A DNA stretch of 64,000 nucleotides from Asterias rubens. Its lineage: Eukaryota. Numbering within the stretch: the stretch's first letter is position 1; the number at the start of each line of letters is the position of its first letter. Location: the NCBI RefSeq assembly GCF_902459465.1, contig NC_047062.1:26040001-26104000 (forward strand), in the 5' to 3' direction. The notes beneath the pieces were generated by a model, which made no database searches, was not told the DNA's origin, and saw only the letters and a list, made by a program, of their open reading frames with translations. Shown piece after piece: positions 1-64,000 of the stretch. The translations under genes and the position numbers were made by a program.

Positions 1-101
1 CGGGAATGGTCCCTATCCCGCGGCGCGGCACAGGTTGGGGGAGTTTTCTAATGAGGTCAGTGCTATGGGTGATGGGACTGGGACAGGTGATGGGATTAGG
101 A

Positions 102-360
102 CTAGACTTGTGGACAAGTCTTTAATGGTCCCACGCGGTGATATAGTCGAGTTGTGTCGGTGTTCTCGGGAGATCACTGCTCTCGCGCGAACTGCTGGTT
201 GTCCGACTTCTACTCCCCATTTAAATGGGACCGTGTAGTCGACGTGAGAGCAGTAGTCTTGCAGGGCCGGCAGTCTCGCAAGAATACACTGCGGGAATTG
301 CAGGGAGAGTCGGAACACTATCACCGCGACAGACATTTAAATACTTGTCCACAAGTCTAG
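102..360. mobile_element. MITE-like element with CTAGACTTGTGGACAAGT terminal inverted repeats
   Basis: Perfect inverted repeat ctagacttgtggacaagt (102-119) / acttgtccacaagtctag (343-360); flanks attagga / tttagga (6 of 7 match); a shorter relative lies at 40908-40986. Confidence 0.7.
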
Positions 361-654
361 TTTAGGACTTGAATCAAGTCTACCCACACAATCGTACCAT
401 CAACAAACACACTGAAAAAGCTCCCTACCATGGGGTCAGGGTTACCTTGTAAACTTCATTACACACTCAGCATCCAGCTAGGCACAGAAATACTCACCGT
501 AGCGCTAGGTTGAAAAGTGCTGGTTTGGCATGATATTCTGTCCTCGTGGAAATCGTGTTTCCCCAACTCCCCACCCCAACCCTCTCCATAAGGGTTTCAG
601 TGTAACACAAAAGTGCCCAATAATTGTGATCTGGGGGGGGGGGGGGTTGTTGAT

Positions 655-821
655 TAGTCTTGGTGCAAGACGTTTCTCGTCTCCCTTTCACGCACACCGC
701 GGCCAATTCACCGACAGCGCCCGCACCGACTCACCTGACTTATGAGTGGACTAAGTCAGGTGAGTCGGTTTGGTCGCGGTGTGCGTGAAAGGGAAGAGAG
801 AAACGTCTTGCACCAAGACTA
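655..821. mobile_element. Foldback MITE with 9-bp TSD (Mutator-like)
   Basis: Almost the whole 167 bp is palindromic (tagtcttggtgcaagacg...cgtcttgcaccaagacta), flanked by a perfect gttgttgat direct repeat (646-654, 822-830). Confidence 0.8.
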
Positions 822-1043
822 GTTGTTGATAGGCCCTAACAATGATTTGGTCTTATTTGCTGAGAGGGAAGTTTGGAAAAACAAACTGGTCTAGGGGTGT
901 TTTGACTTGGTGGGGGAATAACTCGAGCGGGCCCAGGGACTTCCCATTTTAAATTGAGCATAGGATTACAATTCAACAGTCAATAAATAAACAGCACTTT
1001 AAAGTAAAAAGCTGTTAGTCTTCTAATTTTGTTCGTGACTCTT

Positions 1044-1322
1044 TTAAATATGAAGACATAAGGTTAATCCAGGACCAAGGCTTGAATGAATTGGCGTGTA
1101 CTTGAGAGCTTGGGTTCTGGCATAGTGATGGTGAAATGTGGTCAAGTCTAAATAACGGGTGTTGATGTTTGTGTTACACTTTATGGCATCGCAGTCAACA
1201 AGTTCAAACAAAGATTTAATGGTAAAAACAATGACGTGCTGCTGCCTCCTGTAGCTCATCCAGTTAAGTGACTTTAAACGTTCCTCATAGGGCATGTCAC
1301 CTCGCCGTGGCGTTGAGCACAC
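1044..1322 (-). mobile_element. Degraded 3' end of a CR1/L2-type LINE ORF2
   Basis: Translation contains PYEERLKSLNWMSYRR...FTIKSLF, resembling the YEERLxxLxLxSLxxRR motif C-terminal to the RT domain of CR1/L2 LINEs. Confidence 0.55.
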
Positions 1323-2869
1323 GACTTCATCACGGCCTTAATTTTAGTGTTTTAATGTTGACTGCCTTTTCTATTTCACTAGTAATGTCATTTAATACCA
1401 TCATACTCATCTAGATCTAGTAAAACAGTTATGACCCATTCATCATTTTTATAATAGAGTAATAGTGCCCTCTGTAAGCAATTCGTGGTGGGCGGATCGC
1501 TGACATTTATTGGTCGTGGATACACAGAACAGGGACGTCTTGCACCAAGACTGCTCCCTGAATACGAGAACGGTATACTGTACGAAATGTCAAGACAACT
1601 AACTATTTTCAGAGCCAGCACTCCCCAGAAATTTTTTTACACATGATTGTATGTATCCACAAGTTGACTATTTTATATTTACTTCTTTTTCTAGGTATAA
1701 TCTTAAGTTGCCTTATGATAAACGCTGCATTTTGCTTTGTAAACAAATTTTTGTCCTGTTCTTAAAATCTGCATACATTAATTATCATGATTAAACCTAA
1801 TTTAAATACTTAAAATATAAATACATAAAACTTGTTTATTTTGTATGAAAATGTATTTGTTGTTGAAGTCCTCACAGTCACTTTTTGAATGTAAACCGTT
1901 TTACTTTACATTTTGAATCTTTTATCTGATTTTACTGAGTATATATTCACGGTTCACGTTTTGATTAATGATTGAAATCGAGTAACATTATTATTACATT
2001 GTATTCCTATTATTAATAATTGAGCCGTCCATGCACAGGTCCTTTAGTAAGTCTTCAGCCCACAGTTAGGGTTTGGCGCTCTATGCTCCATTCACGGTAT
2101 CTATATAGAAAGAGAATAGATACGAGATTGTAATCATAATAGCATGCTACTGCAGGCTGCGTGGTACAAGAGGTTGATGTTAAACCAGTTTTGCTTTTTA
2201 TAACAAGAATTTACAAGTGGTAGACAAAAATATATTCTAGCTTTTGATATAAAGCTTCATGTCCTTTTCAAACAAGCAATAGTGAGGTATTCCGTGCACG
2301 ATGTGTGTGTTAAAACAAATGCCATTTGGGGGCATGTGTTTTACTGCCCCCACGTACTCCCCGCCTTTTTAAGACAAGAGTACAACAAAGATGGTTTAGA
2401 AATAATTTCATGTAGCCAAGAAAAATTCATAGAATTAGAAACAGCAACAGTAAACTAATTGACAGACGAGAAACCATTTTGAACACACACCAAGTCATTA
2501 TAGTTGCGCTCAGTTAAGAAGTTCACATATTTATTTAGAATAGGCTATTTTTATCATCGAAACGGATTTGAAAGTTCCGATATGTTCTGGTTGTTTTCGA
2601 CAATGTTTCTTTCCTGGCTCTTTTCACCAATAATTTTTATTGCACGGACCTTTTCGAATGCGAATGCGAAGCGAGTTTTGGCAACGCAATAATCGGTACG
2701 CGCTCATTTAAATTTTTGTTGCAAGGAAATTCGCTTCGCACGAAGCATTGGCAGGAAATATATTCAGGGCTTATATTCCTACATTATAATTACTATTTTA
2801 ACAGATAGTTAAGAGCGGACCTTCGGATATTATTGATTTGTTACTCCTACATTATAATTACCTGAGCAT

Positions 2870-5800
2870 CTACTGCAAGCCATCCTCAGAGTGGTAAATG
2901 TCTCGCCAACCTGGGATAAAAAAGAATATTCCCTTAAACATGATACATTTCAAATTCTTCACCTTTTAAACAAACTTTCAGTTTCCCTTGTGGTGTTTTT
3001 AATATCTAGTTAAAACTAGATGTTAAGAACCGAAGTATGTGTCCAAACAACCGAAATACAAATTTGGGTCCAATACAAAATACCAATTGCCAGTTCAGCC
3101 TGACTACAGAATTTAGTCAGGCCTCTAGGATCAATTAATACTGGCCCGGAGATTTTCTAGAATGTAGTTCAATCACTCACAGTAAGAGTGGAACGTCAAA
3201 TTTGATTTCAATTTGCAATCTGAATCAATTGACTAGACTAGTTGTCTTTACGGATGATTTGAAGCTATATTGTGTGGATTATAGTAAATAATACAATTCG
3301 GACTGGGTTAGAATTTAGGGTAATGAAAATAGGAAATGTGCAGTAATGATAACCTACTAAATTAGAGATCTTATGAAATTTAAATCCCCGAGGACAAATT
3401 ACGATAGTTGAGAATTGCTCAAGTATGATAAAGTGCGCCACCAAGAGTTTGCAAAGGAAATGTCAACTTTAAAGTGTAAAGTCCCCGGCCGTCATAAAAT
3501 GGTTTCATCATTTCTTAATACATCTGATTTTCTTAGTACATGAACGTGAAACGATAAAGGGATATTTATATCTCAGAACCATTACGCAAATTCACACAAG
3601 CTTACTTTGGGCAGCGGAGACCGATAATCTTTGCTAGGGTTAATAAAAAGGTCGCGTTCTTCAATCACGTTGAAATTGAGTACACGTTTGTGGAGCTCCC
3701 TTTGAATACTTTAAAAATGTAAGCCTGGTATCGGCGGTTTGCAAATTTTATGAGTTTCCTTTTCATAAGACGATACGTACCTTTAGCACAGATTACTCCA
3801 GCAGTTTCTGTGTTTGTGCACTTGGGTTTATCCCAGCAATGCGATGGACAGTCGGTGATTTTGGCCTCGGAGCCGTCACAGATAACCCCATCCATAAGGT
3901 TAGGATTACTGCCTTGACCGAAGAAAGCACCCACCTCAGCATGCGTGGCACCAGAATAACCCAGCTGTCTGCAGGCGACCCCAGCATCAGTCAAGTCCCA
4001 CTCATTGTCGCAGATGGCGCCCCATGTACCATCCACATTGATCTCCACTCTTCCACTTCCCCTGGCCGGTCCATCCACAAGCCTCACATCATCTGATTGT
4101 TTATAAAGATGAGAGTTGAACTCGCTATATTGTTGCCAAATCTAAAGAGTTTCAAGTGAGTGTCAATTTGACCCCTTGTTTTGAAATTGATTGCATCGTG
4201 ACAATTATTTAGTGATTTAGAATTTATATTCGTGAGGCTTAATTTTGTTTTGAAAAGAAGAGGAGATAATAGGAATATTGTGTTGTTAAGGAAGAAAGTT
4301 GAAGGAATGAGGCTCACAAAACCATCTAACGATTTAAACGTTTATAAAATATGTGTTTTATGGGCAACTATTTTTATTTTCTCCAACCAAATATTTGAGA
4401 AGCCCAAGTTGCAATAATATCGAGACGGGATTTAGTATTATATTCGTGAGGCATAAAGGAAGACGTTGCCTTGGGTCGGTCGAATTGGTCTTTGAAAAGC
4501 GTTCTGTAACCGTTTGTTATAAAATGCATATAGGTAGAAAGATGTTGTAATAGTAGAATGCAATGATCTACACACAAAATAGGCCGCGAAATTGCGTGGT
4601 TTTCTTTTTACCTCGTCGAACAACACGGTCGGCCATTTATGGGAGTCACATTTTTGACTCCCAAAAATGGCCGACCGTGTTAGTTCGCGACGTAAAAGGA
4701 AAATCGTGCAATTTTTGAGTGATACTTGTGTAGATCATTATATTCTACTTGTAAAACATATTTCTAACCATAATTGCATATCATAAGAAACGGTTTCAAA
4801 CGCTTTTTATAGACCAACTCGTCCGATCCAAGGCAACGTGTTCCTTTAATTTTGTTTTGAAAAGATAAGAGGAATATTGTGTATCTTCCTTATAAGACAG
4901 AAAGATGTAGGAATAAGGCTCAGAAAACCATCCGACGATTTAACGTTGTAGTGTTTTATTGGAAACAATGTTTTTCTCCAACCAAGTTTCTCTTTGAGAA
5001 ATATAAGCGTCAACTCATCCGTCGCGTTATCAAATATTGCTATTATTGATATTTCTTAGGCTTCGATAAAGGTATTGATTTTATAAATGCAACATTAGCT
5101 TTTATTCTTGTTTAGTAAAACTATATTTGGGTGTGGTCCCTGGCTACACGGCAGTTAAAGGCAGTGGACACTATTGGTAATAACTCAAAATAATTATTGG
5201 CATAAAACCTTACTTGGTGACGAGTAATAACTTGGGAGAGGTTGATGGTATAAAACATTGTGAGAAACGGCTCCCTCTGAAGTGCCATAGTTTTAGAGAA
5301 AGACGTAATTTTCCACGAACTTGATTTCGAGACCTCAGATTTAGAACTTGAGGTCTTGAAATCAACCATCTCAACGCACACAACTTTGTGTGACAAGGGT
5401 GTTTTTTTCTTTCATTATTATCTCGCAAGTTCGATGACCGATTGAGCTCAAATTTTCACAGGTTTGTTATTTTATGCTTTTGTTGAGATACACCAACTGT
5501 GAAGGCTAGTCTTTGAAATGTACCAATAGTGTCCACTGCCTTTAACGTTTGTAAGGCTTCTGACTGGCACCCGAACAAAGCTATAAAACATAGGGCTAGA
5601 TAGCTCAGTTGGTAGAGCGCCGGCACGTTAATCCAAAGGTCGTTGGTTCGAATCACACTCTAGTAAATTCTTTGTTCAACCCCAAAAATCATTTCGAAAA
5701 TTTGTAACCGTTATTTTTTTTTGTCTGAGATAACTGAAGGTTTCCTTAAAAGCTTCAAGCCAGCAGTCCCATGACCATCGACTAACAGATAAAACACAAT

Positions 5801-6134
5801 AACAAAAGCAACAAATATTTCTTACTTGGTTTGCAGATTACTCCAGCAGTGCTGGTGCATGGATTATTTTCCCTGCAAAGAAAAGAGCACCTGGAAAGAT
5901 ATGGCTCTGTCCCTTTACAAGCAACTCGATCCATTACAATAGGAAGTTCTGTCGCTCCATAAAATGATCCTTTCTTTGCCTCACTTGCCTCTAGGAAACC
6001 AAGCTGCCTGCATACAGTAGTCGCATCTTGTATGTCCCAGTTTGTATCACATACCGCACCCCAAGCACCGTCATGGTAAATCTCGACTCGACCTCCAAGT
6101 ACGTCATCACCTCCAGCTAGCCGGATGATACCAT
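2870..6134 (-). CDS. Tandem SRCR-domain protein, copy 1 (3' part; exons 6134-5826, 4092-3781, probable terminal exon 2910-2870; 5' exon(s) not resolved)
   Basis: Two phase 1-1 exons of 309 and 312 nt with canonical AG/GT ends encode SRCR domains (IRLAGG..GRVEIYHDGAWGAVCD..W...VCRQLG..AGVIC; VRLVDG..GRVEINVDGTWGAICDNEW..CRQLG..AGVIC). A short in-phase exon GWRDIYHSEDGLQ* is conserved in copy 2. Confidence 0.85.
4457..4845. mobile_element. Palindromic MITE (AGGAACACGTTGCCTTGG-type ends, TTAA-type flanks; Kolobok-like); second copy at 59443-59813
   Basis: Long imperfect TIRs and a central palindrome cggccatttatgggagtca..tgactcccaaaaatggccg; the two copies sit at different positions in the two SRCR paralogs. 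Confidence 0.7.
5159..5541. mobile_element. High-copy ~380-bp MITE family (AGGCAGTGGACACTATTGGTA TIR, TTAA flanks)
   Basis: ttaa|aggcagtggacactattggta...taccaatagtgtccactgcct|ttaa; further full or partial copies at about 22145-22505, 27173-27533, 31342-31732, 50494-50855, 55474-55800, 58228-58510 and 61124-61247. Confidence 0.85.
5593..5683 (+). mobile_element. tRNA-derived SINE head (second copy at about 47497-47585)
   Basis: A-box tagctcagttggtagagc and B-box ggttcgaatc, no intact cloverleaf, and a non-tRNA tail (ctagtaaat...caacccc) shared by both copies. Confidence 0.7.
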
Positions 6135-8119
6135 CTTCAATTAAACAGTACAATGTTTGTATTAATACGCCTAGGAAAGTATTTTTTGCCCTTGTTGTCT
6201 TGTATGTCTGTCTGTGTGTTTGTGTGTCTGTCTGTCTGTATGTCTGTCGGTCATGCTGTCTGTCTGTCGGTCATGCTGTCTGTCGGGCTGGCGGTCGGTC
6301 TGACCGATCTGACATTACAATATTAGAGATTGAGTGGTGACATTTTTAGGTACACAATACCGCTTTACTAAACAAGCACGGGTTTTCTGTAAGCAGATTA
6401 TCTGAATAAGAAAATAAATCAAAACTATGTTATTTGTTAAAGCTTTTTGGAAAGATAACAGGATTTTAGAACAAAATTACCTCATCGTGATGACGTAACA
6501 AAATTAACGTTCGTAAAATATTTATATAAACAAAAGCATTGATATGTAACCCAAAATCCCACTTTTGTCATTTGTTTGCACCGTTTTTAAACGACGATTG
6601 ACACTTTTAACTGATCTAAATTAATCATAAATGAGTAGGGGAAGTACTGCGTCTAGAGCACTTAAGTACTTGTCTGTTTTTCATAAATGTTCTGTACAAT
6701 GTTTAATATAATCTTACATCTGAGAAGAGTCATGCACAATTTGTATTCGAATTAGAGACTTTTGAATTTCATCAAGTGGGGCTTGTTCTGAATAAGCAGA
6801 ATACTTTGTTTTGGTATAAATTATTTTTCTGGCCAGTGAAAATATATACAAGGTCGGCCCAATGTGTATAGGGGTTGCGAACAAGCTTTTAACGTGGGGT
6901 CCAGTGGAGTGGGTGGCATAGAAAAGCTCTCCTTGCTATAATATTTACATAACTTTTTATGAAACTTAGACATGGTTCACATCCCGTATTAGGCTGTTTG
7001 ATTTTGTCATAAAACCCAGTGAGGATTCTCTGTTTGTGTTTCTATAAATCGTACATGTTTTGATATCAACATGTACTAGAAAATAACTTCAGCTATTAAC
7101 ATTCATTCTGTAGATTCATTCACAATGACCCACTGTCATCCGAGTGTTAAGACACTTGTGATTATCAGCTTTTTACTTTTTCAATAATATGATAATTATA
7201 TCCATCAATACTTCATCGATGTAATTATTAGACTCGTTGAGATACGGCGGCCACTTCAGGAGTGCAATGTTTGGTTTGAGCGTAGACAAACACATTTACC
7301 GAAACCAAAAAGTGTCTCAATGTGTCCACTAAACATCAAATAGACTTATTGATGTCTCGGTTTACCTTGTTTACCATAAGGGAGAGGACAAACGTTGCTA
7401 AGCCATAAATGTGACAATGGGAGACTTATTCAACTGCCATTGAGAGCACTATAACAATTTGATATACATAAAAATTCGGCGATAATGTAATTTGACTCCC
7501 TCGGTCGTTCCCCCAATTCTCCATTTCTTAGACAGTTCTTTGCTTTGTATTTTCCCATTGCAAAGTTAATTTGATGTCTGTACACAATTAGACCTGGTTT
7601 TTATTTTGTAATACGAATTTAATTTGTTGAGACAATAAAGTTCCAGTTGAAATGTCAAAAAGATTTCTTCTTTTTTGGTTTTTATTAGTTTCTTTACATT
7701 ATTCCCTTCTCCCCTTATGCTTTGTTGTCTGCTCCTCAAATACAAACAAATTCATATTTGAATAACTATTTCACTCAGTTACGTTTGCTTAAAACATAAT
7801 TCTGAAAGTTTGAACGTCACCTCGGCATCCAAGAACTTCAAAGGTAAAATGAGGAACAGAACTAATCCAAGTGAGTGTCATTATTCGAAGGAATCTGGTC
7901 CTCAATATCTCAGGAAGGGTGACAGTTACTCGTTCACCACCATTCACATTCCCGTTAAACTAAAACAGAAATCAAAGAGAAATAACTTGAGGCTCTTCTT
8001 GTGAGCAGCATAGTCATTAAATTTAATTCATATTATTCCGATCTAAGGATAATTGATGACTCTTGTGGGAACTTACAAAGCTCTTTTCACAGGAAAAATC
8101 CCGGGAACTTTTGGTCGAT

Positions 8120-8353
8120 CTTTTCACACTACAAAAAAAAAAAACTCCCGGGAATTTCCCGGGTAATAACTTATGCCCGGGAAATAAATAACCCTGCTCA
8201 GGGGTAGGGTTAAGGAATTTAACCCCGGAAATAGTAATCCCATGAGTTACCATTAGTTGGATAGTGACACCGGTTGGGTGGCGCTGGGGTCAAAAACTCC
8301 CGGAATTTTCCAGGGAGTTTATGTTCCGGGAAATGGTTTTGTAGTGTGAAAAG
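8120..8353. mobile_element. MITE with 17-bp TIR and repeated CCCGGGAA motifs
   Basis: cttttcacactacaaaa (8120-8136) / ttttgtagtgtgaaaag (8337-8353); interior rich in (t)cccgggaa-type motifs. Confidence 0.6.
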
Positions 8354-9292
8354 GTCTGAAGTGTGACTTTTGACCTGTATACAGCTGAGGCTGCAATAAT
8401 CGACTGTAAATACATTGGGATTTTCATTCAAACATGGTTCTAAATAACATGTTGGATTAAAGGCAAGAATTATATTTGGTTTTTGAAACCGTTCGATAAA
8501 TTTCATCCTGTATTATATGACTGTATGATGGAAAATAACCCGGCGGACTCCCCTTCGGACTCGGACTCTAACTTAACACACGAGGGACTCGACTTAAACA
8601 TTGTCGTAAGGTTCAAAATGTTAATGCGCAAAAATGGGCCGGGTGTATTTAGCGATACTTGGGAAAATAAGAAAATTGCTAACTCGTATTTTCGGTCAAA
8701 CTTGAACCATTGAGCCTCATAGTTTTATCATACAAGCGGGCACATAGTGAGCATTGGACATGACTTGGATAAGTGGTTTGATGCATGTTACTTAGGGTAT
8801 TTGAAATTTTTGCCAGCTAAGAAGATTGGTTTGAAATAGTTTGATTTAGAAGTTATAGTTGTAAATTTTGTATTTTTAGATCAACACCATAATGCGTTTG
8901 TTCGTATTTGTCATGGAATATAGGTTTTTTTCGGCGACGTTACTTTAATTAGTCGCCGATACCGCGATACGAATTACGGAGAAGAGATATCAGTATAAAA
9001 CTAGATATAGTGTTTGTACAAACAAACACTAGGTGTTCGGCTATTGTTGGGTCAGTGTTTGAATAAATGAAACAAGTATTGTTAATAGCTCGTCAAATTA
9101 CAAAGAAATCAAAACCAAACAGTTTTCTCGATGTGTAATAATTTATAGAAAAAGCATCAAAAAGTTTACATTTCAACCTAAAAGCCTTTAAATACTGCCT
9201 TTTCAAAGCATTTTACAGGCTCTTCCAGTTTAAAAAGGTCAAAAAGTCAAGAAAAGGTCACCAACACACCCATTTTTGTGGAATACGTGAGG

Positions 9293-10595
9293 CCCTTTCA
9301 TATGATGTATAGATTGTCAAAATAGCTTTTGTGGTTGAGGAAACGTGAACTGATGAATAATGGCGACTGGAGAAGAGACTAACTAACCGGAAGGGAAATG
9401 TTTGTTGAAAACGCCTTGAAAACAGACTACGTACGTAAAGCCCTTTCATATGATGTAGATTGTCAAAATAGCTTTTGTGGTTGAGGGCATAGGAACTTAT
9501 GCATGATGACGACTGGAGAAGAGACTAACTGGAAGGGAAATGTTTGTTGAAAACGCCTTGAAAACAGACTACGTACGTAAAGCCCTTTCATATGATGTAT
9601 AGATTGTCAAAATAGCTTTTGTGGTTGAGGACATAGGAACTTATGCATAATGACGACTGGAGAAGAGACTAACTAACCGAATAGGAAATGTTTGTTGAAA
9701 ACATCTGAAAACAGACTACGTACGTAAAGCCCTTTCATATGATGTATAGATTGTCAAAATAGCTTTTGTGGTTGAGGACATAGGAACTTATGCATAATGA
9801 CGACTGGAGAAGAGACTAACTAACCGAATAGGAAATGTTTGTTGAAAACATCTGAAAACAGACTACGTACGTAAAGCCCTTTCATATGATGTATAGATTG
9901 TCAAAATAGCTTGTGTGGTTGAGGACATAGGAACTTATGCATAATGACGACTGGAGAAGAGACTAACTAACCGAAAGGGAAATGTTTGTTGAAAACACCT
10001 TGAAAACAGACTACGTACGTAAAGCCCTTTCATATGATGTATAGATTGTCAAAATAGCTTGTGTGGTTGAGGATATGGGAGCTTATGCATAATGACGACT
10101 GGAGAAGAACCTAACTAGGAGGAAAATCTTTGTTGAAAACGCCTTGAAAACAGACTACGTACGTAAAGCCCTTTCATATGATGTATAGATTGTCAAAATA
10201 GCTTTTGTGGTTGAGGACATAGGAACTTATGCATAATGACGACTGGAGAAGAGACTAACTAACCGAACAGGAAATGATTGTTGAAAACATCTGAAAACAG
10301 ACTACGTACGTAAAGCCCTTTCATATGATGTATAGATTGTCAAAATAGCTTGTGTGGTTGAGGACATAGGAACTTATGCATAATGACGACTGGAGAAGAG
10401 ACTAACTAACCGAAAAGGAAATGTTTGTTGAAAACACCTTGAAAACAGACTACGTACGTAAAGCCCTTTCATATGATGTATAGATTGTCAAAATAGCTTG
10501 TGTGGTTGAGGATATGGGAGCTTATGCATAATGACGACTGGAGAAGAAAATAACTAGGAGGAAAATCTTTGTTGAAAACGCCTTGAAAACAGACT
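9293..10595. repeat. ~147-bp subrepeat array in unit 1 (9 copies; 3, 3, 3 and 6 copies in units 2-5)
   Basis: ccctttcatatgatgta...gactacgtacgtaaag starts at 9293, 9441, 9583, 9730, 9877, 10025, 10169, 10316 and 10464. Confidence 0.95.
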
Positions 10596-10655
10596 AAAGC
10601 GAAGCTATTTATAGGAGAAAAAAAAATTAAATACAAAAATAAATCGTACAAATTT

Positions 10656-10749
10656 TGGTCGCCAAGTGGTCTCCCATCCAAATACTGACTGGGCTCGATT
10701 TTGCTTAACTTTAGTGACAGGTGTTATCAACGCAGTATGGTACGCAGCC
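10656..10749 (-). pseudogene. 5S rRNA-derived sequence, copy 1
   Basis: Minus strand reads ggctgcgtaccatactgcgttgataacacc-tgtcactaaagttaagcaaaatcgagcccagtcagtatttggatgggagaccacttggcgacca: 5S 5' end, box A-like AAGTTAAGC and box C TTGGATGGGAGACC, with ~12 nt missing internally and a truncated 3' end. Confidence 0.8.
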
Positions 10750-12327
10750 TAAAACGATCAACACGTGGTGCAGAGCGTGACCATGCTCATCAATGCACCG
10801 CATACTTACACGTGGTGACCGCAATGCACCGCATGCTTACACGTGGTGACAAAGTACATGTACATGTAATTGTAAAATCTTTACGCGCAATCAATGGGGG
10901 AATTTTGTAGTGCTTTATACGTGAATTTTAGATTTTTCAACATCGATTTTGAACCAGAAGACAAGATCAAAATGGGGTCATGTCTGTGAGGTGTTTACGG
11001 AGTTTTTAATGCCCTTTCCGATGATGTATTGATTGTCAAAATCCGTCATGCAGATCAAAAGTTATGATTTTTTAAAATAATACCGCATACTTACACGTGG
11101 TGACCGCAATGCACCGCATGCTTACACGTGGTGACAAAGTACATGTACATGTAATTGTAAAATCTTTACGCGCAATCAATGGGGGAATTTTGTAGTCTTT
11201 ATACATGAATTTTGAAATTTTCAACTTCTCTTTTGAGCCAGAAGACAAAATCAAAATGGGGTCATGTCTGTGAGGCGTTTACGGAGTTTTTAATGCCCTT
11301 TCAGATGATGTATTGATTGTAAAAATCCCTCATGTAGATCAAAAGTTATGATTTTTTGAAATAATAAACTTTGAGTTAGTGTATCTCGTCAACTGATGAC
11401 GTCATCGTGACGTAACAACTTTTGCATCATCTACTGGTTATTGTCTACCTGTGTGCAAAGTTTCAACTTAATGCAAGCTTCGCATCTATGTTTTTTCTTG
11501 CGGACAATCGACAGCGAGAAGAATGAGAAAAACCAAAAAAAAACTAGATATAGTGTTTGTACAAACAAACACTAGGTGTTCGGCTATTGTTGGGTCAATG
11601 TTTGAATAAATGAAACAAGTATTGTTAATATTGTCAAATTACAAAGAAATCAAAACCAAACAGTTTTCTCGATGTGTAATAATTTATAGAAAAAGCATCA
11701 AAAGTGTACATTTCAACCTAAAAGCCTTTAAATACTGCCTTTTCAAAGCATTTTACAGGCTCTTCCAGTTTAAAAAGGTCAAAAAGTCAAGAAAAGGTCA
11801 CCAACACACCCATTTTTGTGGAATACGTGAGGCCCTTTCATATGATGTATAGATTGTCAAAATAGCTTTTGTGGTTGAGGACATAGGAACTTATGCATAA
11901 TGACGACTGGAGAAGAGACTAACTAACCGAATAGGAAATGTTTGTTGAAAACATCTGAAAACAGACTACGTACGTAAAGCCCTTTCATATGATGTATAGA
12001 TTGTCAAAATAGCTTGTGTGGTTGAGGATATAGGAACTTACGCATAATGACGACTGGAGAAGAGACTAACTAACCAAAAAAAGGAAATGTTTGTAGAAAA
12101 CACCTTGAAAACAGACTACGTACGTAAAGCCCTTTCATATGATGTATAGATTGTCAAAATAGCTTGTGTGGTTGAGGATATGAGAGCTTATGCATAACGA
12201 CGACTGGAGAAGAGACTAACTAGGAGGAAAATCTTTGTTGAAAACGCCTTGAAAACAGACTAAAGCGAAGCTATTTATAGGAGAAAAAAAAATTAAAAAT
12301 TAATACAAAAATAAATCGTACAAATTT

Positions 12328-12421
12328 TGGTCGCCAAGTGGTCTCCCATCCAAATACTGACTGGGCTCGATTTTGCTTAACTTTAGTGACAGGTGTTATC
12401 AACGCAGTATGGTACGCAGAC
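12328..12421 (-). pseudogene. 5S rRNA-derived sequence, copy 2
   Basis: Same cassette as 10656-10749, in unit 2. Confidence 0.8.
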
Positions 12422-14005
12422 TAAAACGATCAACACGTGGTGCAGAGCGTGACCATGCTCCTCAATGCACCGCATACTTACACGTGGTGACCGCAATGCA
12501 CCGCATGCTTACACGTGGTGACAAAGTACATGTACATGTAATTGTAAAATCTTTACGCGCAATCAATGGGGGAATTTTGTAGTGCTTTATACGTGAATTT
12601 TAGATTTTTCAACATCGATTTTGAACCAGAAGACAAGATCAAAATGGGGTCATGTCTGTGAGGTGTTTACGGAGTTTTTAATGCCTTTTCCGATGATGTA
12701 TTGATTGTCAAAATCCGTCATGCAGATCAAAAGTTATGATTTTTTGAAATAATACCGCATACTTACACGTGGTGACCGCAATGCACCGCGTGCTTACACG
12801 TGGTGACAAAGTACATGTACATGTAATTGTAAAATCTTTACGCGCAATCAATGGGGGAATTTTGTAGTCTTTATACAGTGTACATGAATTTTGAAATTTT
12901 CAACCTCGATTTTGAACCGGAAGACAAGATCAAAATGGGGTCATGTCTGTGAGGTGTTTACGGAGTTTTTAATGCCCTTTCCGATGATGTATTGATTGTA
13001 AAAATCCTTCATGCAGATCAAAAGTTATGATTTTTTGAAATAATAAACTTTGAATGAGTGTATCTCGTCAACTGATGACGTCATCGTGACGTAAGAACTT
13101 TTGCATCATCTACTGGTTATTGTCTACCTGTGTGCAAAGTTTCAACGTAATGCAAGCTTCGCATCTATTTTTTTTCTTGCGGACAATCGACAGCGAGAAG
13201 AATGAGAAAAACCAAAAAAAAACTAGATATAGTGTTTGTACAAACAAACACTAGGTGTTCGGCTATTGTTGGGTCAATGTTTGAATAAATGAAACAAGTA
13301 TTGTTAATATTGTCAAATTACAAAGAAATCAAAACCAAACAGTTTTCTCGATGTGTAATAATTTATAGAAAAAGCATCAAAAGTGTACATTTCAACCTAA
13401 AAGCCTTTAAATACTGCCTTTTCAAAGCATTTTACAGGCTCTTCCAGTTTAAAAAGGTCAAAAAGTCAAGAAAAGGTCACCAACACACCCATTTTTGTGG
13501 AATACGTGAGGCCCTTTCATATGATGTATAGATTGTCAAAATAGCTTTTGTGGTTGAGGACATAGGAACTTATGCATAATGACGACTGGAGAAGAGACTA
13601 ACTAACCGAATAGGAAATGTTTGTTGAAAACATCTGAAAACAGACTACGTACGTAAAGCCCTTTCATATGATGTATAGATTGTCAAAATAGCTTGTGTGG
13701 TTGAGGATATAGGAACTTACGCATAATGACGACTGGAGAAGAGACTAACTAACCAAAAAAAGGAAATGTTTGTAGAAAACACCTTGAAAACAGACTACGT
13801 ACGTAAAGCCCTTTCATATGATGTATAGATTGTCAAAATAGCTTGTGTGGTTGAGGATATGAGAGCTTATGCATAACGACGACTGGAGAAGAGACTAACT
13901 AGGAGGAAAATCTTTGTTGAAAACGCCTTGAAAACAGACTAAAGCGAAGCTATTTATAGGAGAAAAAAAATTAAAAATTAATACAAAAATAAATCGTACA
14001 AATTT

Positions 14006-14099
14006 TGGTCGCCAAGTGGTCTCCCATCCAAATACTGACTGGGCTCGATTTTGCTTAACTTTAGTGACAGGTGTTATCAACGCAGTATGGTACGCAGAC
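14006..14099 (-). pseudogene. 5S rRNA-derived sequence, copy 3
   Basis: Same cassette, in unit 3. Confidence 0.8.
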
Positions 14100-15690
14100 T
14101 AAAACGATCAACACGTGGTGCAGAGCGTGACCATGCTCCTCAATGCACCGCATACTTACACGTGGTGACCGCAATGCACCGCATGCTTACACGTGGTGAC
14201 AAAGTACATGTACATGTAAGTGTAAAATCTTTACGCGCAATCAATGGGGGAATTTTGTAGTGCTTTATACGTGAATTTTAGATTTTTCAACATCGATTTT
14301 GAACCAGAAGACAAGATCAAAATGGGGTCATGTCTGTGAGGTGTTTACGGAGTTTTTAATGCCCTTTCCGATGATGTATTGATTGTCAAAATCCGTCATG
14401 CAGATCAAAAGTTATGATTTTTTGAAATAATACCGCATACTTACACGTGGTGACCGCAATGCACCGCGTGCTTACACGTGGTGACAAAGTACATGTACAT
14501 GTAATTGTAAAATCTTTACGCGCAATCAATGGGGGAATTTTGTAGTCTTTATACAGTGTACATGAATTTTGAAATTTTCAACCTCGATTTTGAACCGGAA
14601 GACAAGATCAAAATGGGGTCATGTCTGTGAGGTGTTTACGGAGTTTTTAATGCCCTTTCCGATGATGTATTGATTGTAAAAATCCTTCATGCAGATCAAA
14701 AGTTATGATTTTTTGAAATAATAAACTTTGAATGAGTGTATCTCGTCAACTGATGACGTCATCGTGACGTAAGAACTTTTGCATCATCTACTGGTTATTG
14801 TCTACCTGTGTGCAAAGTTTCAACTTAATGCAAGCTTCGCATCTATGCTTTTTCTTGCGGACAATCGACAGCGAGAAGAATAAGAAAAACCAAAAAAAAA
14901 AAAAAACTAGATATAGTGTTTGTACAAACAAACACTAGGTGTTCGGCTATTGTTGGGTCAGTGTTTGAATAAATGAAACAAGTATTGTTAATATTGTCAA
15001 ATTACAAAGAAATCAAAACCAAACAGTTTTCTCGATGTGTAATAATTTTTAGAAAAAGCATCAAAAGTGTACATTTCAACCTAAAAGCCTTTAAATACTG
15101 CCTTTTCAAAGCATTTTACAGGCTCTTCCAGTTTAAAAAGGTCAAAAAGTCAAGAAAAGGTCACCAACACACCCATTTTTGTGGAATACGTGAGGCCCTT
15201 TCATATGATGTATAGATTGTCAAAATAGCTTTTGTGGTTGAGGACATAGGAACTTATGCATAATGACGACTGGAGAAGAGACTAACTAACCGAATAGGAA
15301 ATGTTTGTTGAAAACATCTGAAAACAGACTACGTACGTAAAGCCCTTTCATATGATGTATAGATTGTCAAAATAGCTTGTGTGGTTGAGGATATAGGAAC
15401 TTACGCATAATGACGACTGGAGAAGAGACTAACTAACCAAAAAAAGGAAATGTTTGTAGAAAACACCTTGAAAACAGACTACGTACGTAAAGCCCTTTCA
15501 TATGATGTATAGATTGTCAAAATAGCTTGTGTGGTTGAGGATATGAGAGCTTATGCATAACGACGACTGGAGAAGAGACTAACTAGGAGGAAAATCTTTG
15601 TTGAAAACGCCTTGAAAACAGACTAAAGCGAAGCTATTTATAGGAGAAAAAAAAATTAAAAATTAATACAAAAATAAATCGTACAAATTT

Positions 15691-15784
15691 TGGTCGCCAA
15701 GTGGTCTCCCATCCAAATACTGACTGGGCTCGATTTTGCTTAACTTTAGTGACAGGTGTTATCAACGCAGTATGGTACGCAGAC
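15691..15784 (-). pseudogene. 5S rRNA-derived sequence, copy 4
   Basis: Same cassette, in unit 4. Confidence 0.8.
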
Positions 15785-17793
15785 TAAAACGATCAACACG
15801 TGGTGCAGAGCGTGACCATGCTCCTCAATGCACCGCATACTTACACGTGGTGACTGCAATGCACCGCATGCTTACACGTGGTGACAAAGTACATGTACAT
15901 GTAATTGTAAAATCTTTACGCGCAATCAATGGGGGAATTTTGTAGTGCTTTATACGTGAATTTTAGATTTTTCAACATCGATTTTGAACCAAAAGACAAG
16001 ATCAAAATGGGGTCATGTCTGTGAGGTGTTTACGGAGTTTTTAATGCCCTTTCCGATGATGTATTGATTGTCAAAATCCGTCATGCAGATCAAAAGTTAT
16101 GATTTTTTGAAATAATACCGCATACTTACACGTGGTGACCGCAATGCACCGCATGCTTACACGTGGTGACAAAGTACATGTACATGTAATTGTAAAATCT
16201 TTACGCGCAATCAATGGGGGAATTTTGTAGTCTTTATACATGAATTTTGAAATTTTCAACTTCTCTTTTGAGCCGGAAGACAAAATCAAAATGGGGTCAT
16301 GTCTGTGAAGCGTTTACGGAGTTTTTAATGCCCTTTCAGATGATGTATTGATTGTAAAAATCCCTCATGTAGATCAAAAGTTATGATTTTTTGAAATAAT
16401 AAACTTTGAGTTAGTGTATCTCGTCAACTGATGACGTCATCGTGACGTAACAACTTTTGCATCATCTACTGGTTATTGTCTACCTGTGTGCAAAGTTTCA
16501 ACTTAATGCAAGCTTCGCATCTATGCTTTTTCTTGCGGACAATCGACAGCGAGAAGAATAAGAAAAACCAAAAAAAAACTAGATATAGTGTTTGTACGAA
16601 CAAACACTAGGTGTTCGGCTATTGTTGGGTCAGTGTTTGAATAAATGAAACAAGTATTGTTAATATTGTCAAATTACAAAGAAATCAAAACCAAACAGTT
16701 TTCTCGATGTGTAATAATTTATAGAAAAAGCATCAAAAGTGTACATTTCAACCTAAAAGCCTTTAAATACTGCCTTTTCAAAGCATTTTACAGGCTCTTC
16801 CAGTTTAAAAAAGGCAAAAAGTCAAGAAAAGGTCACCAACACACCCATTTTTGTGGAATACGTGAGGCCCTTTCATATGATGTATAGATTGTCAAAATAG
16901 CTTTTGTGGTTGAGGAAACGTGAACTGATGAATAATGGCGACTGGAGAAGAGCCTAACTAACCAGAAGGGAAATGTTTGTTGAAAACGCCTTGAAAACAG
17001 ACTACGTACGTAAAGCTCTTTCATATGATGTATAGATTGTCAAAATAGCTTTTGTGGTTGAGGACATAGGAACTTATGCATAATCACGACTGAAGAAGAG
17101 ACTAACTAACCGAATAGGAAATGTTTGTTGAAAACATCTGAAAACAGACTACGTACGTAAAGCCCTTTCATATGATGTATAGATTGTCAAAATAGCTTGT
17201 GTGGTTGAGGATATAGGAACTTATGCATAATGACGACTGGAGAAGAGACTAACTAACCGAAAGGGAAATGTTTGTTGAAAACACCTTGAAAACAGACTAC
17301 GTACGTAAAGCCCTTTCATATGATGTATAGATTGTCAAAATAGCTTGTGTGGTTGAGGATATGGGAGCTTATGCATAATGACGACTGGAGAAGAGCCTAA
17401 CTAGGAGGAAAATCTTTGTTGAAAACGCCTTGAAAACAGACTACGTACGTAAAGCCCTTTCATATGATGTATAGATTGTCAAAATAGCATTTGTGGTTGA
17501 GGACATAGGAACTTATGCATAATGACGACTGGAGAAGAGACTAACTAACCGAAAAGGAAATGTTTGTTGAAAACACCTTGAAAACAGACTACGTACGTAA
17601 AGCCCTTTCATATGATGTATAGATTGTCAAAATAGCTTGTGTGGTTGAGGATATGGGAGCTTATGCATAATTACGACTGGAGAAGAGACTAACTAGGAGG
17701 AAAATCTTTGTTGAAAACGCCTTGAAAACAGACTAAAGCGAAGCTATTTATAGGAGAAAAAAAATTAAATACAAAAATAAATCGTACAAATTT

Positions 17794-17887
17794 TGGTCGC
17801 CAAGTGGTCTCCCATCCAAATACTGACTGGGCTCGATTTTGCTTAACTTTAGTGACAGGTGTTATCAACGCAGTATGGTACGTAGAC
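17794..17887 (-). pseudogene. 5S rRNA-derived sequence, copy 5
   Basis: Same cassette, in unit 5; its 5' end GTCTACGTACCATAC is the closest to a canonical 5S start. Confidence 0.8.
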
Positions 17888-18698
17888 TAAAACGATCAAC
17901 ACGTGGTGCAGAGCGTGACTATGCTCATCAATGCACCGCATACTTACACGTGGTGACCGCAATGCACCGCATGCTTACACGTGGTGACAAAGTACATGTA
18001 CATGTAATTGTAAAATCTTTACGCGCAATCAATGGGGGAATTTTGTAGTGCTTTATACGTGAATTTTAGATTTTTCAACATCGATTTTGAACCAGAAGAC
18101 AAGATCAAAATGGGGTCATGTCTGTGAGGTGTTTACGGAGTTTTTAATGCCCTTTCCGATGATGTATTGATTGTCAAAATCCGTCATGCAGATCAAAAGT
18201 TATGATTTTTTGAAATAATACCGCATACTTACACGTGGTGACCGCAATGCACCGCATGCTTACACGTGGTGACAAAGTACATGTACATGTAATTGTAAAA
18301 TCTTTACGCGCAATCAATGGGGGAATTTTGCAGTCTTTATACAGTGTACATGAATTTTGAAATTTTCAACCTCGATTTTGAACCGGAAGACAAGATCAAA
18401 ATGGGGTCATGTCTGTGAGGTGTTTACGGAGTTTTTAATGCCCTTTCCGATGATGTATTGATTGTAAAAATCCTTCATGCAGATCAAAAGTTATGATTTT
18501 TTGAAATAATAAACTTTGAATTAGTGTATCTCATCAACTGATGACGTCATCGTGACGTAAGAACTTTTGTATCATCTACTGGTTATTGTCTACCCGTGTG
18601 CAAAGTTTCAACTTAATGCAAGCTTCGCATCTATGCTTTTTCTTGCGGACAATCGACAGCGAGAAGAATAAGAAAAACCAAAAAAAAAAAAAAAAAAA

Positions 18699-19663
18699 CC
18701 GAACAAAATCAATGAGTTGTTCGGGCTGTTGCCCGAACACCTAAAAAAAAAAAAAAAAAAAAACACCGAACAAAATCAATGAGTTGTTCGGGCTGTTGCC
18801 CGAACACCTAAAAAACCGAACAAAATCAATGAGTTGTTCGGGCTGTTGCCCGAACACCTAACAAAAAAAAAAAAAACCGAACAAAATCAATGAGTTGTTC
18901 GGGCTGATGCCCGAACACCTAAAAAAAAAAAAAAAAAACCGAACAAAATCAATGAGTTGTTCGGGCTGTTGCCCGAACACCTAAAAAAAAAAAAAAAAAA
19001 ACGAACAAAATCAATGAGTTGTTCGGGCTTTTGCCCGAACACCTAAAAAAAAAAAAAAAAAAAAAACCGAACAAAATCAATGAGTTGTTCGGGCTGTTGC
19101 CCGAACACCTAAAAAAAAAAAAAACGAACAAAATCAATGAGTTGTTCGGGCTGTTGCCCGAACACCTAAAAAACCGAACAAAATCAATGAGTTGTTCGGG
19201 CTGTTGCCCGAACACCTAAAAAAAAAAAAAAACGAACAAAATCAATGAGTTGTTCGGGCTGTTGCCCGAACACCTAAAAAAAAAAACCGAACAAAATCAA
19301 TGAGTTGTTCGGGCTGTTGCCCGAACACCTAAAAAAAAAAAAAAACGAACAAAAACAATGAGTTGTTCGGGCTGTTGCCCGAACACCTAAAAAAAACCGA
19401 ACAAAATCAATGAGTTGTTCGGGCTGTTGCCCGAACACCTAAAAAGAAAAACCGAACAAAATCAATGAGTTGTTCGGGCTGTTGCCCGAACACCTAAAAA
19501 AAAAAAACCGAACAAAATCAATGAGTTGTTCGGGCTGTTGCCCGAACACCTAAAAAAAAACGAACAAAATCAATGAGTTGTTCGGGCTGTTGCCCGAACA
19601 CCTAAAAAAAAAAAAAAAACCGAACAAAATCAATGAGTTGTTCGGGCTGTTGCCCGAACACCT
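18699..19663. repeat. 17 copies of a 44-bp double-hairpin module separated by variable poly(A) tracts
   Basis: ccgaacaaaatcaatgagttgttcgggctgttgcccgaacacct repeated 17 times with A-rich spacers of about 6-23 nt. Confidence 0.95.
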
Positions 19664-19750
19664 AATGAAAGATACAGAAATTTAAACAAACAATATTGCG
19701 TGTGCACCGTCGTGTTGAAACCATGGAGCATTGTCAGGTGACGTGAACCC

Positions 19751-19760
19751 GGGAATTCCC
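19751..19760 (+). promoter_or_regulatory. NF-kappaB consensus site GGGAATTCCC upstream of ISG12 gene 1 (duplicate at 24776-24785 for gene 2)
   Basis: Perfect palindromic GGGRNWYYCC match ~320 bp before the ATG, in a CpG-rich promoter-like stretch. Confidence 0.5.
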
Positions 19761-20079
19761 TACAAAGATTATTTTCGGTAAACGCGCATCTGTCGAGCGC
19801 AATCTGTGTTAGTTGACGTTTTTTGAAATTTACGCACGGTAATTTTATTACATGCAAACGCGAATACAAATCGCGCGCGCCCGCGCAAAATCAAAACAAT
19901 ATTGGCATTTTCGAAGATTGCGCCAATAGCTGGCGGGCGCAGCCATAAATAAGTTCATGCATTTAACGCAAACGTTATCGCATTTTAGCATGGGATGACA
20001 CGTACGCTTAACTCCAGCAGGCAAATGTCATATTATTATTGACCACTGTGAAACATAAGGTACCTGAGTTAAGATCATC

Positions 20080-22762
20080 ATGTGGTGGGTAGAGAAACTT
20101 GAATCTGCAAACAAGCTCATACTTTTTCAAAATAACCGTCCAGTCCGAAATGAACATGATGTTTTAATTTTCATCGTGGCTGTCAGTGCATTGCAAGAGG
20201 ATGAAACTGGAAGAACTATAACGGTAGGTAAATACTATAGTATTATTTTTACTAGCCCCATAAATCGGTCCAATCCATGCCACAAGGCTACGGAGTGGAT
20301 TGGACCGATTTATGCACAAGGCTACGGGACCGATTTATGGGGCTAGGTATAATACATGAACCTCAAAACATTTCTTTAATTTTAAATAAATGATGGTCTT
20401 TGACTTCTGGGCCTTTGTGCATGTTCCGAGTTTATCTTTTGCACCACAATGTATATTGATGTTTGTGCAATAAAAAGAATAACGACTTCAGGCTACACTC
20501 AATTCTGTCCAAATCAAATTAGTAAATGTTCAAAGTTGTCTAGTTGCGATAACGTAACCCTCCTACCTATAGCGAGGGTTACGTTATCGCAACTAAAAGT
20601 TGTCCTGCTAATCATCTGTCTCCTCAGGTCAGTTTTGAAAACGGGTCGAGCCTACAGCTATCCCTGGATGATTTCAGTCAAAGAGACACCAGTTTGAAGG
20701 CAGATTTGAAGGCAATAAACTTTGTCAAGCAGTTTGCTAAGGAGTTTTCGGGCCAGTTACCAGCAGAAGAACAACCTAAAACTAAAAAAAGCGGTAAGCT
20801 TTTAAGTTTTATCCTATATCCAATTTCATTTGATAAAATTTCATTGTCACAACCAATGAATATTATGCCATATTCTGCATGAAACCTGTTTTTTTTTCTC
20901 AAATGTACTGAGGATCAAACTGTTTGATTGAGTATATCCCTGGTAATTTCTTGTCTGAACTGAAGAACTAAAGAAGGCTTGGACTTGAAACCTAATTTTG
21001 GTTCAACAATTCACAAGCTTTAAAACCTGATTATGGTTAGACCAGGTACTGAGATTTTAAACCTGCTTAGTTATCTTTTAATTCTAAGTAAAACTTTCAT
21101 CGTATACAACATGTAACCCTTTAGTGATCAAAAAGAAACATTGTACATTCCAGGGCCTTTTTGGCAGGCATGATAGTACTACACTTATCATTATGTAAAT
21201 TTGTTAATTTCATCTTCAATTCAAAAATTAGTTATAAAAGTAACGGCTGAATAGGTTTTAAAGATGTGCCCTTTTCTTCATATCAAACTTTGCTAAAAAT
21301 TAAACAGCACACTTTCCATGAACGAAGATAATTTATAAGATTTGTTGTTTTCATGAGTTTTTGGGATGCGAGGTGGCAGCAGACTTACCAGGTATATCTA
21401 TTGTTCTTTGTAATGTGAGCATTCTCAGATATGCGTAAACAATGAAAATTTACCTGGTAGGTCTGCTCTGCTGCCACCTAGTGCCCCAGAGTATCCCCCA
21501 TCCCTGAGTTGTGTACAAATTGTACCTGCACTCGCAGAGTCCAGGCTCTGTGGCTGTTTTGTGTGATGCCTATTACATGGTTGTAGTGGTTGTATTATTT
21601 TTATATTTTAGGCTATGGTGTGCGACATGTTGTAGCAGGGTGTGTTGTCGGAGTAGGTGCTGTTGCTGCAGCTCCATTTGTACTCACTGCTGTAGGATTT
21701 ACATCAGGTGGAATAGCAGCAGGATCCATTGCATCAGGCATGATGTCTTCTGCAGCAATTGCAAATGGTGGCGCTGTTGCAGCAGGAAGTGGAGTGGCTG
21801 TTCTGCAGTCAGTTGGAGCTGCAGGGTTAGGAGCTGCAGGTACTGCTGCAGTTGGTGGTGCTGGTGCAGCAGCTGGGGCTGGTGCTTCTGGTGTAGCAGG
21901 TTTCTTTCAGAATTACTTTAGAGGTAGGGTCATAGATTGGTTTTTGTCTGTCGAATCCATGTGATTGAGTACGCAATACAAATTTTGACGTTACAAATTC
22001 GCAGCGAATAATTCCCAACAGTTGAACTGTGTTCAACTCCTGCAAAACATTCGCTGGAAAATAGCCATGTGACGTCAAAATTTGTATTGTTTTCACATTT
22101 GCAGGAAGACATCCACATGAAAACATACTGATTAAAAATATTCAAGGCAGAGGACACTGTTGGTAATTACTCAAAATAATTTTTAGCATAAAACATACTT
22201 GGTAACAAGCAATGGAGAGCTGTTGATAGTATAAAACATTGTGAGAAACGGCTCCCTCTGAAGTATCATAGTTTTTGAGAAAGAAGTAATTTTCCACGAA
22301 TTTGACTTCAAGACCTCAGATTTAGGTTTTGAAGTCTCAGAATCAAGCATCTGGAAGCACACAACTAGTGTGACAAGGGTGTTTTTTCTTTCATTATTAT
22401 CGCGCAACATCGACGACCAATTGAGCTCAAACTTTCACAGGTTTGTTATTTTATGCATAGTTGAGAATACACCAAGTGAGAAGAATGGTCTTCGACAATT
22501 ACTAACCTGTATACCGCAGTTGAAACTAATTAACAGTGAGTTTTTAATATTTCTCCATAATTTCTCTCACAGATCCATTTCTTATTCTTTTCTTCTAGGA
22601 CGTGGAGACTCTACAACCGAGAACAAGACCTCCAATACAACACAGGAGGATGATGATTATGATAATAATGGTGATGGGGAAGATGGGGATGGGTGGGTAT
22701 TGGGGGAGGGGGGAGAGGGTATGGGGGGTTATGGTTATGATTGGGATGATGATAATGATTAG
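20080..22762 (+). CDS. IFI27-like: ISG12/IFI27-family protein 1 (exons 20080-20223, 20628-20793, 21612-21923, 22599-22762; 261 aa)
   Basis: Exon 3 encodes the ISG12 motif (VGFTSGGIAAGSIASGMMSSAAIANGGAVAAGSGVAVLQSVGAAG). All junctions are GT-AG with compatible phases 0/1/1, the total of 786 nt is in frame, and exons 1-2 are homologous to those of genes 4 and 5. Confidence 0.85.
20541..20595. repeat. Short ~55-bp hairpin interspersed element (relatives at about 24578, 25566, 29606, 34166 and 35122)
   Basis: 22-bp perfect stem tagttgcgataacgtaaccctc / gagggttacgttatcgcaacta. Confidence 0.7.
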
Positions 22763-25104
22763 ATAAAGATTGGATGGGGGGGGGGGGCGCTGATTGAGAT
22801 GATAATGATGATAATAATTGGCACCTGTAAATGGGTTGATCTTATAGTTATAAAATTACCCTAACCCTAACCCGCAGATTGTATCTAAAAGTACATCGAT
22901 CAGTTGTTATTTATGTGCACGACAACAAAATTAAGGACATTAGACTAAGTATCCCTCAATTGCATTAAAGACAATTGTTGGCAATAACCTTTGTCCGAAC
23001 GAAAAACCTATCCAGTCAAAAGATTCAACGAGTACTACATTTAATCTTTCAGAGGTTTATTTTACAATAAGGTCTCACATCAAAATCAATTGAATTGTGA
23101 GGTAGTGATGTATAACAACCGAAACAGTCACCTTTTGGTTGGCAGCTCTCCCTTCCTGCCTTGCATGTTAATATAGCCACAGTACAATGGAGGCTAAATA
23201 AAGATCTTTAATTCAATAGCAATTAGGCCTATTTTAAAACCCACCGGCTTTATGAAGAGTATTTTATCATTTTTTATTTGTTTAAGTTGTGCAAATGCGA
23301 GGTCCTACACGGGAAGTGACTTTAATTAAACGGTATGTGTTTCATGTAATGATATTAGATGACAGAGTTCCAATTGAGTACTGCTTATTGTACACTATCA
23401 TGATTGTATCTTGACAAGGTCCACACTGATGAAAAATCAGCAGAATTTTTCTGTCTGTGATTTGATGTAAGTGTAATACTAATAGAGAAAATTATCATTA
23501 TATCTGCAGTCAGCAAACAAGCTTGAGTAATAGGTATAATTTGACCCTCAATCTTATTATTTTGTTGTTTGCTGTTATTGAAAATAATAAAATAAGCCAC
23601 TTTTCTGTTAATAGTCATATAACGTGTTATAATTTTTGTTGAGAAAAATAAAAAGAAAAATGAAAAAGGTTATTTGAAGTCAAGTTATTATAAATAATAA
23701 ACATGTCTCCTTACCTTTAGTCACTTTGTGTCTTAGTATGGCGTGAAGTGTTAATCTTTCCGACACCTGAAAGAAAATTACAAACACTTAACAAGTGTTT
23801 CTGATAGTATCCTAACACTTCATGTGCTACTGAATGCTAGCAGACGACACTATTCTCAACGTTATTAGTTAAAACTATTTGTTGCCCTCTAGAGGGCTCT
23901 GTTGTACACAATTACAAAACCGGCTGGGTGTGTACTGCAGGCATAATATAGGTCGTTTAGCTCCCCCCCTGGGTCCACCCCGGTGTGTGGCGTGTTTTTT
24001 TTCCAGGACCAACGTGTGCAGATAATTACCCACGTTCGTCATGGAAAAAAAAACCGCCACACACCGGGGTTGACCCAGGGAAGCTAAACGAACGCAGTTA
24101 CTAATGTTACGCCAACTTCTGCGATTTTTGGGGGTTTCCCCATATACAGCGAACGTTTTTGTAATAAAGTGACTCATTTATTTGGTCGTTATTCAAGATG
24201 CTAAAACGAGTATGCAAACACGGTATCTCTGTGGCTCATAAACATCAGAAATGGTGTTTTATCATGGGTCAAAGAGACACCAGTTTAAAGTCGATAAACA
24301 TTGCCAAGCAGTTTGCTAAGGAGTTTTCGGGTCAGTTACCGGAAGAACCTGGGGCTCGGTTACCGGAAGAACCTAAAAGAGGTAAGCTTTTAAGTTTTAT
24401 CCTGTTATTATATCATTGGACAAATTTCATTGTCATAACCAATGAATGTTATTGTTATGCCAGAATCTGCATGAAACCTGTTTTTTCTGTAATGTACTGA
24501 TCGAGGATCAAACTGTTTCAAGTACGGTATATCCCTGGAATGTTTTTGTCCGAACTGAAGTTAAGACGTGAACTGTGATAGTTGCGATAACATAACCCTC
24601 CCCCGACGGCTTTGAAAGCAGAACGAAACTCATAGAGTAGTAGTACTAGTACTACACCCTTCTTTTTAGAAGCCCGGAATCAGACATAAATGAAAGATAC
24701 AGAAATTTAAACAAACAATATTGCGTGTGCACCGTCGTGTTGAAACCATGGAGCATTGTCAGGTGACGTGAACCCGGGAATTCCCTACAAAGATTATTTT
24801 CGGTAAACGCGCATCTGTCGAGCGCAATCTGTGTTAGTTGACGTTTTTTGAAATTTACGCACGGTAATTTTATTACATGCAAACACGAATACAAATCGCG
24901 CGCGCCCGCGCAAAATCAAAACAATATTGGCATTTTCGAAGATTGCGCCAATAGCTGGCGGGCGCAGCCATAAATAAGTTCATGCATTTAACGCAAACGT
25001 TATCGCAATTTAGCATGGGATGACACGTACGCTTAACTCCAGCAGGCAAAGGTCATATTATTATTGACCACTGTGAAACATAAGGTACCTGAGTTAAGAT
25101 CATC

Positions 25105-27793
25105 ATGTGGTGGGTAGAGAAACTTGAATCTGCAAACAAGCTCATACTTTTTCAAAATAACCGTCCAGTCCGAAATGAACATGATGTTTTAATTTTCATC
25201 GTGGCTGTCAGTGCATTGCAAGAGGATGAAACTGGAAGAAATATAACGGTAGGTAAATACTATAGTATTATTTTTACTAGCCCCATAAATCGGTCCAATC
25301 CATGCCACAAGGCTACGGAGTGGATTGGACCGATTTATGCACAAGGCTACGGGACCGATTTATGGGGCTAGGTATAATACATGAACCTCAAAACATTTCT
25401 TTAATTTTAAATAAATGATGGTCTTTGACTTCTGGGCCTTTGTGCATGTTCCGAGTTTATCTTTTGCACCACAATGTATATTGATGTTTGTGCAATAAAA
25501 AGAATAACGACTTCAGGCTACACTCAATTCTGTCCAAATCAAATTAGTAAATGTTCAAAGTTGTCTAGTTGCGATAACGTAACCCTCCTACCTATAGCGA
25601 GGGTTACGTTATCGCAACTAAAAGTTGTCCTGCTAATCATCTGTCTCCTCAGGTCAGTTTTGAAAACGGGTCGAGCCTACAGCTATCCCTGGATGATTTC
25701 AGTCAAAGAGACACCAGTTTGAAGGCAGATTTGAAGGCAATAAACTTTGTCAAGCAGTTTGCTAAGGAGTTTTCGGGCCAGTTACCAGCAGAAGAACAAC
25801 CTAAAACTAAAAAAAGCGGTAAGCTTTTAAGTTTTATCCTATATCCAATTTCATTTGATAAAATTTCATTGTCACAACCAATGAATATTATGCCATATTC
25901 TGCATGAAACCTGTTTTTTTTTCTCAAATGTACTGAGGATCAAACTGTTTGATTGAGTATATCCCTGGTAATTTCTTGTCTGAACTGAAGAACTAAAGAA
26001 GGCTTGGACTTGAAACCTAATTTTGGTTCAACAATTCACAAGCTTTAAAACCTGATTATGGTTAGACCAGGTACTGAGATTTTAAACCTGCTTAGTTATC
26101 TTTTAATTCTAAGTAAAACTTTCATCGTATACAACATGTAACCCTTTAGTGATCAAAAAGAAACATTGTACATTCCAGGGCCTTTTTGGCAGGCATGATA
26201 GTACTACACTTATCATTATGTAAATTTGTTAATTTCATCTTCAATTCAAAAATTAGTTATAAAAGTAACGGCTGAATAGGTTTTAAAGATGTGCCCTTTT
26301 CTTCATATCAAACTTTGCTAAAAATTAAACAGCACACTTTCCATGAACGAAGATAATTTATAAGATTTGTTGTTTTCATGAGGAGTTTTTGGGATGCGAG
26401 GTGGCAGCAGACTTACCAGGTATATCTATTGTTCTCTGTAATGTGAGCATTCTCAGATATGCGTAAACAATGAAAATTTACCTGGTAGGTCTGCTCTGCT
26501 GCCACCTAGTGCCCCAGAGTATCCCCCATCCCTGAGTTGTGTACAAATTGTACCTGCACTCGCAGAGTCCAGGCTCTGTGGCTGTTTTGTGTGATGCCTA
26601 TTACATGGTTGTAGTGGTTGTATTATTTTTATATTTTAGGCTATGGTGTGCGACATGTTGTAGCAGGGTGTGTTGTCGGAGTAGGTGCTGTTGCTGCAGC
26701 TCCATTTGTACTCACTGCTGTAGGATTTACATCAGGTGGAATAGCAGCAGGATCCATTGCATCAGGCATGATGTCTTCTGCAGCAATTGCAAATGGTGGC
26801 GCTGTTGCAGCAGGAAGTGGAGTGGCTGTTCTGCAGTCAGTTGGAGCTGCAGGGTTAGGAGCTGCAGGTACTGCTGCAGTTGGTGGTGCTGGTGCAGCAG
26901 CTGGGGCTGGTGCTTCTGGTGTAGCAGGTTTCTTTCAGAATTACTTTAGAGGTAGGGTCATAGATTGGTTATTGTCTGTCGAATCCATGTGATTGAGTAC
27001 GCAATACAAATTTTGACGTTACAAATTCGCAGCGAATAATTCCCAACAGTTGAACTGTGTTCAACTCCTGCAAAACATTCGCTGGAAAATAGCCATGTGA
27101 CGTCAAAATTTGTATTGTTTTCACATTTGCAGGAAGACATCCACATGAAAACATACTGATTAAAAATATTCAAGGCAGAGGACACTGTTGGTAATTACTC
27201 AAAATAAATTTTAGCATAAAACATACTTGGTAACAAGCAATGGAGAGCTGTTGATAGTATAAAACATTGTGAGAAACGGCTCCCTCTGAAGTATCATAGT
27301 TTTTGAGAAAGAAGTAATTTTCCACGAATTTGACTTCAAGACCTCAGATTTAGGTTTTGAAGTCTCAGAATCAAGCATCTGGAAGCACACAACTAGTGTG
27401 ACAAGGGTGTTTTTTCTTTCATTATTATCGCGCAACATCGACGACCAATTGAGCTCAAACTTTCACAGGTTTGTTATTTTATGCATAGTTGAGAATACAC
27501 CAAGTGAGAAGAATGGTCTTCGACAATTACTAACCTGTATACCGCAGTTGAAACTAATTAACAGTGAGTTTTTAATATTTCTCCATAATTTCTCTCACAG
27601 ATCCATTTCTTATTCTTTTCTTCTAGGACGTGGAGACTCTACAACCGAGAACAAGACCTCCAATACAACACAGGAGGATGATGATTATGATAATAATGGT
27701 GATGGGGAAGATGGGGATGGGTGGGTATTGGGGGAGGGGGAGAGGGTATGGGGGGTTATGGTTATGATTGGGATGATGATAATGATTAGATAA
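25105..27793 (+). CDS. IFI27-like: ISG12/IFI27-family protein 2 (exons 25105-25248, 25653-25818, 26640-26951, 27627-27793); tail shifted by a 1-G deletion
   Basis: Duplicate of gene 1. A G6 run is G5 near 27736-27740, changing the C-terminus to ...GEGERVWGVMVMIGMMIMIR*. Confidence 0.8.
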
Positions 27794-29158
27794 AGATTGG
27801 ATGGGGGGGGGGGGGCGCTGATTGAGATGATAATGATGATAATAATTGGCACCTGTAAATGGGTTGATCTTATAGTTATAAAATTACCCTAACCCTAACC
27901 CGCAGATTGTATCTAAAAGTACATCGATCAGTTGTTATTTATGTGCACGACAACAAAATTAAGGACATTAGACTAAGTATCCCTCAATTGCATTAAAGAC
28001 AATTGTTGGCAATAACCTTTGTCCGAACGAAAAACCTATCCAGTCAAAAGATTCAACGAGTACTACATTTAATCTTTCAGAGGTTTATTTTACAATAAGG
28101 TCTCACATCAAAATCAATTGAATTGTGAGGTAGTGATGTATAACAACCGAAACAGTCACCTTTTGGTTGGCAGCTCTCCCTTCCTGCCTTGCATGTTAAT
28201 ATAGCCACAGTACAATGGAGGCTAAATAAAGATCTTTAATTCAATAGCAATTAGGCCTATTTTAAAACCCACCGGCTTTATGAAGAGTATTTTATCTTTT
28301 TTTATTTGTTTAAGTTGTGCAAATGCGAGGTCCTACACGGGAAGTGACTTTAATTAAACGGTATGTGTTTCATGTAATGATATTAGATGACAGAGTTCCA
28401 ATTGAGTACTGCTTATTGTACACTATCATGATTGTATCTTGACAAGGTCCACACTGATGAAAAATCAGCAGAATTTTTCTGTCTGTGATTTGATGTAAGT
28501 GTAATACTAATAGAGAAAATTATCATTATATCTGCAGTCAGCAAACAAGCTTGAGTAATAGGTATAATTTGACCCTCAATCTTATTATTTTGTTGTTTGC
28601 TGTTATTGAAAATAATAAAATAAGCCACTTTTCTGTTAATAGTCATATAACGTGTTATAATTTTTGTTGAGAAAAATAAAAAGAAAAATGAAAAAGGTTA
28701 TTTGAAGTCAAGTTATTATAAATAATAAACATGTCTCCTTACCTTTAGTCACTTTGTGTCTTAGTATGGCGTGAAGTGTTAATCTTTCCGACACCTGAAA
28801 GAAAATTACAAACACTTAACAAGTGTTTCTGATAGTACCCTAACACTTCATGTGCTACTGAATGCTAGCAGACGACACTATTCTCAACGTTATTAGTTAA
28901 AACTATTTGTTGCCCTCTAGAGGGCTCTGTTGTACACAATTACAAAACCGGCTGGGTGTGTACTGCAGGCATAATATAGGTCGTTTAGCTCCCCCCCTGG
29001 GTCCACCCCGGTGTGTGGCGTGTTTTTTTTCCAGGACCAACGTGTGCAGATAATTACCCACGTTCGTCATGGAAAAAAAAACCGCCACACACCGGGGTTG
29101 ACCCAGGGAAGCTAAACGAACGCAGTTACTAATGTTACGCCAACTTCTGCGATTTTTG

Positions 29159-29168
29159 GGGGTTTCCC
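29159..29168 (+). promoter_or_regulatory. NF-kappaB consensus site GGGGTTTCCC upstream of the gene 3 chimeric exon (duplicate at 24131-24140)
   Basis: GGGRNWYYCC match ending 57 nt before the ATG at 29226. Confidence 0.35.
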
Positions 29169-29225
29169 CATATACAGCGAACGTTTTTGTAATAAAGTGA
29201 CTCGTTTATTTGGTCGTTATTCAAG

Positions 29226-30990
29226 ATGCTAAAACGAGTATGCAAACACGGTATCTCTGTGGCTCATAAACATCAGAAATGGTGTTTTATCATGGGTCAA
29301 AGAGACACCAGTTTAAAGTCGATAAACATTGCCAAGCAGTTTGCTAAGGAGTTTTCGGGTCAGTTACCGGAAGAACCTGGGGCTCGGTTACCGGAAGAAC
29401 CTAAAAGAGGTAAGCTTTTAAGTTTTATCCTGTTATTATATCATTGGACAAATTTCATTGTCATAACCAATGAATGTTATTGTTATGCCAGAATCTGCAT
29501 GAAACCTGTTTTTTCTGTAATGTACTGATCGAGGATCAAACTGTTTCAAGTACGGTATATCCCTGGAATGTTTTTGTCCGAACTGAAGTTAAGACGTGAA
29601 CTGTGATAGTTGCGATAACATAACCCTCCCCCGACGGCTTTGAAAGCAGAACGAAACTCATAGAGTAGTAGTACTAGTACTACACCCTGTACACTGATCA
29701 TTATTATTATATGAATTCTTTTAAATTTCATCTTCAATTCAAAAGCGATTAGTAATGTAATGCCCCTTTCTTCATATTAAATTTGCTAAAAATCAAACTG
29801 CGCACTTTCCATGATTGAACATAAGATTTTTTTATTGTTTTTTTCAATTTGTACCCAACTCAGGGAGTGGCAGCAGAGCAGCTCTACCAGGTAAATTTTT
29901 ATCGTTTACGCATAGATTTACCTGGTAAGTCTGCTGCCACCTAGCGTCCCGAAAGCCCGGCAGCCCAGCTATATTGACGGGCTGCTGGGCTTTTGGTACG
30001 CGAGGTGGCAGCAGACTAAATCTATGCGTAAACAATGAAAATTTACCTGGTAGGTCTGCTCTGCTGCCACTCCCACTCCCTGAGTTGTGTACAACTTGTG
30101 CCTGCACTGTACGGTAAGTCCAGGCTCTGTGGCTGGTTTAACATGTGATGCCTATTATTCTACATGGTTGTAGTGGTTGTATTATTTTAATACTTTAGGC
30201 TACTGTGTGCGACATGTTGTAGCAGGGTGTGTTGTTGGAGTAGGTGCTGTTGCTGCAACTCCATTTGTACTCACTGCTGTAGGATTTACATCAGGTGGAA
30301 TAGCAGCAGGATCCATTGCAGCATGCATGATGTCTTCTGCAGCAATTGCAAATGGTGGCGCTATTGCAGCAGGAAGTACAGTGGCTGTTCTGCAGTCAGT
30401 TGGAGCTGCAGGGTTAGGAGCTGCAGGTACCGCTGCAGTTGGTGGTGCTGGTGCAGCAGCTGGGGCTGCTGCTTCTGGTGTAGCAGGTTTCTTTCAGAAT
30501 TACTTTCGAGGTAGGGTCATAGATTGGTTATTGTCTGTCGAATCCATCCACATTAAAGCCTGGTTCATACTTCATGTGAATAAGCATGATACGAATTATG
30601 ATGTCCCAAATCCGCAACAAATAATTTCCAACATTTGAACTATGCAAAACATTCACTGCGAAAACAGCCATGTGACAAACCAATTGTATTCATATTCTCA
30701 TGAAAACAAAATTATTTAAAAAACATTAAGACATGGCTATTGTAACCTACCTTACCTCAGTAGAAAAATGACAACAAAAAACACAAACAAACTTAACTTC
30801 GTTCGTTTCATTTAAACAGTGAGTTTTTAATACTTGTCCATCATTTCTGTCACAGATTCATTTCTTATTCTTTTCTCCTACAGTCAAGAAAAAGACATCC
30901 AATACAACACAGGATGAAAATAATGATGATGATGAGGCTGATGATGATGATGGGGAAGGTGGGAAGGATGGGGGAGGGGGGAGAGGGTAG
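29226..30990 (+). CDS. IFI27-like: ISG12/IFI27-family protein 3 with putative chimeric first exon (29226-29409, 30199-30510, 30884-30990)
   Basis: Intact ISG12 exon and acidic terminal exon (VKKKTSNTTQDENNDDDEADDDDGEGGKDGGGGRG*). Only the 3' half of exon 2 is present, fused in frame to an upstream ATG and ending at the conserved phase-1 donor. Confidence 0.65.
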
Positions 30991-33469
30991 GTACGGGGGG
31001 GGGGGGTTATGATTGGGATTGGGATGACGATAATGATTAGTTTAGATTAGATAAGATTGGATGAAGGAGGATGGATGGGGTTATGATTGGATTGGGGCAA
31101 TGATTATGATAAGAGAAGATTAAATGGAGGGGGCTGATTGAGATGATAATTGGCACCTGTACATAGATGGTTGATCTTATAGTTATAAAATTACCCTAAC
31201 CCTTATACGCAGACTGTATCTAGAAGTACATCGATCAGTTGTTATTTATGTACAATACAACCAAATTAAGGGCATTAAACGAGTATCCTCCAATTGCATT
31301 GAAGACTACATAATTGTTGCCAATAAACTTTGTCCAGTTAAAGACAGTGGACACTATTGGTAATTGTCATACACCAGTCTTCTCACTTGGTGTATCTCAA
31401 CATATGCATGAAAAAACAAACATGTGAAAATTTGAGCTCAATCGGTCGTAGAAGTTGCGAGATAATAATGAAAGAAAAAACACCCTTGTCACACGAAGTT
31501 GTGTGCGTTTAGATGGTTGATTTCGAGACCTCAAGTTCTAAACTTGAGGTCTCGAAATCAAATTCGTGGAAAATGACTTCTTTCTCGAAAACTACGTCAC
31601 TTCAGAGGGACGTGTTTCTCACAATGTTTTGTACTATCAACCTCTCCCCATTACTCGTCCCCATTACTCGTAATCAAGAAAGGTTTTATGATGATAATTA
31701 TTTTGAGTAATTACCAATAGTGTCCACTGCCTTTAAAGGATTCAACGAGTACTATAAAAATGTCTACTCTGACACATATATTTCTTCTTTCAGAGGTTTA
31801 TTTACAATAAGGTCTCATATCAAAACATTGAAATGTGAGCTAAACCAGATTGAGTTGTGGGGTATATATAAAAACAGCCAAAACAGTCGCCTTTTGGTTG
31901 ACTGGTCTTCCTTCCTGCCCTGCATGTTAATATAGCCACAGTACAATGAGGCTTGTTATGGGTTCATTAGATTGAGACTCAAAGGAAAGAGGTAATGACA
32001 GCCTGACTTGCTTAAGAACTCTTTGGGTCATGTTCAGTCCAAGTAATGCTTTAGTACATGAGTTATATTATACACTGTATTTTGTCAATAGAGGGTGGTT
32101 TATAAGATGAGTGGTCTTCTATCAACAAGGCTAAAATAAAGATCTTCAAATCAATAGCAATTAGGCCTATTTCAAAACCACCGACTTTATGAACAGTATT
32201 TGGTTTCTTTGTGTAAGTTGTGCAAATGCGAGGTCCTTCACGAGAAGTGACTTTAATTAAACGGTATGTGTTTCATGTAATGATATTAGATGACAGAGTT
32301 CCAATTGAGTACTGCTTATTGTACACTATCATAATTTGTATTTTGACAAGGTCCACACTGTGATGAAAAATCATCTACAAATTATCATTATATAATATCT
32401 GCAGTCAGCAAACATATGGGTGTTTTTACCCTGAGTCTTATTGTTTTGTTGTTTGCTGTCAATGAAAACAATGAAATACGTATACATTCTGTTTTGGACT
32501 TTTGTTATAATTTTTGTTGAGAAAAATAAAAGAAACAAAAAAGGTTATTTGAAGTCGAGTTGTTATAATAATCATGTCTCCTTACCTTTAGTCACCTCTC
32601 TGTACTAGTATGGCATGAAGTGTTAATATTTCGGAAAGATTCCGACATCTGAAAGAAAATTACAAACACTTATTAACAAGTTTTCTGATAGTTCCCTTGA
32701 CACTTAGTGTGCTACTGAATGCTAGCAGACGACATTAATTTCAACGTTAATAACTATTCTTGCCCTCTAGAGGGCTCTGTACACGTACAATCCGCACCAG
32801 ACTAAATTAAAAGCAGTTGCGTGGTTGAGACAGTGGAGACCGTCTTGTAACTGATGAAAGTTTTTGTAATAAAATGACTTAATTCTTTGGTCTTATTCAA
32901 GATGCTAAAACGAGTTTGCAAACACGGTATCTCTGTTGTTGCTCATAAACATCAGAAATGGTGTTTTATCGTGGGTAGGGGACCAACAAGAATGCATCAT
33001 TCAACTAACGTTAAGATGATTTCAAGGGAATCAAGAAGGTAAGACTAGTGTTGTTCCGTCCCAACTTGATAATCGTCCCCAACTATAGTTGGGACTGGTC
33101 CCAACTTGAGTGTTAAAGTTGGGGCGTCTTAACAACATTTTATCTGGTAGTGGTAGTGGTAGGGATGGTCTCAACTATAGTTGGGACAGTCATCATGGTC
33201 ATTGGTACAGTTCGGAGTTGGGACAGCCATTACTCGTGTTGGGACCCCCAGTCCCAACTAGAGTAAAGATTGTAAATTGTCCCAACTGTAGTGGGGATAG
33301 ACCAAATTTATTTAATAATATTTTGGATAACTTTCCGTATGGCGCCACCGCTTTTTTACAAATTTTTACAAAAACGGTATATCTCATTGATTGAGGCAAA
33401 TTAGATACTTTATTATTTCATATCGAATGAAAAAGTGGTGGCGCCATACGGAAACTTTTCCAATTTTTC

Positions 33470-33622
33470 GGGTGCGTTCATTTAGCTTCCCTGGGTCAAC
33501 CCCGGTGTGTGGCGATTTTTTTTCTCCAGACGAAGGTGGGTAACTATCTGCGCACGTTCGTCCTGTGAAAAAAAAAACGCCTCACACCGGGGTCGACCTG
33601 GGGAAACTAAACGAACGCACCC
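33470..33622. mobile_element. Foldback MITE (GGGTGCGTTC...GAACGCACCC); relatives at about 23950-24097 and 28978-29125
   Basis: Near-complete palindrome with a core ccctgggtcaaccccggtgtgtggcg shared among copies. Confidence 0.7.
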
Positions 33623-35840
33623 AGGGAGGGATGGTCTCAACTATAGTTGGGACAGTCATTGGTACAGTTAGGACAGTCATTACTCTAGTTGGGACCCCCA
33701 GTCCCAACGGTAGAAATAACTTGACTTCGCTTGTTCATTCATTGTCTTGGCCCCTAGGGGTAGGCTAGGCATGTTTTTTTGTTTGATGCCCACAAGTTCA
33801 TCTCTATTTGTACAAGTAGGCTCAAACGCATACCACTGTAATTTTCAACATAAAAGTATATAAAATTTAGAATTTCTTGAGAATAATTAATTTACCCACT
33901 CAAACCCTTAGCTACGCACCACCACGCTCCAGCCTCAAAAATACCGTCCCTGAAACTACTTTGCAGACTAGCTTACACCATGAGGCACTGTTTAATCTGT
34001 GCACACACAACTAGCACACAGTAGTCTGGTTCCCTGACCAAAGATTCCTTGACGTCTCTCGTTAGAACTCTTTGGTCAGGTATCACCCACGGTTAAAAAT
34101 AGAGCATGACGCAACTTGTCAGGGTCGGGGGTCATCTCCAGGGAAACCATGTCTGCACATACTACTAGTTGCGATAACGTAACCCTCCTCCCAACGGCCA
34201 CCAGGCCGGAGGGTTACGAGATTATTTTGATCGTCAATTAATTATAATCTGGTTCAACACGTATAATTTTGACAGCTAGTCACCAGATTTTGCCCCATTT
34301 TTACCACTTTTAAAAATCATGAAACTTAATCCTCAATCAATGTCTAACTCTAATGAACACTCACAAGTCAAAACACCTTTGAAAACATATTTTTTACAAA
34401 AACTTACCAGATCCCGGAGCGATTTCCCAGGTTTATATATTTTGAACTTGTCGCATCGCTTTGCAAACGCTTTATTTAGGCACAACGCCTGCATTGGCAA
34501 TAACTGGCATAAAAACTCCTGGATCTATGGCAGACAGCACTGACATTACGAGTCCGTACCGAACATCAACGATACTGTCCGTATGTTAACGACAACATGT
34601 TCGGAACATTTCGGATAACTTCGAAAGAGGAGGAATTCCTCCTTTTTGGTCACGTGATTTTGGGTGATACTGGACCTTAAATTCGACAGAGCCTAGTCGT
34701 AGATTTTTGGGTCTGGGAACCAGACTAAGCACACAGCATCAAAAAACAACCCTGGTACCACTGCAACGCACTGGTACCCTGAATTATTGTCCCAACTATA
34801 GTTGGGATGCCCCAACTTTAACACTCAAGTTGGGACCAGTCCCAACTATAGTTGGGACGATTATCAAGTTGGGGCGGAACATTATTATTAAGAAAAGAAT
34901 AGTGTTTGTTTTTATAGCTCCATGGTTCCGCTATCGTCTCCCACGACCGAACAGCGGAACGAACCTCATTTCTAGGAGAACACACAAGGGAAGACACAGC
35001 TCTTGTTGTTGGTGAGCTGTGTTCGTTTTACCATGTTAACGTCGGTCTTTTAAAGATAGTCGAACAAAAACATCATTTAAAACTATAGAGAGCCTTACCT
35101 GAACCAGCCCTACAATCGACAGTTGCGATAACGTAAAACCCTCCTCCCGACGGCGGAGGAGGGTTATGTTATCGCAACTAAACCAGCCCAACAAACACAT
35201 GACAAAAGATTCAGAAAAAGACATTTCAATTCAGTGGTATTATAATTAAAGAATAGAGATGGTAAGAAGAAAAGTAGAGTAGAGTGAAGCTTTTATTTCA
35301 GTTTCACAGAAGAGCACATTAAACAGATTCCCATTATTATTAAACCTATAATGGTCAGGGACTCTGGCTGAACGGGTTCGGCTGACCTGAACTACTTGTG
35401 AATCGCAACCCTCATCTCTTGACAGCCTGAGGGAGGAGGGTTGTTACGAATCGCAAGGCTGAACAAGGTAATTGTAAAACAAATTGCTTTGATTTATTGA
35501 AATATTTGTACTCATTGAAATGTTTACCTCCTCGACTGTCGTCTATGTGAGTCTGACGAAAGACAACATTTCTAAAATAGGTTTGAGAAAGTGGTTGGGG
35601 TAGATAAAACTCCTGTGTGGCATTTGGGTTCAGTCTGAATTTGGTCCACATACCTATAATATTTGTAAGAGTAAAATGTAATTATTGTTTCTCAACTTGT
35701 TGTCTACTCTCCCTTAATAGTCAAACGATTCTCAAGTGAATCTATTATTTGAAGTGCCCTTAATTGACAACGTAATTTACAGTTGCACTTGATTTTCTCC
35801 TGTATTTATTGATGTCATTTGATTTGACTTTAAACAAAAG

Positions 35841-38732
35841 ATTGGAACAAGCATCTTATTCAACCCTTGGGATGCATCGGTCCCTGCACACAACAGTGGT
35901 TGAGGAGGAGATATTGAAGTTCCGTAGACTGTCTGAATCTTGGTGGGATGAGAATGGTGCATTCCAGGCATTACACAGCCTCAACGATATACGCATACCA
36001 CTCATTAGAGATGGTCTGGTCAGAAAAGGTCAAGGGTCAGGTCAAACTTTAGCCAGGCCACAACCACTCACTGACTCTGTCATCTTGGATGTTGGATGTG
36101 GAGGAGGAATTCTTTCAGAGGTGAGTTTTGTCGAGTAATATTTGGCACCCCCATACCCTCTCACACTCGGCTATATTTGCCATTGAGTTGATAATGTAGT
36201 CAATTGCAAGGGTTGTTTATATGGTGGTGCAAATGCATTAACCACATGATTGCTTATTGCAGGCTGGCATAGTGCACCTATCATTCCAAACCATATCGGA
36301 TGATATTAAATGGTCATACAGTAGGAGGGGTGACCGTAATGTGGAGATGCATTCACCACATGATTGCATATTGCTTGCTGGCATAGTCAATCAATCATTG
36401 TGAAAGCCTCTGTGACTGGCCCAGACTAGACTATGCTTGACACTTAATCCTCAATGACAGGCTTTGCTCTGAGGACAATTTACCTGTCATCTAGCATCCT
36501 TAAAAGTTTCCCATTATCAAGATGTAACTATTCAAAACTCTATTGACTAATATTTGCAGCCATTGGCCAGGTTAGGAGCAAGAGTGACTGGTATTGATGC
36601 TGCATTGGAGAACATTGAAGTGGCTCAACAACATGCTTCTCATGATCCTCTGTTACACAGAGGACTGAGGTATATGTGTATAACAGCAGAGGAACTATTA
36701 GAGACAGAGAGAGGTGTGTTTGATGCAGTTGTTGCGTCTGAGGTGCTGGAACATGTTAGTGATGTAGAGGGGCTGGTAGCGACGTGTTCACAGTTGACTA
36801 AGGTTTGTTCAGTTTTAAAATTACACAGTCACTCAAGGCACAGCAATTTTTTCTGGTTAAAGGTACTTCTATAAGGAAGATTTAAATTTGTATGGGACTT
36901 TGCAAATGACACCACATCAAAAGTATGGCATTTGCTGTGAGTGCTGTGGGTTATGTCGAGGACTGGTCACTGGGTGTGAGGGTAGAAGATTTGAACAAGT
37001 GTGGGAGGGTTGGCAACTGCATTAAGACCATAAGGGTTTTGCATTTTGCTATTGTATCACAACCATTGTAGTTTAACTCAATGCATTGCTTATTTAACAG
37101 CCTGGAGGTTCGATATTCTTCACCACTATTAACAAGACGTGGCTGTCCTATGCTTTAGCAGTAATTGGGGCTGAGGACATAGCGAGGGTTGTACCACATG
37201 GCACTCATGACTGGACTAAGTTTATCCCTCCAGATGATTTGCAGAGGTTTCTTGAAGCAAGTGAGTATATTCTTCTTATACCCTTTTACTATCCCTAAAC
37301 TCTCCTTACCACAAAATACCACAGGAGACTGTGGAGACTAACTAGTCCACAGTACACCAAGCCACAGGGTATCCCGTAATATCAGCTGTACAAATAGGAG
37401 AAACCTATGCATCCCCAGGCCTGGAATTTCATCTTTAAGTGGGCAAGGCCATGGCATTGAAATATCTTAAAAGTGTAAGGGAAACTTTTGATGGGACACT
37501 ACAGCCTACACCAGGGGCAACGTACAGAGGCCATGACCTCTGTGGTCTCCGTCTGGCACCAAGTGTATTTTGTGCCAGTCTGTCTGTACACAAAACAAAC
37601 CCTTGTACCTAGTGCTAGCCTGGATGGTATGGTACTTTGTGCCAGTCACTGTCTGTTGTACTCAGACACAAAACAAACCCTTGTACCTAGTGCTAGCCTG
37701 GATGGTATGGTACTTTGTGCCAGTCACTGTCTGTTGTACTCAGACACAAAACAAACCCTTGTACCTAGTGCTAGCCTGGATGGTATGGTACTTTGTGCCA
37801 GTCACTGTCTGTTGTACTCAGACACAAAACAAACCCTTGTACCTAGTGCTAGCCTGGATGGTATGGTACTTTGTGCCAGTCACTGTCTGTTGTACTCAGA
37901 CACAAAACAAACCCTTGTACCTAGTGCTAGCCTGGATGGTATGGTACTTTGTGCCAGTCACTGTCTGTTGTACTCAGACACAAAACAAACCCTTGTACCT
38001 AGTGCTAGCCTGGATGGTATGGTACTTTGTGCCAGTCACTGTCTGTTGTACTCAGACACAAAACAAACCCTTGTACCTAGTGCTAGCCTGGATGGTATGG
38101 TACTTTGTGCCAGTCACTGTCTGTTGTACTCAGACACAAAACAAACCCTTGTACCTAGTGCTAGTCTGGATGGTATGGTATTTTGTGCCAGTCACTGTCT
38201 GTTGTACTCGTACACAGAAGAAACCCATGCACCCAATGCTAGCCTGGATGGTATGGTACTTGTGCCAGTCACTGTCTGTTGTACTCGTACACAGAAGAAA
38301 CCCATGCACCCAATGCTAGCCTGGATGGTGTGGTATTTTGTGGTATGCTGTGGTACCTGTGTATAGAAGGGTTAGTTGAAAACTAAAACACTGATATTTA
38401 GAAGAGAAAATTCTTACACATCCTCTAGTTTCAGTTAACACGCCACATTTTGATGATTCCTCCACATTATATGGTTATGTTAGGTGCAAACAATGAAAAC
38501 CAGTTTCTTGTTTTGTCAGAGATTTCTTGACATTCCTATGGCACTTTATTTTGAATGTTTGTTTTTATCAACAGATGACTGTAACATGAGATTAGTGCAT
38601 GGGATGATTTTGAATCCAATCACAATGCGCTGGTCATGGGGGTCTCCCAAGGCATGTAACTATGCCATCCATGCTATCAAGAATGATAGATCACAAACGG
38701 ACTTTGATGAAATTGAGGAAACACAAAGTTGA
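35841..38732 (+). CDS. COQ3: Ubiquinone biosynthesis O-methyltransferase COQ3 (exons ~35841-36120, 36560-36802, 37101-37260, 38575-38732; N-terminal exon(s) and exact first acceptor unresolved)
   Basis: WWDENGAFQALHSLNDIRIPLIR, SAM motif ILDVGCGGGILSE|PLARLGARVTGID, FDAVVASEVLEHV, PGGSIFFTTINKT, GTHDWTKF, LNP...W.W...NY; GT-AG junctions with phases 0/0/1. Confidence 0.95.
37570..38340. repeat. 78-bp intronic minisatellite (~10 copies) in the last COQ3 intron
   Basis: tgtgccagtcactgtctgttgtactcagacacaaaacaaacccttgtacctagtgctagcctggatggtatggtactt repeated, with the last two copies diverged. Confidence 0.95.
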
Positions 38733-40907
38733 CTCCATGGGTCAGACTCTCCTGAGATGATTTAAGAATCCTCCAATGCGCCAACAGAGGGCAGTATTCC
38801 ACACCAAACCTTAACTTGCTGTACTTCACTAGCTCCAATCAACCCGAGGATCATCTTGAAGACAGTATACAACATGCAGAAAACCATGAATAATAAGTTT
38901 CCATCTTCTGATGTTCTCGACCTCGGCCAACCCTTGCAACAGGGTCTCTTCTGGAAGTCCAATTTGGTCTTCCCTTGCACTACCAGGAGGAGTACCGGGA
39001 GGAGTACCAGGAGGAGTACCAGGAGGAGTACCGGGACCTTGCTTTTGCTCAAACCATGGAATTCTTTATGTCCATCTGGAAGGCTTCATCTCTTGAGCAG
39101 TTTAAGGGACTCTAAGAAAAACTATAAATACAAATAAATATGAATAGTAAACTTGTGGGTACAACCATGAGTAAGATCTCTTTTGAAGGAGTGGTGGCTC
39201 TGAAAAGAGCTGGTTTGGTCTCGACGTTTCGAACAGTACACTCGTTTCGAACAGAACAGTCTTCAGGAGAAGCGACTCTATTAACTACCAGTCAAGAACT
39301 ATCGATCACCATCCAACCTGCCAACAGAGGGCAGTATTTAATTGGGTAGTGCTATCTACCACAGACAGTCCTAAAACCACAAGGCTGATGATAACAACTG
39401 ACTGTTAGCAGCTGTCTGCCTAACCAATCAATCAATTGTTAAATTAATAAGGCGCTAATCCAACAGTCATTGGTCATGGCGCTGTACAATAAGCTAAACA
39501 AAAACAGTTTCATTCTTCATAACTACTACAGAAGGCACACAAACTTCCAGCAGAGTTTTTAGTGCAGACAATATAAACAAGTACATTTTCCTACTTTAAT
39601 TAGCAACCAAATTTGCTTACCAGTGAATGGGTTTAAAGTCCAAGGCTTAGGCATAATAAAAGAAATTGTACATCAGCCCAACTGGTGTTTTACCATTGAA
39701 AAATAACAATCAAAACAAATTTTATATCAGACAAAAAGAGTGTAATAAATTTAATGTGAGTTTTGGGATGAAATAAAATGTAAAATATGTAGACCGTATT
39801 GAATGCGACTATATCATTCAAATAGCCTGTCCCACAACATGGCGCGGGGTGTGCGTGTGGGCGGTATGTGCATGCTTCATTGATATATGCATTTAGACAC
39901 ACCCATACAGTCTGCCCTAACATATGGCCACTTTCATAGCAACAAAGGAGTTATTTGATATTGTCTATTGTTTCTGTAACTGTATTGAGAAACAATAAAA
40001 TAGCATATATAGAATGTTTCCCAAGGTAAATTTGAGACATGTTTATTTCTTGCCCATTATAGTTATTTGATTTTTGCAATAATAATAATAGCAAAACTGT
40101 ACCTTGCACATAAATCAAGTGATAGAATGCCTTTTGTGTTCACAATAGGCACTAGGCTTATAACAGGATGAACAGGGAATGATGAAAAAATGAGTTTTTG
40201 ATGTGGGACAAAGACTCCGACTTGGAAAGCCACAGAGGGACGGACATTACCCCAAAACTGATATAACCAGGTCTTTTATACCAAGTTTATAATTTATTTT
40301 GCAATTATCATGTTACTGTGAGGTCAAAGATTATCCCAATTGATTCCAATTATTTTCATAACATGTCTTATGACAACATGCAGTTCCAAGCACAAGTTCG
40401 TCCCTCACGTCCGTCCATCACTTTAAAAACGGGCTCAAACATCTCAAATAAATCATTTGTTTGTACTTTTTCTCTCAAATCATATTATTTACAAATGTTT
40501 ATGTTAAAAATTATTTTCCAAGATAGACTTTATAAATGTTGTTGATTTTATAAATTAGTCTCATAATGTGTCGTCCCTCACTGGAAATCATTGTCCTTGC
40601 ATTTGTAAAGAGCCCCCTCCAGTTTCTTGAGTGTAACCGACTTTTAATTGTTGACAATTCATGAAGTGTTGCTATTTATTGTTCATAATTACTGAGAAAA
40701 TTTGATATAATTTTTCAAGTTTCAATATATATTTAAAAATGTAAAGAGTGGCATTGTTTGCCAACTCTTTTGTAGTCCGTCTCTTGCGCATAACAAACGT
40801 CCCCTGCTTAAAACCCTAAAGCAAATTTCACTAAATAATACATTGATAATGTGTATTAACACTGCAAGGAAACATTTAGGTTGAAATTAGTTTGAATCTG
40901 CGAGCAC

Positions 40908-40986
40908 CTAGACTTGTGGAGCAGTGATCTCGCGAGACCACTATCTCAGCGCGTGGGCCGATTTAACGACTTGTCCACAAGTCTAG
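40908..40986. mobile_element. Internally deleted relative of the 102-360 MITE
   Basis: ctagacttgtgga...cttgtccacaagtctag; flanks cgagcac / cgagcaa. Confidence 0.65.
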
Positions 40987-41138
40987 CGAGCAATAGGAAA
41001 GGGCATAGTGTCTACAGTTGTTTGTTTATTGATTTCTGTCCTTAATAACGAAGGGACGAAAATTACTGATTAACGCGCTCAACAGATTTCAGCACGAGAC
41101 TTCTTCTAATATTTCTCACGAGTGGAATTTCTCACAAG

Positions 41139-41148
41139 GGGATTTCCC
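41139..41148 (+). promoter_or_regulatory. NF-kappaB consensus site GGGATTTCCC upstream of ISG12 gene 4
   Basis: Perfect consensus ~95 bp before the ATG at 41242, preceded by atttctcacaa as in gene 5. Confidence 0.55.
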
Positions 41149-41241
41149 TTTTTAGATGCATAATAGCAGGTGTGCAGCGTGCTTTGTCATTGTGGTGTGA
41201 TCAGTTCTTTTCCTTCGTCCATGAGTTAATAAACGCAGGAC

Positions 41242-44200
41242 ATGATGGTGAAACTTGAAACGAAGGGCAAGCTCATTCTCATTTTACTCATCCTGAGCAT
41301 TACTAATACTAGTGCAAGAAGACGGGTAGGTCTAAAGAAACTTACTTTTGTTATGAATATGATCCATTTCAAGTAGCCCACCTTGTTGAGCTGTTAATGG
41401 CTCCGCTTTTAACATTGGTCTCATCACTGTCGCCGACAGTGATGACTGTTGCCGACAGTGATAATTTATAAGTATCATGTAATTTAGTTCTACCTGCTGT
41501 AGTTATATATGGTGGCCCTGAAGGGACATTAAACATATATATTTACGTGAATATTTACGTAAATATATGATGGATTTTGCCCTAAATCGGAAATATTCAC
41601 GTCAATATTCACGTCAATATTTGCGAATTCTGACCATACGCAAATATTTACGTAAATACGTCAATATTCACGTGAATATTTAAGATTGGGGCACAAATCG
41701 TGAATATTTACGTTAATATTTGCGAATTGGCCACAAACCGTGAATATTTACGTAAATATTTACATGAATATATTTTTGCGATTAAGGGCAAAATCCATAA
41801 ATATTTACGTAAATATTCACATAAATATATATGTTCAATGTCCCTTCAGGGCCACCAAAACAATTATATAGTGCCTTATGCATGGCCTCAAAATGCTTTA
41901 CAATAATATAAAAATCAGCAAACAATACAAAGATACAAATAGAAAACACTCATAAAATCGCATAATAGGCAGATAAGCAAAATACAACCAACAAAATAAA
42001 TAGGAGTTATTTAAAATGAGCCGATAAAACACAATAACAATTGTCATAAAAAAAGTCCCTCCGCTCTATGGCTGTAAAATTTACACTGCTAACATTCTAT
42101 AGACAAAATTCCTGACAAAATGTCTATGGAAATTTAAAATCCCAATAAGTAAATTTAGTTTCTTTTACTTTTTCAGGGGAGGCACAGGGAAGAAAGTGAT
42201 GGTATGTATATCCTAATGTATATGGACAAATATTAATTGTCTTGGGTAATGAATATTCATACATCACTTTAGATGAAATTATTGTTCGTTATTTATTATT
42301 AATTAATTAATTTATTGTTATTCTTAGGGAACTGTCTGGCTATATTCTACTGCCGCAGAGTAGATAATCGGAGGTTCGGGAGACTTCTCAGTTCTGAAAA
42401 GAACTGTCCTGCTTTTTAACTATTACCAGGATGGATTTTCTATACCATCCGCCCTGTTAAAAAGCAGGACAGTTCGTTTCAGAACTGGGAAGTCTCCCGA
42501 ACCTCCGATTATCTACTCCGCGGCAGTAGAATATAGCAAGACAGTTCCCTAAGAACAACTCTACCTGGCAAGTAGATACACACATGGTGTTACCGCAATC
42601 CAAGTACACATTGATACCTCACCATGCAATGCCTCAAATCCTATATAATTTATTGTTATTATTATCTATTTATATATATTATATACAGTCAAGTTAATAC
42701 TAATTGCGATAATCGTAACCCTCATACTCCATAAGGTCAAATAATATAATAATTTGGGGGGCTAATCATCCTTACTCGCAGCTAAGAGCTGAATTGCGAA
42801 GGACGCGGCTACAACGTGTTCGAGAAGCAGACATGCAAGGGCGCATTCAGCTGCCAGCCACATCAACCCATTATGACCACGGAGCACAGCCAAGATCGAA
42901 AGTGTTTGATTTTTTCCTGAGGGAGGAAAACCGGATAGTCTGGAAAACCCTCGTGGCACAGCAGAGAACTCACTGCAATTTCTAGTCACCAGACTTCCCA
43001 AATTTATACCCCTCCTTTTCAGGACACCATGTGACACATTCGGCCAATCACACAAACAAGCGGCGCAACCTGACCATTGTGCCTGTTACAAATCCGCATG
43101 CATATTAATGAGCATCATGCATATGTTACAGATGGGCTTTCTCTCCCCCTTATCCTGTTCCTTTTGTTATGACATATTTGTTGGTCTTTAAGAACATCTG
43201 TGGTATTTGGCAAAACAGGTCAGTCTGTTTCACAATGTGTATTGTTAGATGTTATGCAACGGTCATAATGTAACATTGTGTCCTTAATGTGTTGACACTC
43301 CAAACTTATTATTAAGGTGCAGTGGACACAATGTTTAGTATAATTGCCCACTGCATTGTGTGATGTTTCTAGCCTATAAAATACTGGGTATGCCTCTTGC
43401 TGGGTTACACTCATCACTCCGCCACCACTGAGTCAGCCAGGGGCTCTGCCCAACTCATACATTGATGGGTGTCACCGCTTCAACCATCGGCCACACCATT
43501 GTCCAGTATTGGTGTTTCAGCCATATTCCAGTTACAGAGACAGTCAGTCACAACTGTGCTCTTTCTCCTTCAAGTTGATGGCTTGAACCAACCGGTTCTT
43601 GCACAGAGACAGTCAGCCAAAACTGTGCTCTTTCTCCTTCAAGTTGATGGCTTGAACCACCCGGTTCTTGCGCTCCGATGGCCTAAAACCCACGCCCGGT
43701 TTTGAGGCTCTTCCTAGATGGCCTAAAACCCACGCCCGGTTTTGAGGCTCTTCCTAGATGGCCTAAACCCATGCCAGGTTTGAGGCTCTCCCTAGATGTA
43801 CCAATCTAGTGCCAGACGTCAGTTTAGAAGAGGCACCGTGTAACCAGCACATCGAACCCAGTCATCAAACTTCCGGTAGCTATAATCTTAGGGTCTCTCA
43901 TTTGAATTGTATTAAATCTGCCATGTGCATTATTAATGGTTCTATTGCTTTAAATATTGTTGTTTGAGTAAATTAAATTATCATCGTGAATATAATCGCT
44001 GGTTAGGTTTCACTCTTTCTTGTCAAATGTCTCTGTCGTGCCTTAGTTCCTTTTTGACATTGTAATGAATTAGGCGCACGTAACACATACAACAGCGGTT
44101 TGGTGTCTGCTGATTGGTCGAGATTTGCTATATACCGGGCGGTTAGAACTTGGCTAGAATCCTTTTTTTTTAAGTAAAAATTTCTGATTTTGGTAAATTT

Positions 44201-44695
44201 ACCTCTAGATCTAGTAAGTTTGCCTTTAAAAAGTTGTGTTATACCCACCCAATGGTATCAGAGGAAATGTGAAAACAGCAACCTCTTCAAAAACACTAAT
44301 CACACACAGTACATGTTAGTTGATTTCCAGTCTACCATGCCACCCTTAGGGAATTTAATAATATTGTGTTCTATATTCCAGGCTTCTCTTTAGGTGGTCT
44401 CCTAGCAATGGGTTTATTCGGAATAGGTGCTGTAGTCGCAGCTCCAGTTGTACTCGCAGGTGCAGGATTTACAGCGGGTGGAATAGCAGCAGGATCCATT
44501 GCATCAGGCATGATGTCTACTGCAGCAATTGCAAATGGTGGCGCTATTGCAGCAGGAAGTACAGTGGCTGTTCTGCAGTCAGTTGGAGCTGCAGGGTTAG
44601 GAGCTGCAGGTGCTGCTGCAGTTGGTAGTGCTGGTGCAGCAGTAGGGGCTGCTGCTGTTGCTGCAATCAACCAAGATGAGGATGAGGATGAATGA
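41242..44695 (+). CDS. IFI27-like: ISG12/IFI27-family protein 4 (exons 41242-41325, 42177-42201, 44382-44695; ~140 aa)
   Basis: MMVKLETKGKLILILLILSITNTSARRR|GRHREESD|GFSLGGLLAMG...ISG12 motif...NQDEDEDE*; canonical splice sites with phases 0/1. Confidence 0.85.
41511..41856. mobile_element. Foldback element with ~12-bp internal subrepeats in intron 1 of ISG12 gene 4
   Basis: TIR ggtggccctgaagggacatt / aatgtcccttcagggccacc; interior made of atatttacgtga/aatattcacgt repeats. Confidence 0.75.
42317..42559. repeat. Long inverted repeat (~110-bp arms) in intron 2 of ISG12 gene 4
   Basis: cttagggaactgtc..gctatattctactgccgc..gagtagataatcggaggttcgggagacttc and its near-perfect reverse complement. 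Confidence 0.8.
43124..44085. mobile_element. Solo LTR (962 bp, 4-bp TSD; Gypsy-type inferred) in intron 2 of ISG12 gene 4
   Basis: TGTTAC...GTAACA termini with a cata direct repeat (43120-43123, 44086-44089); internal ~72-bp x2 and ~41-bp x3 tandem repeats. Confidence 0.75.
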
Positions 44696-46850
44696 TTCGG
44701 ATTAAATGAAAGCAAACTGTGTTTGTTTTTACTTAAGTAAGAATTTCTAGTAGATTTAAGGAACTTTCATTTTCAGTACAGTAGACTTTTGGCCAATGAA
44801 TCAATGCTTAGCTTTCGCAGCATAAACTTTTAAAAGAGAAAGTGTAAAGAAAAGCTTATTAAATTTGATTAAAGCCCATGGGCAACATTGTTAACTACCA
44901 ATGACCAGTATCGGCATTTAATTTTAATGTGACCCAAGTCACAAAACATAGTTACATTGAATAACTAATCATTATTTTATTAGCCATAGAGTTAACCCTA
45001 ACCAAGTTACATTTCACTCAAACAGCAGATTTTACTCCCCGTTTCAACTAATGTTGAATTGCTTATAAATGAAATATGCTGCACCTGACTAATAGATTGC
45101 TTTAGTTTGATTAATTTCATAATCTGAACTTAGAAGATTTCTAAAATCTTCACATGTGATCTGATTTATAAGGATGACTGTGAATTTTTAATGCATTTGT
45201 TTCAGACTTTGTGTTTGGCATTTGTGGTTTGTCTCTTTCAATGATTCTGTGCTAGATTTCAGTATAAACTTAAAGGAAAGGTAAACGTTTGGGAATCACT
45301 CGTTTGGCAATTTAATTATTGGCAATAAAAACTGTTGGTTAAAAGCCTACAGGGGTTTACGGTTAGTATAAAGCATTCTGAGAGACATTTCACTTCTAAG
45401 ATGTGGTTAATAAAATTTATCAGTTTTTAATCTCAAAAATAAAAATCTGAGAAGCGTTATTGCAGTAACACTCCTCAGTTTGGGTGAAGCGTTATTGCAA
45501 TAAGACTCCTCAGTTTGGGTGTTATTGTTTGGGATTATTCTTCCCGATTTAGATTTTCGGCGATATCTTGTACATTTTGAGCTTTGGTTTTTCCTTTAAG
45601 AATGACAAAGATCTACCTGGGTGTTATATAAAACAAAAAAATACGTCTTTTGTATTCTTACAATGGAGAGAATATTTAATTCGATGAAAGGTGGAATGTT
45701 CCATTCAACTCGACTTCACCTCATTGGTTTGAACATTCCATCATTCAATAACTTAATTCTCATCATTGCACGAATGCAAACAATCGTTATTTGTTAAAGT
45801 GAACACTTTAGATAATGCGTAATAAAAAGAAATCAAAATATAGTGGCTGCTTATAGATTTATGAAATACTGGAACACTTCAATAAAAATAGACGTAAATT
45901 GTTTCTCAACTAAAACTTGCATCCGAGTTTATTTTGTGTTCCCGATGAGTCCGTACCGTGGTGTGAAGTTACATCGCATTTGATTTGACAAAAGTTTTGA
46001 TGTTTCACTGTTTTCTCCTTTCCGACGAATGTTCAACCAATCATAGCGAAGTTGATACACAGTGAAGAATAATTATAGCGGGAAATCCCCACCTACCCCA
46101 GTTATTTAGGTAACGAATTAGGGCATCTCTACGTGCTGCGATGTTTATTGGAAGTGTGTCTAGGACTCTGCGTTGTGGTGTAGATTCCAATTGATACAAA
46201 TACATGTTAACTTTTAACCCCTGTATATTGCCCCATCAACAGTCCAGTAGCTTAAATATTGGACCTTAGAACAACCTCCCTGATTGATTATTGACTACTC
46301 ACTGTACCAAGGCCAAGGTGTATGCCTTGCCCTTGACCCAAGTGCATTACCTTGTCCTTCCTACCACATGTCATCACCTGGGTTAAAAGCCCATGGACAT
46401 TCTTCTGGTCTTAGGTTTATGATGGCTCTTAAATTGGAAAGCCTGACCCAAAATACTTATTAGTTTCTTCCCTCACTCTATTTCCAACCACCAAACGAGA
46501 CACATGTCTCTGTGCTTCCACTAGTGTATACTATTGCTTACTAAAATTATTCCATTGCTTAATAAAGCCTATCGTAAGATCAGTATGTGTGTGATTCCAT
46601 ATTATTCCGTCAACAACTAACTCCCAAAGTGGGTTAGTATTTTGAAAAACATATTTTCCAACGAGTCTTTAGCAACTAAGCAATCACTGCAAGTATAATA
46701 GGCTTTGCTCTATAAATAACAACTTCAAAGAAAACCTGTGGATTATTAGTAGCTACTGTCAATTTATATATCATCATATTCTCTTTATTTCAACCCTGAA
46801 ACTATTATACGCAAAGCCCCTTTAAGTTTAAAGTCATTATTTCTCACAAC

Positions 46851-46861
46851 GGGGAACTCCC
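46851..46861 (-). promoter_or_regulatory. NF-kappaB consensus site (GGGAGTTCCC on minus) upstream of ISG12 gene 5
   Basis: atttctcacaacggggaactccc ~70 bp before the ATG at 46929, positionally matching the gene 4 site. Confidence 0.5.
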
Positions 46862-46928
46862 GCCAGTGTTTTTTTTTTTTACTATGCGCAGGCGCAGATC
46901 GCTGGAGGTGTACGCAGTGGACGTTAAA

Positions 46929-48474
46929 ATGGCTAAACTTGATGCAAAAACCAAGCTCATTTTTATTTTATTCTTCATGAATATTACTTACTGTAATAAC
47001 GCCAGTGAGCCACCTGATTGTGGAAGGAGACAGGTAAAAGAAATGACTTTAAATCGTTGTAATCTTTGCAGAAAATGGTACGGTTGCATATGCGATATCA
47101 TTAGATAATTGTATGCATTATCAGACAATTGATACTCAGTAACTTGGGCGCTAGATTCCTGTTTTTTTCCCGAAATTTAACCGATAATCGACAGATGACC
47201 GATAATGTCAAAATTTCGAAAAAAGGGAATCCAGCGCCCCTAAGTGGGTCTAGATATGGATGTTAATCAGTGTAAAAAAACCTGGGAATTCGCTCCGGGA
47301 TCTGGTAAGTTTTTGTTCCTTTTTCTCCAAAAATATTTTCTCAATGGTGTTTTGAGTGTTCATTATAGACATTGAGGATTAAGTTCGTGCCCTTAGAATT
47401 TGTGTCATGATTTTTGAAAGTGGTAAAAATTGGGCAAATCTGGTGACCAGCTGTCGAAATTATACGTGTTGGACCAGATTGTCATATTTGCCGCCCGAGA
47501 GAATCTCAGCTGGTAGAGCACTGCCAAGTTAATCCAGAGGTCGTTGGTTCAGATCTCGCTCTAGTAAATCTTTCTATCAACCCCCAAATCATAACAAACC
47601 CAGTCAATTTCCCCTTGTGGATTATTTGTCTAACAGGTCAGTTTTGAGGATGATGTCAGTTATGAGGATAAGGTCACCCATCCTGGAACTGAAACAAGTA
47701 AGTAATTTGTGTAAACATGAGACAAACCCCTGGCATTTGTTAAAATGATTTGACATCACGACAAACCCAAATAGATCCTCACTAAAAGTCACCAAAGACC
47801 TGCAGCTAGAGTAGTGCTTGGCCCATACTTGGAAACACCTTTCCACTTTTAACCCTCATTGATGGCTGCATGGAGTTTATCGCTCAGTGAGCATTTATTT
47901 AGTTTTTTTTAAATTGATGTCATGCAAAATGTGTAATCAAAATCTGCTTTATAAAGTAAGTTTTTAAACTGGGTAATGGTTTGCATTAAAAATTATGTAA
48001 AAAGTGATGCCCAATCGAAATCATCATTGGAAAGGTGGGAAGAACACAACAGCCTTTTCAAAAACACTTATTATCACACAGAGCACTTATAACTTGATTT
48101 CCAAGTCATCCATGCAAGCCTAAAACAGTTTAATTTCTTTTGTTTTTATTCCAGGATCTTTGGACGGTTTCCTAGCAATGGGTTTTTGCGGATTACTTGC
48201 TGTAGTCGCAGCTCCAGTAATACTCCCTGCTGTAGGATTTACATCAGGTGGAATAGCAGCACCATCCATTGCATCAGGCATGATGTCTACTGCAGCAATT
48301 GCAAAATGGTGGCGCTATTGCAGCAGGAAGTACAGTGGCTGTTCTGCAGTCAGTTGGAGCTGCAGGGTTAGGAGCTGCAGGTACTGCTGCAGCTGGTGGT
48401 GCTGGTGCCTTAGTAGGGGCTGCTGTTTCAGAAGCATTCTAGAGGATGAATGGTACTGTATCTTGGCTGAATAG
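46929..48474 (+). pseudogene. IFI27-like: ISG12/IFI27-family gene 5, frameshifted (exons 46929-47033, 47637-47697, 48155-48442/48474)
   Basis: MAKLDAKTKLIFILFFMNITYCNNA...|VSFEDD...|RSLDGFLAMG...; gcaaaatggt at 48301-48310 has one extra A relative to gcaaatggt in all four paralogs; the ancestral frame stops at 48440-48442. Confidence 0.7.
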
Positions 48475-51409
48475 TTTAGCCCATGCATCAAACTCAAGTT
48501 CTGGAGACTAATTCACTGGAGTGTGGGTATAAATCCTGGTCATGACACTTGTGTGTCCTTGGGCAAAACACTTATTACTAAATTTGCTTCAATTTACAGT
48601 GCGTCATATACTCATCATATGATGGCTGAACTGTACAGGAAAGGGATTAAGGAAGACTGACTTTGATTTGTGAAGACAAACTATTGTTTCAATTAAAGGG
48701 ATAATTTGGGCATGGACAATTAAGTAGGAACTTCTAATATCTTCAATATTACAGAAATGTTATTAAACATTGTCTGTTTTTCTTTGCACGCTATTTTTGG
48801 ACCTACAGGGTAGACTTATGGCCAATGACAAGAGTTACGATTTTGCAGTGTATGCTTATTACAAGTAAGTGTTTCATATGTTTTAATTGAATTGCAAAAA
48901 ATGTTTGTATATTAAAGACCGTGGACAATATTGTCATAGACCAGTATTCCCACTTAATGTGACCCACGTCACCCACATATAAATTAATAAGAAACCTGTG
49001 AAAGTTACTCAGTTTGTCATCGGAGTTACAAGAAACTTGTTCAGTTTTTTTTTCTTCTCATTTCTCAAAAGTGGTAGCATTTCAGGCAAAAGTTATGGGA
49101 ACATTTATATTATGTTATGGGAACATTTATATTTTCAATCTTGTCAATAGTGTGCACAACCTTGAAATGTTGATTTGCTTATAAATTAAGTAAATTGCTT
49201 GCTTTAGTTTTATTATTTTCGTACAGTGAACTTGGAAGATTTTTGAAGCCAGACATTTGACTGTTAGTTTTTTACATAATCACTCATATAATTAATGGCA
49301 ATAAAAACTGTTAGTTTTTATGGCCAATATTTAATTTGAATCTGTCTCAGATTGTGTATTTGGGATTGTTCTTCCTGCTTAGACTATTCGCCTCTGTTTT
49401 TCAGCGATATCTTGAACATTTTGAGCTTTGGTTTGTCCTTCAAATGACAAAGATCTTCCTGGGTGTTTGATTAAATAAATAATAAATGTTTTGCATTTAT
49501 ACAATAAAGAAAATATTTCAATTTGTTGATAGATGGAATGTTCCATTCAGCTTAGCTCGCCTTTGAAGCATTCCATCTATCAACTTATGAATCAATTCTC
49601 ATCATTGCACGAATGCAAACATTCATTGTTTGTAAAAGTGAATGCCCTCAAAATTGTCAAAATTTAGAATATGCATTAATAAAATGTAATCAATATATAG
49701 TAACTGCTTAGATTAAAAAGTTTAATTACATTGGGTTTTTGGTAAAGAACTTTTGTTATTACACTTCAATAAAAATGGACGTAGAATGTTTCTCAAATAA
49801 AACTTGCATCCGAGTTTATTTTTGTTCCTGTATAGTTCACACACTTTTCATTATTATCATGAGCACACTGGAAATAAACTAAAATAAAAATCTTCTACAG
49901 AAAGGCAAATTGTGTTGTAACATTTAATGTCTAAAAAGCATTTGGACAAGTAAATTTTGTTATAAATATATTTTTCAAAACAATGTAGTTTTAATGTGAA
50001 AAGTTCATCTCTCCCAAAATTGTCTTTCAAATGGCTCAAGAGCAAATTTTCCAAGGTTTGTTGAAACGAACATTTTCTCATGTTTGATTGGAATCAATGA
50101 CAATAAGACGGAAGTTTGACCAATCTTTGCATTTAACTACCCTCACCACCAGGGTGTGGTTGTATCAGGGATGTTTGAAGCTTTGCAGGCTGTGGACAAA
50201 CTATCACTAATGAGCTTGTCAACCATGCGTAAATCTCTTTTGGAGGAGTGATGGCTCTGAAAAGAGCGGGTGTGATCTTGACAATTTGATACAAGTATAC
50301 TCTGCTCATCTTCAGGAGATTGCTAGACCTCTAATGGTCTACCCTGTGCATTCCTCCAGCCCTTGCTGCAACCTAAAGTAGTCTCCTCAAGACAACTCCT
50401 GAAGACAAGATACTGTTTGAAACAGTGAGACCACACAGCAACAAATCTTCTCAAAGCCAACACTCGTCCCAATAGAGATTTATACATGGTTAAAGACGTT
50501 GGACACTATTGGTAATTGTCATAGACTAGTCTTCACAGTTGGTGTATCTCAACATGCATAAAATAACAAACCTGTGAAAATTTGAACTCAATCGGTCATC
50601 GAAGTTGCGAGATATTATTATTAATGAACGAAAAAACACCCTTGGCGCACCATGGTCACATGAAGTTGTGTGCTTTCAGATGCTTGATTTCGATATCTCA
50701 AATTCTAAATTACTTCTTTCTCCTAAACTACGTCACTTCAAAGGGAGCTGTTTCTCACAATGTTTTATACTATCAACCTCTCCCTATTACTCGTAATCAA
50801 GAAAGGTTTTATGATAATAACTATTTTGAGTAATTACCAATAGTGTCCACTGCCTGTTACCTTATTTCCTAAAGTGTGGGTTTCTATCTTCATTTGAAGA
50901 ATAAAATTAGTCAAAATTAAACAGCAAGATAAGTAAATTTCCTCAAAGAGGCCTTGCAACTACCAACTAGAAACCTGACTTGTTTAATATCACACACACT
51001 GCATGTATTATTATCTAATTATAGAAAGACTCTGCTATTGTGTTTACATTTATACCACAGATCCTCTCGGTTGGTAAACAGTTTGCAACAGCAAATACTA
51101 TTTTCTAATTTAGTTATAAATAATATTTTAGGCAAGATTCAACGGATATTCAAAGCAGATGAAAAGACAAAAATATTTCTAATCTAAATATGAGCTATAA
51201 AAAAAAAAAAATCTAGAATTTCTTTTTAATTTTCCAATAAGTTAATGTAAGCTTATAGCTGACCCGATGGCTAAGAGAGTACAGAATTTATAATTTGAAT
51301 TCACACACTTCATGATTGAATAGGTTTAGTTAAAAGACAAAATATACATTTTCTAGTGACACGATAAACAGAAACATCGCCCCAAGATGAAGGAATAAAC
51401 ATTCTGGTA

Positions 51410-53235
51410 TTTCATATGGTAAACTCAGCACCCAAACTGTTGGACTCTGATTATGGTGGTATGTCTGATCCCATGAGTGATTTACTAGGATCCTTCCACA
51501 CTCTAACAAAACCATACACCATATGGTAAACACAGCACCCAAACTGTTGGATTCTGATTATGGTGGTTTGCCTGATCCCATGAGTAATTTACTAAGATCC
51601 TTCCTCATTCTAACAAAACCATACACCATATGGTAACTCAGCAGCCAAACTGTTGGACTCTGATTATGGTGGTTTGCCTGATCCCATGAGTGATTTATTA
51701 AGATCCTTCCTCATTCTAACAAAACCATACACCATATGGTAACTCAGCAGCCAAACAGTTAGACTCTGATTATGGTGGTAAGCCTGATCTCATGAGTGAT
51801 TTATTAAGATCCTTCCACACTCTAACAAAACCATACACCATATGGTAACTCAGCAGCCAAACAGTTAGACTCTGATTATGGTGGTAAGCCTGATCTCATG
51901 AGTGATTTATTAAGATCCTTCCACACTCTAACAAAACCATACACCATATGGTAACTCAGCAGCCAAACAGTTAGACTCTGATTATGGTGGTAAACCTGAT
52001 CTCATGAGTGATTTATTAAGATCCTTCCACACTCTAACAAAACCATACACCATATGGTAACTCAGCAGCCAAACAGTTAGACTCTGATTATGGTGGTAAG
52101 CCTGATCTCATGAGTGATTTATTAAGATCCTTCCACACTCTAACAAAACCATACACCATATGGTAACTCAGCAGCCAAACAGTTAGACTCTGATTATGGT
52201 GGTAAGCCTGATCTCATGAGTGATTTACTAGGATACTTCCACACTCTAACAAAACCATACACCATATGGTAACTCAGCAGCCAAACAGTTAGACTCTGAT
52301 TATAGTGGGATGTCTGATCCCATGAGTGATTTATTAAGATCCTTCCACACTCTAACAAAACCATACACCATATGGTAACTCAGCAGCCAAACAGTTAGAC
52401 TCTGATTATGGTGGTAAGTCTGATCTCATGAGTGATTTATTAAGATCCTTCCACACTCTAACAAAACCATACACCATATGGTAACTCAGCAGCCAAACAG
52501 TTAGACTCTGATTATGGTGGTAAGCCTGATCTCATGAGTGATTTATTAAGATCCTTCCACACTCTAACAAAACCATACACCATATGGTAACTCAGCAGCC
52601 AAACAGTTAGACTCTGATTATAGTGGGATGTCTGATCCCATGAGTGATTTATTAAGATCCTTCCACACTCTAACAAAACCATACACCATATGGTAACTCA
52701 GCAGCCAAACAGTTAGACTCTGATTATGGTGGTAAGCCTGATCTCATGAGTGATGTATTAAGATCCTTCCACACTCTAACAAAACCATACACCATATGGT
52801 AACTCAGCAGCCAAACTGTTGGACTCTGATTATGGTGGTAAGCCTGATCTCATGAGTGATTTATTAAGATCCTTCCACACTCTAACAAAACCATACACCA
52901 TATGGTAACTCAGCAGCCAAACAGTTAGACTCTGATTATGGTGGTAAGCCTGATCTCATGAGTGATTTATTAAGATCCTTCCACACTCTAACAAAACCAT
53001 ACACCATATGGTAACTCAGCAGCCAAACTGTTGGACTCTGATTATGGTGGTAAGCCTGATCTCATGAGTGATTTATTAAGATCCTTCCACACTCTAACAA
53101 AACCATACACCATATGGTAACTCAGCACCCAAACTGTTGGACTCTGATTATGGTGGTATGCCAGCCCTTATCACCCATGAGTGATTTATTCTAACATAAC
53201 CCAACACCATATGGTAACTCGACACCCAACCTGCC
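51410..53235. repeat. 106-bp minisatellite (~17 copies)
   Basis: ccatatggtaactcagcagccaaacagttagactctgattatggtggtaagcctgatctcatgagtgatttattaagatccttccacactctaacaaaaccataca; unit starts at 51626, 51732 and 51838 give a 106-bp period. Confidence 0.95.
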
Positions 53236-56200
53236 TGATCCCATATAAAGAATAATCCTCAGTCGCAGTCCAACCTTGAAATACACCAACACAATCGCAA
53301 AACAAAATATCTGCACAAAATGTAAATATGCCAATCAATATGTATTGCGTTGATTTTTCTGTTTCTAAATGACAAATGTGTTCACTATAGATACATCTCT
53401 ATGGACATCTATGGAGTCCAATTTCATAGAGCTACTTCTAAAGCACCTTTGTCTGTTGAACCAGCTCTATTAAACTGGGCCCTGCTTTTACTGCAGTAGA
53501 AACTTAAATTAATATTGTGATAAAATAATCATAACATAACAGTATGGTAAATTGATTGCTTTACATCAGTACAAAAACATCCTGAGTATCAGAAATTAAC
53601 TTGAAGAATGTATTGCTTGTTAAAGCATGGAGTTAGGTTAGACTACCTTTCTCTATGCTCAAAGGATGTTAACAAAGACAATGTACAGAAACAAAATTTT
53701 TGAATCAAATTAGAGAAAATTAAAAGATGTGGTGCCAAAAAATTTCTGAAGTAAAGAAATAAATATAAAAAAGGCTTGAAGAAGTTGCCAAAGTCTCAAA
53801 TCCTACAAGTCGTGGCAGGCATTTTTACACATGCCTTGAAGATGATCAGAGCATAGGCGTACTGATTGAAATGTTGAGAGAATAAATAGGAGAATAAATC
53901 CAGAATAAATAGCAAGACAGGTTCTTGAGAACAAGTTAACGCAATCTGACTATACAAGAAATACTTGTCTTGCCTGGTCCACTGATTGTGTGGAATGTGT
54001 TGATTTGTTGCCAAGACAACTTACTGAAACTAAGGAGTTGACATACCATCTCAGCAATCAGCATCACTGAGAGAAATAGTTGTGAGAAAAGTTGTTACAT
54101 CCAATTTGACTACAGAATGACATAGAAACTACATAGGTTTTGAAACTGTGAGAAGTCATATCTTTAAAAGAGGATGTTGTGAGGTAGACCTAGCATTATC
54201 TTTGGTTTCATTAACTCTCCCTAAAGTATTGGGTGATGTTCTATTACGTCTCCTTAGCAGCCATCGGTGAGGTGAATATGGCACCGGGCTAACGGCAGTC
54301 ATCCTATCCTCACTTGGTACATTACCATTTACAGGAGATGGGGATCTAGACGACCACCATGATAGCTTCTTGTCTTTCTCTTTCTTATCCTCCTTAGACT
54401 ACCTCCCAAGGTTACAAGCGGCGCCCATGTTTTCCAAAAGTTGAAACAGGAGTTTATTCTTGTATTAAATTTATTAATTAAGAAATGCCCTTTGATGAAG
54501 AATACACATTGTATTTAATTCACAACCTCTTGATAGGGAGGAAGGGTCGGTGGCACTCGACCGAACGTTGTACGAGTAAGTTCTGTACAGGCTTTTGTAT
54601 CGAGTGCCCGCCTTCGGAGCCAATTCAATTAGTATTTTTCTCGCCATTTATTCGTAGCAGTGAAATAAAGTGCTCAAATTAGTTTTTGTCGGGATCCCGA
54701 CAATATATCACGTGACCAATTCTTATGTGTTTTATCCGTAATTCTCCGCTAACGAGAATTTATATTGTTTTACCGTTTTCTCAAAAAGTAAAGCATTTCA
54801 TGGACTAATATTTCAAGAGAAGTCTTTCACCATTACCTTCTGTAAACCCTGTAAATTATTTTTAAATCTGTGAACTTTTTTTGTCCGTACCGAAAGTGTC
54901 TAATGGCTTTAAAACCATCCGATTCCTCACCCCTGTAAATACTACACGACTGCCATTGGTTACTGCAGCGTGCAGACCGTGTGAAAAAGTTAACACCTCC
55001 TTTGTAAACTAACTGTTCCACTATGGCTAGTAAAAACAATGCAGTAAAACATTGTCTGGCGGTTGATACTATAATTAATTTTAACTTGGTTTCGGGTGGT
55101 TCCATCGATGTTTAACCAAGGGGGTGGGGTGTCTGGCGGGCCCAATGCAGTAAAACTTGTGTGTGTCGGTTAATACTTGTGTTAAGAAGAGTGTTATTGG
55201 TCATTTCAACTTGGTTTCAGGTGGTTCCACCACCGATGTTTTACCACGCTGCGGGTGGGGATGTCTGATGGCGGGCCCGATGCAGCAAAATATCAACTTC
55301 GTTTCAGGTGGTTCCTCCGATGCTTAAACCGGGGGGGGGGGAGTAGTCTGGCAGGCTTATGCAGCAAAACATTGTCTAGCGGCTGATACTGGTATAAAGA
55401 ATAGTGTTTTATAGGCATATTGGTCATTTCAACTTTAACCAAAGTGCTCTCGGCTGCCGGTCTATCTTCGTACTTAGTGGATCTCAACATATGCATAAAG
55501 TAATAAACCTGTGAAAATTTCAGCTTAATCGGTCGTCGAAGTTGCGAGATAATAATGAAAGAAAAACACCCTTGTCACACGGAGTTATGCACTTTCAGAT
55601 GCTTGATTTCGAGTCCTCAAGTTCAAAATCTGAGGTCTCGAAATCAAATTCGTGGAAAACTGCTTCTTTCTCGAAAACTACATTACTTCAGAGGGAGCCG
55701 TTTCTCACAATGTTTCATACTATCCTCCCCATTACTCGTTACCAAGAAAGGTTTTGTGCTTATAATTATTTTGGGTAATTACCACCAGTGTCCACTGCCT
55801 GTAACCCCTAAAAATCAGGTCATTTGTAAAATGACCTGAAAACAAAGTGTTGTTCAGTATAGATAAATGACAGTTTAACGGATAACAAAACAACCAAACA
55901 AGCATTGCCTTACAATGTTCTTACCTTGGGGGGGGGGGACTCAGTTACAGGACCTTACAACAATTACATTGTACGACATGGTAAGATGATGGTAGATACA
56001 TGAAATGACTAAACAGTATTCTATTTCAATGCACTGGTACGCTCCCACTCTGATAAAATCGAAACCAATATGGTGTTATTATACTCATGTCCAACAGTGT
56101 CATTGAACCTAGATAGGTTATCTTGAATCCATTGTATGGGTAAGTTTAAATTGATACACAATGAATGGAAATAACAGATCAGCTTCTGTGACACTTTGCA

Positions 56201-59200
56201 GTTCATAGTTTCAAGGTTGTTGGTTAAAACCTTTATGGTGCAAGGGCTGTCTTATTGAGTGTTTGTTTTTAATTAAACAGTCGATTTTAATTTCGTATTT
56301 GTATTTCGAAAAAACAAATAAAGTCCAAGTTCCCCAACCACACCTAGCTAAACAGCATGCCAGTTTTCCTGTAACCAGTTGTTTAATAATAATGTTCAAG
56401 TGTACTGCAAAAACTGGCGGGGTCGTTTAAATCCACACCACGGGTGTTGTCACATGCCGAGAAGAGAATCAAAATAATACACCATAGAGTGTTAAAGTAA
56501 CACCCACTTCTTTAAAATAAACTGCATTAGTGTTATTCTAACACCATATATGTTGTTATTTTTTATTCTTTCTTTGGCCTTTTATGGTGTCAGTTTTAAC
56601 ACCCCAGTTTTCCCAATGAGTATTGCTGATGCATCACTCATGGTTAGTCGTAACTTCATGAAAGAAGGTCCATTTGTAATTTGTTGAAGCTGTATTTTGT
56701 TGTATCATTTTTAACAGATACAAAAACTCAAAGTGTAAACCAGAAATTGGTCATTAACCATTTCTTTTTTTTTTACATACAACTTTCCTATACATCCTTC
56801 ATTTCAATGTTAACCATACTCGGAGATCAAAGTAATGATATCGGGATGTTGCATGGACCTGGTAACACTTTTACTCGTACTCAAATTCCCAACGTAGGCC
56901 TACGCATACTCGAGTAGGTCTGCTATTTTTTTCTTTTCTTTTTTTAATGCAAGTCGCCCAAAACAAGGCTAAAAGCCACTCTAGGTAAAGGGCTCAGAAA
57001 ACATAAACATGCAGAAACTCAGTTGAGGTGAAAGTAGGAATTGATATTCCTCTTAAAAGATGGAAGATCATAGGATGAAGGGAAACATGCACCAGGCAAG
57101 GAGTTCCAAAGAGATGCAGGACTAGGGAAAAAGCTACTGAAGTAGCTCTTTGTTCTACATCTCGGCACAGCTGCAGTATATTTGGATACCTATGTGTATT
57201 TGGTACCCGGTGTGGCGGTTTCAGTAATCCGTCGTGTTCAGTTTTCCGGGTGACGTAGTCAGACAAAAATACCGCTGCGAGAACCCTGGCGAGTACTGTA
57301 ATTCTCTCAGTGACCCCAAATTGTTTCTATAATACGATTCTTTTCTGTTTAGTCACATTCTCTTGCTCCATCTTTATTCATGCGTACAACTTTAATCAGG
57401 TCACACTGCTTGTATAAAAAACAAACCCCATTTCTCATTTGAAAATATAAATTCTCTCATACGATCCACGCGTTCGTTATCACTGCACCGAGTGGTATCA
57501 TGGCACCTGGCATTGATCTCACCACCAGTGTATTTATACCAGAGGGCCTGGACGTACTTTATGTAGGACATCAAACACAATGTCCACAGATATACACTGA
57601 TTTACACTTACACAGTTTGAAGATAATGAGTAGATAACTTAAAATATTACTTGCTGAAGTGCTGTAGTTTTTGGAAAAGAGTAAACAATGTCATGAAAAT
57701 AATGTTTGTCTCAGTGCAGTGATCAATGAGACAAAAATTATGTTAGCATGTTAAAAACGTATTTAAAGGTAGGCCTACGCTTTCTATTATCATTATCTTC
57801 ACACGGTGTAATGTAAATACTATGTGGACATTGTGTTTTTTTGTTACACAAAGTCTGTAAAAAGGTTATTGTTGTTTTTAAACGTTACTTTCAAACCTGC
57901 CATAGCGTCACCTTGAACAATCCCTGCTTTAGGTTCACAATGGAATATCTATTGGGGCCCAAAAACTGAAAACAATGCCGTTGGTCAACAAACATGACTC
58001 CGTGTGATATAAAGAAAACTCCGCAGCTACGTGTTTCTACGTGTAAATAGGGTTATTATAAAATCACATTGCAGCCAGAAAGGCTGAATGACACGACATT
58101 ATCAACTTCAAAACAATCTGTGAGGCAACCCGCCCCCCCCCCCCTCAACGCCAGGCTTGCACACTAGATAAGACAAACAGTCTTTTTAGTGAACCTGTGG
58201 TATGTCATTTTAACACGTGCATTAATGGCACTGAAAACTATAATATTAGTAACTACTCCAAATAATTGTTTGCATAAAAACGTTCTTAGTAAAAAGCAAT
58301 GGCGAGTTGTTGGTAGTATAAAACATTGAGAGAAACTGCTTCCTCTGAAGTAATGTAGTTTTTAAGAAACTGTTATTAATTGGTTCTCTTGCAAATTCGA
58401 AGGCCGATTAGATCAAAAGTTCCACAGATTTATTAGTTTCATCATATATTATGTTGAGATACACCAAGTGAGAATATGCCTACTGGTCTTGGACAATTAC
58501 CGAAGGTATCCAGGGTATGGGCCTAATAGTAATCCTATAATTTTGTAGTAAGGCTATATTATTAATCACTGTTATGAAATTAGGCTTAAAATTATATACT
58601 TAAAATTAGTTACACACTTGAAAGTTGAAAAGGAGCAGAGAATGGGACGCCCTCTATCGTCTCAAAAGTTTCTCATTAGAAGCGTAATGACTTTGATGTG
58701 ATTTTGCATCCTAACCAAATTGCTCCGGTGTTATGCATAATCTATTACCACATCCCTGCATTCTACTCTGTTCCCTGTACAGAGCATGATTTGATACGTC
58801 TCTTCGCAAATCGCCATTCCCTTGATCGTATACGTACAGAACTGATGCCATACATCTGAACGGACAGACCTGCCGTGTATTCCCTGCCAGAGAGACGATT
58901 ATCCTTAAAGTACCGTCTACCTCCACATCAAAGGACTGATGAGTAGCCTACTTATTTTACTACATCTACACTGATTATACTGAGTATTATTCACGGTAGA
59001 CCTTTTGGTTTATAATTGAAATCGAGTATTCATAACAAGGCTTGAAATTACGAATCATTAGATCTGGTTGATTATTACATGTATTCTTACTAATAAATGA
59101 GCCGGCCATGCACACTATAGGTCCTTTAGCAAAACACTTCAGCCCAAAGTTAGGAAGACCTTGGCGTGTGTAATGTTTAACTCTGAAAATCCGCTTCCGT

Positions 59201-60109
59201 TTGGCGCCCCAGGCTCCATTCACGCTTTCTATAAAAAGAACAGAAACGAGGTTGTAATTAGTACTCCAGTCCGCGTGGTACAAGAGGTTGATTTTAAACC
59301 AGTTTAAAACAAGAGTTCAAATTGGTGGTAGACAGAATGTGTAAGCTTTCGATAACAAGGTTGATATCGATTTCGAATAACCAATAATAAGGTATTCCGT
59401 GCACTTTGTGTGTTTCCAAACGTCACAGGGACGTGTGTTTAAAGAAAACACGTTGCCTTGGATCGGACGAGTTGGTCTATTAAAAGCGTTTGAAACAGTT
59501 TGTTATGAAATATATGGTTAGAAAGATGTTTTAAAAGTAGAATATAATGATCCACACAAGTATCACTCAAAATTGCACGGTTTTCATTTTACGTCGCGAA
59601 CTAACACTGTCGGCCATTTATGGGAGTCAAAGTTTTGACTCCCATAAATGGCCGACCGTGTTTGTCGACGAGGTAAAACGAAAACTACGCAATTTCGAGG
59701 CATTTTGTGTAGATCATTGTATTCTACTATCTTTCTAACCATATCGATTTTATAACAAACGGACAGGACGCTTTTCAAAGACTAACTCGACCGATCCAAG
59801 GCAACGTGTTCCTTTAACTGCCAGACTCACTCCCCGCCTTTTGAGCCACCATGTAATGTTCACAAATAACAACAGCAAATCAACTGACGGACGGGCAACC
59901 ATTTTTAACACACACAAATCCTTATAACGTTGGGCTCATTCAATAATAATTATTCTTAGCTATTAGAATAGGCTAAAACTATTGGAAACAGATTTGAAGG
60001 TTCCAAAATGCTCTGTGTTGTTTTTAGTCAATGTTTATTTCGTTACCTCTTTCCTTGACCTCTCGATATTAATTTGTTTGTTACTCCAACATTATAGTTA
60101 CCCGAACAT

Positions 60110-61925
60110 CTACTGCAGGGCTTCCTCAGCGTAGAAACTGTCTCGCCAAGCTGGGATATAAAAGAATATTTCCGTAAACATAATAAATTTCATGTTTATT
60201 AAACTTTTATGCAAACAGTCAGTTTTAAAGCCATCTTGTGTTGATTATTGACAATTCGAACAGGGTTTGAATTTTGGGCAATGAAAGGAGTGAATTCGGA
60301 TTTATTTTATATAAAAATCCCTGATGAACAAATACGATAGTTGTGAAATGCTCAGGTTTAATATAGTGCGCCACCAAGAGTTTGCAAAGAAAATGCCGTC
60401 TTCAAAGTGTAAAATCCGCGTCATAAGTGGCCTAATCATCTCTTAATACCTTGGGTTTTATTAACTGAGAACGAAACAATAAAAAGATCCGCTCAGACCC
60501 ATTGCTTGCATTCATAGAACATAAATACACAGTCTATACCATGACAGTGGAACCATTTGTCAAGGTTAATAAAAATGTCGCGTTCTTCAATCACATTATT
60601 TTAGTACTCATTCCCAATGGATTTTTTAGGGCTCCCTATGTAACATACTTTGAAAAATATGAGCACAATGGATGCGGTTTGCAAGTACCTTTAGCACAGA
60701 TTACTCCAGCAGTTTCTGCGTTTGTGCACTTGGGTTTATCCCAGCAATGCGATGGACAGTCGGTGATTTTGGCCTCGGAGCCGTCACAGATAACCCCATC
60801 CATGAGGTTAGGACCACTGCCTTGACCGAAGAAAGCACCCACCTCAGCATGCGTGGCACCAGAATAACCCAGCTGTCTGCAGACGACCCCAGCATCAGTC
60901 AAGTCCCACTCATTGTCGCAGATGGCGCCCCATGTACCATCCACAATGATCTCCACTCTACCCTTTCCCCTGGTCGGTCCATCCACAAGCCTTACATCAT
61001 CTGATGGTTTATAAAGATGAGAGTTGAACTCGCTATATTGTTGCCAAATCGAACGAGTTTTAAGTGAGTATCAATTTGACCCCTTGTTTTGAAATTGATT
61101 GCATCGTTGATTATAATTGATTATTATCTCGCAAGTTCGATGACCGATTGAGCTCAAATTTTCACAGGTTTGTTATTTTACGCATATGTTGAGATACACC
61201 AACTGTGAAGGCTAGTCTTTGACAATTACCAATAGTGTACACTGCCTTTAAGGAAGAAAGTTGAAGGAGTGAGTCTCACAAAACCATTCGACGATTTAAA
61301 CGTTTAAAAAATAAGTGTTTTATGGGCAAATGTCTTTATTTTATCCAACCAAGTAGACCCTATAGGCCTACAGTTAGAGAAAAGTCTTCTTTGAGAAAGA
61401 TAAGTGTCAAATGATCCGTCGCTATATTTCAGGCCAAAGTGAAGGTATCGATTGTATTAATGCAACATTAGCTTTGATTTTTTTTCTAATGAAAATTGTA
61501 ACCGGTAGTTTTTATGTCTGAGATAACTGCAGGCTTCCACAAGCTTCAAGACAGCAGTCCAACGACTATCGGATAACAAATAAAATACAATAGTTAAAGC
61601 AATACAAATTTCTTACTTGGTTTGCAGATTACTCCAGCAGTGCTGGTGCATGGATTATTTTCCCTGCACAGAAATGAGCACCTTGAAAGATATGGCTCCG
61701 TCCCTTTACAAGCAACTCGATCCATTACAATAGGAAGTTCTGTCGCTCCGTAAAATGATCCAATCTTTGCCTCACTTGCCTCTAGGAAACCAAGCTGCCT
61801 ACATACAGTAGTCGCATCTTGTATGTCCCAGTTTGTATCACATACCGCACCCCAAGCACCGTCATGGTAAATCTCGACTCGACCTCTAAGTACGTCATCA
61901 CCTCCAGCTAGCCGGATGATACCAT
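60110..61925 (-). CDS. Tandem SRCR-domain protein, copy 2 (exons 61925-61617, 61000-60689, probable terminal exon 60150-60110; 5' exon(s) unresolved or outside the window)
   Basis: Same exon lengths (309, 312 and 41 nt) and phases as copy 1, with few amino-acid differences; terminal exon AWRDSFYAEEALQ*. Confidence 0.85.
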
Positions 61926-62165
61926 CTTCAATACAATGTTTGTAATACGCACAGGAAAGTATGTTTTGCTTTGCTGTCCTGGTATGTCTGTCTGTCTGTC
62001 TGTCGGTCATGCTGTCTGTCTGGCTGTCACGCTGTCTGTCTGCGGTTGGTCTGACATTACAAGGTAGACATTGTGTGGTGATTTTTTAGGTAAACAATAC
62101 CGCTTTAAATAAATCTAAATTATGTTATTTGGCTTCGTTAAAGCTTCTTGGAAATATAAACCAGG

Positions 62166-63242
62166 TGTCGTCTCCCACCGGTGATGTGTTTATATTGTTG
62201 TTTATAATTTACACGTTTCTCTTACGTTTAACAGCTTATCCTTGTTTGCATAAAGTCAAAGTTCAGGGACCACAGCCAATCACCTGCTGGCATCTTAGGA
62301 ATCTTGTTTAGGGTGTGGCAAGCCCACAGTTCTGTATGCAACCGGTATTTCTTAGTCATTTCTTTTCCTGGTTTCGTTTGGTTAAGTTCGCCGTATTTTC
62401 TGTAGTCAACCCAAGCTAGTTTCATTGCCGTTTTCGTAAGTAGTATTTCTTCATTGTACAATATTTAATGTCACTTATTTCAATTGTATACATTTATTGG
62501 TTACCGTTAAATTACTTCCTTTCTATTTTCAATGATTTGGGCTAGTTGGAGCTATTTTCCTGGTTCTTCCTACAGCCGTATATTGAATTATTCGGGATCC
62601 AAAATCGATCCGACACTAAGGTTTTATGGTGCGACTGGTAAAGTTGTTTATTCTTCTAAGTCCTATTTTGCACCCAACGTATTTGTTTTTTAAATTAAAT
62701 TATTTTCATGTGTGTATTTTCCAACAGTTTTGTTATATCTGCCGCCGTAGACTCATTTTAACTCCTGTAAACTCCTGTATGTTCCCACTGTGTTGAAGTG
62801 ATTTCCCCGGTAACAATTTGTAAGTGTCAATTTAGTTCAGTCTTATTGTTATAATTGTTCATCGTTTAATACCAAATTGTTGCGAAGTAGTTTTGTTTAA
62901 GCTTTTAAAATTGCTTTCTTTAATCCTTCTGGAGACCCCCGATTGCTTATTTTCTCTAATCTTTTCTGGAAACTATTTTACCGTTCATTTTCGTATAATC
63001 TTTCCGGAAGCCTTCGATTACATTATATTTAATCTTTCCGGAAACCTCTGATTGCAAGTTTTCTTTAAATATCTTTCTTGTACTTTGTTTATTATTGAGT
63101 TAATTATGTATTTATGTATTAATTATCTATTTCATTATTTGTTGCTCTAGTTCACCTGCTCCTCGCTGAGTGCAAATAAACTACCGGGTCGATAAAATAC
63201 AATTTGTCCACGACTTTTATTGTTATCATCAACACGGTGACA
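62166..63242 (+). mobile_element. Solo LTR (1077 bp, 5-bp TSD; BEL/Pao- or Gypsy-type inferred)
   Basis: TGTC...GACA termini, ccagg TSD (62161-62165, 63243-63247), AATAAA at 63175; absent from the paralogous site near 6459. Confidence 0.8.
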
Positions 63243-64000
63243 CCAGGATTTTAGAACAAACTTACCTCATCGTGATGAAGTTACAAAATTAATGTTTGTA
63301 AAATATGTATATAAACAAGAGCATTGAAACCCAAAATCCCACTTTTTTTTGTTTCCACTGTTTTTAAACGACGATTGACACTTGACCTTTTAATTGATTT
63401 AAATTAATAATAAATGGGTAGGGAAAGCTACTGCGTCTAGAGCACTTAATATTATTAAGTACTTTTTTTTTATTAATGTTCGGAACAACATTAAATATAA
63501 TCTTCTCAGCCGTTTCTCAGCCATCTGAGAAGAGTCATTCATAATTTGTATTTGAATATAATTTAGAGACTTTTGAATTTTACAAGTTGGGCTTGTTCTG
63601 AATAAGCAGAATACTTTGTTTTGGTATAAGTTTTGTTTCTGGCCAGTGTAAATAAATACAGGGTCGGCCCAATGTGTATAGGGGTTGCGAACAACATTTG
63701 TAAGTGGGGTCCAGTGGAATGGGTGGCATAAAAAAGCTCTCTTTACCTTTTTATGAAACTCAGCCATGGTTCACATCCCGTATAGGCTGATTGATTTTGG
63801 CATCAGACCTAGTGAGGATTCTCTATCTGTGTTTGTCTATTGTACACGTTTTGATATCAACATGAACTAGAAAATAAACTTTGAACTTCAGCTATTAACA
63901 TTCACTCTGTAGATTCATTCACAATGACCCACTGTCATCCGAGTATTCAGACGCTTGTGATTATCAGCTTTTTACTTTTTCAATAATATGATAATTATAT

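What the first reader, a model, noticed from the sequence alone, without database searches (positions are those of the whole stretch)
9001..19664. 10.7-kb hierarchical concatemer with Helentron/Helitron2-like asymmetric termini
Seen: read on the minus strand, the element starts T|TAGGTGTTCGG with an adjacent hairpin and ends with the inverted motif CCGAACACCTA, a 10-bp-stem hairpin and TATCTAG|T. Five bodies (2543, 1679, 1684, 1672 and ~2100 bp) are joined head to tail, each 3' CTAG abutting the T-tract of the next unit. Known: asymmetric/subterminal inverted repeats, a 3' stem-loop and T-rich targets characterise Helentron/Helitron2 non-autonomous elements, and rolling-circle elements can seed satellites. 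Inference: this is a rolling-circle concatemer in which the internal units lack the 5' module.
Basis: partly seen in the sequence, partly recalled or inferred. Interest (0 to 1): 0.72.

Follow-up and report, generated by a model that had tools for sequence, protein, structure and literature searches.

The report
Nested stack of non-autonomous Helentrons
The 10.7-kb block that looks like a head-to-tail concatemer is a pile-up of copies of one young, non-coding rolling-circle transposon (a HINE), most of them apparently inserted separately into the T-run of a copy already there; it is an ordinary member of a known kind with an instructive architecture.

Summary
On the minus strand, window 19664->9001 carries 17 tandem 45-nt 5' modules, each followed by a T-run. 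Five bodies follow (2120, 1672, 1684, 1679 and 2543 bp). Each body ends in the inverted 11-mer, a 10-bp-stem hairpin and TATCTAG, and abuts the T-run of the next body.

The family is real and dispersed. The genome holds at least 198 5' modules and 195 3' ends, against 0 for reversed-pattern controls. All 20 loci I read are flanked T|...|T without target duplication, and monomers exist. Layout and target match HINEs, the non-autonomous Helentrons. Helentron proteins (Rep, PIF1 helicase, AP-endonuclease, OTU) are encoded in this genome, but no autonomous partner with these ends was found.

The "rolling-circle concatemer" reading is not supported. The five bodies are not each other's closest kin: b1 differs by 2 bases from a copy on another contig and by 14-27 from its neighbours, and the AU test rejects one clade (p 1e-82). 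Only b3 and b4 are sisters.

A heterologous case with a paralogous empty site shows insertion into the T-run behind a 5' module. Split-length T-runs fit the same process.

Serial self-nesting plus some local duplication is the best reading. The unit number is not confirmed by long reads.

The parts
18699..19664 (-). Array of 17 5' terminal modules (45 nt each: 11-nt TIR TAGGTGTTCGG, a complementary inverted repeat forming a 9-bp hairpin, and a second alternative 8-bp hairpin), separated by pure T-runs of 5-22 nt. The outermost module is 19620-19664.
16579..18698 (-). Body b1 (innermost, next to the 5' modules; 2120 bp including T19GG; 6 copies of the 147-bp repeat). It ends in the subTIR, hairpin and TATCTAG. 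Its nearest relative is on another contig (L017_b1: 2 mismatches in about 1200 non-satellite columns).
14907..16578 (-). Body b2 (1672 bp; T9GG start; 2.7 copies of the 147-bp repeat). It is unresolved at the base of the clade that holds all five window bodies.
13223..14906 (-). Body b3 (1684 bp; T15GG start). It is sister to b4 and equally close to L001_b1 on C1 at 4.74 Mb.
11544..13222 (-). Body b4 (1679 bp; T9GG start). It is sister to b3, the only within-array sister pair.
9001..11543 (-). Body b5 (outermost, 2543 bp; 9 copies of the 147-bp repeat). It has the longest private branch.
9001..9040 (-). 3' terminus of the whole block: subTIR CCGAACACCTA (9030-9040), hairpin with 10-bp stem and 4-nt loop (9008-9031), then TATCTAG. 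The flank begins with T.
9284..10596 (.). Central 147-bp tandem repeat of b5 (9 copies). The homologous arrays are at 11824-12222, 13503-13901, 15187-15585 and 16859-17735.
10797..11366 (.). Two-copy 284-291-bp internal duplication present in every body. The others are at 12469-13045, 14147-14723, 15832-16401 and 17935-18511.
19665..29688 (.). Flanking 5.0-kb direct duplication (19665-24660 and 24690-29688, 99.7% identical) with a 29-bp filler. Its left edge coincides with the element's 5' terminus. Any link to the element is unproven.

Best explanation
The block is a composite of copies of one young family of non-autonomous Helentron-type rolling-circle transposons (HINEs).

Inferred from the family's known biology, not shown here: a Helentron Rep-helicase-endonuclease supplied in trans nicks at T|TAGG of a 5' module. 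It peels the strand off towards the 3' end and stops at the subTIR, hairpin and CTAG signal. It then integrates the copy between two Ts.

Every copy carries a T-run of about 20-30 nt directly behind its 5' module, so resident copies are good targets. A new copy landing in that run leaves the resident's 5' module upstream and the resident's body downstream. Repeated landings therefore give [5' modules]n followed by [body-CTAG-T-run]m, which looks like a concatemer whose inner units lack the 5' module.

Donors that already carry several 5' modules may add further modules. One local duplication (b3/b4) and slippage or unequal exchange within the short-unit module array probably added further copies. 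The innermost body (b1) would be the youngest layer and b5 the oldest.
For: Family identity:
- Both ends occur about 200 times each genome-wide, against 0 for the controls.
- All 20 loci are flanked T|...|T with no TSD. Monomers with one module and one body exist: L002, L003, L005, L007, L008.
- The hairpins fold well beyond shuffled sequence.
- The genome encodes Rep + PIF1 + Exo_endo_phos + OTU proteins, including a 1919-aa open frame.
- The layout matches published HINEs (PMC7492417, PMC4067079).

Serial insertion rather than one template:
- b1 is 99.7% identical over 2123 bp to L017_b1 on contig C10, but about 95% to b5.
- In about 1200 non-satellite columns, b1 has 2 mismatches to L017_b1 against 14-27 to its array neighbours. 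b3 has 5 to L001_b1 against 6 to b4.
- The tree needs 4 changes for the five bodies, and the AU test rejects one clade at p 1.25e-82.
- Bodies of the arrays in L013, L015, L016 and L018 are also not sisters.

The mechanism seen directly:
- In L017, a family-1 composite sits inside the T-run behind the 5' module of a related family-2 element.
- L035:3958-4220 is the uninterrupted paralogue (219/220 identical on the right side), with no TSD.
- Four such heterologous module-T-run-module joints exist genome-wide.

Split T-runs: the intact run has a median of 21 nt, runs between modules 11 nt, and runs after an internal CTAG 14 nt (Mann-Whitney p 1e-6 and 5e-4).

Private branch lengths rise from b1 (0) to b5 (0.0056).
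Against: - Module joints within a family are far commoner than the 4 heterologous joints, although family 2 has at least 356 modules. Random nesting alone therefore does not explain 17 modules for 5 bodies.
- b3/b4 are sisters, so at least one step may be a local duplication.
- On C3 at 12.34-12.37 Mb, about 10 3' ends follow 3 modules. That is more bodies than simple nesting gives, and I could not read this locus.
- Only 27 bodies went into the tree, of more than 400 first-look candidates.
- Dispersed copies could in principle have been copied from this array, which fits b1 but not the inner bodies.
- No autonomous element sharing these termini was found.
- The array's unit number is not confirmed by long reads.
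Confidence: 0.62

Rival explanations
1. A single rolling-circle event copied one circular or unterminated template many times, and the concatemer was integrated. The inner units lack the 5' module because the template had lost it.
For: Helitron arrays ascribed to aberrant rolling-circle replication are described in plants, as summarised in PMC12628747. The units here are in one orientation and joined exactly at CTAG. The multiple 5' ends resemble the 'many 5', one 3'' arrays reported there.
Against: Units from one template must be each other's closest kin. They are not (AU p 1.25e-82). The units differ by up to 2.2% in non-satellite columns, and in repeat number (2.7, 6 or 9 copies), while near-identical copies sit on other contigs. 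There are five 3' ends, not one.
Confidence: 0.04
2. The array grew purely in place. Unequal exchange or replication slippage between the T-runs that flank the 5' module and the body gave the first duplicates. Homologous unequal crossing-over then expanded both arrays. Gene conversion with dispersed copies blurred the kinship.
For: All junctions lie in T-runs. b3/b4 are sisters. The 55-62-nt module array shows an alternating GTTCGG/GTTCGT pattern and a 163-nt higher-order period, typical of unequal exchange. Same-family joints greatly outnumber heterologous ones.
Against: It does not explain b1 being 2 mismatches from a copy on C10 and 14-27 from its neighbours over the whole non-satellite alignment; conversion tracts of 1-2 kb would be needed. 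It cannot give the heterologous joints. The 5' flank offers only one T for the founding exchange. It does not predict shortened T-runs.
Confidence: 0.2
3. The pile-up is serial insertion, but of truncated units. The transposase sometimes nicks inside the T-run instead of at the 5' end. This mobilises body-only units, and module-only units by the converse error, which then land in T-runs of resident copies.
For: It would explain unequal numbers of modules and bodies (17 against 5 here; about 3 against 10 on C3). It would also explain several 3' ends on C1, C11, C15 and C21 with no well-conserved module listed nearby. It is compatible with the polyphyly and the split T-runs.
Against: No body-only copy with a non-HINE 5' flank was actually read. 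The module lists are incomplete (100 of 198 shown), so 'no module nearby' is not established. The full-copy nested insertion is the one variant directly observed.
Confidence: 0.1
4. The arrangement is partly an assembly artefact. Reads from different family copies were chained, so the unit number or order is wrong.
For: The family copies are 97-100% identical. Short-read contigs break inside the array. An exact 5-kb duplication lies next to it.
Against: The same architecture recurs at many loci on many contigs. The units carry distinguishing differences and repeat numbers. The flank/module junction is seen in two independent metagenome runs. The 10.7-kb block is within the usual length of long reads (general knowledge; not checked for this assembly).
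Confidence: 0.04

Closest known systems
HINEs: DINE-1 of Drosophila, HINE-Mo of mites, Cg_HINE and pearl elements of bivalves, Tsp of sea urchin (PMC4067079, PMC7492417)
   Same: 11-13-nt (sub)terminal inverted repeats. An inverted repeat next to the 5' one. A simple-sequence tract behind it. Central tandem repeats of about 150 bp. A 3' palindrome a few bases from the end. Insertion at TT in T-rich DNA without TSD. No coding capacity. Copy number far above that of Helentron genes.
   Different: The simple tract is a long homopolymer T-run plus a short G-run, not a 3-8-nt microsatellite. The 5' repeat is terminal rather than 2-4 nt inside. The 3' subTIR ends 29 nt from the end, against the 38-60 nt quoted for mites. 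Multi-module and multi-body composites are the rule here rather than the exception. No sequence relationship to published families was tested.
   Same: Asymmetric terminal repeats, a 3' hairpin and a T-rich target. More tandem arrays are reported from Helitron2 than from Helitron1 families.
   Different: The Xenopus arrays are internal 166-bp minisatellites. Here whole bodies of 1.7-2.5 kb are stacked. Helitron2 and Helentron cannot be told apart without the partner protein.
Tandem arrays of truncated Helitrons ascribed to aberrant rolling-circle replication (Xiong, Dooner and Du 2016, as summarised in PMC12628747)
   Same: One-orientation arrays of partial elements with several copies of one terminus.
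   Different: Those arrays have many 5' ends and one 3' end and are taken to come from one template. Here there are five complete 3' ends, and the units belong to different sublineages.
TE dimers and arrays formed by double insertion at a preferred target (McGurk and Barbash 2018, PMC5932611)
   Same: Independent insertions at a preferred site give tandem-looking structures. These can then expand by unequal exchange.
   Different: There the second copy lands in the duplicated target beside the first, giving head-to-tail full copies. Here the preferred target lies inside the element, behind its 5' module. The termini are therefore sorted into a block of 5' modules and a block of bodies.

Membership tests
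HINE (non-autonomous Helentron) | 11-15-nt (sub)terminal inverted repeats at both ends | tested here: met
   TAGGTGTTCGG lies at the 5' end. Its complement CCGAACACCTA lies 30-40 nt from the 3' end. Both are conserved in about 200 copies.
HINE (non-autonomous Helentron) | Inverted repeat complementary to the 5' subTIR, forming a hairpin | tested here: met
   9-bp hairpin, -13 kcal/mol, z -5.8, 0 of 200 shuffles as good.
HINE (non-autonomous Helentron) | Palindrome or stem-loop close to the 3' terminus | tested here: met
   10-bp stem, 4-nt loop, 7 nt from the end, z -4.8.
HINE (non-autonomous Helentron) | Insertion between T and T, T-rich target, no target-site duplication | tested here: met
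   All 20 loci are flanked T|...|T with no shared flank repeat. A paralogous empty site was found for L017 in L035.
HINE (non-autonomous Helentron) | Simple-sequence tract in the left part and central tandem repeats | tested here: met
   T-run plus G-run behind the module. A 147-bp repeat of 2.7-9 copies, found only within family loci among the scored matches.
HINE (non-autonomous Helentron) | Autonomous Helentron in the same genome sharing the termini | tested here: inconclusive
   The genome has 13 Helitron_like_N matches. Open frames carry Rep + PIF1 + Exo_endo_phos + OTU. In the five 30-kb stretches read, no copy was bounded by these termini, and the copies are too diverged to define ends.
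Canonical Helitron (Helitron1) | 5' TC, 3' CTRR, no terminal inverted repeats, insertion between A and T | tested here: not met
   The 3' CTAG fits CTRR. However, the 5' end is TAGG, inverted repeats are present, and the target is T|T.
Cut-and-paste TIR transposon / MITE | Symmetrical terminal inverted repeats and a fixed-length target-site duplication | tested here: not met
   The 3' repeat is subterminal, followed by a hairpin and 7 nt. No TSD was seen at 20 loci or at the empty site.
Rolling-circle concatemer of one template | Units are each other's closest relatives (one origin) | tested here: not met
   The tree needs 4 changes. AU p 1.25e-82 against one clade. b1 is 2 mismatches from a copy on C10 and 14-27 from its neighbours.
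Tandem structure by repeated insertion at a preferred target | Units of independent origin; target sequence split at the junctions; the same joint seen between unrelated elements | tested here: met
   Polyphyly. Shortened T-runs at the junctions. Heterologous nesting with an empty-site paralogue and four such joints genome-wide.

The most novel reading that the evidence does not exclude
The architecture may be a direct product of the transposase rather than of chance nesting. In this reading, the Rep nicks both at the 5' end and within the T-run. That would create module-only and body-only units, and it would make the element's own T-run a built-in landing pad that turns a transposon into a growing satellite.

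The neighbouring 5.0-kb duplication could be a footprint of the 3'-OH left by the Rep nick priming a template switch. Its breakpoint lies within one base of the element's 5' terminus, and a 29-bp filler separates the two copies. If so, this would be rare sequence-level evidence of Helentron initiation chemistry in an animal genome.
Probability: 0.12. Interest if true: 0.6.

Novelty: new member of a known kind. Interest (0 to 1): 0.36.

Why it matters
Helentron-derived elements are a major carrier of satellite-like repeats in molluscs and insects, and how they become arrays is debated. This locus shows a simple route that needs no special replication step. An element whose preferred target (a T-run) lies inside itself will stack copies, and the stack sorts into a block of 5' ends and a block of bodies that imitates a concatemer.

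For annotation, such blocks should not be read as rolling-circle multimers without checking the kinship of the units. The family is very young (copies 97-100% identical) and the genome keeps long open Helentron frames. The system may therefore still be active and could be tested experimentally.

Tried and rejected
1. Autonomous partner. I read 30 kb around five Rep loci on C2, C6, C92 and C15 (two loci) and scanned for the two 11-mers with up to 1 mismatch. The only hits belonged to neighbouring non-autonomous copies of related families, in inconsistent orientation. An inverted 11-mer search between upstream and downstream regions gave chance-level pairs. Copy-to-copy comparison and genome searches with the regions flanking the open frames did not define ends, because copies are about 70% identical.

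2. Empty site for the window's own insertion. The left flank has one 96% paralogue, at C1:26105388-26105787, just outside the window. The right flank's only paralogue is the adjacent duplicate at 24690. The two do not abut anywhere, so no empty site was found for this locus. The L017/L035 pair served instead.

4. Long-read confirmation. All 24 runs are kept as short contigs, and these break inside the array.

5. Assigning blocks of 5' modules to particular bodies from module variants. The modules are almost invariant, so this was not informative.

6. Rfam. The only match is a weak 5S-like one, below the gathering score.

7. The organism's name is coded in the run table. The genome size and contig pattern reminded me of a starfish assembly, but this was not tested.


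Full report
**What is there**

I read the element on the minus strand. It runs from window 19664 to 9001.

It begins with 17 tandem copies of a 45-nt module (18699-19664). Each module starts TAGGTGTTCGG and is followed by a pure T-run of 5-22 nt. The module folds into a 9-bp hairpin (-13 kcal/mol, z -5.8). By direct reading it can also form a second, mutually exclusive 8-bp hairpin.

Behind the last module come five bodies. In element order I call them:
- b1: 16579-18698
- b2: 14907-16578
- b3: 13223-14906
- b4: 11544-13222
- b5: 9001-11543

Each body starts with a T-run and GGTTTTTC. Each ends with CCGAACACCTA, a hairpin with a 10-bp stem and 4-nt loop, and TATCTAG. Every body holds a 147-bp tandem repeat (6, 2.7, 2.7, 2.7 and 9 copies from b1 to b5) and a two-copy 284-291-bp duplication. 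One addition is needed: the 5' module itself is amplified 17-fold.

**The family**

The window is C1:26040001-26104000 of a 417.6-Mb assembly. With up to 3 mismatches the 5' module occurs 198 times and the 40-nt 3' end 195 times, on many contigs. The reversed control patterns give no match. A search with the 3' 280 bp gave 424 first-look candidates, and the 40 scored are 97-100% identical. The family is therefore young.

I fetched 20 loci. All are flanked by T on both sides with no target duplication, often in T-rich or (TTA)n DNA. Five are simple monomers with one module and one body. Twelve have two to six modules. Eight have two or more 3' ends within the stretch read, and five more run on from their last 3' end into the start of a further body. 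The internal junctions are those of the window, CTAG|T-run-GGTTTTTC, or variants of it.

**Classification**

The layout is that of HINEs, the non-autonomous derivatives of Helentrons, as described for Drosophila DINE-1, mites and the Pacific oyster (PMC4067079, PMC7492417). The shared features are:
- terminal/subterminal 11-mers;
- a complementary repeat beside the 5' one;
- a simple tract;
- central repeats of about 150 bp;
- a 3' palindrome;
- a TT target with no TSD.

The genome has 13 matches to the Helitron Rep domain. The open frames I scanned combine Rep, PIF1 helicase and an AP-type endonuclease, with an OTU protease domain in the same or the upstream open frame. That is the Helentron gene set. 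One uninterrupted frame is 1919 aa long.

I could not tie any of these genes to the present termini. The partner remains unknown, as was also the case for the oyster elements.

**Why it is not a concatemer**

Units copied from one template should be each other's nearest relatives. I cut out 36 bodies from the window and the 20 loci. For 27 of them I aligned the non-satellite parts (about 1200 columns) and built a tree.

The five window bodies need four changes on the tree. The best tree that keeps them together is 137 log-likelihood units worse (AU p 1.25e-82).
- b1 is sister to L017_b1 on contig C10. It has 2 mismatches to that copy against 14-27 to its neighbours, and is 99.7% identical to it over the whole 2123 bp.
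- b3 and b4 are sisters, but L001_b1 (C1 at 4.74 Mb) is as close to b3 as b4 is (5 against 6 mismatches).
- b2 and b5 are nearest to L008_b1.

The arrays in L013, L015, L016 and L018 show the same pattern. The stack therefore samples the family's sublineages.

**How the stack forms**

Locus L017 shows the process between two different families. A related family-2 element has the same 11-mer but a different module, with at least 356 modules genome-wide, often in tandem. In L017 it is interrupted inside the T-run behind its 5' module by a 4.3-kb family-1 composite.

An uninterrupted family-2 copy, L035:3958-4220, matches both sides (54/56 and 219/220). It shows that nothing was duplicated or lost.

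The result reads: module(2), T-run, module(1), body(1), CTAG, ..., CTAG, T-run, body(2). With two copies of one family, the same event gives two modules in tandem followed by two bodies, the second without a module. That is exactly what the window shows.

Exact-pattern searches find four such heterologous joints in the genome.

T-run lengths fit a split target. The intact run behind the innermost module has a median of 21 nt. Runs between modules have a median of 11 nt, and runs after an internal CTAG 14 nt (p 1e-6 and 5e-4). In the window, private branch lengths rise from b1 (0) to b5 (0.0056). This is what is expected if inner layers are younger, but with n = 5 it is only suggestive.

**What nesting does not explain**

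Seventeen modules for five bodies needs donors that already carry several modules. Such copies are common. They would arise if transposition starts at an outer module of a stack and stops at the first 3' end. Alternatively, the 55-62-nt units grew by slippage or unequal exchange, and the array does show an alternating variant pattern and a 163-nt higher-order period.

Same-family module joints far outnumber the heterologous ones. Copying of composites or local growth must therefore contribute. The b3/b4 pair may be a local duplication. A cluster on C3 has about ten 3' ends behind three modules, and I could not read it.

A variant in which the transposase sometimes nicks inside the T-run, mobilising body-only units, is not excluded.

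**Reliability of the assembly**

All public runs holding the flank are kept as short contigs. Two marine-metagenome runs have contigs that cross from the right flank 28 nt into the outermost module. That junction therefore exists outside the assembled individual, but the interior cannot be checked.

**Comparison and verdict**

This is a new member of a known kind. The closest relatives in organisation are DINE-1 and Cg_HINE-type elements.

Arrays of truncated Helitrons have been ascribed to aberrant rolling-circle replication, with many 5' ends and one 3' end. TE tandems formed by double insertion at preferred targets are known from Drosophila. The present block works like the latter. Its one particular feature is that the target lies inside the element, which sorts the ends into two blocks.

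Interest is moderate to low. The family is ordinary, but the case is a clean warning against reading such blocks as concatemers. The family also looks recent enough for experiments.

This scan had noted the 17-module array and a 5S-like piece on this same stretch before.

Noticed in passing
window 19665-24660, 24661-24689, 24690-29688: A 5.0-kb direct duplication (99.7% identical) with a unique 29-bp filler between the copies. The left edge of the first copy coincides, to within one base, with the 5' terminus of the element. The unit's first 400 bp occur only at these two places in the genome. The cause is unknown. One idea is a template switch primed from the nick at the element's 5' end. An assembly artefact is not excluded.
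   Followed up: partly
window 17781-17883 (minus strand), with equivalent positions in each body, e.g. about 10656-10750: Each body carries a 5S rRNA-like piece. Rfam scores it 25.7 bits (E 0.095), below the gathering score of 38, and only one of the five copies reached the listing threshold.
   Followed up: partly
L035:2100-8300 and L030:8600-9540; genome-wide: A second HINE family has the same 11-nt terminal repeat but a different 43-nt module and a 3' end CTATGTCTAG. It has at least 356 modules, often 2-7 in tandem, and also several 3' ends per locus. A third module type (TAGGTGTTCGT...) lies beside it on C15. The stacked architecture is therefore a trait of this whole Helentron group.
   Followed up: partly
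L038:446-9467 (minus strand), L039:552-9570, L036:2001-8569: Long open Helentron frames carry Rep, DUF6570, PIF1 helicase and AP-endonuclease. An OTU protease domain and a Herpes_teg_N-like domain lie upstream of the Rep domain, in a separate open frame (L038) or split between that frame and the Rep frame (L039). Eight of the 13 Rep matches lie on C15 between 12.4 and 14.0 Mb, a Helentron-rich stretch.
   Followed up: partly
L016, L018, L019, L020: A subfamily carries an internal degenerate 3' end (CTAT instead of CTAG). It is followed by a 606-608-bp partial body and a proper CTAG. The same composite sits at four loci, so a stack with a disabled inner terminator appears to move as one unit.
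   Followed up: partly
L017 (element orientation) 2658-2690: One internal junction reads CTAG|TGTTCG-T23. The join lies inside the last TTTT of a 5' module rather than in the T-run, so the short T-stretch within the module can also serve as a target.
   Followed up: no
L005, L008, L012, L016, L018 flanks: Several copies sit in (TTA)n/(ATT)n microsatellites, which suggests a favoured T|T context beyond plain T-runs.
   Followed up: no
window 5696-7201 versus 61491-64000, and C1:26105388-26105787: The left flank of the block has an 83-96% paralogue about 56 kb downstream that runs off the window's end. The region is a set of older segmental duplications.
   Followed up: no
L009 and L010 (C24 at 210 kb and 594 kb): Two family copies share an identical 5' flank but lie in opposite orientation on a 0.83-Mb contig. 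This is a segmental (inverted) duplication carrying the element, not two insertions.
   Followed up: no
window 37588-38342 and 51413-53162: Two unrelated tandem arrays: a 78-bp unit x 9.7 copies at 97% match, and a 106-bp unit x 16.5 copies at 96% match. Neither was examined.
   Followed up: no

Follow-up and report, generated by a model that had tools for sequence, protein, structure and literature searches.

Introduction

In vertebrates, ISG12 genes rank with those that interferon induces most strongly. Echinoderms are, to our knowledge, deuterostomes without interferons, and shrimp LvIFI6-16 is the only invertebrate ISG12 member with functional data that we know of. How ISG12 genes are built, and how they might be controlled, in such an animal is the question raised by a cluster on Asterias rubens chromosome LR699092.1.

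The ISG12 motif comprises approximately 80 aa and is rich in small-xxx-small glycine-zipper patterns (PMC5578005). IFI6 resides in the ER and IFI27 in mitochondria (PMC5578005; bioRxiv 10.1101/693333), and the eight isg12 genes of zebrafish form a tandem array (bioRxiv 10.1101/693333). WSSV induces LvIFI6-16, which consists of a signal peptide and an Ifi-6-16 domain; the gene is under the control of STAT and IRF, and its knock-down raises the viral load (PMC9144789). The literature searched contained no data on the induction, localisation or function of ISG12 in echinoderms.

We analysed 64,000 nucleotides of this chromosome (the window; positions are counted from its first letter). We consider it likely that this cluster of ISG12 genes was shaped by the tandem duplication of segments, by the capture of exons and by gene conversion, with proposed targeting modules and proposed control by Rel/NF-kappaB.

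Five ISG12 copies in two groups

A Pfam profile search and tblastn identified exactly five Ifi-6-16 (ISG12) exons in the window, all on the + strand, and tblastn revealed no sixth copy, in agreement with the five genes of the initial annotation. The Pfam search, which that annotation had suggested, matched every copy. Copies 1-4 matched PF06140 in full with E values of 1.9e-24, 1.9e-24, 1.4e-25 and 4.5e-24 (84.6-89.4 bits; cut-off 29.1). Copy 5 matched only as two halves in different frames (E 2.3e-11, 43.9 bits; E 2.6e-09, 37.3 bits), and only half of its domain is in frame. All five paralogs share one exon, which encodes a glycine/alanine-rich membrane module with several helices. Further, the five copies are real but do not form one unbroken run; they fall into two groups that flank COQ3, which was identified by matches to Methyltransf_11 (1.8e-13) and to Escherichia coli UbiG structures (2.4e-08). 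The features are listed in Table 1.

The cluster genes and their assignment to the ISG12 family are already present in the NCBI annotation. NCBI models of 261, 200, 140 and 161 aa have the same limits as the splicing initially proposed, and the closest proteins to the cluster products are 'IFI27-like' models of Asterias, Patiria and Acanthaster. Kyte-Doolittle segments of at least 1.5 lie inside the ISG12 domain of the products, and each intact product contains 23-27 small-xxx-small-xxx-small motifs. The ISG12 part was modelled by AF2 as four helices with a pLDDT of only 30-37, and its membrane topology is therefore a guess.

Table 1. Positions of genes, exons, repeats and promoter motifs in the window (NCBI, RNA and alignment support as found).
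Feature	Position	Strand	Support or remark
Tandem units, two, ~5,028 bp	19664-24660, 24689-29688	.	self-alignment; whole 19664-29688
kappaB-like palindrome GGGAATTCCC	19751-19760	.	329 bp upstream of gene 1 ATG
Gene 1, long form, 261 aa	20080-22762	+	GT/AG at every junction, intact translation
Gene 1 exons	20080-20223, 20628-20793, 21612-21923, 22599-22762	+	equal to NCBI 261-aa model
Twin of GGGGGTTTCCC	24130-24140	.	upstream of extra chimeric exon
Extra chimeric first exon, between genes 1 and 2	24198-24381	+	tblastn-identical to that of gene 3
Twin of GGGAATTCCC	24776-24785	.	upstream of gene 2
Gene 2, near-identical tandem copy of gene 1, 262 aa	25105-27793	+	translation, RNA joints
Gene 2 exons	25105-25248, 25653-25818, 26640-26951, 27627-27793	+	
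kappaB-like GGGGGTTTCCC	29158-29168	.	67-68 bp upstream of gene 3 ATG
Gene 3, 200 aa	29226-30990	+	NCBI called gene, 200 aa
Gene 3 chimeric first exon	29226-29409	+	COQ3 exon 1 copy, then part of ISG12 exon 2
Gene 3 ISG12 exon	30199-30510	+	
Gene 3 acidic tail exon, unlike that of genes 1-2	30884-30990	+	NCBI 200-aa model, A. amurensis P0003
COQ3 (ubiquinone O-methyltransferase), 325 aa	32902 to ~38700	+	NCBI gene start at 32902
kappaB-like GGGGATTTCCC	41138-41148	.	~100 bp upstream of gene 4 ATG
Gene 4, short form, 140 aa	41242-44695	+	length and limits of NCBI called gene reproduced
Gene 4 signal-peptide-like leader exon	41242-41325	+	75% DNA identity to gene 5 leader
Gene 4 micro-exon, 25 nt, inferred	43219-43243	+	weak GTTAGA donor
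Gene 4 ISG12 exon with short acidic end	44382-44695	+	
kappaB-like GGGGAACTCCC	46851-46861	.	77-78 bp upstream of gene 5 ATG
Gene 5, short form, 161 aa as assembled	46929-48474	+	NCBI LOC117299321 (P0153)
Gene 5 exons	46929-47033 (leader), 47637-47697, 48155-48442	+	

Long-form genes and a 5-kb tandem repeat

The four exons of gene 1 encode 48, 55, 104 and 54 aa. The first two encode a beta domain at the N-terminus together with a charged linker, the third is the ISG12 exon, which is in phase 1 at either end, and the fourth encodes an Asp/Gly-rich tail that terminates in ...DWDDDND. A protein (P0002) of A. amurensis and a cDNA-like contig (L007) are collinear with gene 1, and the acidic tail of genes 1 and 2 bears N-glycosylation sequons. 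The initial description of both genes as 261-aa products with added 55-aa and 54-aa exons was exact for gene 1 but not for gene 2, in which a run of five G near position 27736, compared with six in gene 1, shifts the frame of the tail exon. The last ~18 codons are thus out of frame and hydrophobic, and the product is 262 aa. At gene 2, NCBI shows a 'partial' 231-aa model (P0001; 24301-28357) with misjoined exons.

The two tandem units were 99.70% identical over 5,001 aligned bases, with 10 substitutions and three indels, among them a coding difference (T/N in exon 1). Each unit contains one long-form gene and one copy of a chimeric COQ3/ISG12 exon. A. amurensis possesses a single counterpart unit here and a different extra copy instead. 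Judged from these alignments, genes 1 and 2 appear to be the product of a recent, A. rubens-specific 5-kb duplication, and the earlier proposal of lineage-specific copy turnover was borne out by this 5,028-bp duplicate. The description of the architecture as atypically extended was overstated, because Asterias, Acanthaster and Patiria retain the long form and many invertebrate ISG12 proteins carry N-terminal additions of 80-150 aa.

N-terminal beta domain of genes 1 and 2

The N-terminus of genes 1 and 2 is predicted to be a folded beta domain of approximately 90 aa that is found only in sea stars, where it is conserved in Asterias, Acanthaster and Patiria. Among 1.84 billion representatives, three full-length matches were found, all of them ISG12 proteins; a read-through ORF of the window's own exon 1 (P0123) was left out of this count. 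The AF2 model (pLDDT 78.7) has five clear strands and one helix, and the domain stays confident within the full-length model. Foldseek searches of PDB, AFDB and Atlas returned nothing at E <= 0.001, and every TM-score was below 0.5. Nearly all of the top 50 VIA-align matches were PH-superfold domains, with a best Z of 5.0 that is too low to assign a fold. Pfam gave no PH match to the domain, only sub-threshold matches to C5orf34_C and DUF2442, and hhalign against the PH domain of a Lingula ISG12 protein gave a probability of 0.1%.

Chimeric first exon of gene 3

Codons 1-24 of gene 3 and ~47 bp of its 5' flank are copied from COQ3 exon 1, and from position 29298 on, the first exon corresponds to the 3' part of ISG12 exon 2. 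The homology switches at 24269/24270 (equal to 29297/29298), and the COQ3-derived stretch 24151-24269 is 91% identical to 32856-32976. Both parents are intact beside the junction, the ISG12 gene upstream and COQ3 downstream, with collinear flanks; the entire 3' flank of gene 1 is collinear with the interval from gene 3 to COQ3. This arrangement indicates that the first exon represents the junction expected from one tandem duplication, with COQ3 exon 1 as the donor. As in other chimeric genes at duplication junctions, the 5' end of the downstream gene is joined to the inside of the upstream gene, whereas the capture is short in gene 3, comprising promoter-proximal DNA and 24 codons. The resulting N-terminus is basic and contains no acidic residues. 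What the captured piece adds is probably a targeting and regulatory function and not a domain, and 24 COQ3 residues may be too few for mitochondrial import.

The chimeric start and the different acidic tail of gene 3 had both been recognized initially, and they agree with the NCBI 200-aa model and with the A. amurensis orthologue (P0003); a 206-aa gene of that species lends further support. Since the phase of the extra chimeric exon, located between genes 1 and 2, is compatible with that of the ISG12 exon at 26640, gene 2 may use it as an alternative first exon. The NCBI partial model joins this exon to exon 2 out of frame.

Short-form genes and the frameshift of gene 5

Genes 4 and 5 are short and begin with hydrophobic leaders, as first described, but a frameshift in gene 5 had been missed. 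Its ISG12 exon contains four A at 48303-48306, compared with three in the other copies, which shifts the frame in the middle of the domain. As assembled, half of the domain is in frame and the ORF continues to 48474 with a Cys/Trp/Arg-rich out-of-frame end; the NCBI model LOC117299321 is this frameshifted product. The A. amurensis orthologue (P0015) is intact and 150 aa in length. The frameshifts in the gene 2 tail and the gene 5 core reflect either errors of the assembly or recent mutations that inactivate the copies.

Gene 5 may be a young pseudogene or a truncated allele, and gene 2 possibly another, in which case genes 1, 3 and 4 would be the functional set; we take this possibility seriously but hold it to be somewhat doubtful. 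The frameshifts are present in the reference, the gene 5 ISG12 exon is 88.8% identical to its orthologue compared with 94.2% for the surrounding non-coding DNA, and it contains unusual replacements, one of them G>P within the conserved GGIAAGS motif. However, the frame downstream of the shift stays uninterrupted as far as the conserved SEAF stop, conversion could overwrite gene 5 repeatedly, and an assembly error may be the source of the extra A.

RNA support for splicing

The splicing initially proposed was seen in RNA at two joints of gene 2. RNA contigs of a close relative (runs X3 and X4) contained the joint 25248>25653, and those of the species itself (runs X1 and X2) contained 25818>26640. 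Further, X3 and X4 contained a 675-nt skip, the length of which fits 26951>27627, aligned 6 nt off. L007, an intron-free contig of 1,969 nt from another sea star, matched exons 1 and 2, the ISG12 exon and the 3' UTR in collinear order.

RNA contigs covered the first exon of gene 3 (29204/29252-29407) and then continued unaligned, and its tail exon was not seen spliced, with zero RNA depth in three of the four aligned runs and a depth of ~6 in the fourth. The last exon of gene 4 was represented by 0.64-0.67 of the sampled words in the putative RNA runs X1 and X2; its micro-exon was not seen in RNA reads. No Logan RNA contig encoded the frameshifted 161-aa product of gene 5.

Homogenisation of the ISG12 core

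All upstream modules terminate in phase 1, and in genes 1-3 the ISG12 exon is symmetric (1-1). The central ~190 nt of this exon are almost identical across the paralogs, and paralog-specific sites are limited to the exon ends. One entire codon reads ATT in each of the four paralog types of A. rubens but TAC in each of their four orthologues of A. amurensis. These patterns show that gene conversion homogenises the ISG12 core between paralogs. The pooled pN/pS of the ISG12 exon between the two species was ~1.8, a value based on small counts and inflated by gene conversion. The view that the diversity of the family lies in its N- and C-terminal exons thus held, with phase-1 modules arranged around a constant core.

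kappaB-like sites in the promoters

A kappaB-like decamer (GGGRNNYYCC) was located 67-329 bp upstream of every first exon. The window contained 29 matches compared with 5.8 expected, and the largest number in a shuffle was 14. Four independent promoter types each carry a site within 330 bp, in the same places in A. amurensis, where the GGGAATTCCC site lies 316 bp upstream. This conservation is weak evidence, because the two species are only about 6-7% diverged. In genes 4 and 5 alike, TTTCTCACAA precedes the kappaB-like site. The copy of the captured promoter before gene 3 carries a kappaB-like site, whereas COQ3's own copy does not.

The ISRE motif GAAANNGAAAS occurred four times in the window (2.3 expected) and never in the promoters, and GAAA..GAAA was absent from the 400 bp upstream of any first exon. 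Within the same distance, we detected no ISRE, IRF or STAT motif except a single STAT-type palindrome, TTCNNNGAA, ~200 bp upstream of gene 5. Outside Asterias, only one kappaB site was found in Patiria, 1.1 kb upstream of one gene, and none in Lytechinus.

Interpretation of the cluster

Any immune role of the cluster is putative. The terms 'immune effector' and 'interferon-independent' used in the initial annotation are unproven; their basis is the kappaB-like sites, the absence of ISRE, IRF and STAT motifs and the analogy to LvIFI6-16. In the reading that we prefer, the three kinds of N-terminus would place one membrane module in distinct membranes or in distinct orientations: in genes 1 and 2 the beta domain would lie on the cytosolic side, the basic COQ3-derived presequence of gene 3 would target mitochondria, and the leader of genes 4 and 5 would target the ER and secretory pathway. 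The module would act like vertebrate IFI6 and IFI27, altering the behaviour of organelle membranes and apoptosis, and Rel/NF-kappaB, rather than the interferon-ISRE axis, would drive expression. We regard as improbable the furthest-reaching version, in which interchangeable phase-1 exons distribute a conserved, conversion-homogenised module to three cellular sites by means of a sea-star-specific PH-like cytosolic domain, a mitochondrial presequence taken from COQ3 and a signal peptide, with a common Rel/NF-kappaB promoter logic for all copies. If this version is true, the cluster would show the regulation and diversification of ISG12 genes before interferons existed.

The genes may instead be real but encode housekeeping or stress proteins of organelle membranes with no dedicated immune role, 'ISG12' being only an inherited name and the kappaB decamers being incidental or serving other factors. 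Ordinary RNA libraries from the species and from a relative, with no known challenge, contained transcripts, ISRE and IRF motifs were lacking, the kappaB sites were inconsistent in Patiria and Lytechinus, and Ifi-6-16 matches in oomycetes (Saprolegnia) suggest a function that predates animal immunity. In contrast, the kappaB-like sites of the four promoter types are far above chance, copy turnover is rapid, the pooled pN/pS, with its small counts and inflation by conversion, is elevated, and the shrimp homologue is antiviral (PMC9144789); we consider this explanation unlikely. Less likely still is an assembly artefact, in which the gene 1/2 duplicate is a mis-assembled haplotype, the frameshifts are homopolymer errors and the true haplotype has four intact genes: the units are nearly identical, both defects lie in homopolymer runs (G6/G5 and A3/A4) and RNA contigs lack the frameshifted gene 5 product, but the units differ as paralogs or alleles would, including T/N, and both are annotated by NCBI.

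The reading that we prefer, of duplication, exon capture and gene conversion, overturns nothing, since the occurrence of ISG12 in invertebrates, its tandem clusters and its long multi-domain forms were already known. New here are the sea-star beta domain, the COQ3/ISG12 chimeric exon, the 5-kb A. rubens duplication, conversion of the core and the kappaB-like sites. The 30-kb locus illustrates how a gene can arise at a duplication junction, how part of an exon can evolve in concert and how copy number can turn over between sister species. Further, with one core on three candidate targeting modules and kappaB-like rather than ISRE promoters, it offers a tractable comparison for the role and wiring of the module before interferon.

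Relation to other ISG12 proteins

The vertebrate ISG12/FAM14 family (IFI6, IFI27 and IFI27L1/L2) shares the Ifi-6-16 domain, consists of small membrane proteins encoded in tandem arrays as in the sea star, and includes both signal-peptide/ER and mitochondrial forms. In contrast to vertebrate members, the sea-star promoters carry kappaB-like sites and largely lack ISRE, IRF and STAT motifs, and three of the five copies have a long N-terminus (beta domain or COQ3 start) and an acidic C-terminal tail. The ISRE, IRF and STAT elements are a regulatory trait of the vertebrate members and not of the protein family. LvIFI6-16 resembles genes 4 and 5 in that a signal peptide precedes the Ifi-6-16 domain. 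It is described as a single gene, with no beta-domain or chimeric form reported, and depends on JAK/STAT, whereas the sea-star cluster shows mainly kappaB-like motifs.

In Lingula, we confirmed a PH domain ahead of Ifi-6-16, that is, a cytosolic-type domain before the ISG12 module as in genes 1 and 2; the sea-star beta domain bears no sequence relation to it or to any Pfam family. RING-type domains precede Ifi-6-16 in Homarus according to the database's precomputed Pfam matches, and RING matches in two Penaeus ISG12 proteins were only sub-threshold in our own scan. The sea-star long forms, at 200-261 aa, exceed the 'small' protein size typical of the ISG12 family.

Organization and gene models of the ISG12 cluster

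The cluster encodes membrane-module proteins with interchangeable ends and a core homogenised by gene conversion, and its genes carry kappaB-like promoters. The 64-kb window is free of N, and hmmscan detected the Pfam Ifi-6-16 domain (PF06140) on five plus-strand open reading frames. Copies 1-4 matched with E = 1.9e-24, 1.9e-24, 1.4e-25 and 4.5e-24, respectively, and copy 5 gave only two half-domain matches, in different frames. A repeat finder placed the five ISG12 exons 5028, 3559, 14183 and 3770/3771 nt apart; the two values of the last spacing, one base apart, pointed to an indel in copy 5. When the 64 kb was searched by tblastn with sea-star ISG12 proteins, no sixth copy was found. Judged from its sequence, the core common to the whole cluster is a secure member of the ISG12 family. 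Thus, the five-gene cluster proposed in the initial annotation held in its number of Ifi-6-16 exons, with the correction that the domain of copy 5 is split by a frameshift.

Gene models of the ISG12 cluster and the intervening COQ3 gene (window coordinates)
Feature	Exons or extent	Strand	Product and remarks
Gene 1	20080-20223, 20628-20793, 21612-21923, 22599-22762	+	261 aa; all junctions GT/AG; identical to NCBI gene
Gene 2	four exons of gene 1 displaced by 5025-5028 nt	+	262 aa
Gene 3	29226-29409, 30199-30510, 30884-30990	+	200 aa; identical to NCBI model
Gene 4	41242-41325, 43219-43243 (putative micro-exon), 44382-44695	+	140 aa; limits and length match NCBI model
Gene 5	46929-47033, 47637-47697, 48155 onward	+	extra A at 48303-48306
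COQ3	32902 to ~38700	+	between genes 3 and 4

NCBI already annotates all five genes, though its model of gene 2 is faulty and labelled "partial" and its model of gene 5 runs straight through the frameshift. A length of 261 aa had been proposed for both long-form genes and was correct for gene 1; the tail exon of gene 2 is one G short in a G6 run, and its acidic end (...GYGYDWDDDND) is consequently lost to a hydrophobic, out-of-frame end. In gene 5, the extra A shifts the frame in the middle of the domain, and NCBI LOC117299321 (161 aa) corresponds to this gene read through the frameshift. The leader of gene 4 cannot be spliced straight to the ISG12 exon, because phases 0 and 1 clash and the frame then runs into a stop. 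A 25-nt micro-exon, deduced from the frame and the NCBI length, would restore the frame and reproduce the 140 aa of NCBI. A TATA-like proximal promoter for gene 4 at 44128 was weighed and found unnecessary. In genes 1-3 the 312-nt ISG12 exon is symmetric (1-1), and every upstream module ends in phase 1; the modules are therefore swappable in frame, as had been suggested for the N- and C-terminal exons.

The "partial" NCBI protein of gene 2 (24301-28357) links exon 2, in the wrong frame, to an extra chimeric exon, a second copy of the gene 3 first exon. Farther on, it leaves the tail exon at ~27721 for a small exon at 28316-28354 (CANARSYTGSDFN), a splice absent from the same-species RNA contigs, which span 27773-28334.

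Transcript support for splicing

Contigs from four putative RNA runs (X1-X4) were aligned to 25050-31049. The listed pieces of X1 and X2 had few or no mismatches to the window, indicating the same species, and X3 and X4 came from a relative diverged by a few percent. The joint between exons 1 and 2 of gene 2 (25248>25653) was observed in X3 and X4, and that between exon 2 and the ISG12 exon (25818>26640) in X1 and X2. Further, a skip of 675 nt, the length of the last intron, was detected in X3 and X4, with its ends displaced by 6 nt from those predicted. Coverage of the 3' UTR continued unbroken to at least 28639. The chimeric exon was covered from 29204/29252 to 29407, where contigs ran on unaligned, as expected at a donor site. 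The tail exon of gene 3 had a depth of ~6 in X3 and none in X1, X2 and X4, part of it being skipped as low-complexity, and some contigs extended past the ISG12 exon of gene 3 into the following intron. For the last exon of gene 4, 0.64-0.67 of the sampled words were present in X1 and X2.

A 1,969-nt NCBI contig of another sea star (L007; 83-85% identical) contains an uninterrupted 294-aa ORF. It aligns collinearly with exons 1 and 2, the ISG12 exon and the 3' UTR, and its breaks coincide with the predicted junctions. The proposed splicing was supported for the first two joints of gene 2 and by this collinear contig, and less exactly for the last intron.

Within the ISG12 exon of gene 2, nearly all of the same-species contig depth had G at 26714 and A at 26777, where the reference has A and T, respectively. 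Such mismatches come either from alleles that are expressed or from another paralog, located elsewhere, whose sequence departs from the reference.

N-terminal domain of genes 1 and 2

In genes 1 and 2, exon 1 together with the first part of exon 2 encodes a domain that is conserved in Asterias amurensis, Acanthaster planci and Patiria miniata and whose invariant residues are M1, W2, IL, PVR and F..G....L.L.D.S. When the window's own exon-1 read-through ORF was set aside, a profile search of 1.84 billion representatives matched the whole domain in only three other proteins (a Patiria model, an Acanthaster model and L007), all of which are ISG12 proteins by Pfam. The remaining matches were short stretches inside bacterial Rib/aRib repeats; we discounted homology to these and took the similarity as a common beta-hairpin motif (V..DGs..V.F.DGt). 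Matches of the domain to Pfam were all sub-threshold.

AF2 predicted a small beta domain of five strands and a helix (pLDDT 78.7, pTM 0.66), which retained a pLDDT of ~74-88 within the full-length model; the ISG12 part of that model was unreliable (pLDDT 30-37). Foldseek searches of the PDB, AFDB clusters and Atlas gave no significant match. In a Foldseek-independent aligner, almost all of the top 50 were PH-superfold domains, with a best Z of only 5.0, and hhalign gave no match between the domain and the Lingula PH domain. The predicted fold is possibly PH-like. Protein-atlas features hinted vaguely at Tudor/chromo domains, with scores of ~0.5 that are too low to be useful.

COQ3-derived start of gene 3

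The chimeric start and different acidic tail proposed for gene 3 agree with the NCBI model, and the start is a COQ3/ISG12 exon 2 junction. Codons 1-24 (MLKRVCKHGISVAHKHQKWCFIMG) and the ~47 bp that precede them duplicate the beginning of COQ3, the ubiquinone O-methyltransferase gene (32856-32976), at 91% identity, and at the next base the first exon switches to the 3' part of ISG12 exon 2 (QRDTSLK...). Further, the region from the gene 1 tail to the extra chimeric exon is collinear with that from the gene 3 tail to COQ3. These collinear flanks are the mark left by a single tandem duplication whose breakpoints lay in ISG12 exon 2 and COQ3 exon 1. The same chimeric gene is present in A. amurensis (P0003 and a 206-aa model), and the event is therefore older than the split of the two species. 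The COQ3-derived peptide is basic without any acidic residue, and the parent enzyme is mitochondrial; a mitochondrial presequence is a reasonable guess.

Leaders and tails

Genes 4 and 5 are short, as was proposed, and their first exons encode hydrophobic leaders (MMVKLETKGKLILILLILSITNTS... and MAKLDAKTKLIFILFFMNITYC..., respectively) that look like signal peptides. The gene 4 leader has the sequon NTS and the gene 5 leader NIT and NAS. The tails of genes 1 and 2 (22599-22640, 27627-27668) open with an RGD at the exon junction (FRG/RGDS). N-glycosylation sequons kept in A. amurensis are NKT and NTT in the gene 1 and 2 tails and NTT alone in gene 3 (30884-30910). The tail sequons and RGD would have a role only in a tail exposed to the lumen or the exterior.

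Duplication and gene conversion

The units at 19664-24660 and 24689-29688 are 99.70% identical, and both correspond to one A. amurensis unit (~93% identity). Genes 1 and 2 therefore either split in the A. rubens lineage, consistent with the lineage-specific duplication proposed initially, or one of the units is an assembly artefact. In A. amurensis, a fifth ISG12 exon lies farther upstream of the long-form gene, in a 209-aa gene (CP134965.1, 6209-8639 of the locus examined) that has no counterpart within the window. Tandem pairs also occur in other echinoderms, of long-form genes in Patiria and of short-form genes in the sea urchin Lytechinus.

We aligned the nine Asterias ISG12 exons. Paralog-specific sites were limited to the first ~66 and last ~50 alignment columns, and the central ~190 columns were near-identical across all copies, silent positions included. 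One whole codon reads ATT (Ile) in each of the four A. rubens paralog types and TAC (Tyr) in each of their four A. amurensis orthologues. A three-base change common to paralogs spread across 28 kb and COQ3 could have spread only by gene conversion. Mosaic patterns at other sites also fit conversion tracts. In this exon, the two Asterias species show more non-synonymous than synonymous differences (pN/pS 1.4-6.2 per pair; one base of the gene 5 A-run was omitted for codon counting alone). We do not claim positive selection, because the counts are low and conversion, by multiplying shared changes, robs them of independence.

Promoter motifs

The kappaB-like motif GGGRNNYYCC had 29 matches at 12 loci in the window, compared with 5.8 expected and a maximum of 14 in 100 shuffles. 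Six of the loci precede ISG12 first exons by 67-329 bp, and the promoters concerned fall into four independent types (genes 1/2, the chimeric exon, gene 4 and gene 5). The context TTTCTCACAA(C)GGGGA..TCCC is common to genes 4 and 5. Kappa B-like sites were found at the same places in A. amurensis. The promoter of COQ3 itself, the parent of the gene 3 promoter, has no kappaB-like motif in either Asterias species. In Patiria, a single such site (GGGGAATTCCC) precedes one gene by 1.1 kb, and the Lytechinus ISG12 genes have none; on these sequences, support outside Asterias is thin.

ISRE-like and IRF motifs were not enriched in the window and were absent from the ISG12 promoters. The sole exception to the absence of ISRE, IRF and STAT motifs was one STAT-type TTCNNNGAA palindrome ~200 bp upstream of gene 5. 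In this respect the starfish cluster differs from vertebrate ISG12 genes, of which the ISRE is the regulatory hallmark.

Further kappaB-like decamers lie off the first exons (936-945, 8150-8160, 34804-34813, 38638-38648, 46080-46090 and 62931-62940), one off-exon decamer being ~850 bp upstream of gene 5.

Known relatives and possible function

Invertebrate ISG12 homologues, tandem arrays and multi-domain forms are already known. Oysters have IFI27 transcripts (PMC4892480), and shrimp have a functional ISG12 gene, LvIFI6-16, with a signal peptide like the leaders of genes 4 and 5 (PMC9144789). Zebrafish ISG12 genes lie in tandem arrays (bioRxiv 10.1101/693333), an arrangement common to the starfish cluster, and a PH + Ifi-6-16 protein of Lingula represents a multi-domain form beyond sea stars. 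We found no literature specific to echinoderm ISG12 or IFI27, and no earlier description of the sea-star-specific N-terminal domain, the COQ3-derived chimeric gene, exon-limited concerted evolution or the common kappaB-like motif.

IFI6 works at the ER and IFI27 at mitochondria (PMC5578005; bioRxiv 10.1101/693333), and the starfish ISG12 module may similarly act on organelle membranes. The N-terminal modules would set its destination and orientation, namely a cytosolic beta domain, mitochondria, or the ER/secretory pathway. Expression would answer Rel/NF-kappaB signalling and not the interferon axis. An immune-effector role of the cluster is plausible.

Repeats in and around the cluster

A ~400-bp repeat occupies the intron between the ISG12 and tail exons (27050-27649, with a twin at ~22020-22620), with more copies at 5154-5546, 31322-31736 (inverted), 50489-50855 and 55465-55806. 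All four runs gave an enormous RNA-contig word depth over this repeat, as high as 2.5 million, and ragged joints by the hundred; the repeat resembles a SINE or TE family that is abundant and transcribed. In genes 1-3, the ISG12 exon is preceded at ~100 bp by a palindromic MITE-like element (...GGTGGCAGCAGACTTACCAGGTA...TACCTGGTAGGTCTGCTCTGCTGCCAC...; 21380-21500, 26410-26530 and 29860-30090). The element is doubled in gene 3, where RNA word depth was very high at 29850-30049. Within a COQ3 intron, a 78-bp tandem repeat of about ten near-perfect copies (37510-38355) yields spurious plus-strand ORFs of 249-292 aa; A. amurensis has this array too, and there it aligns in many shifted registers.
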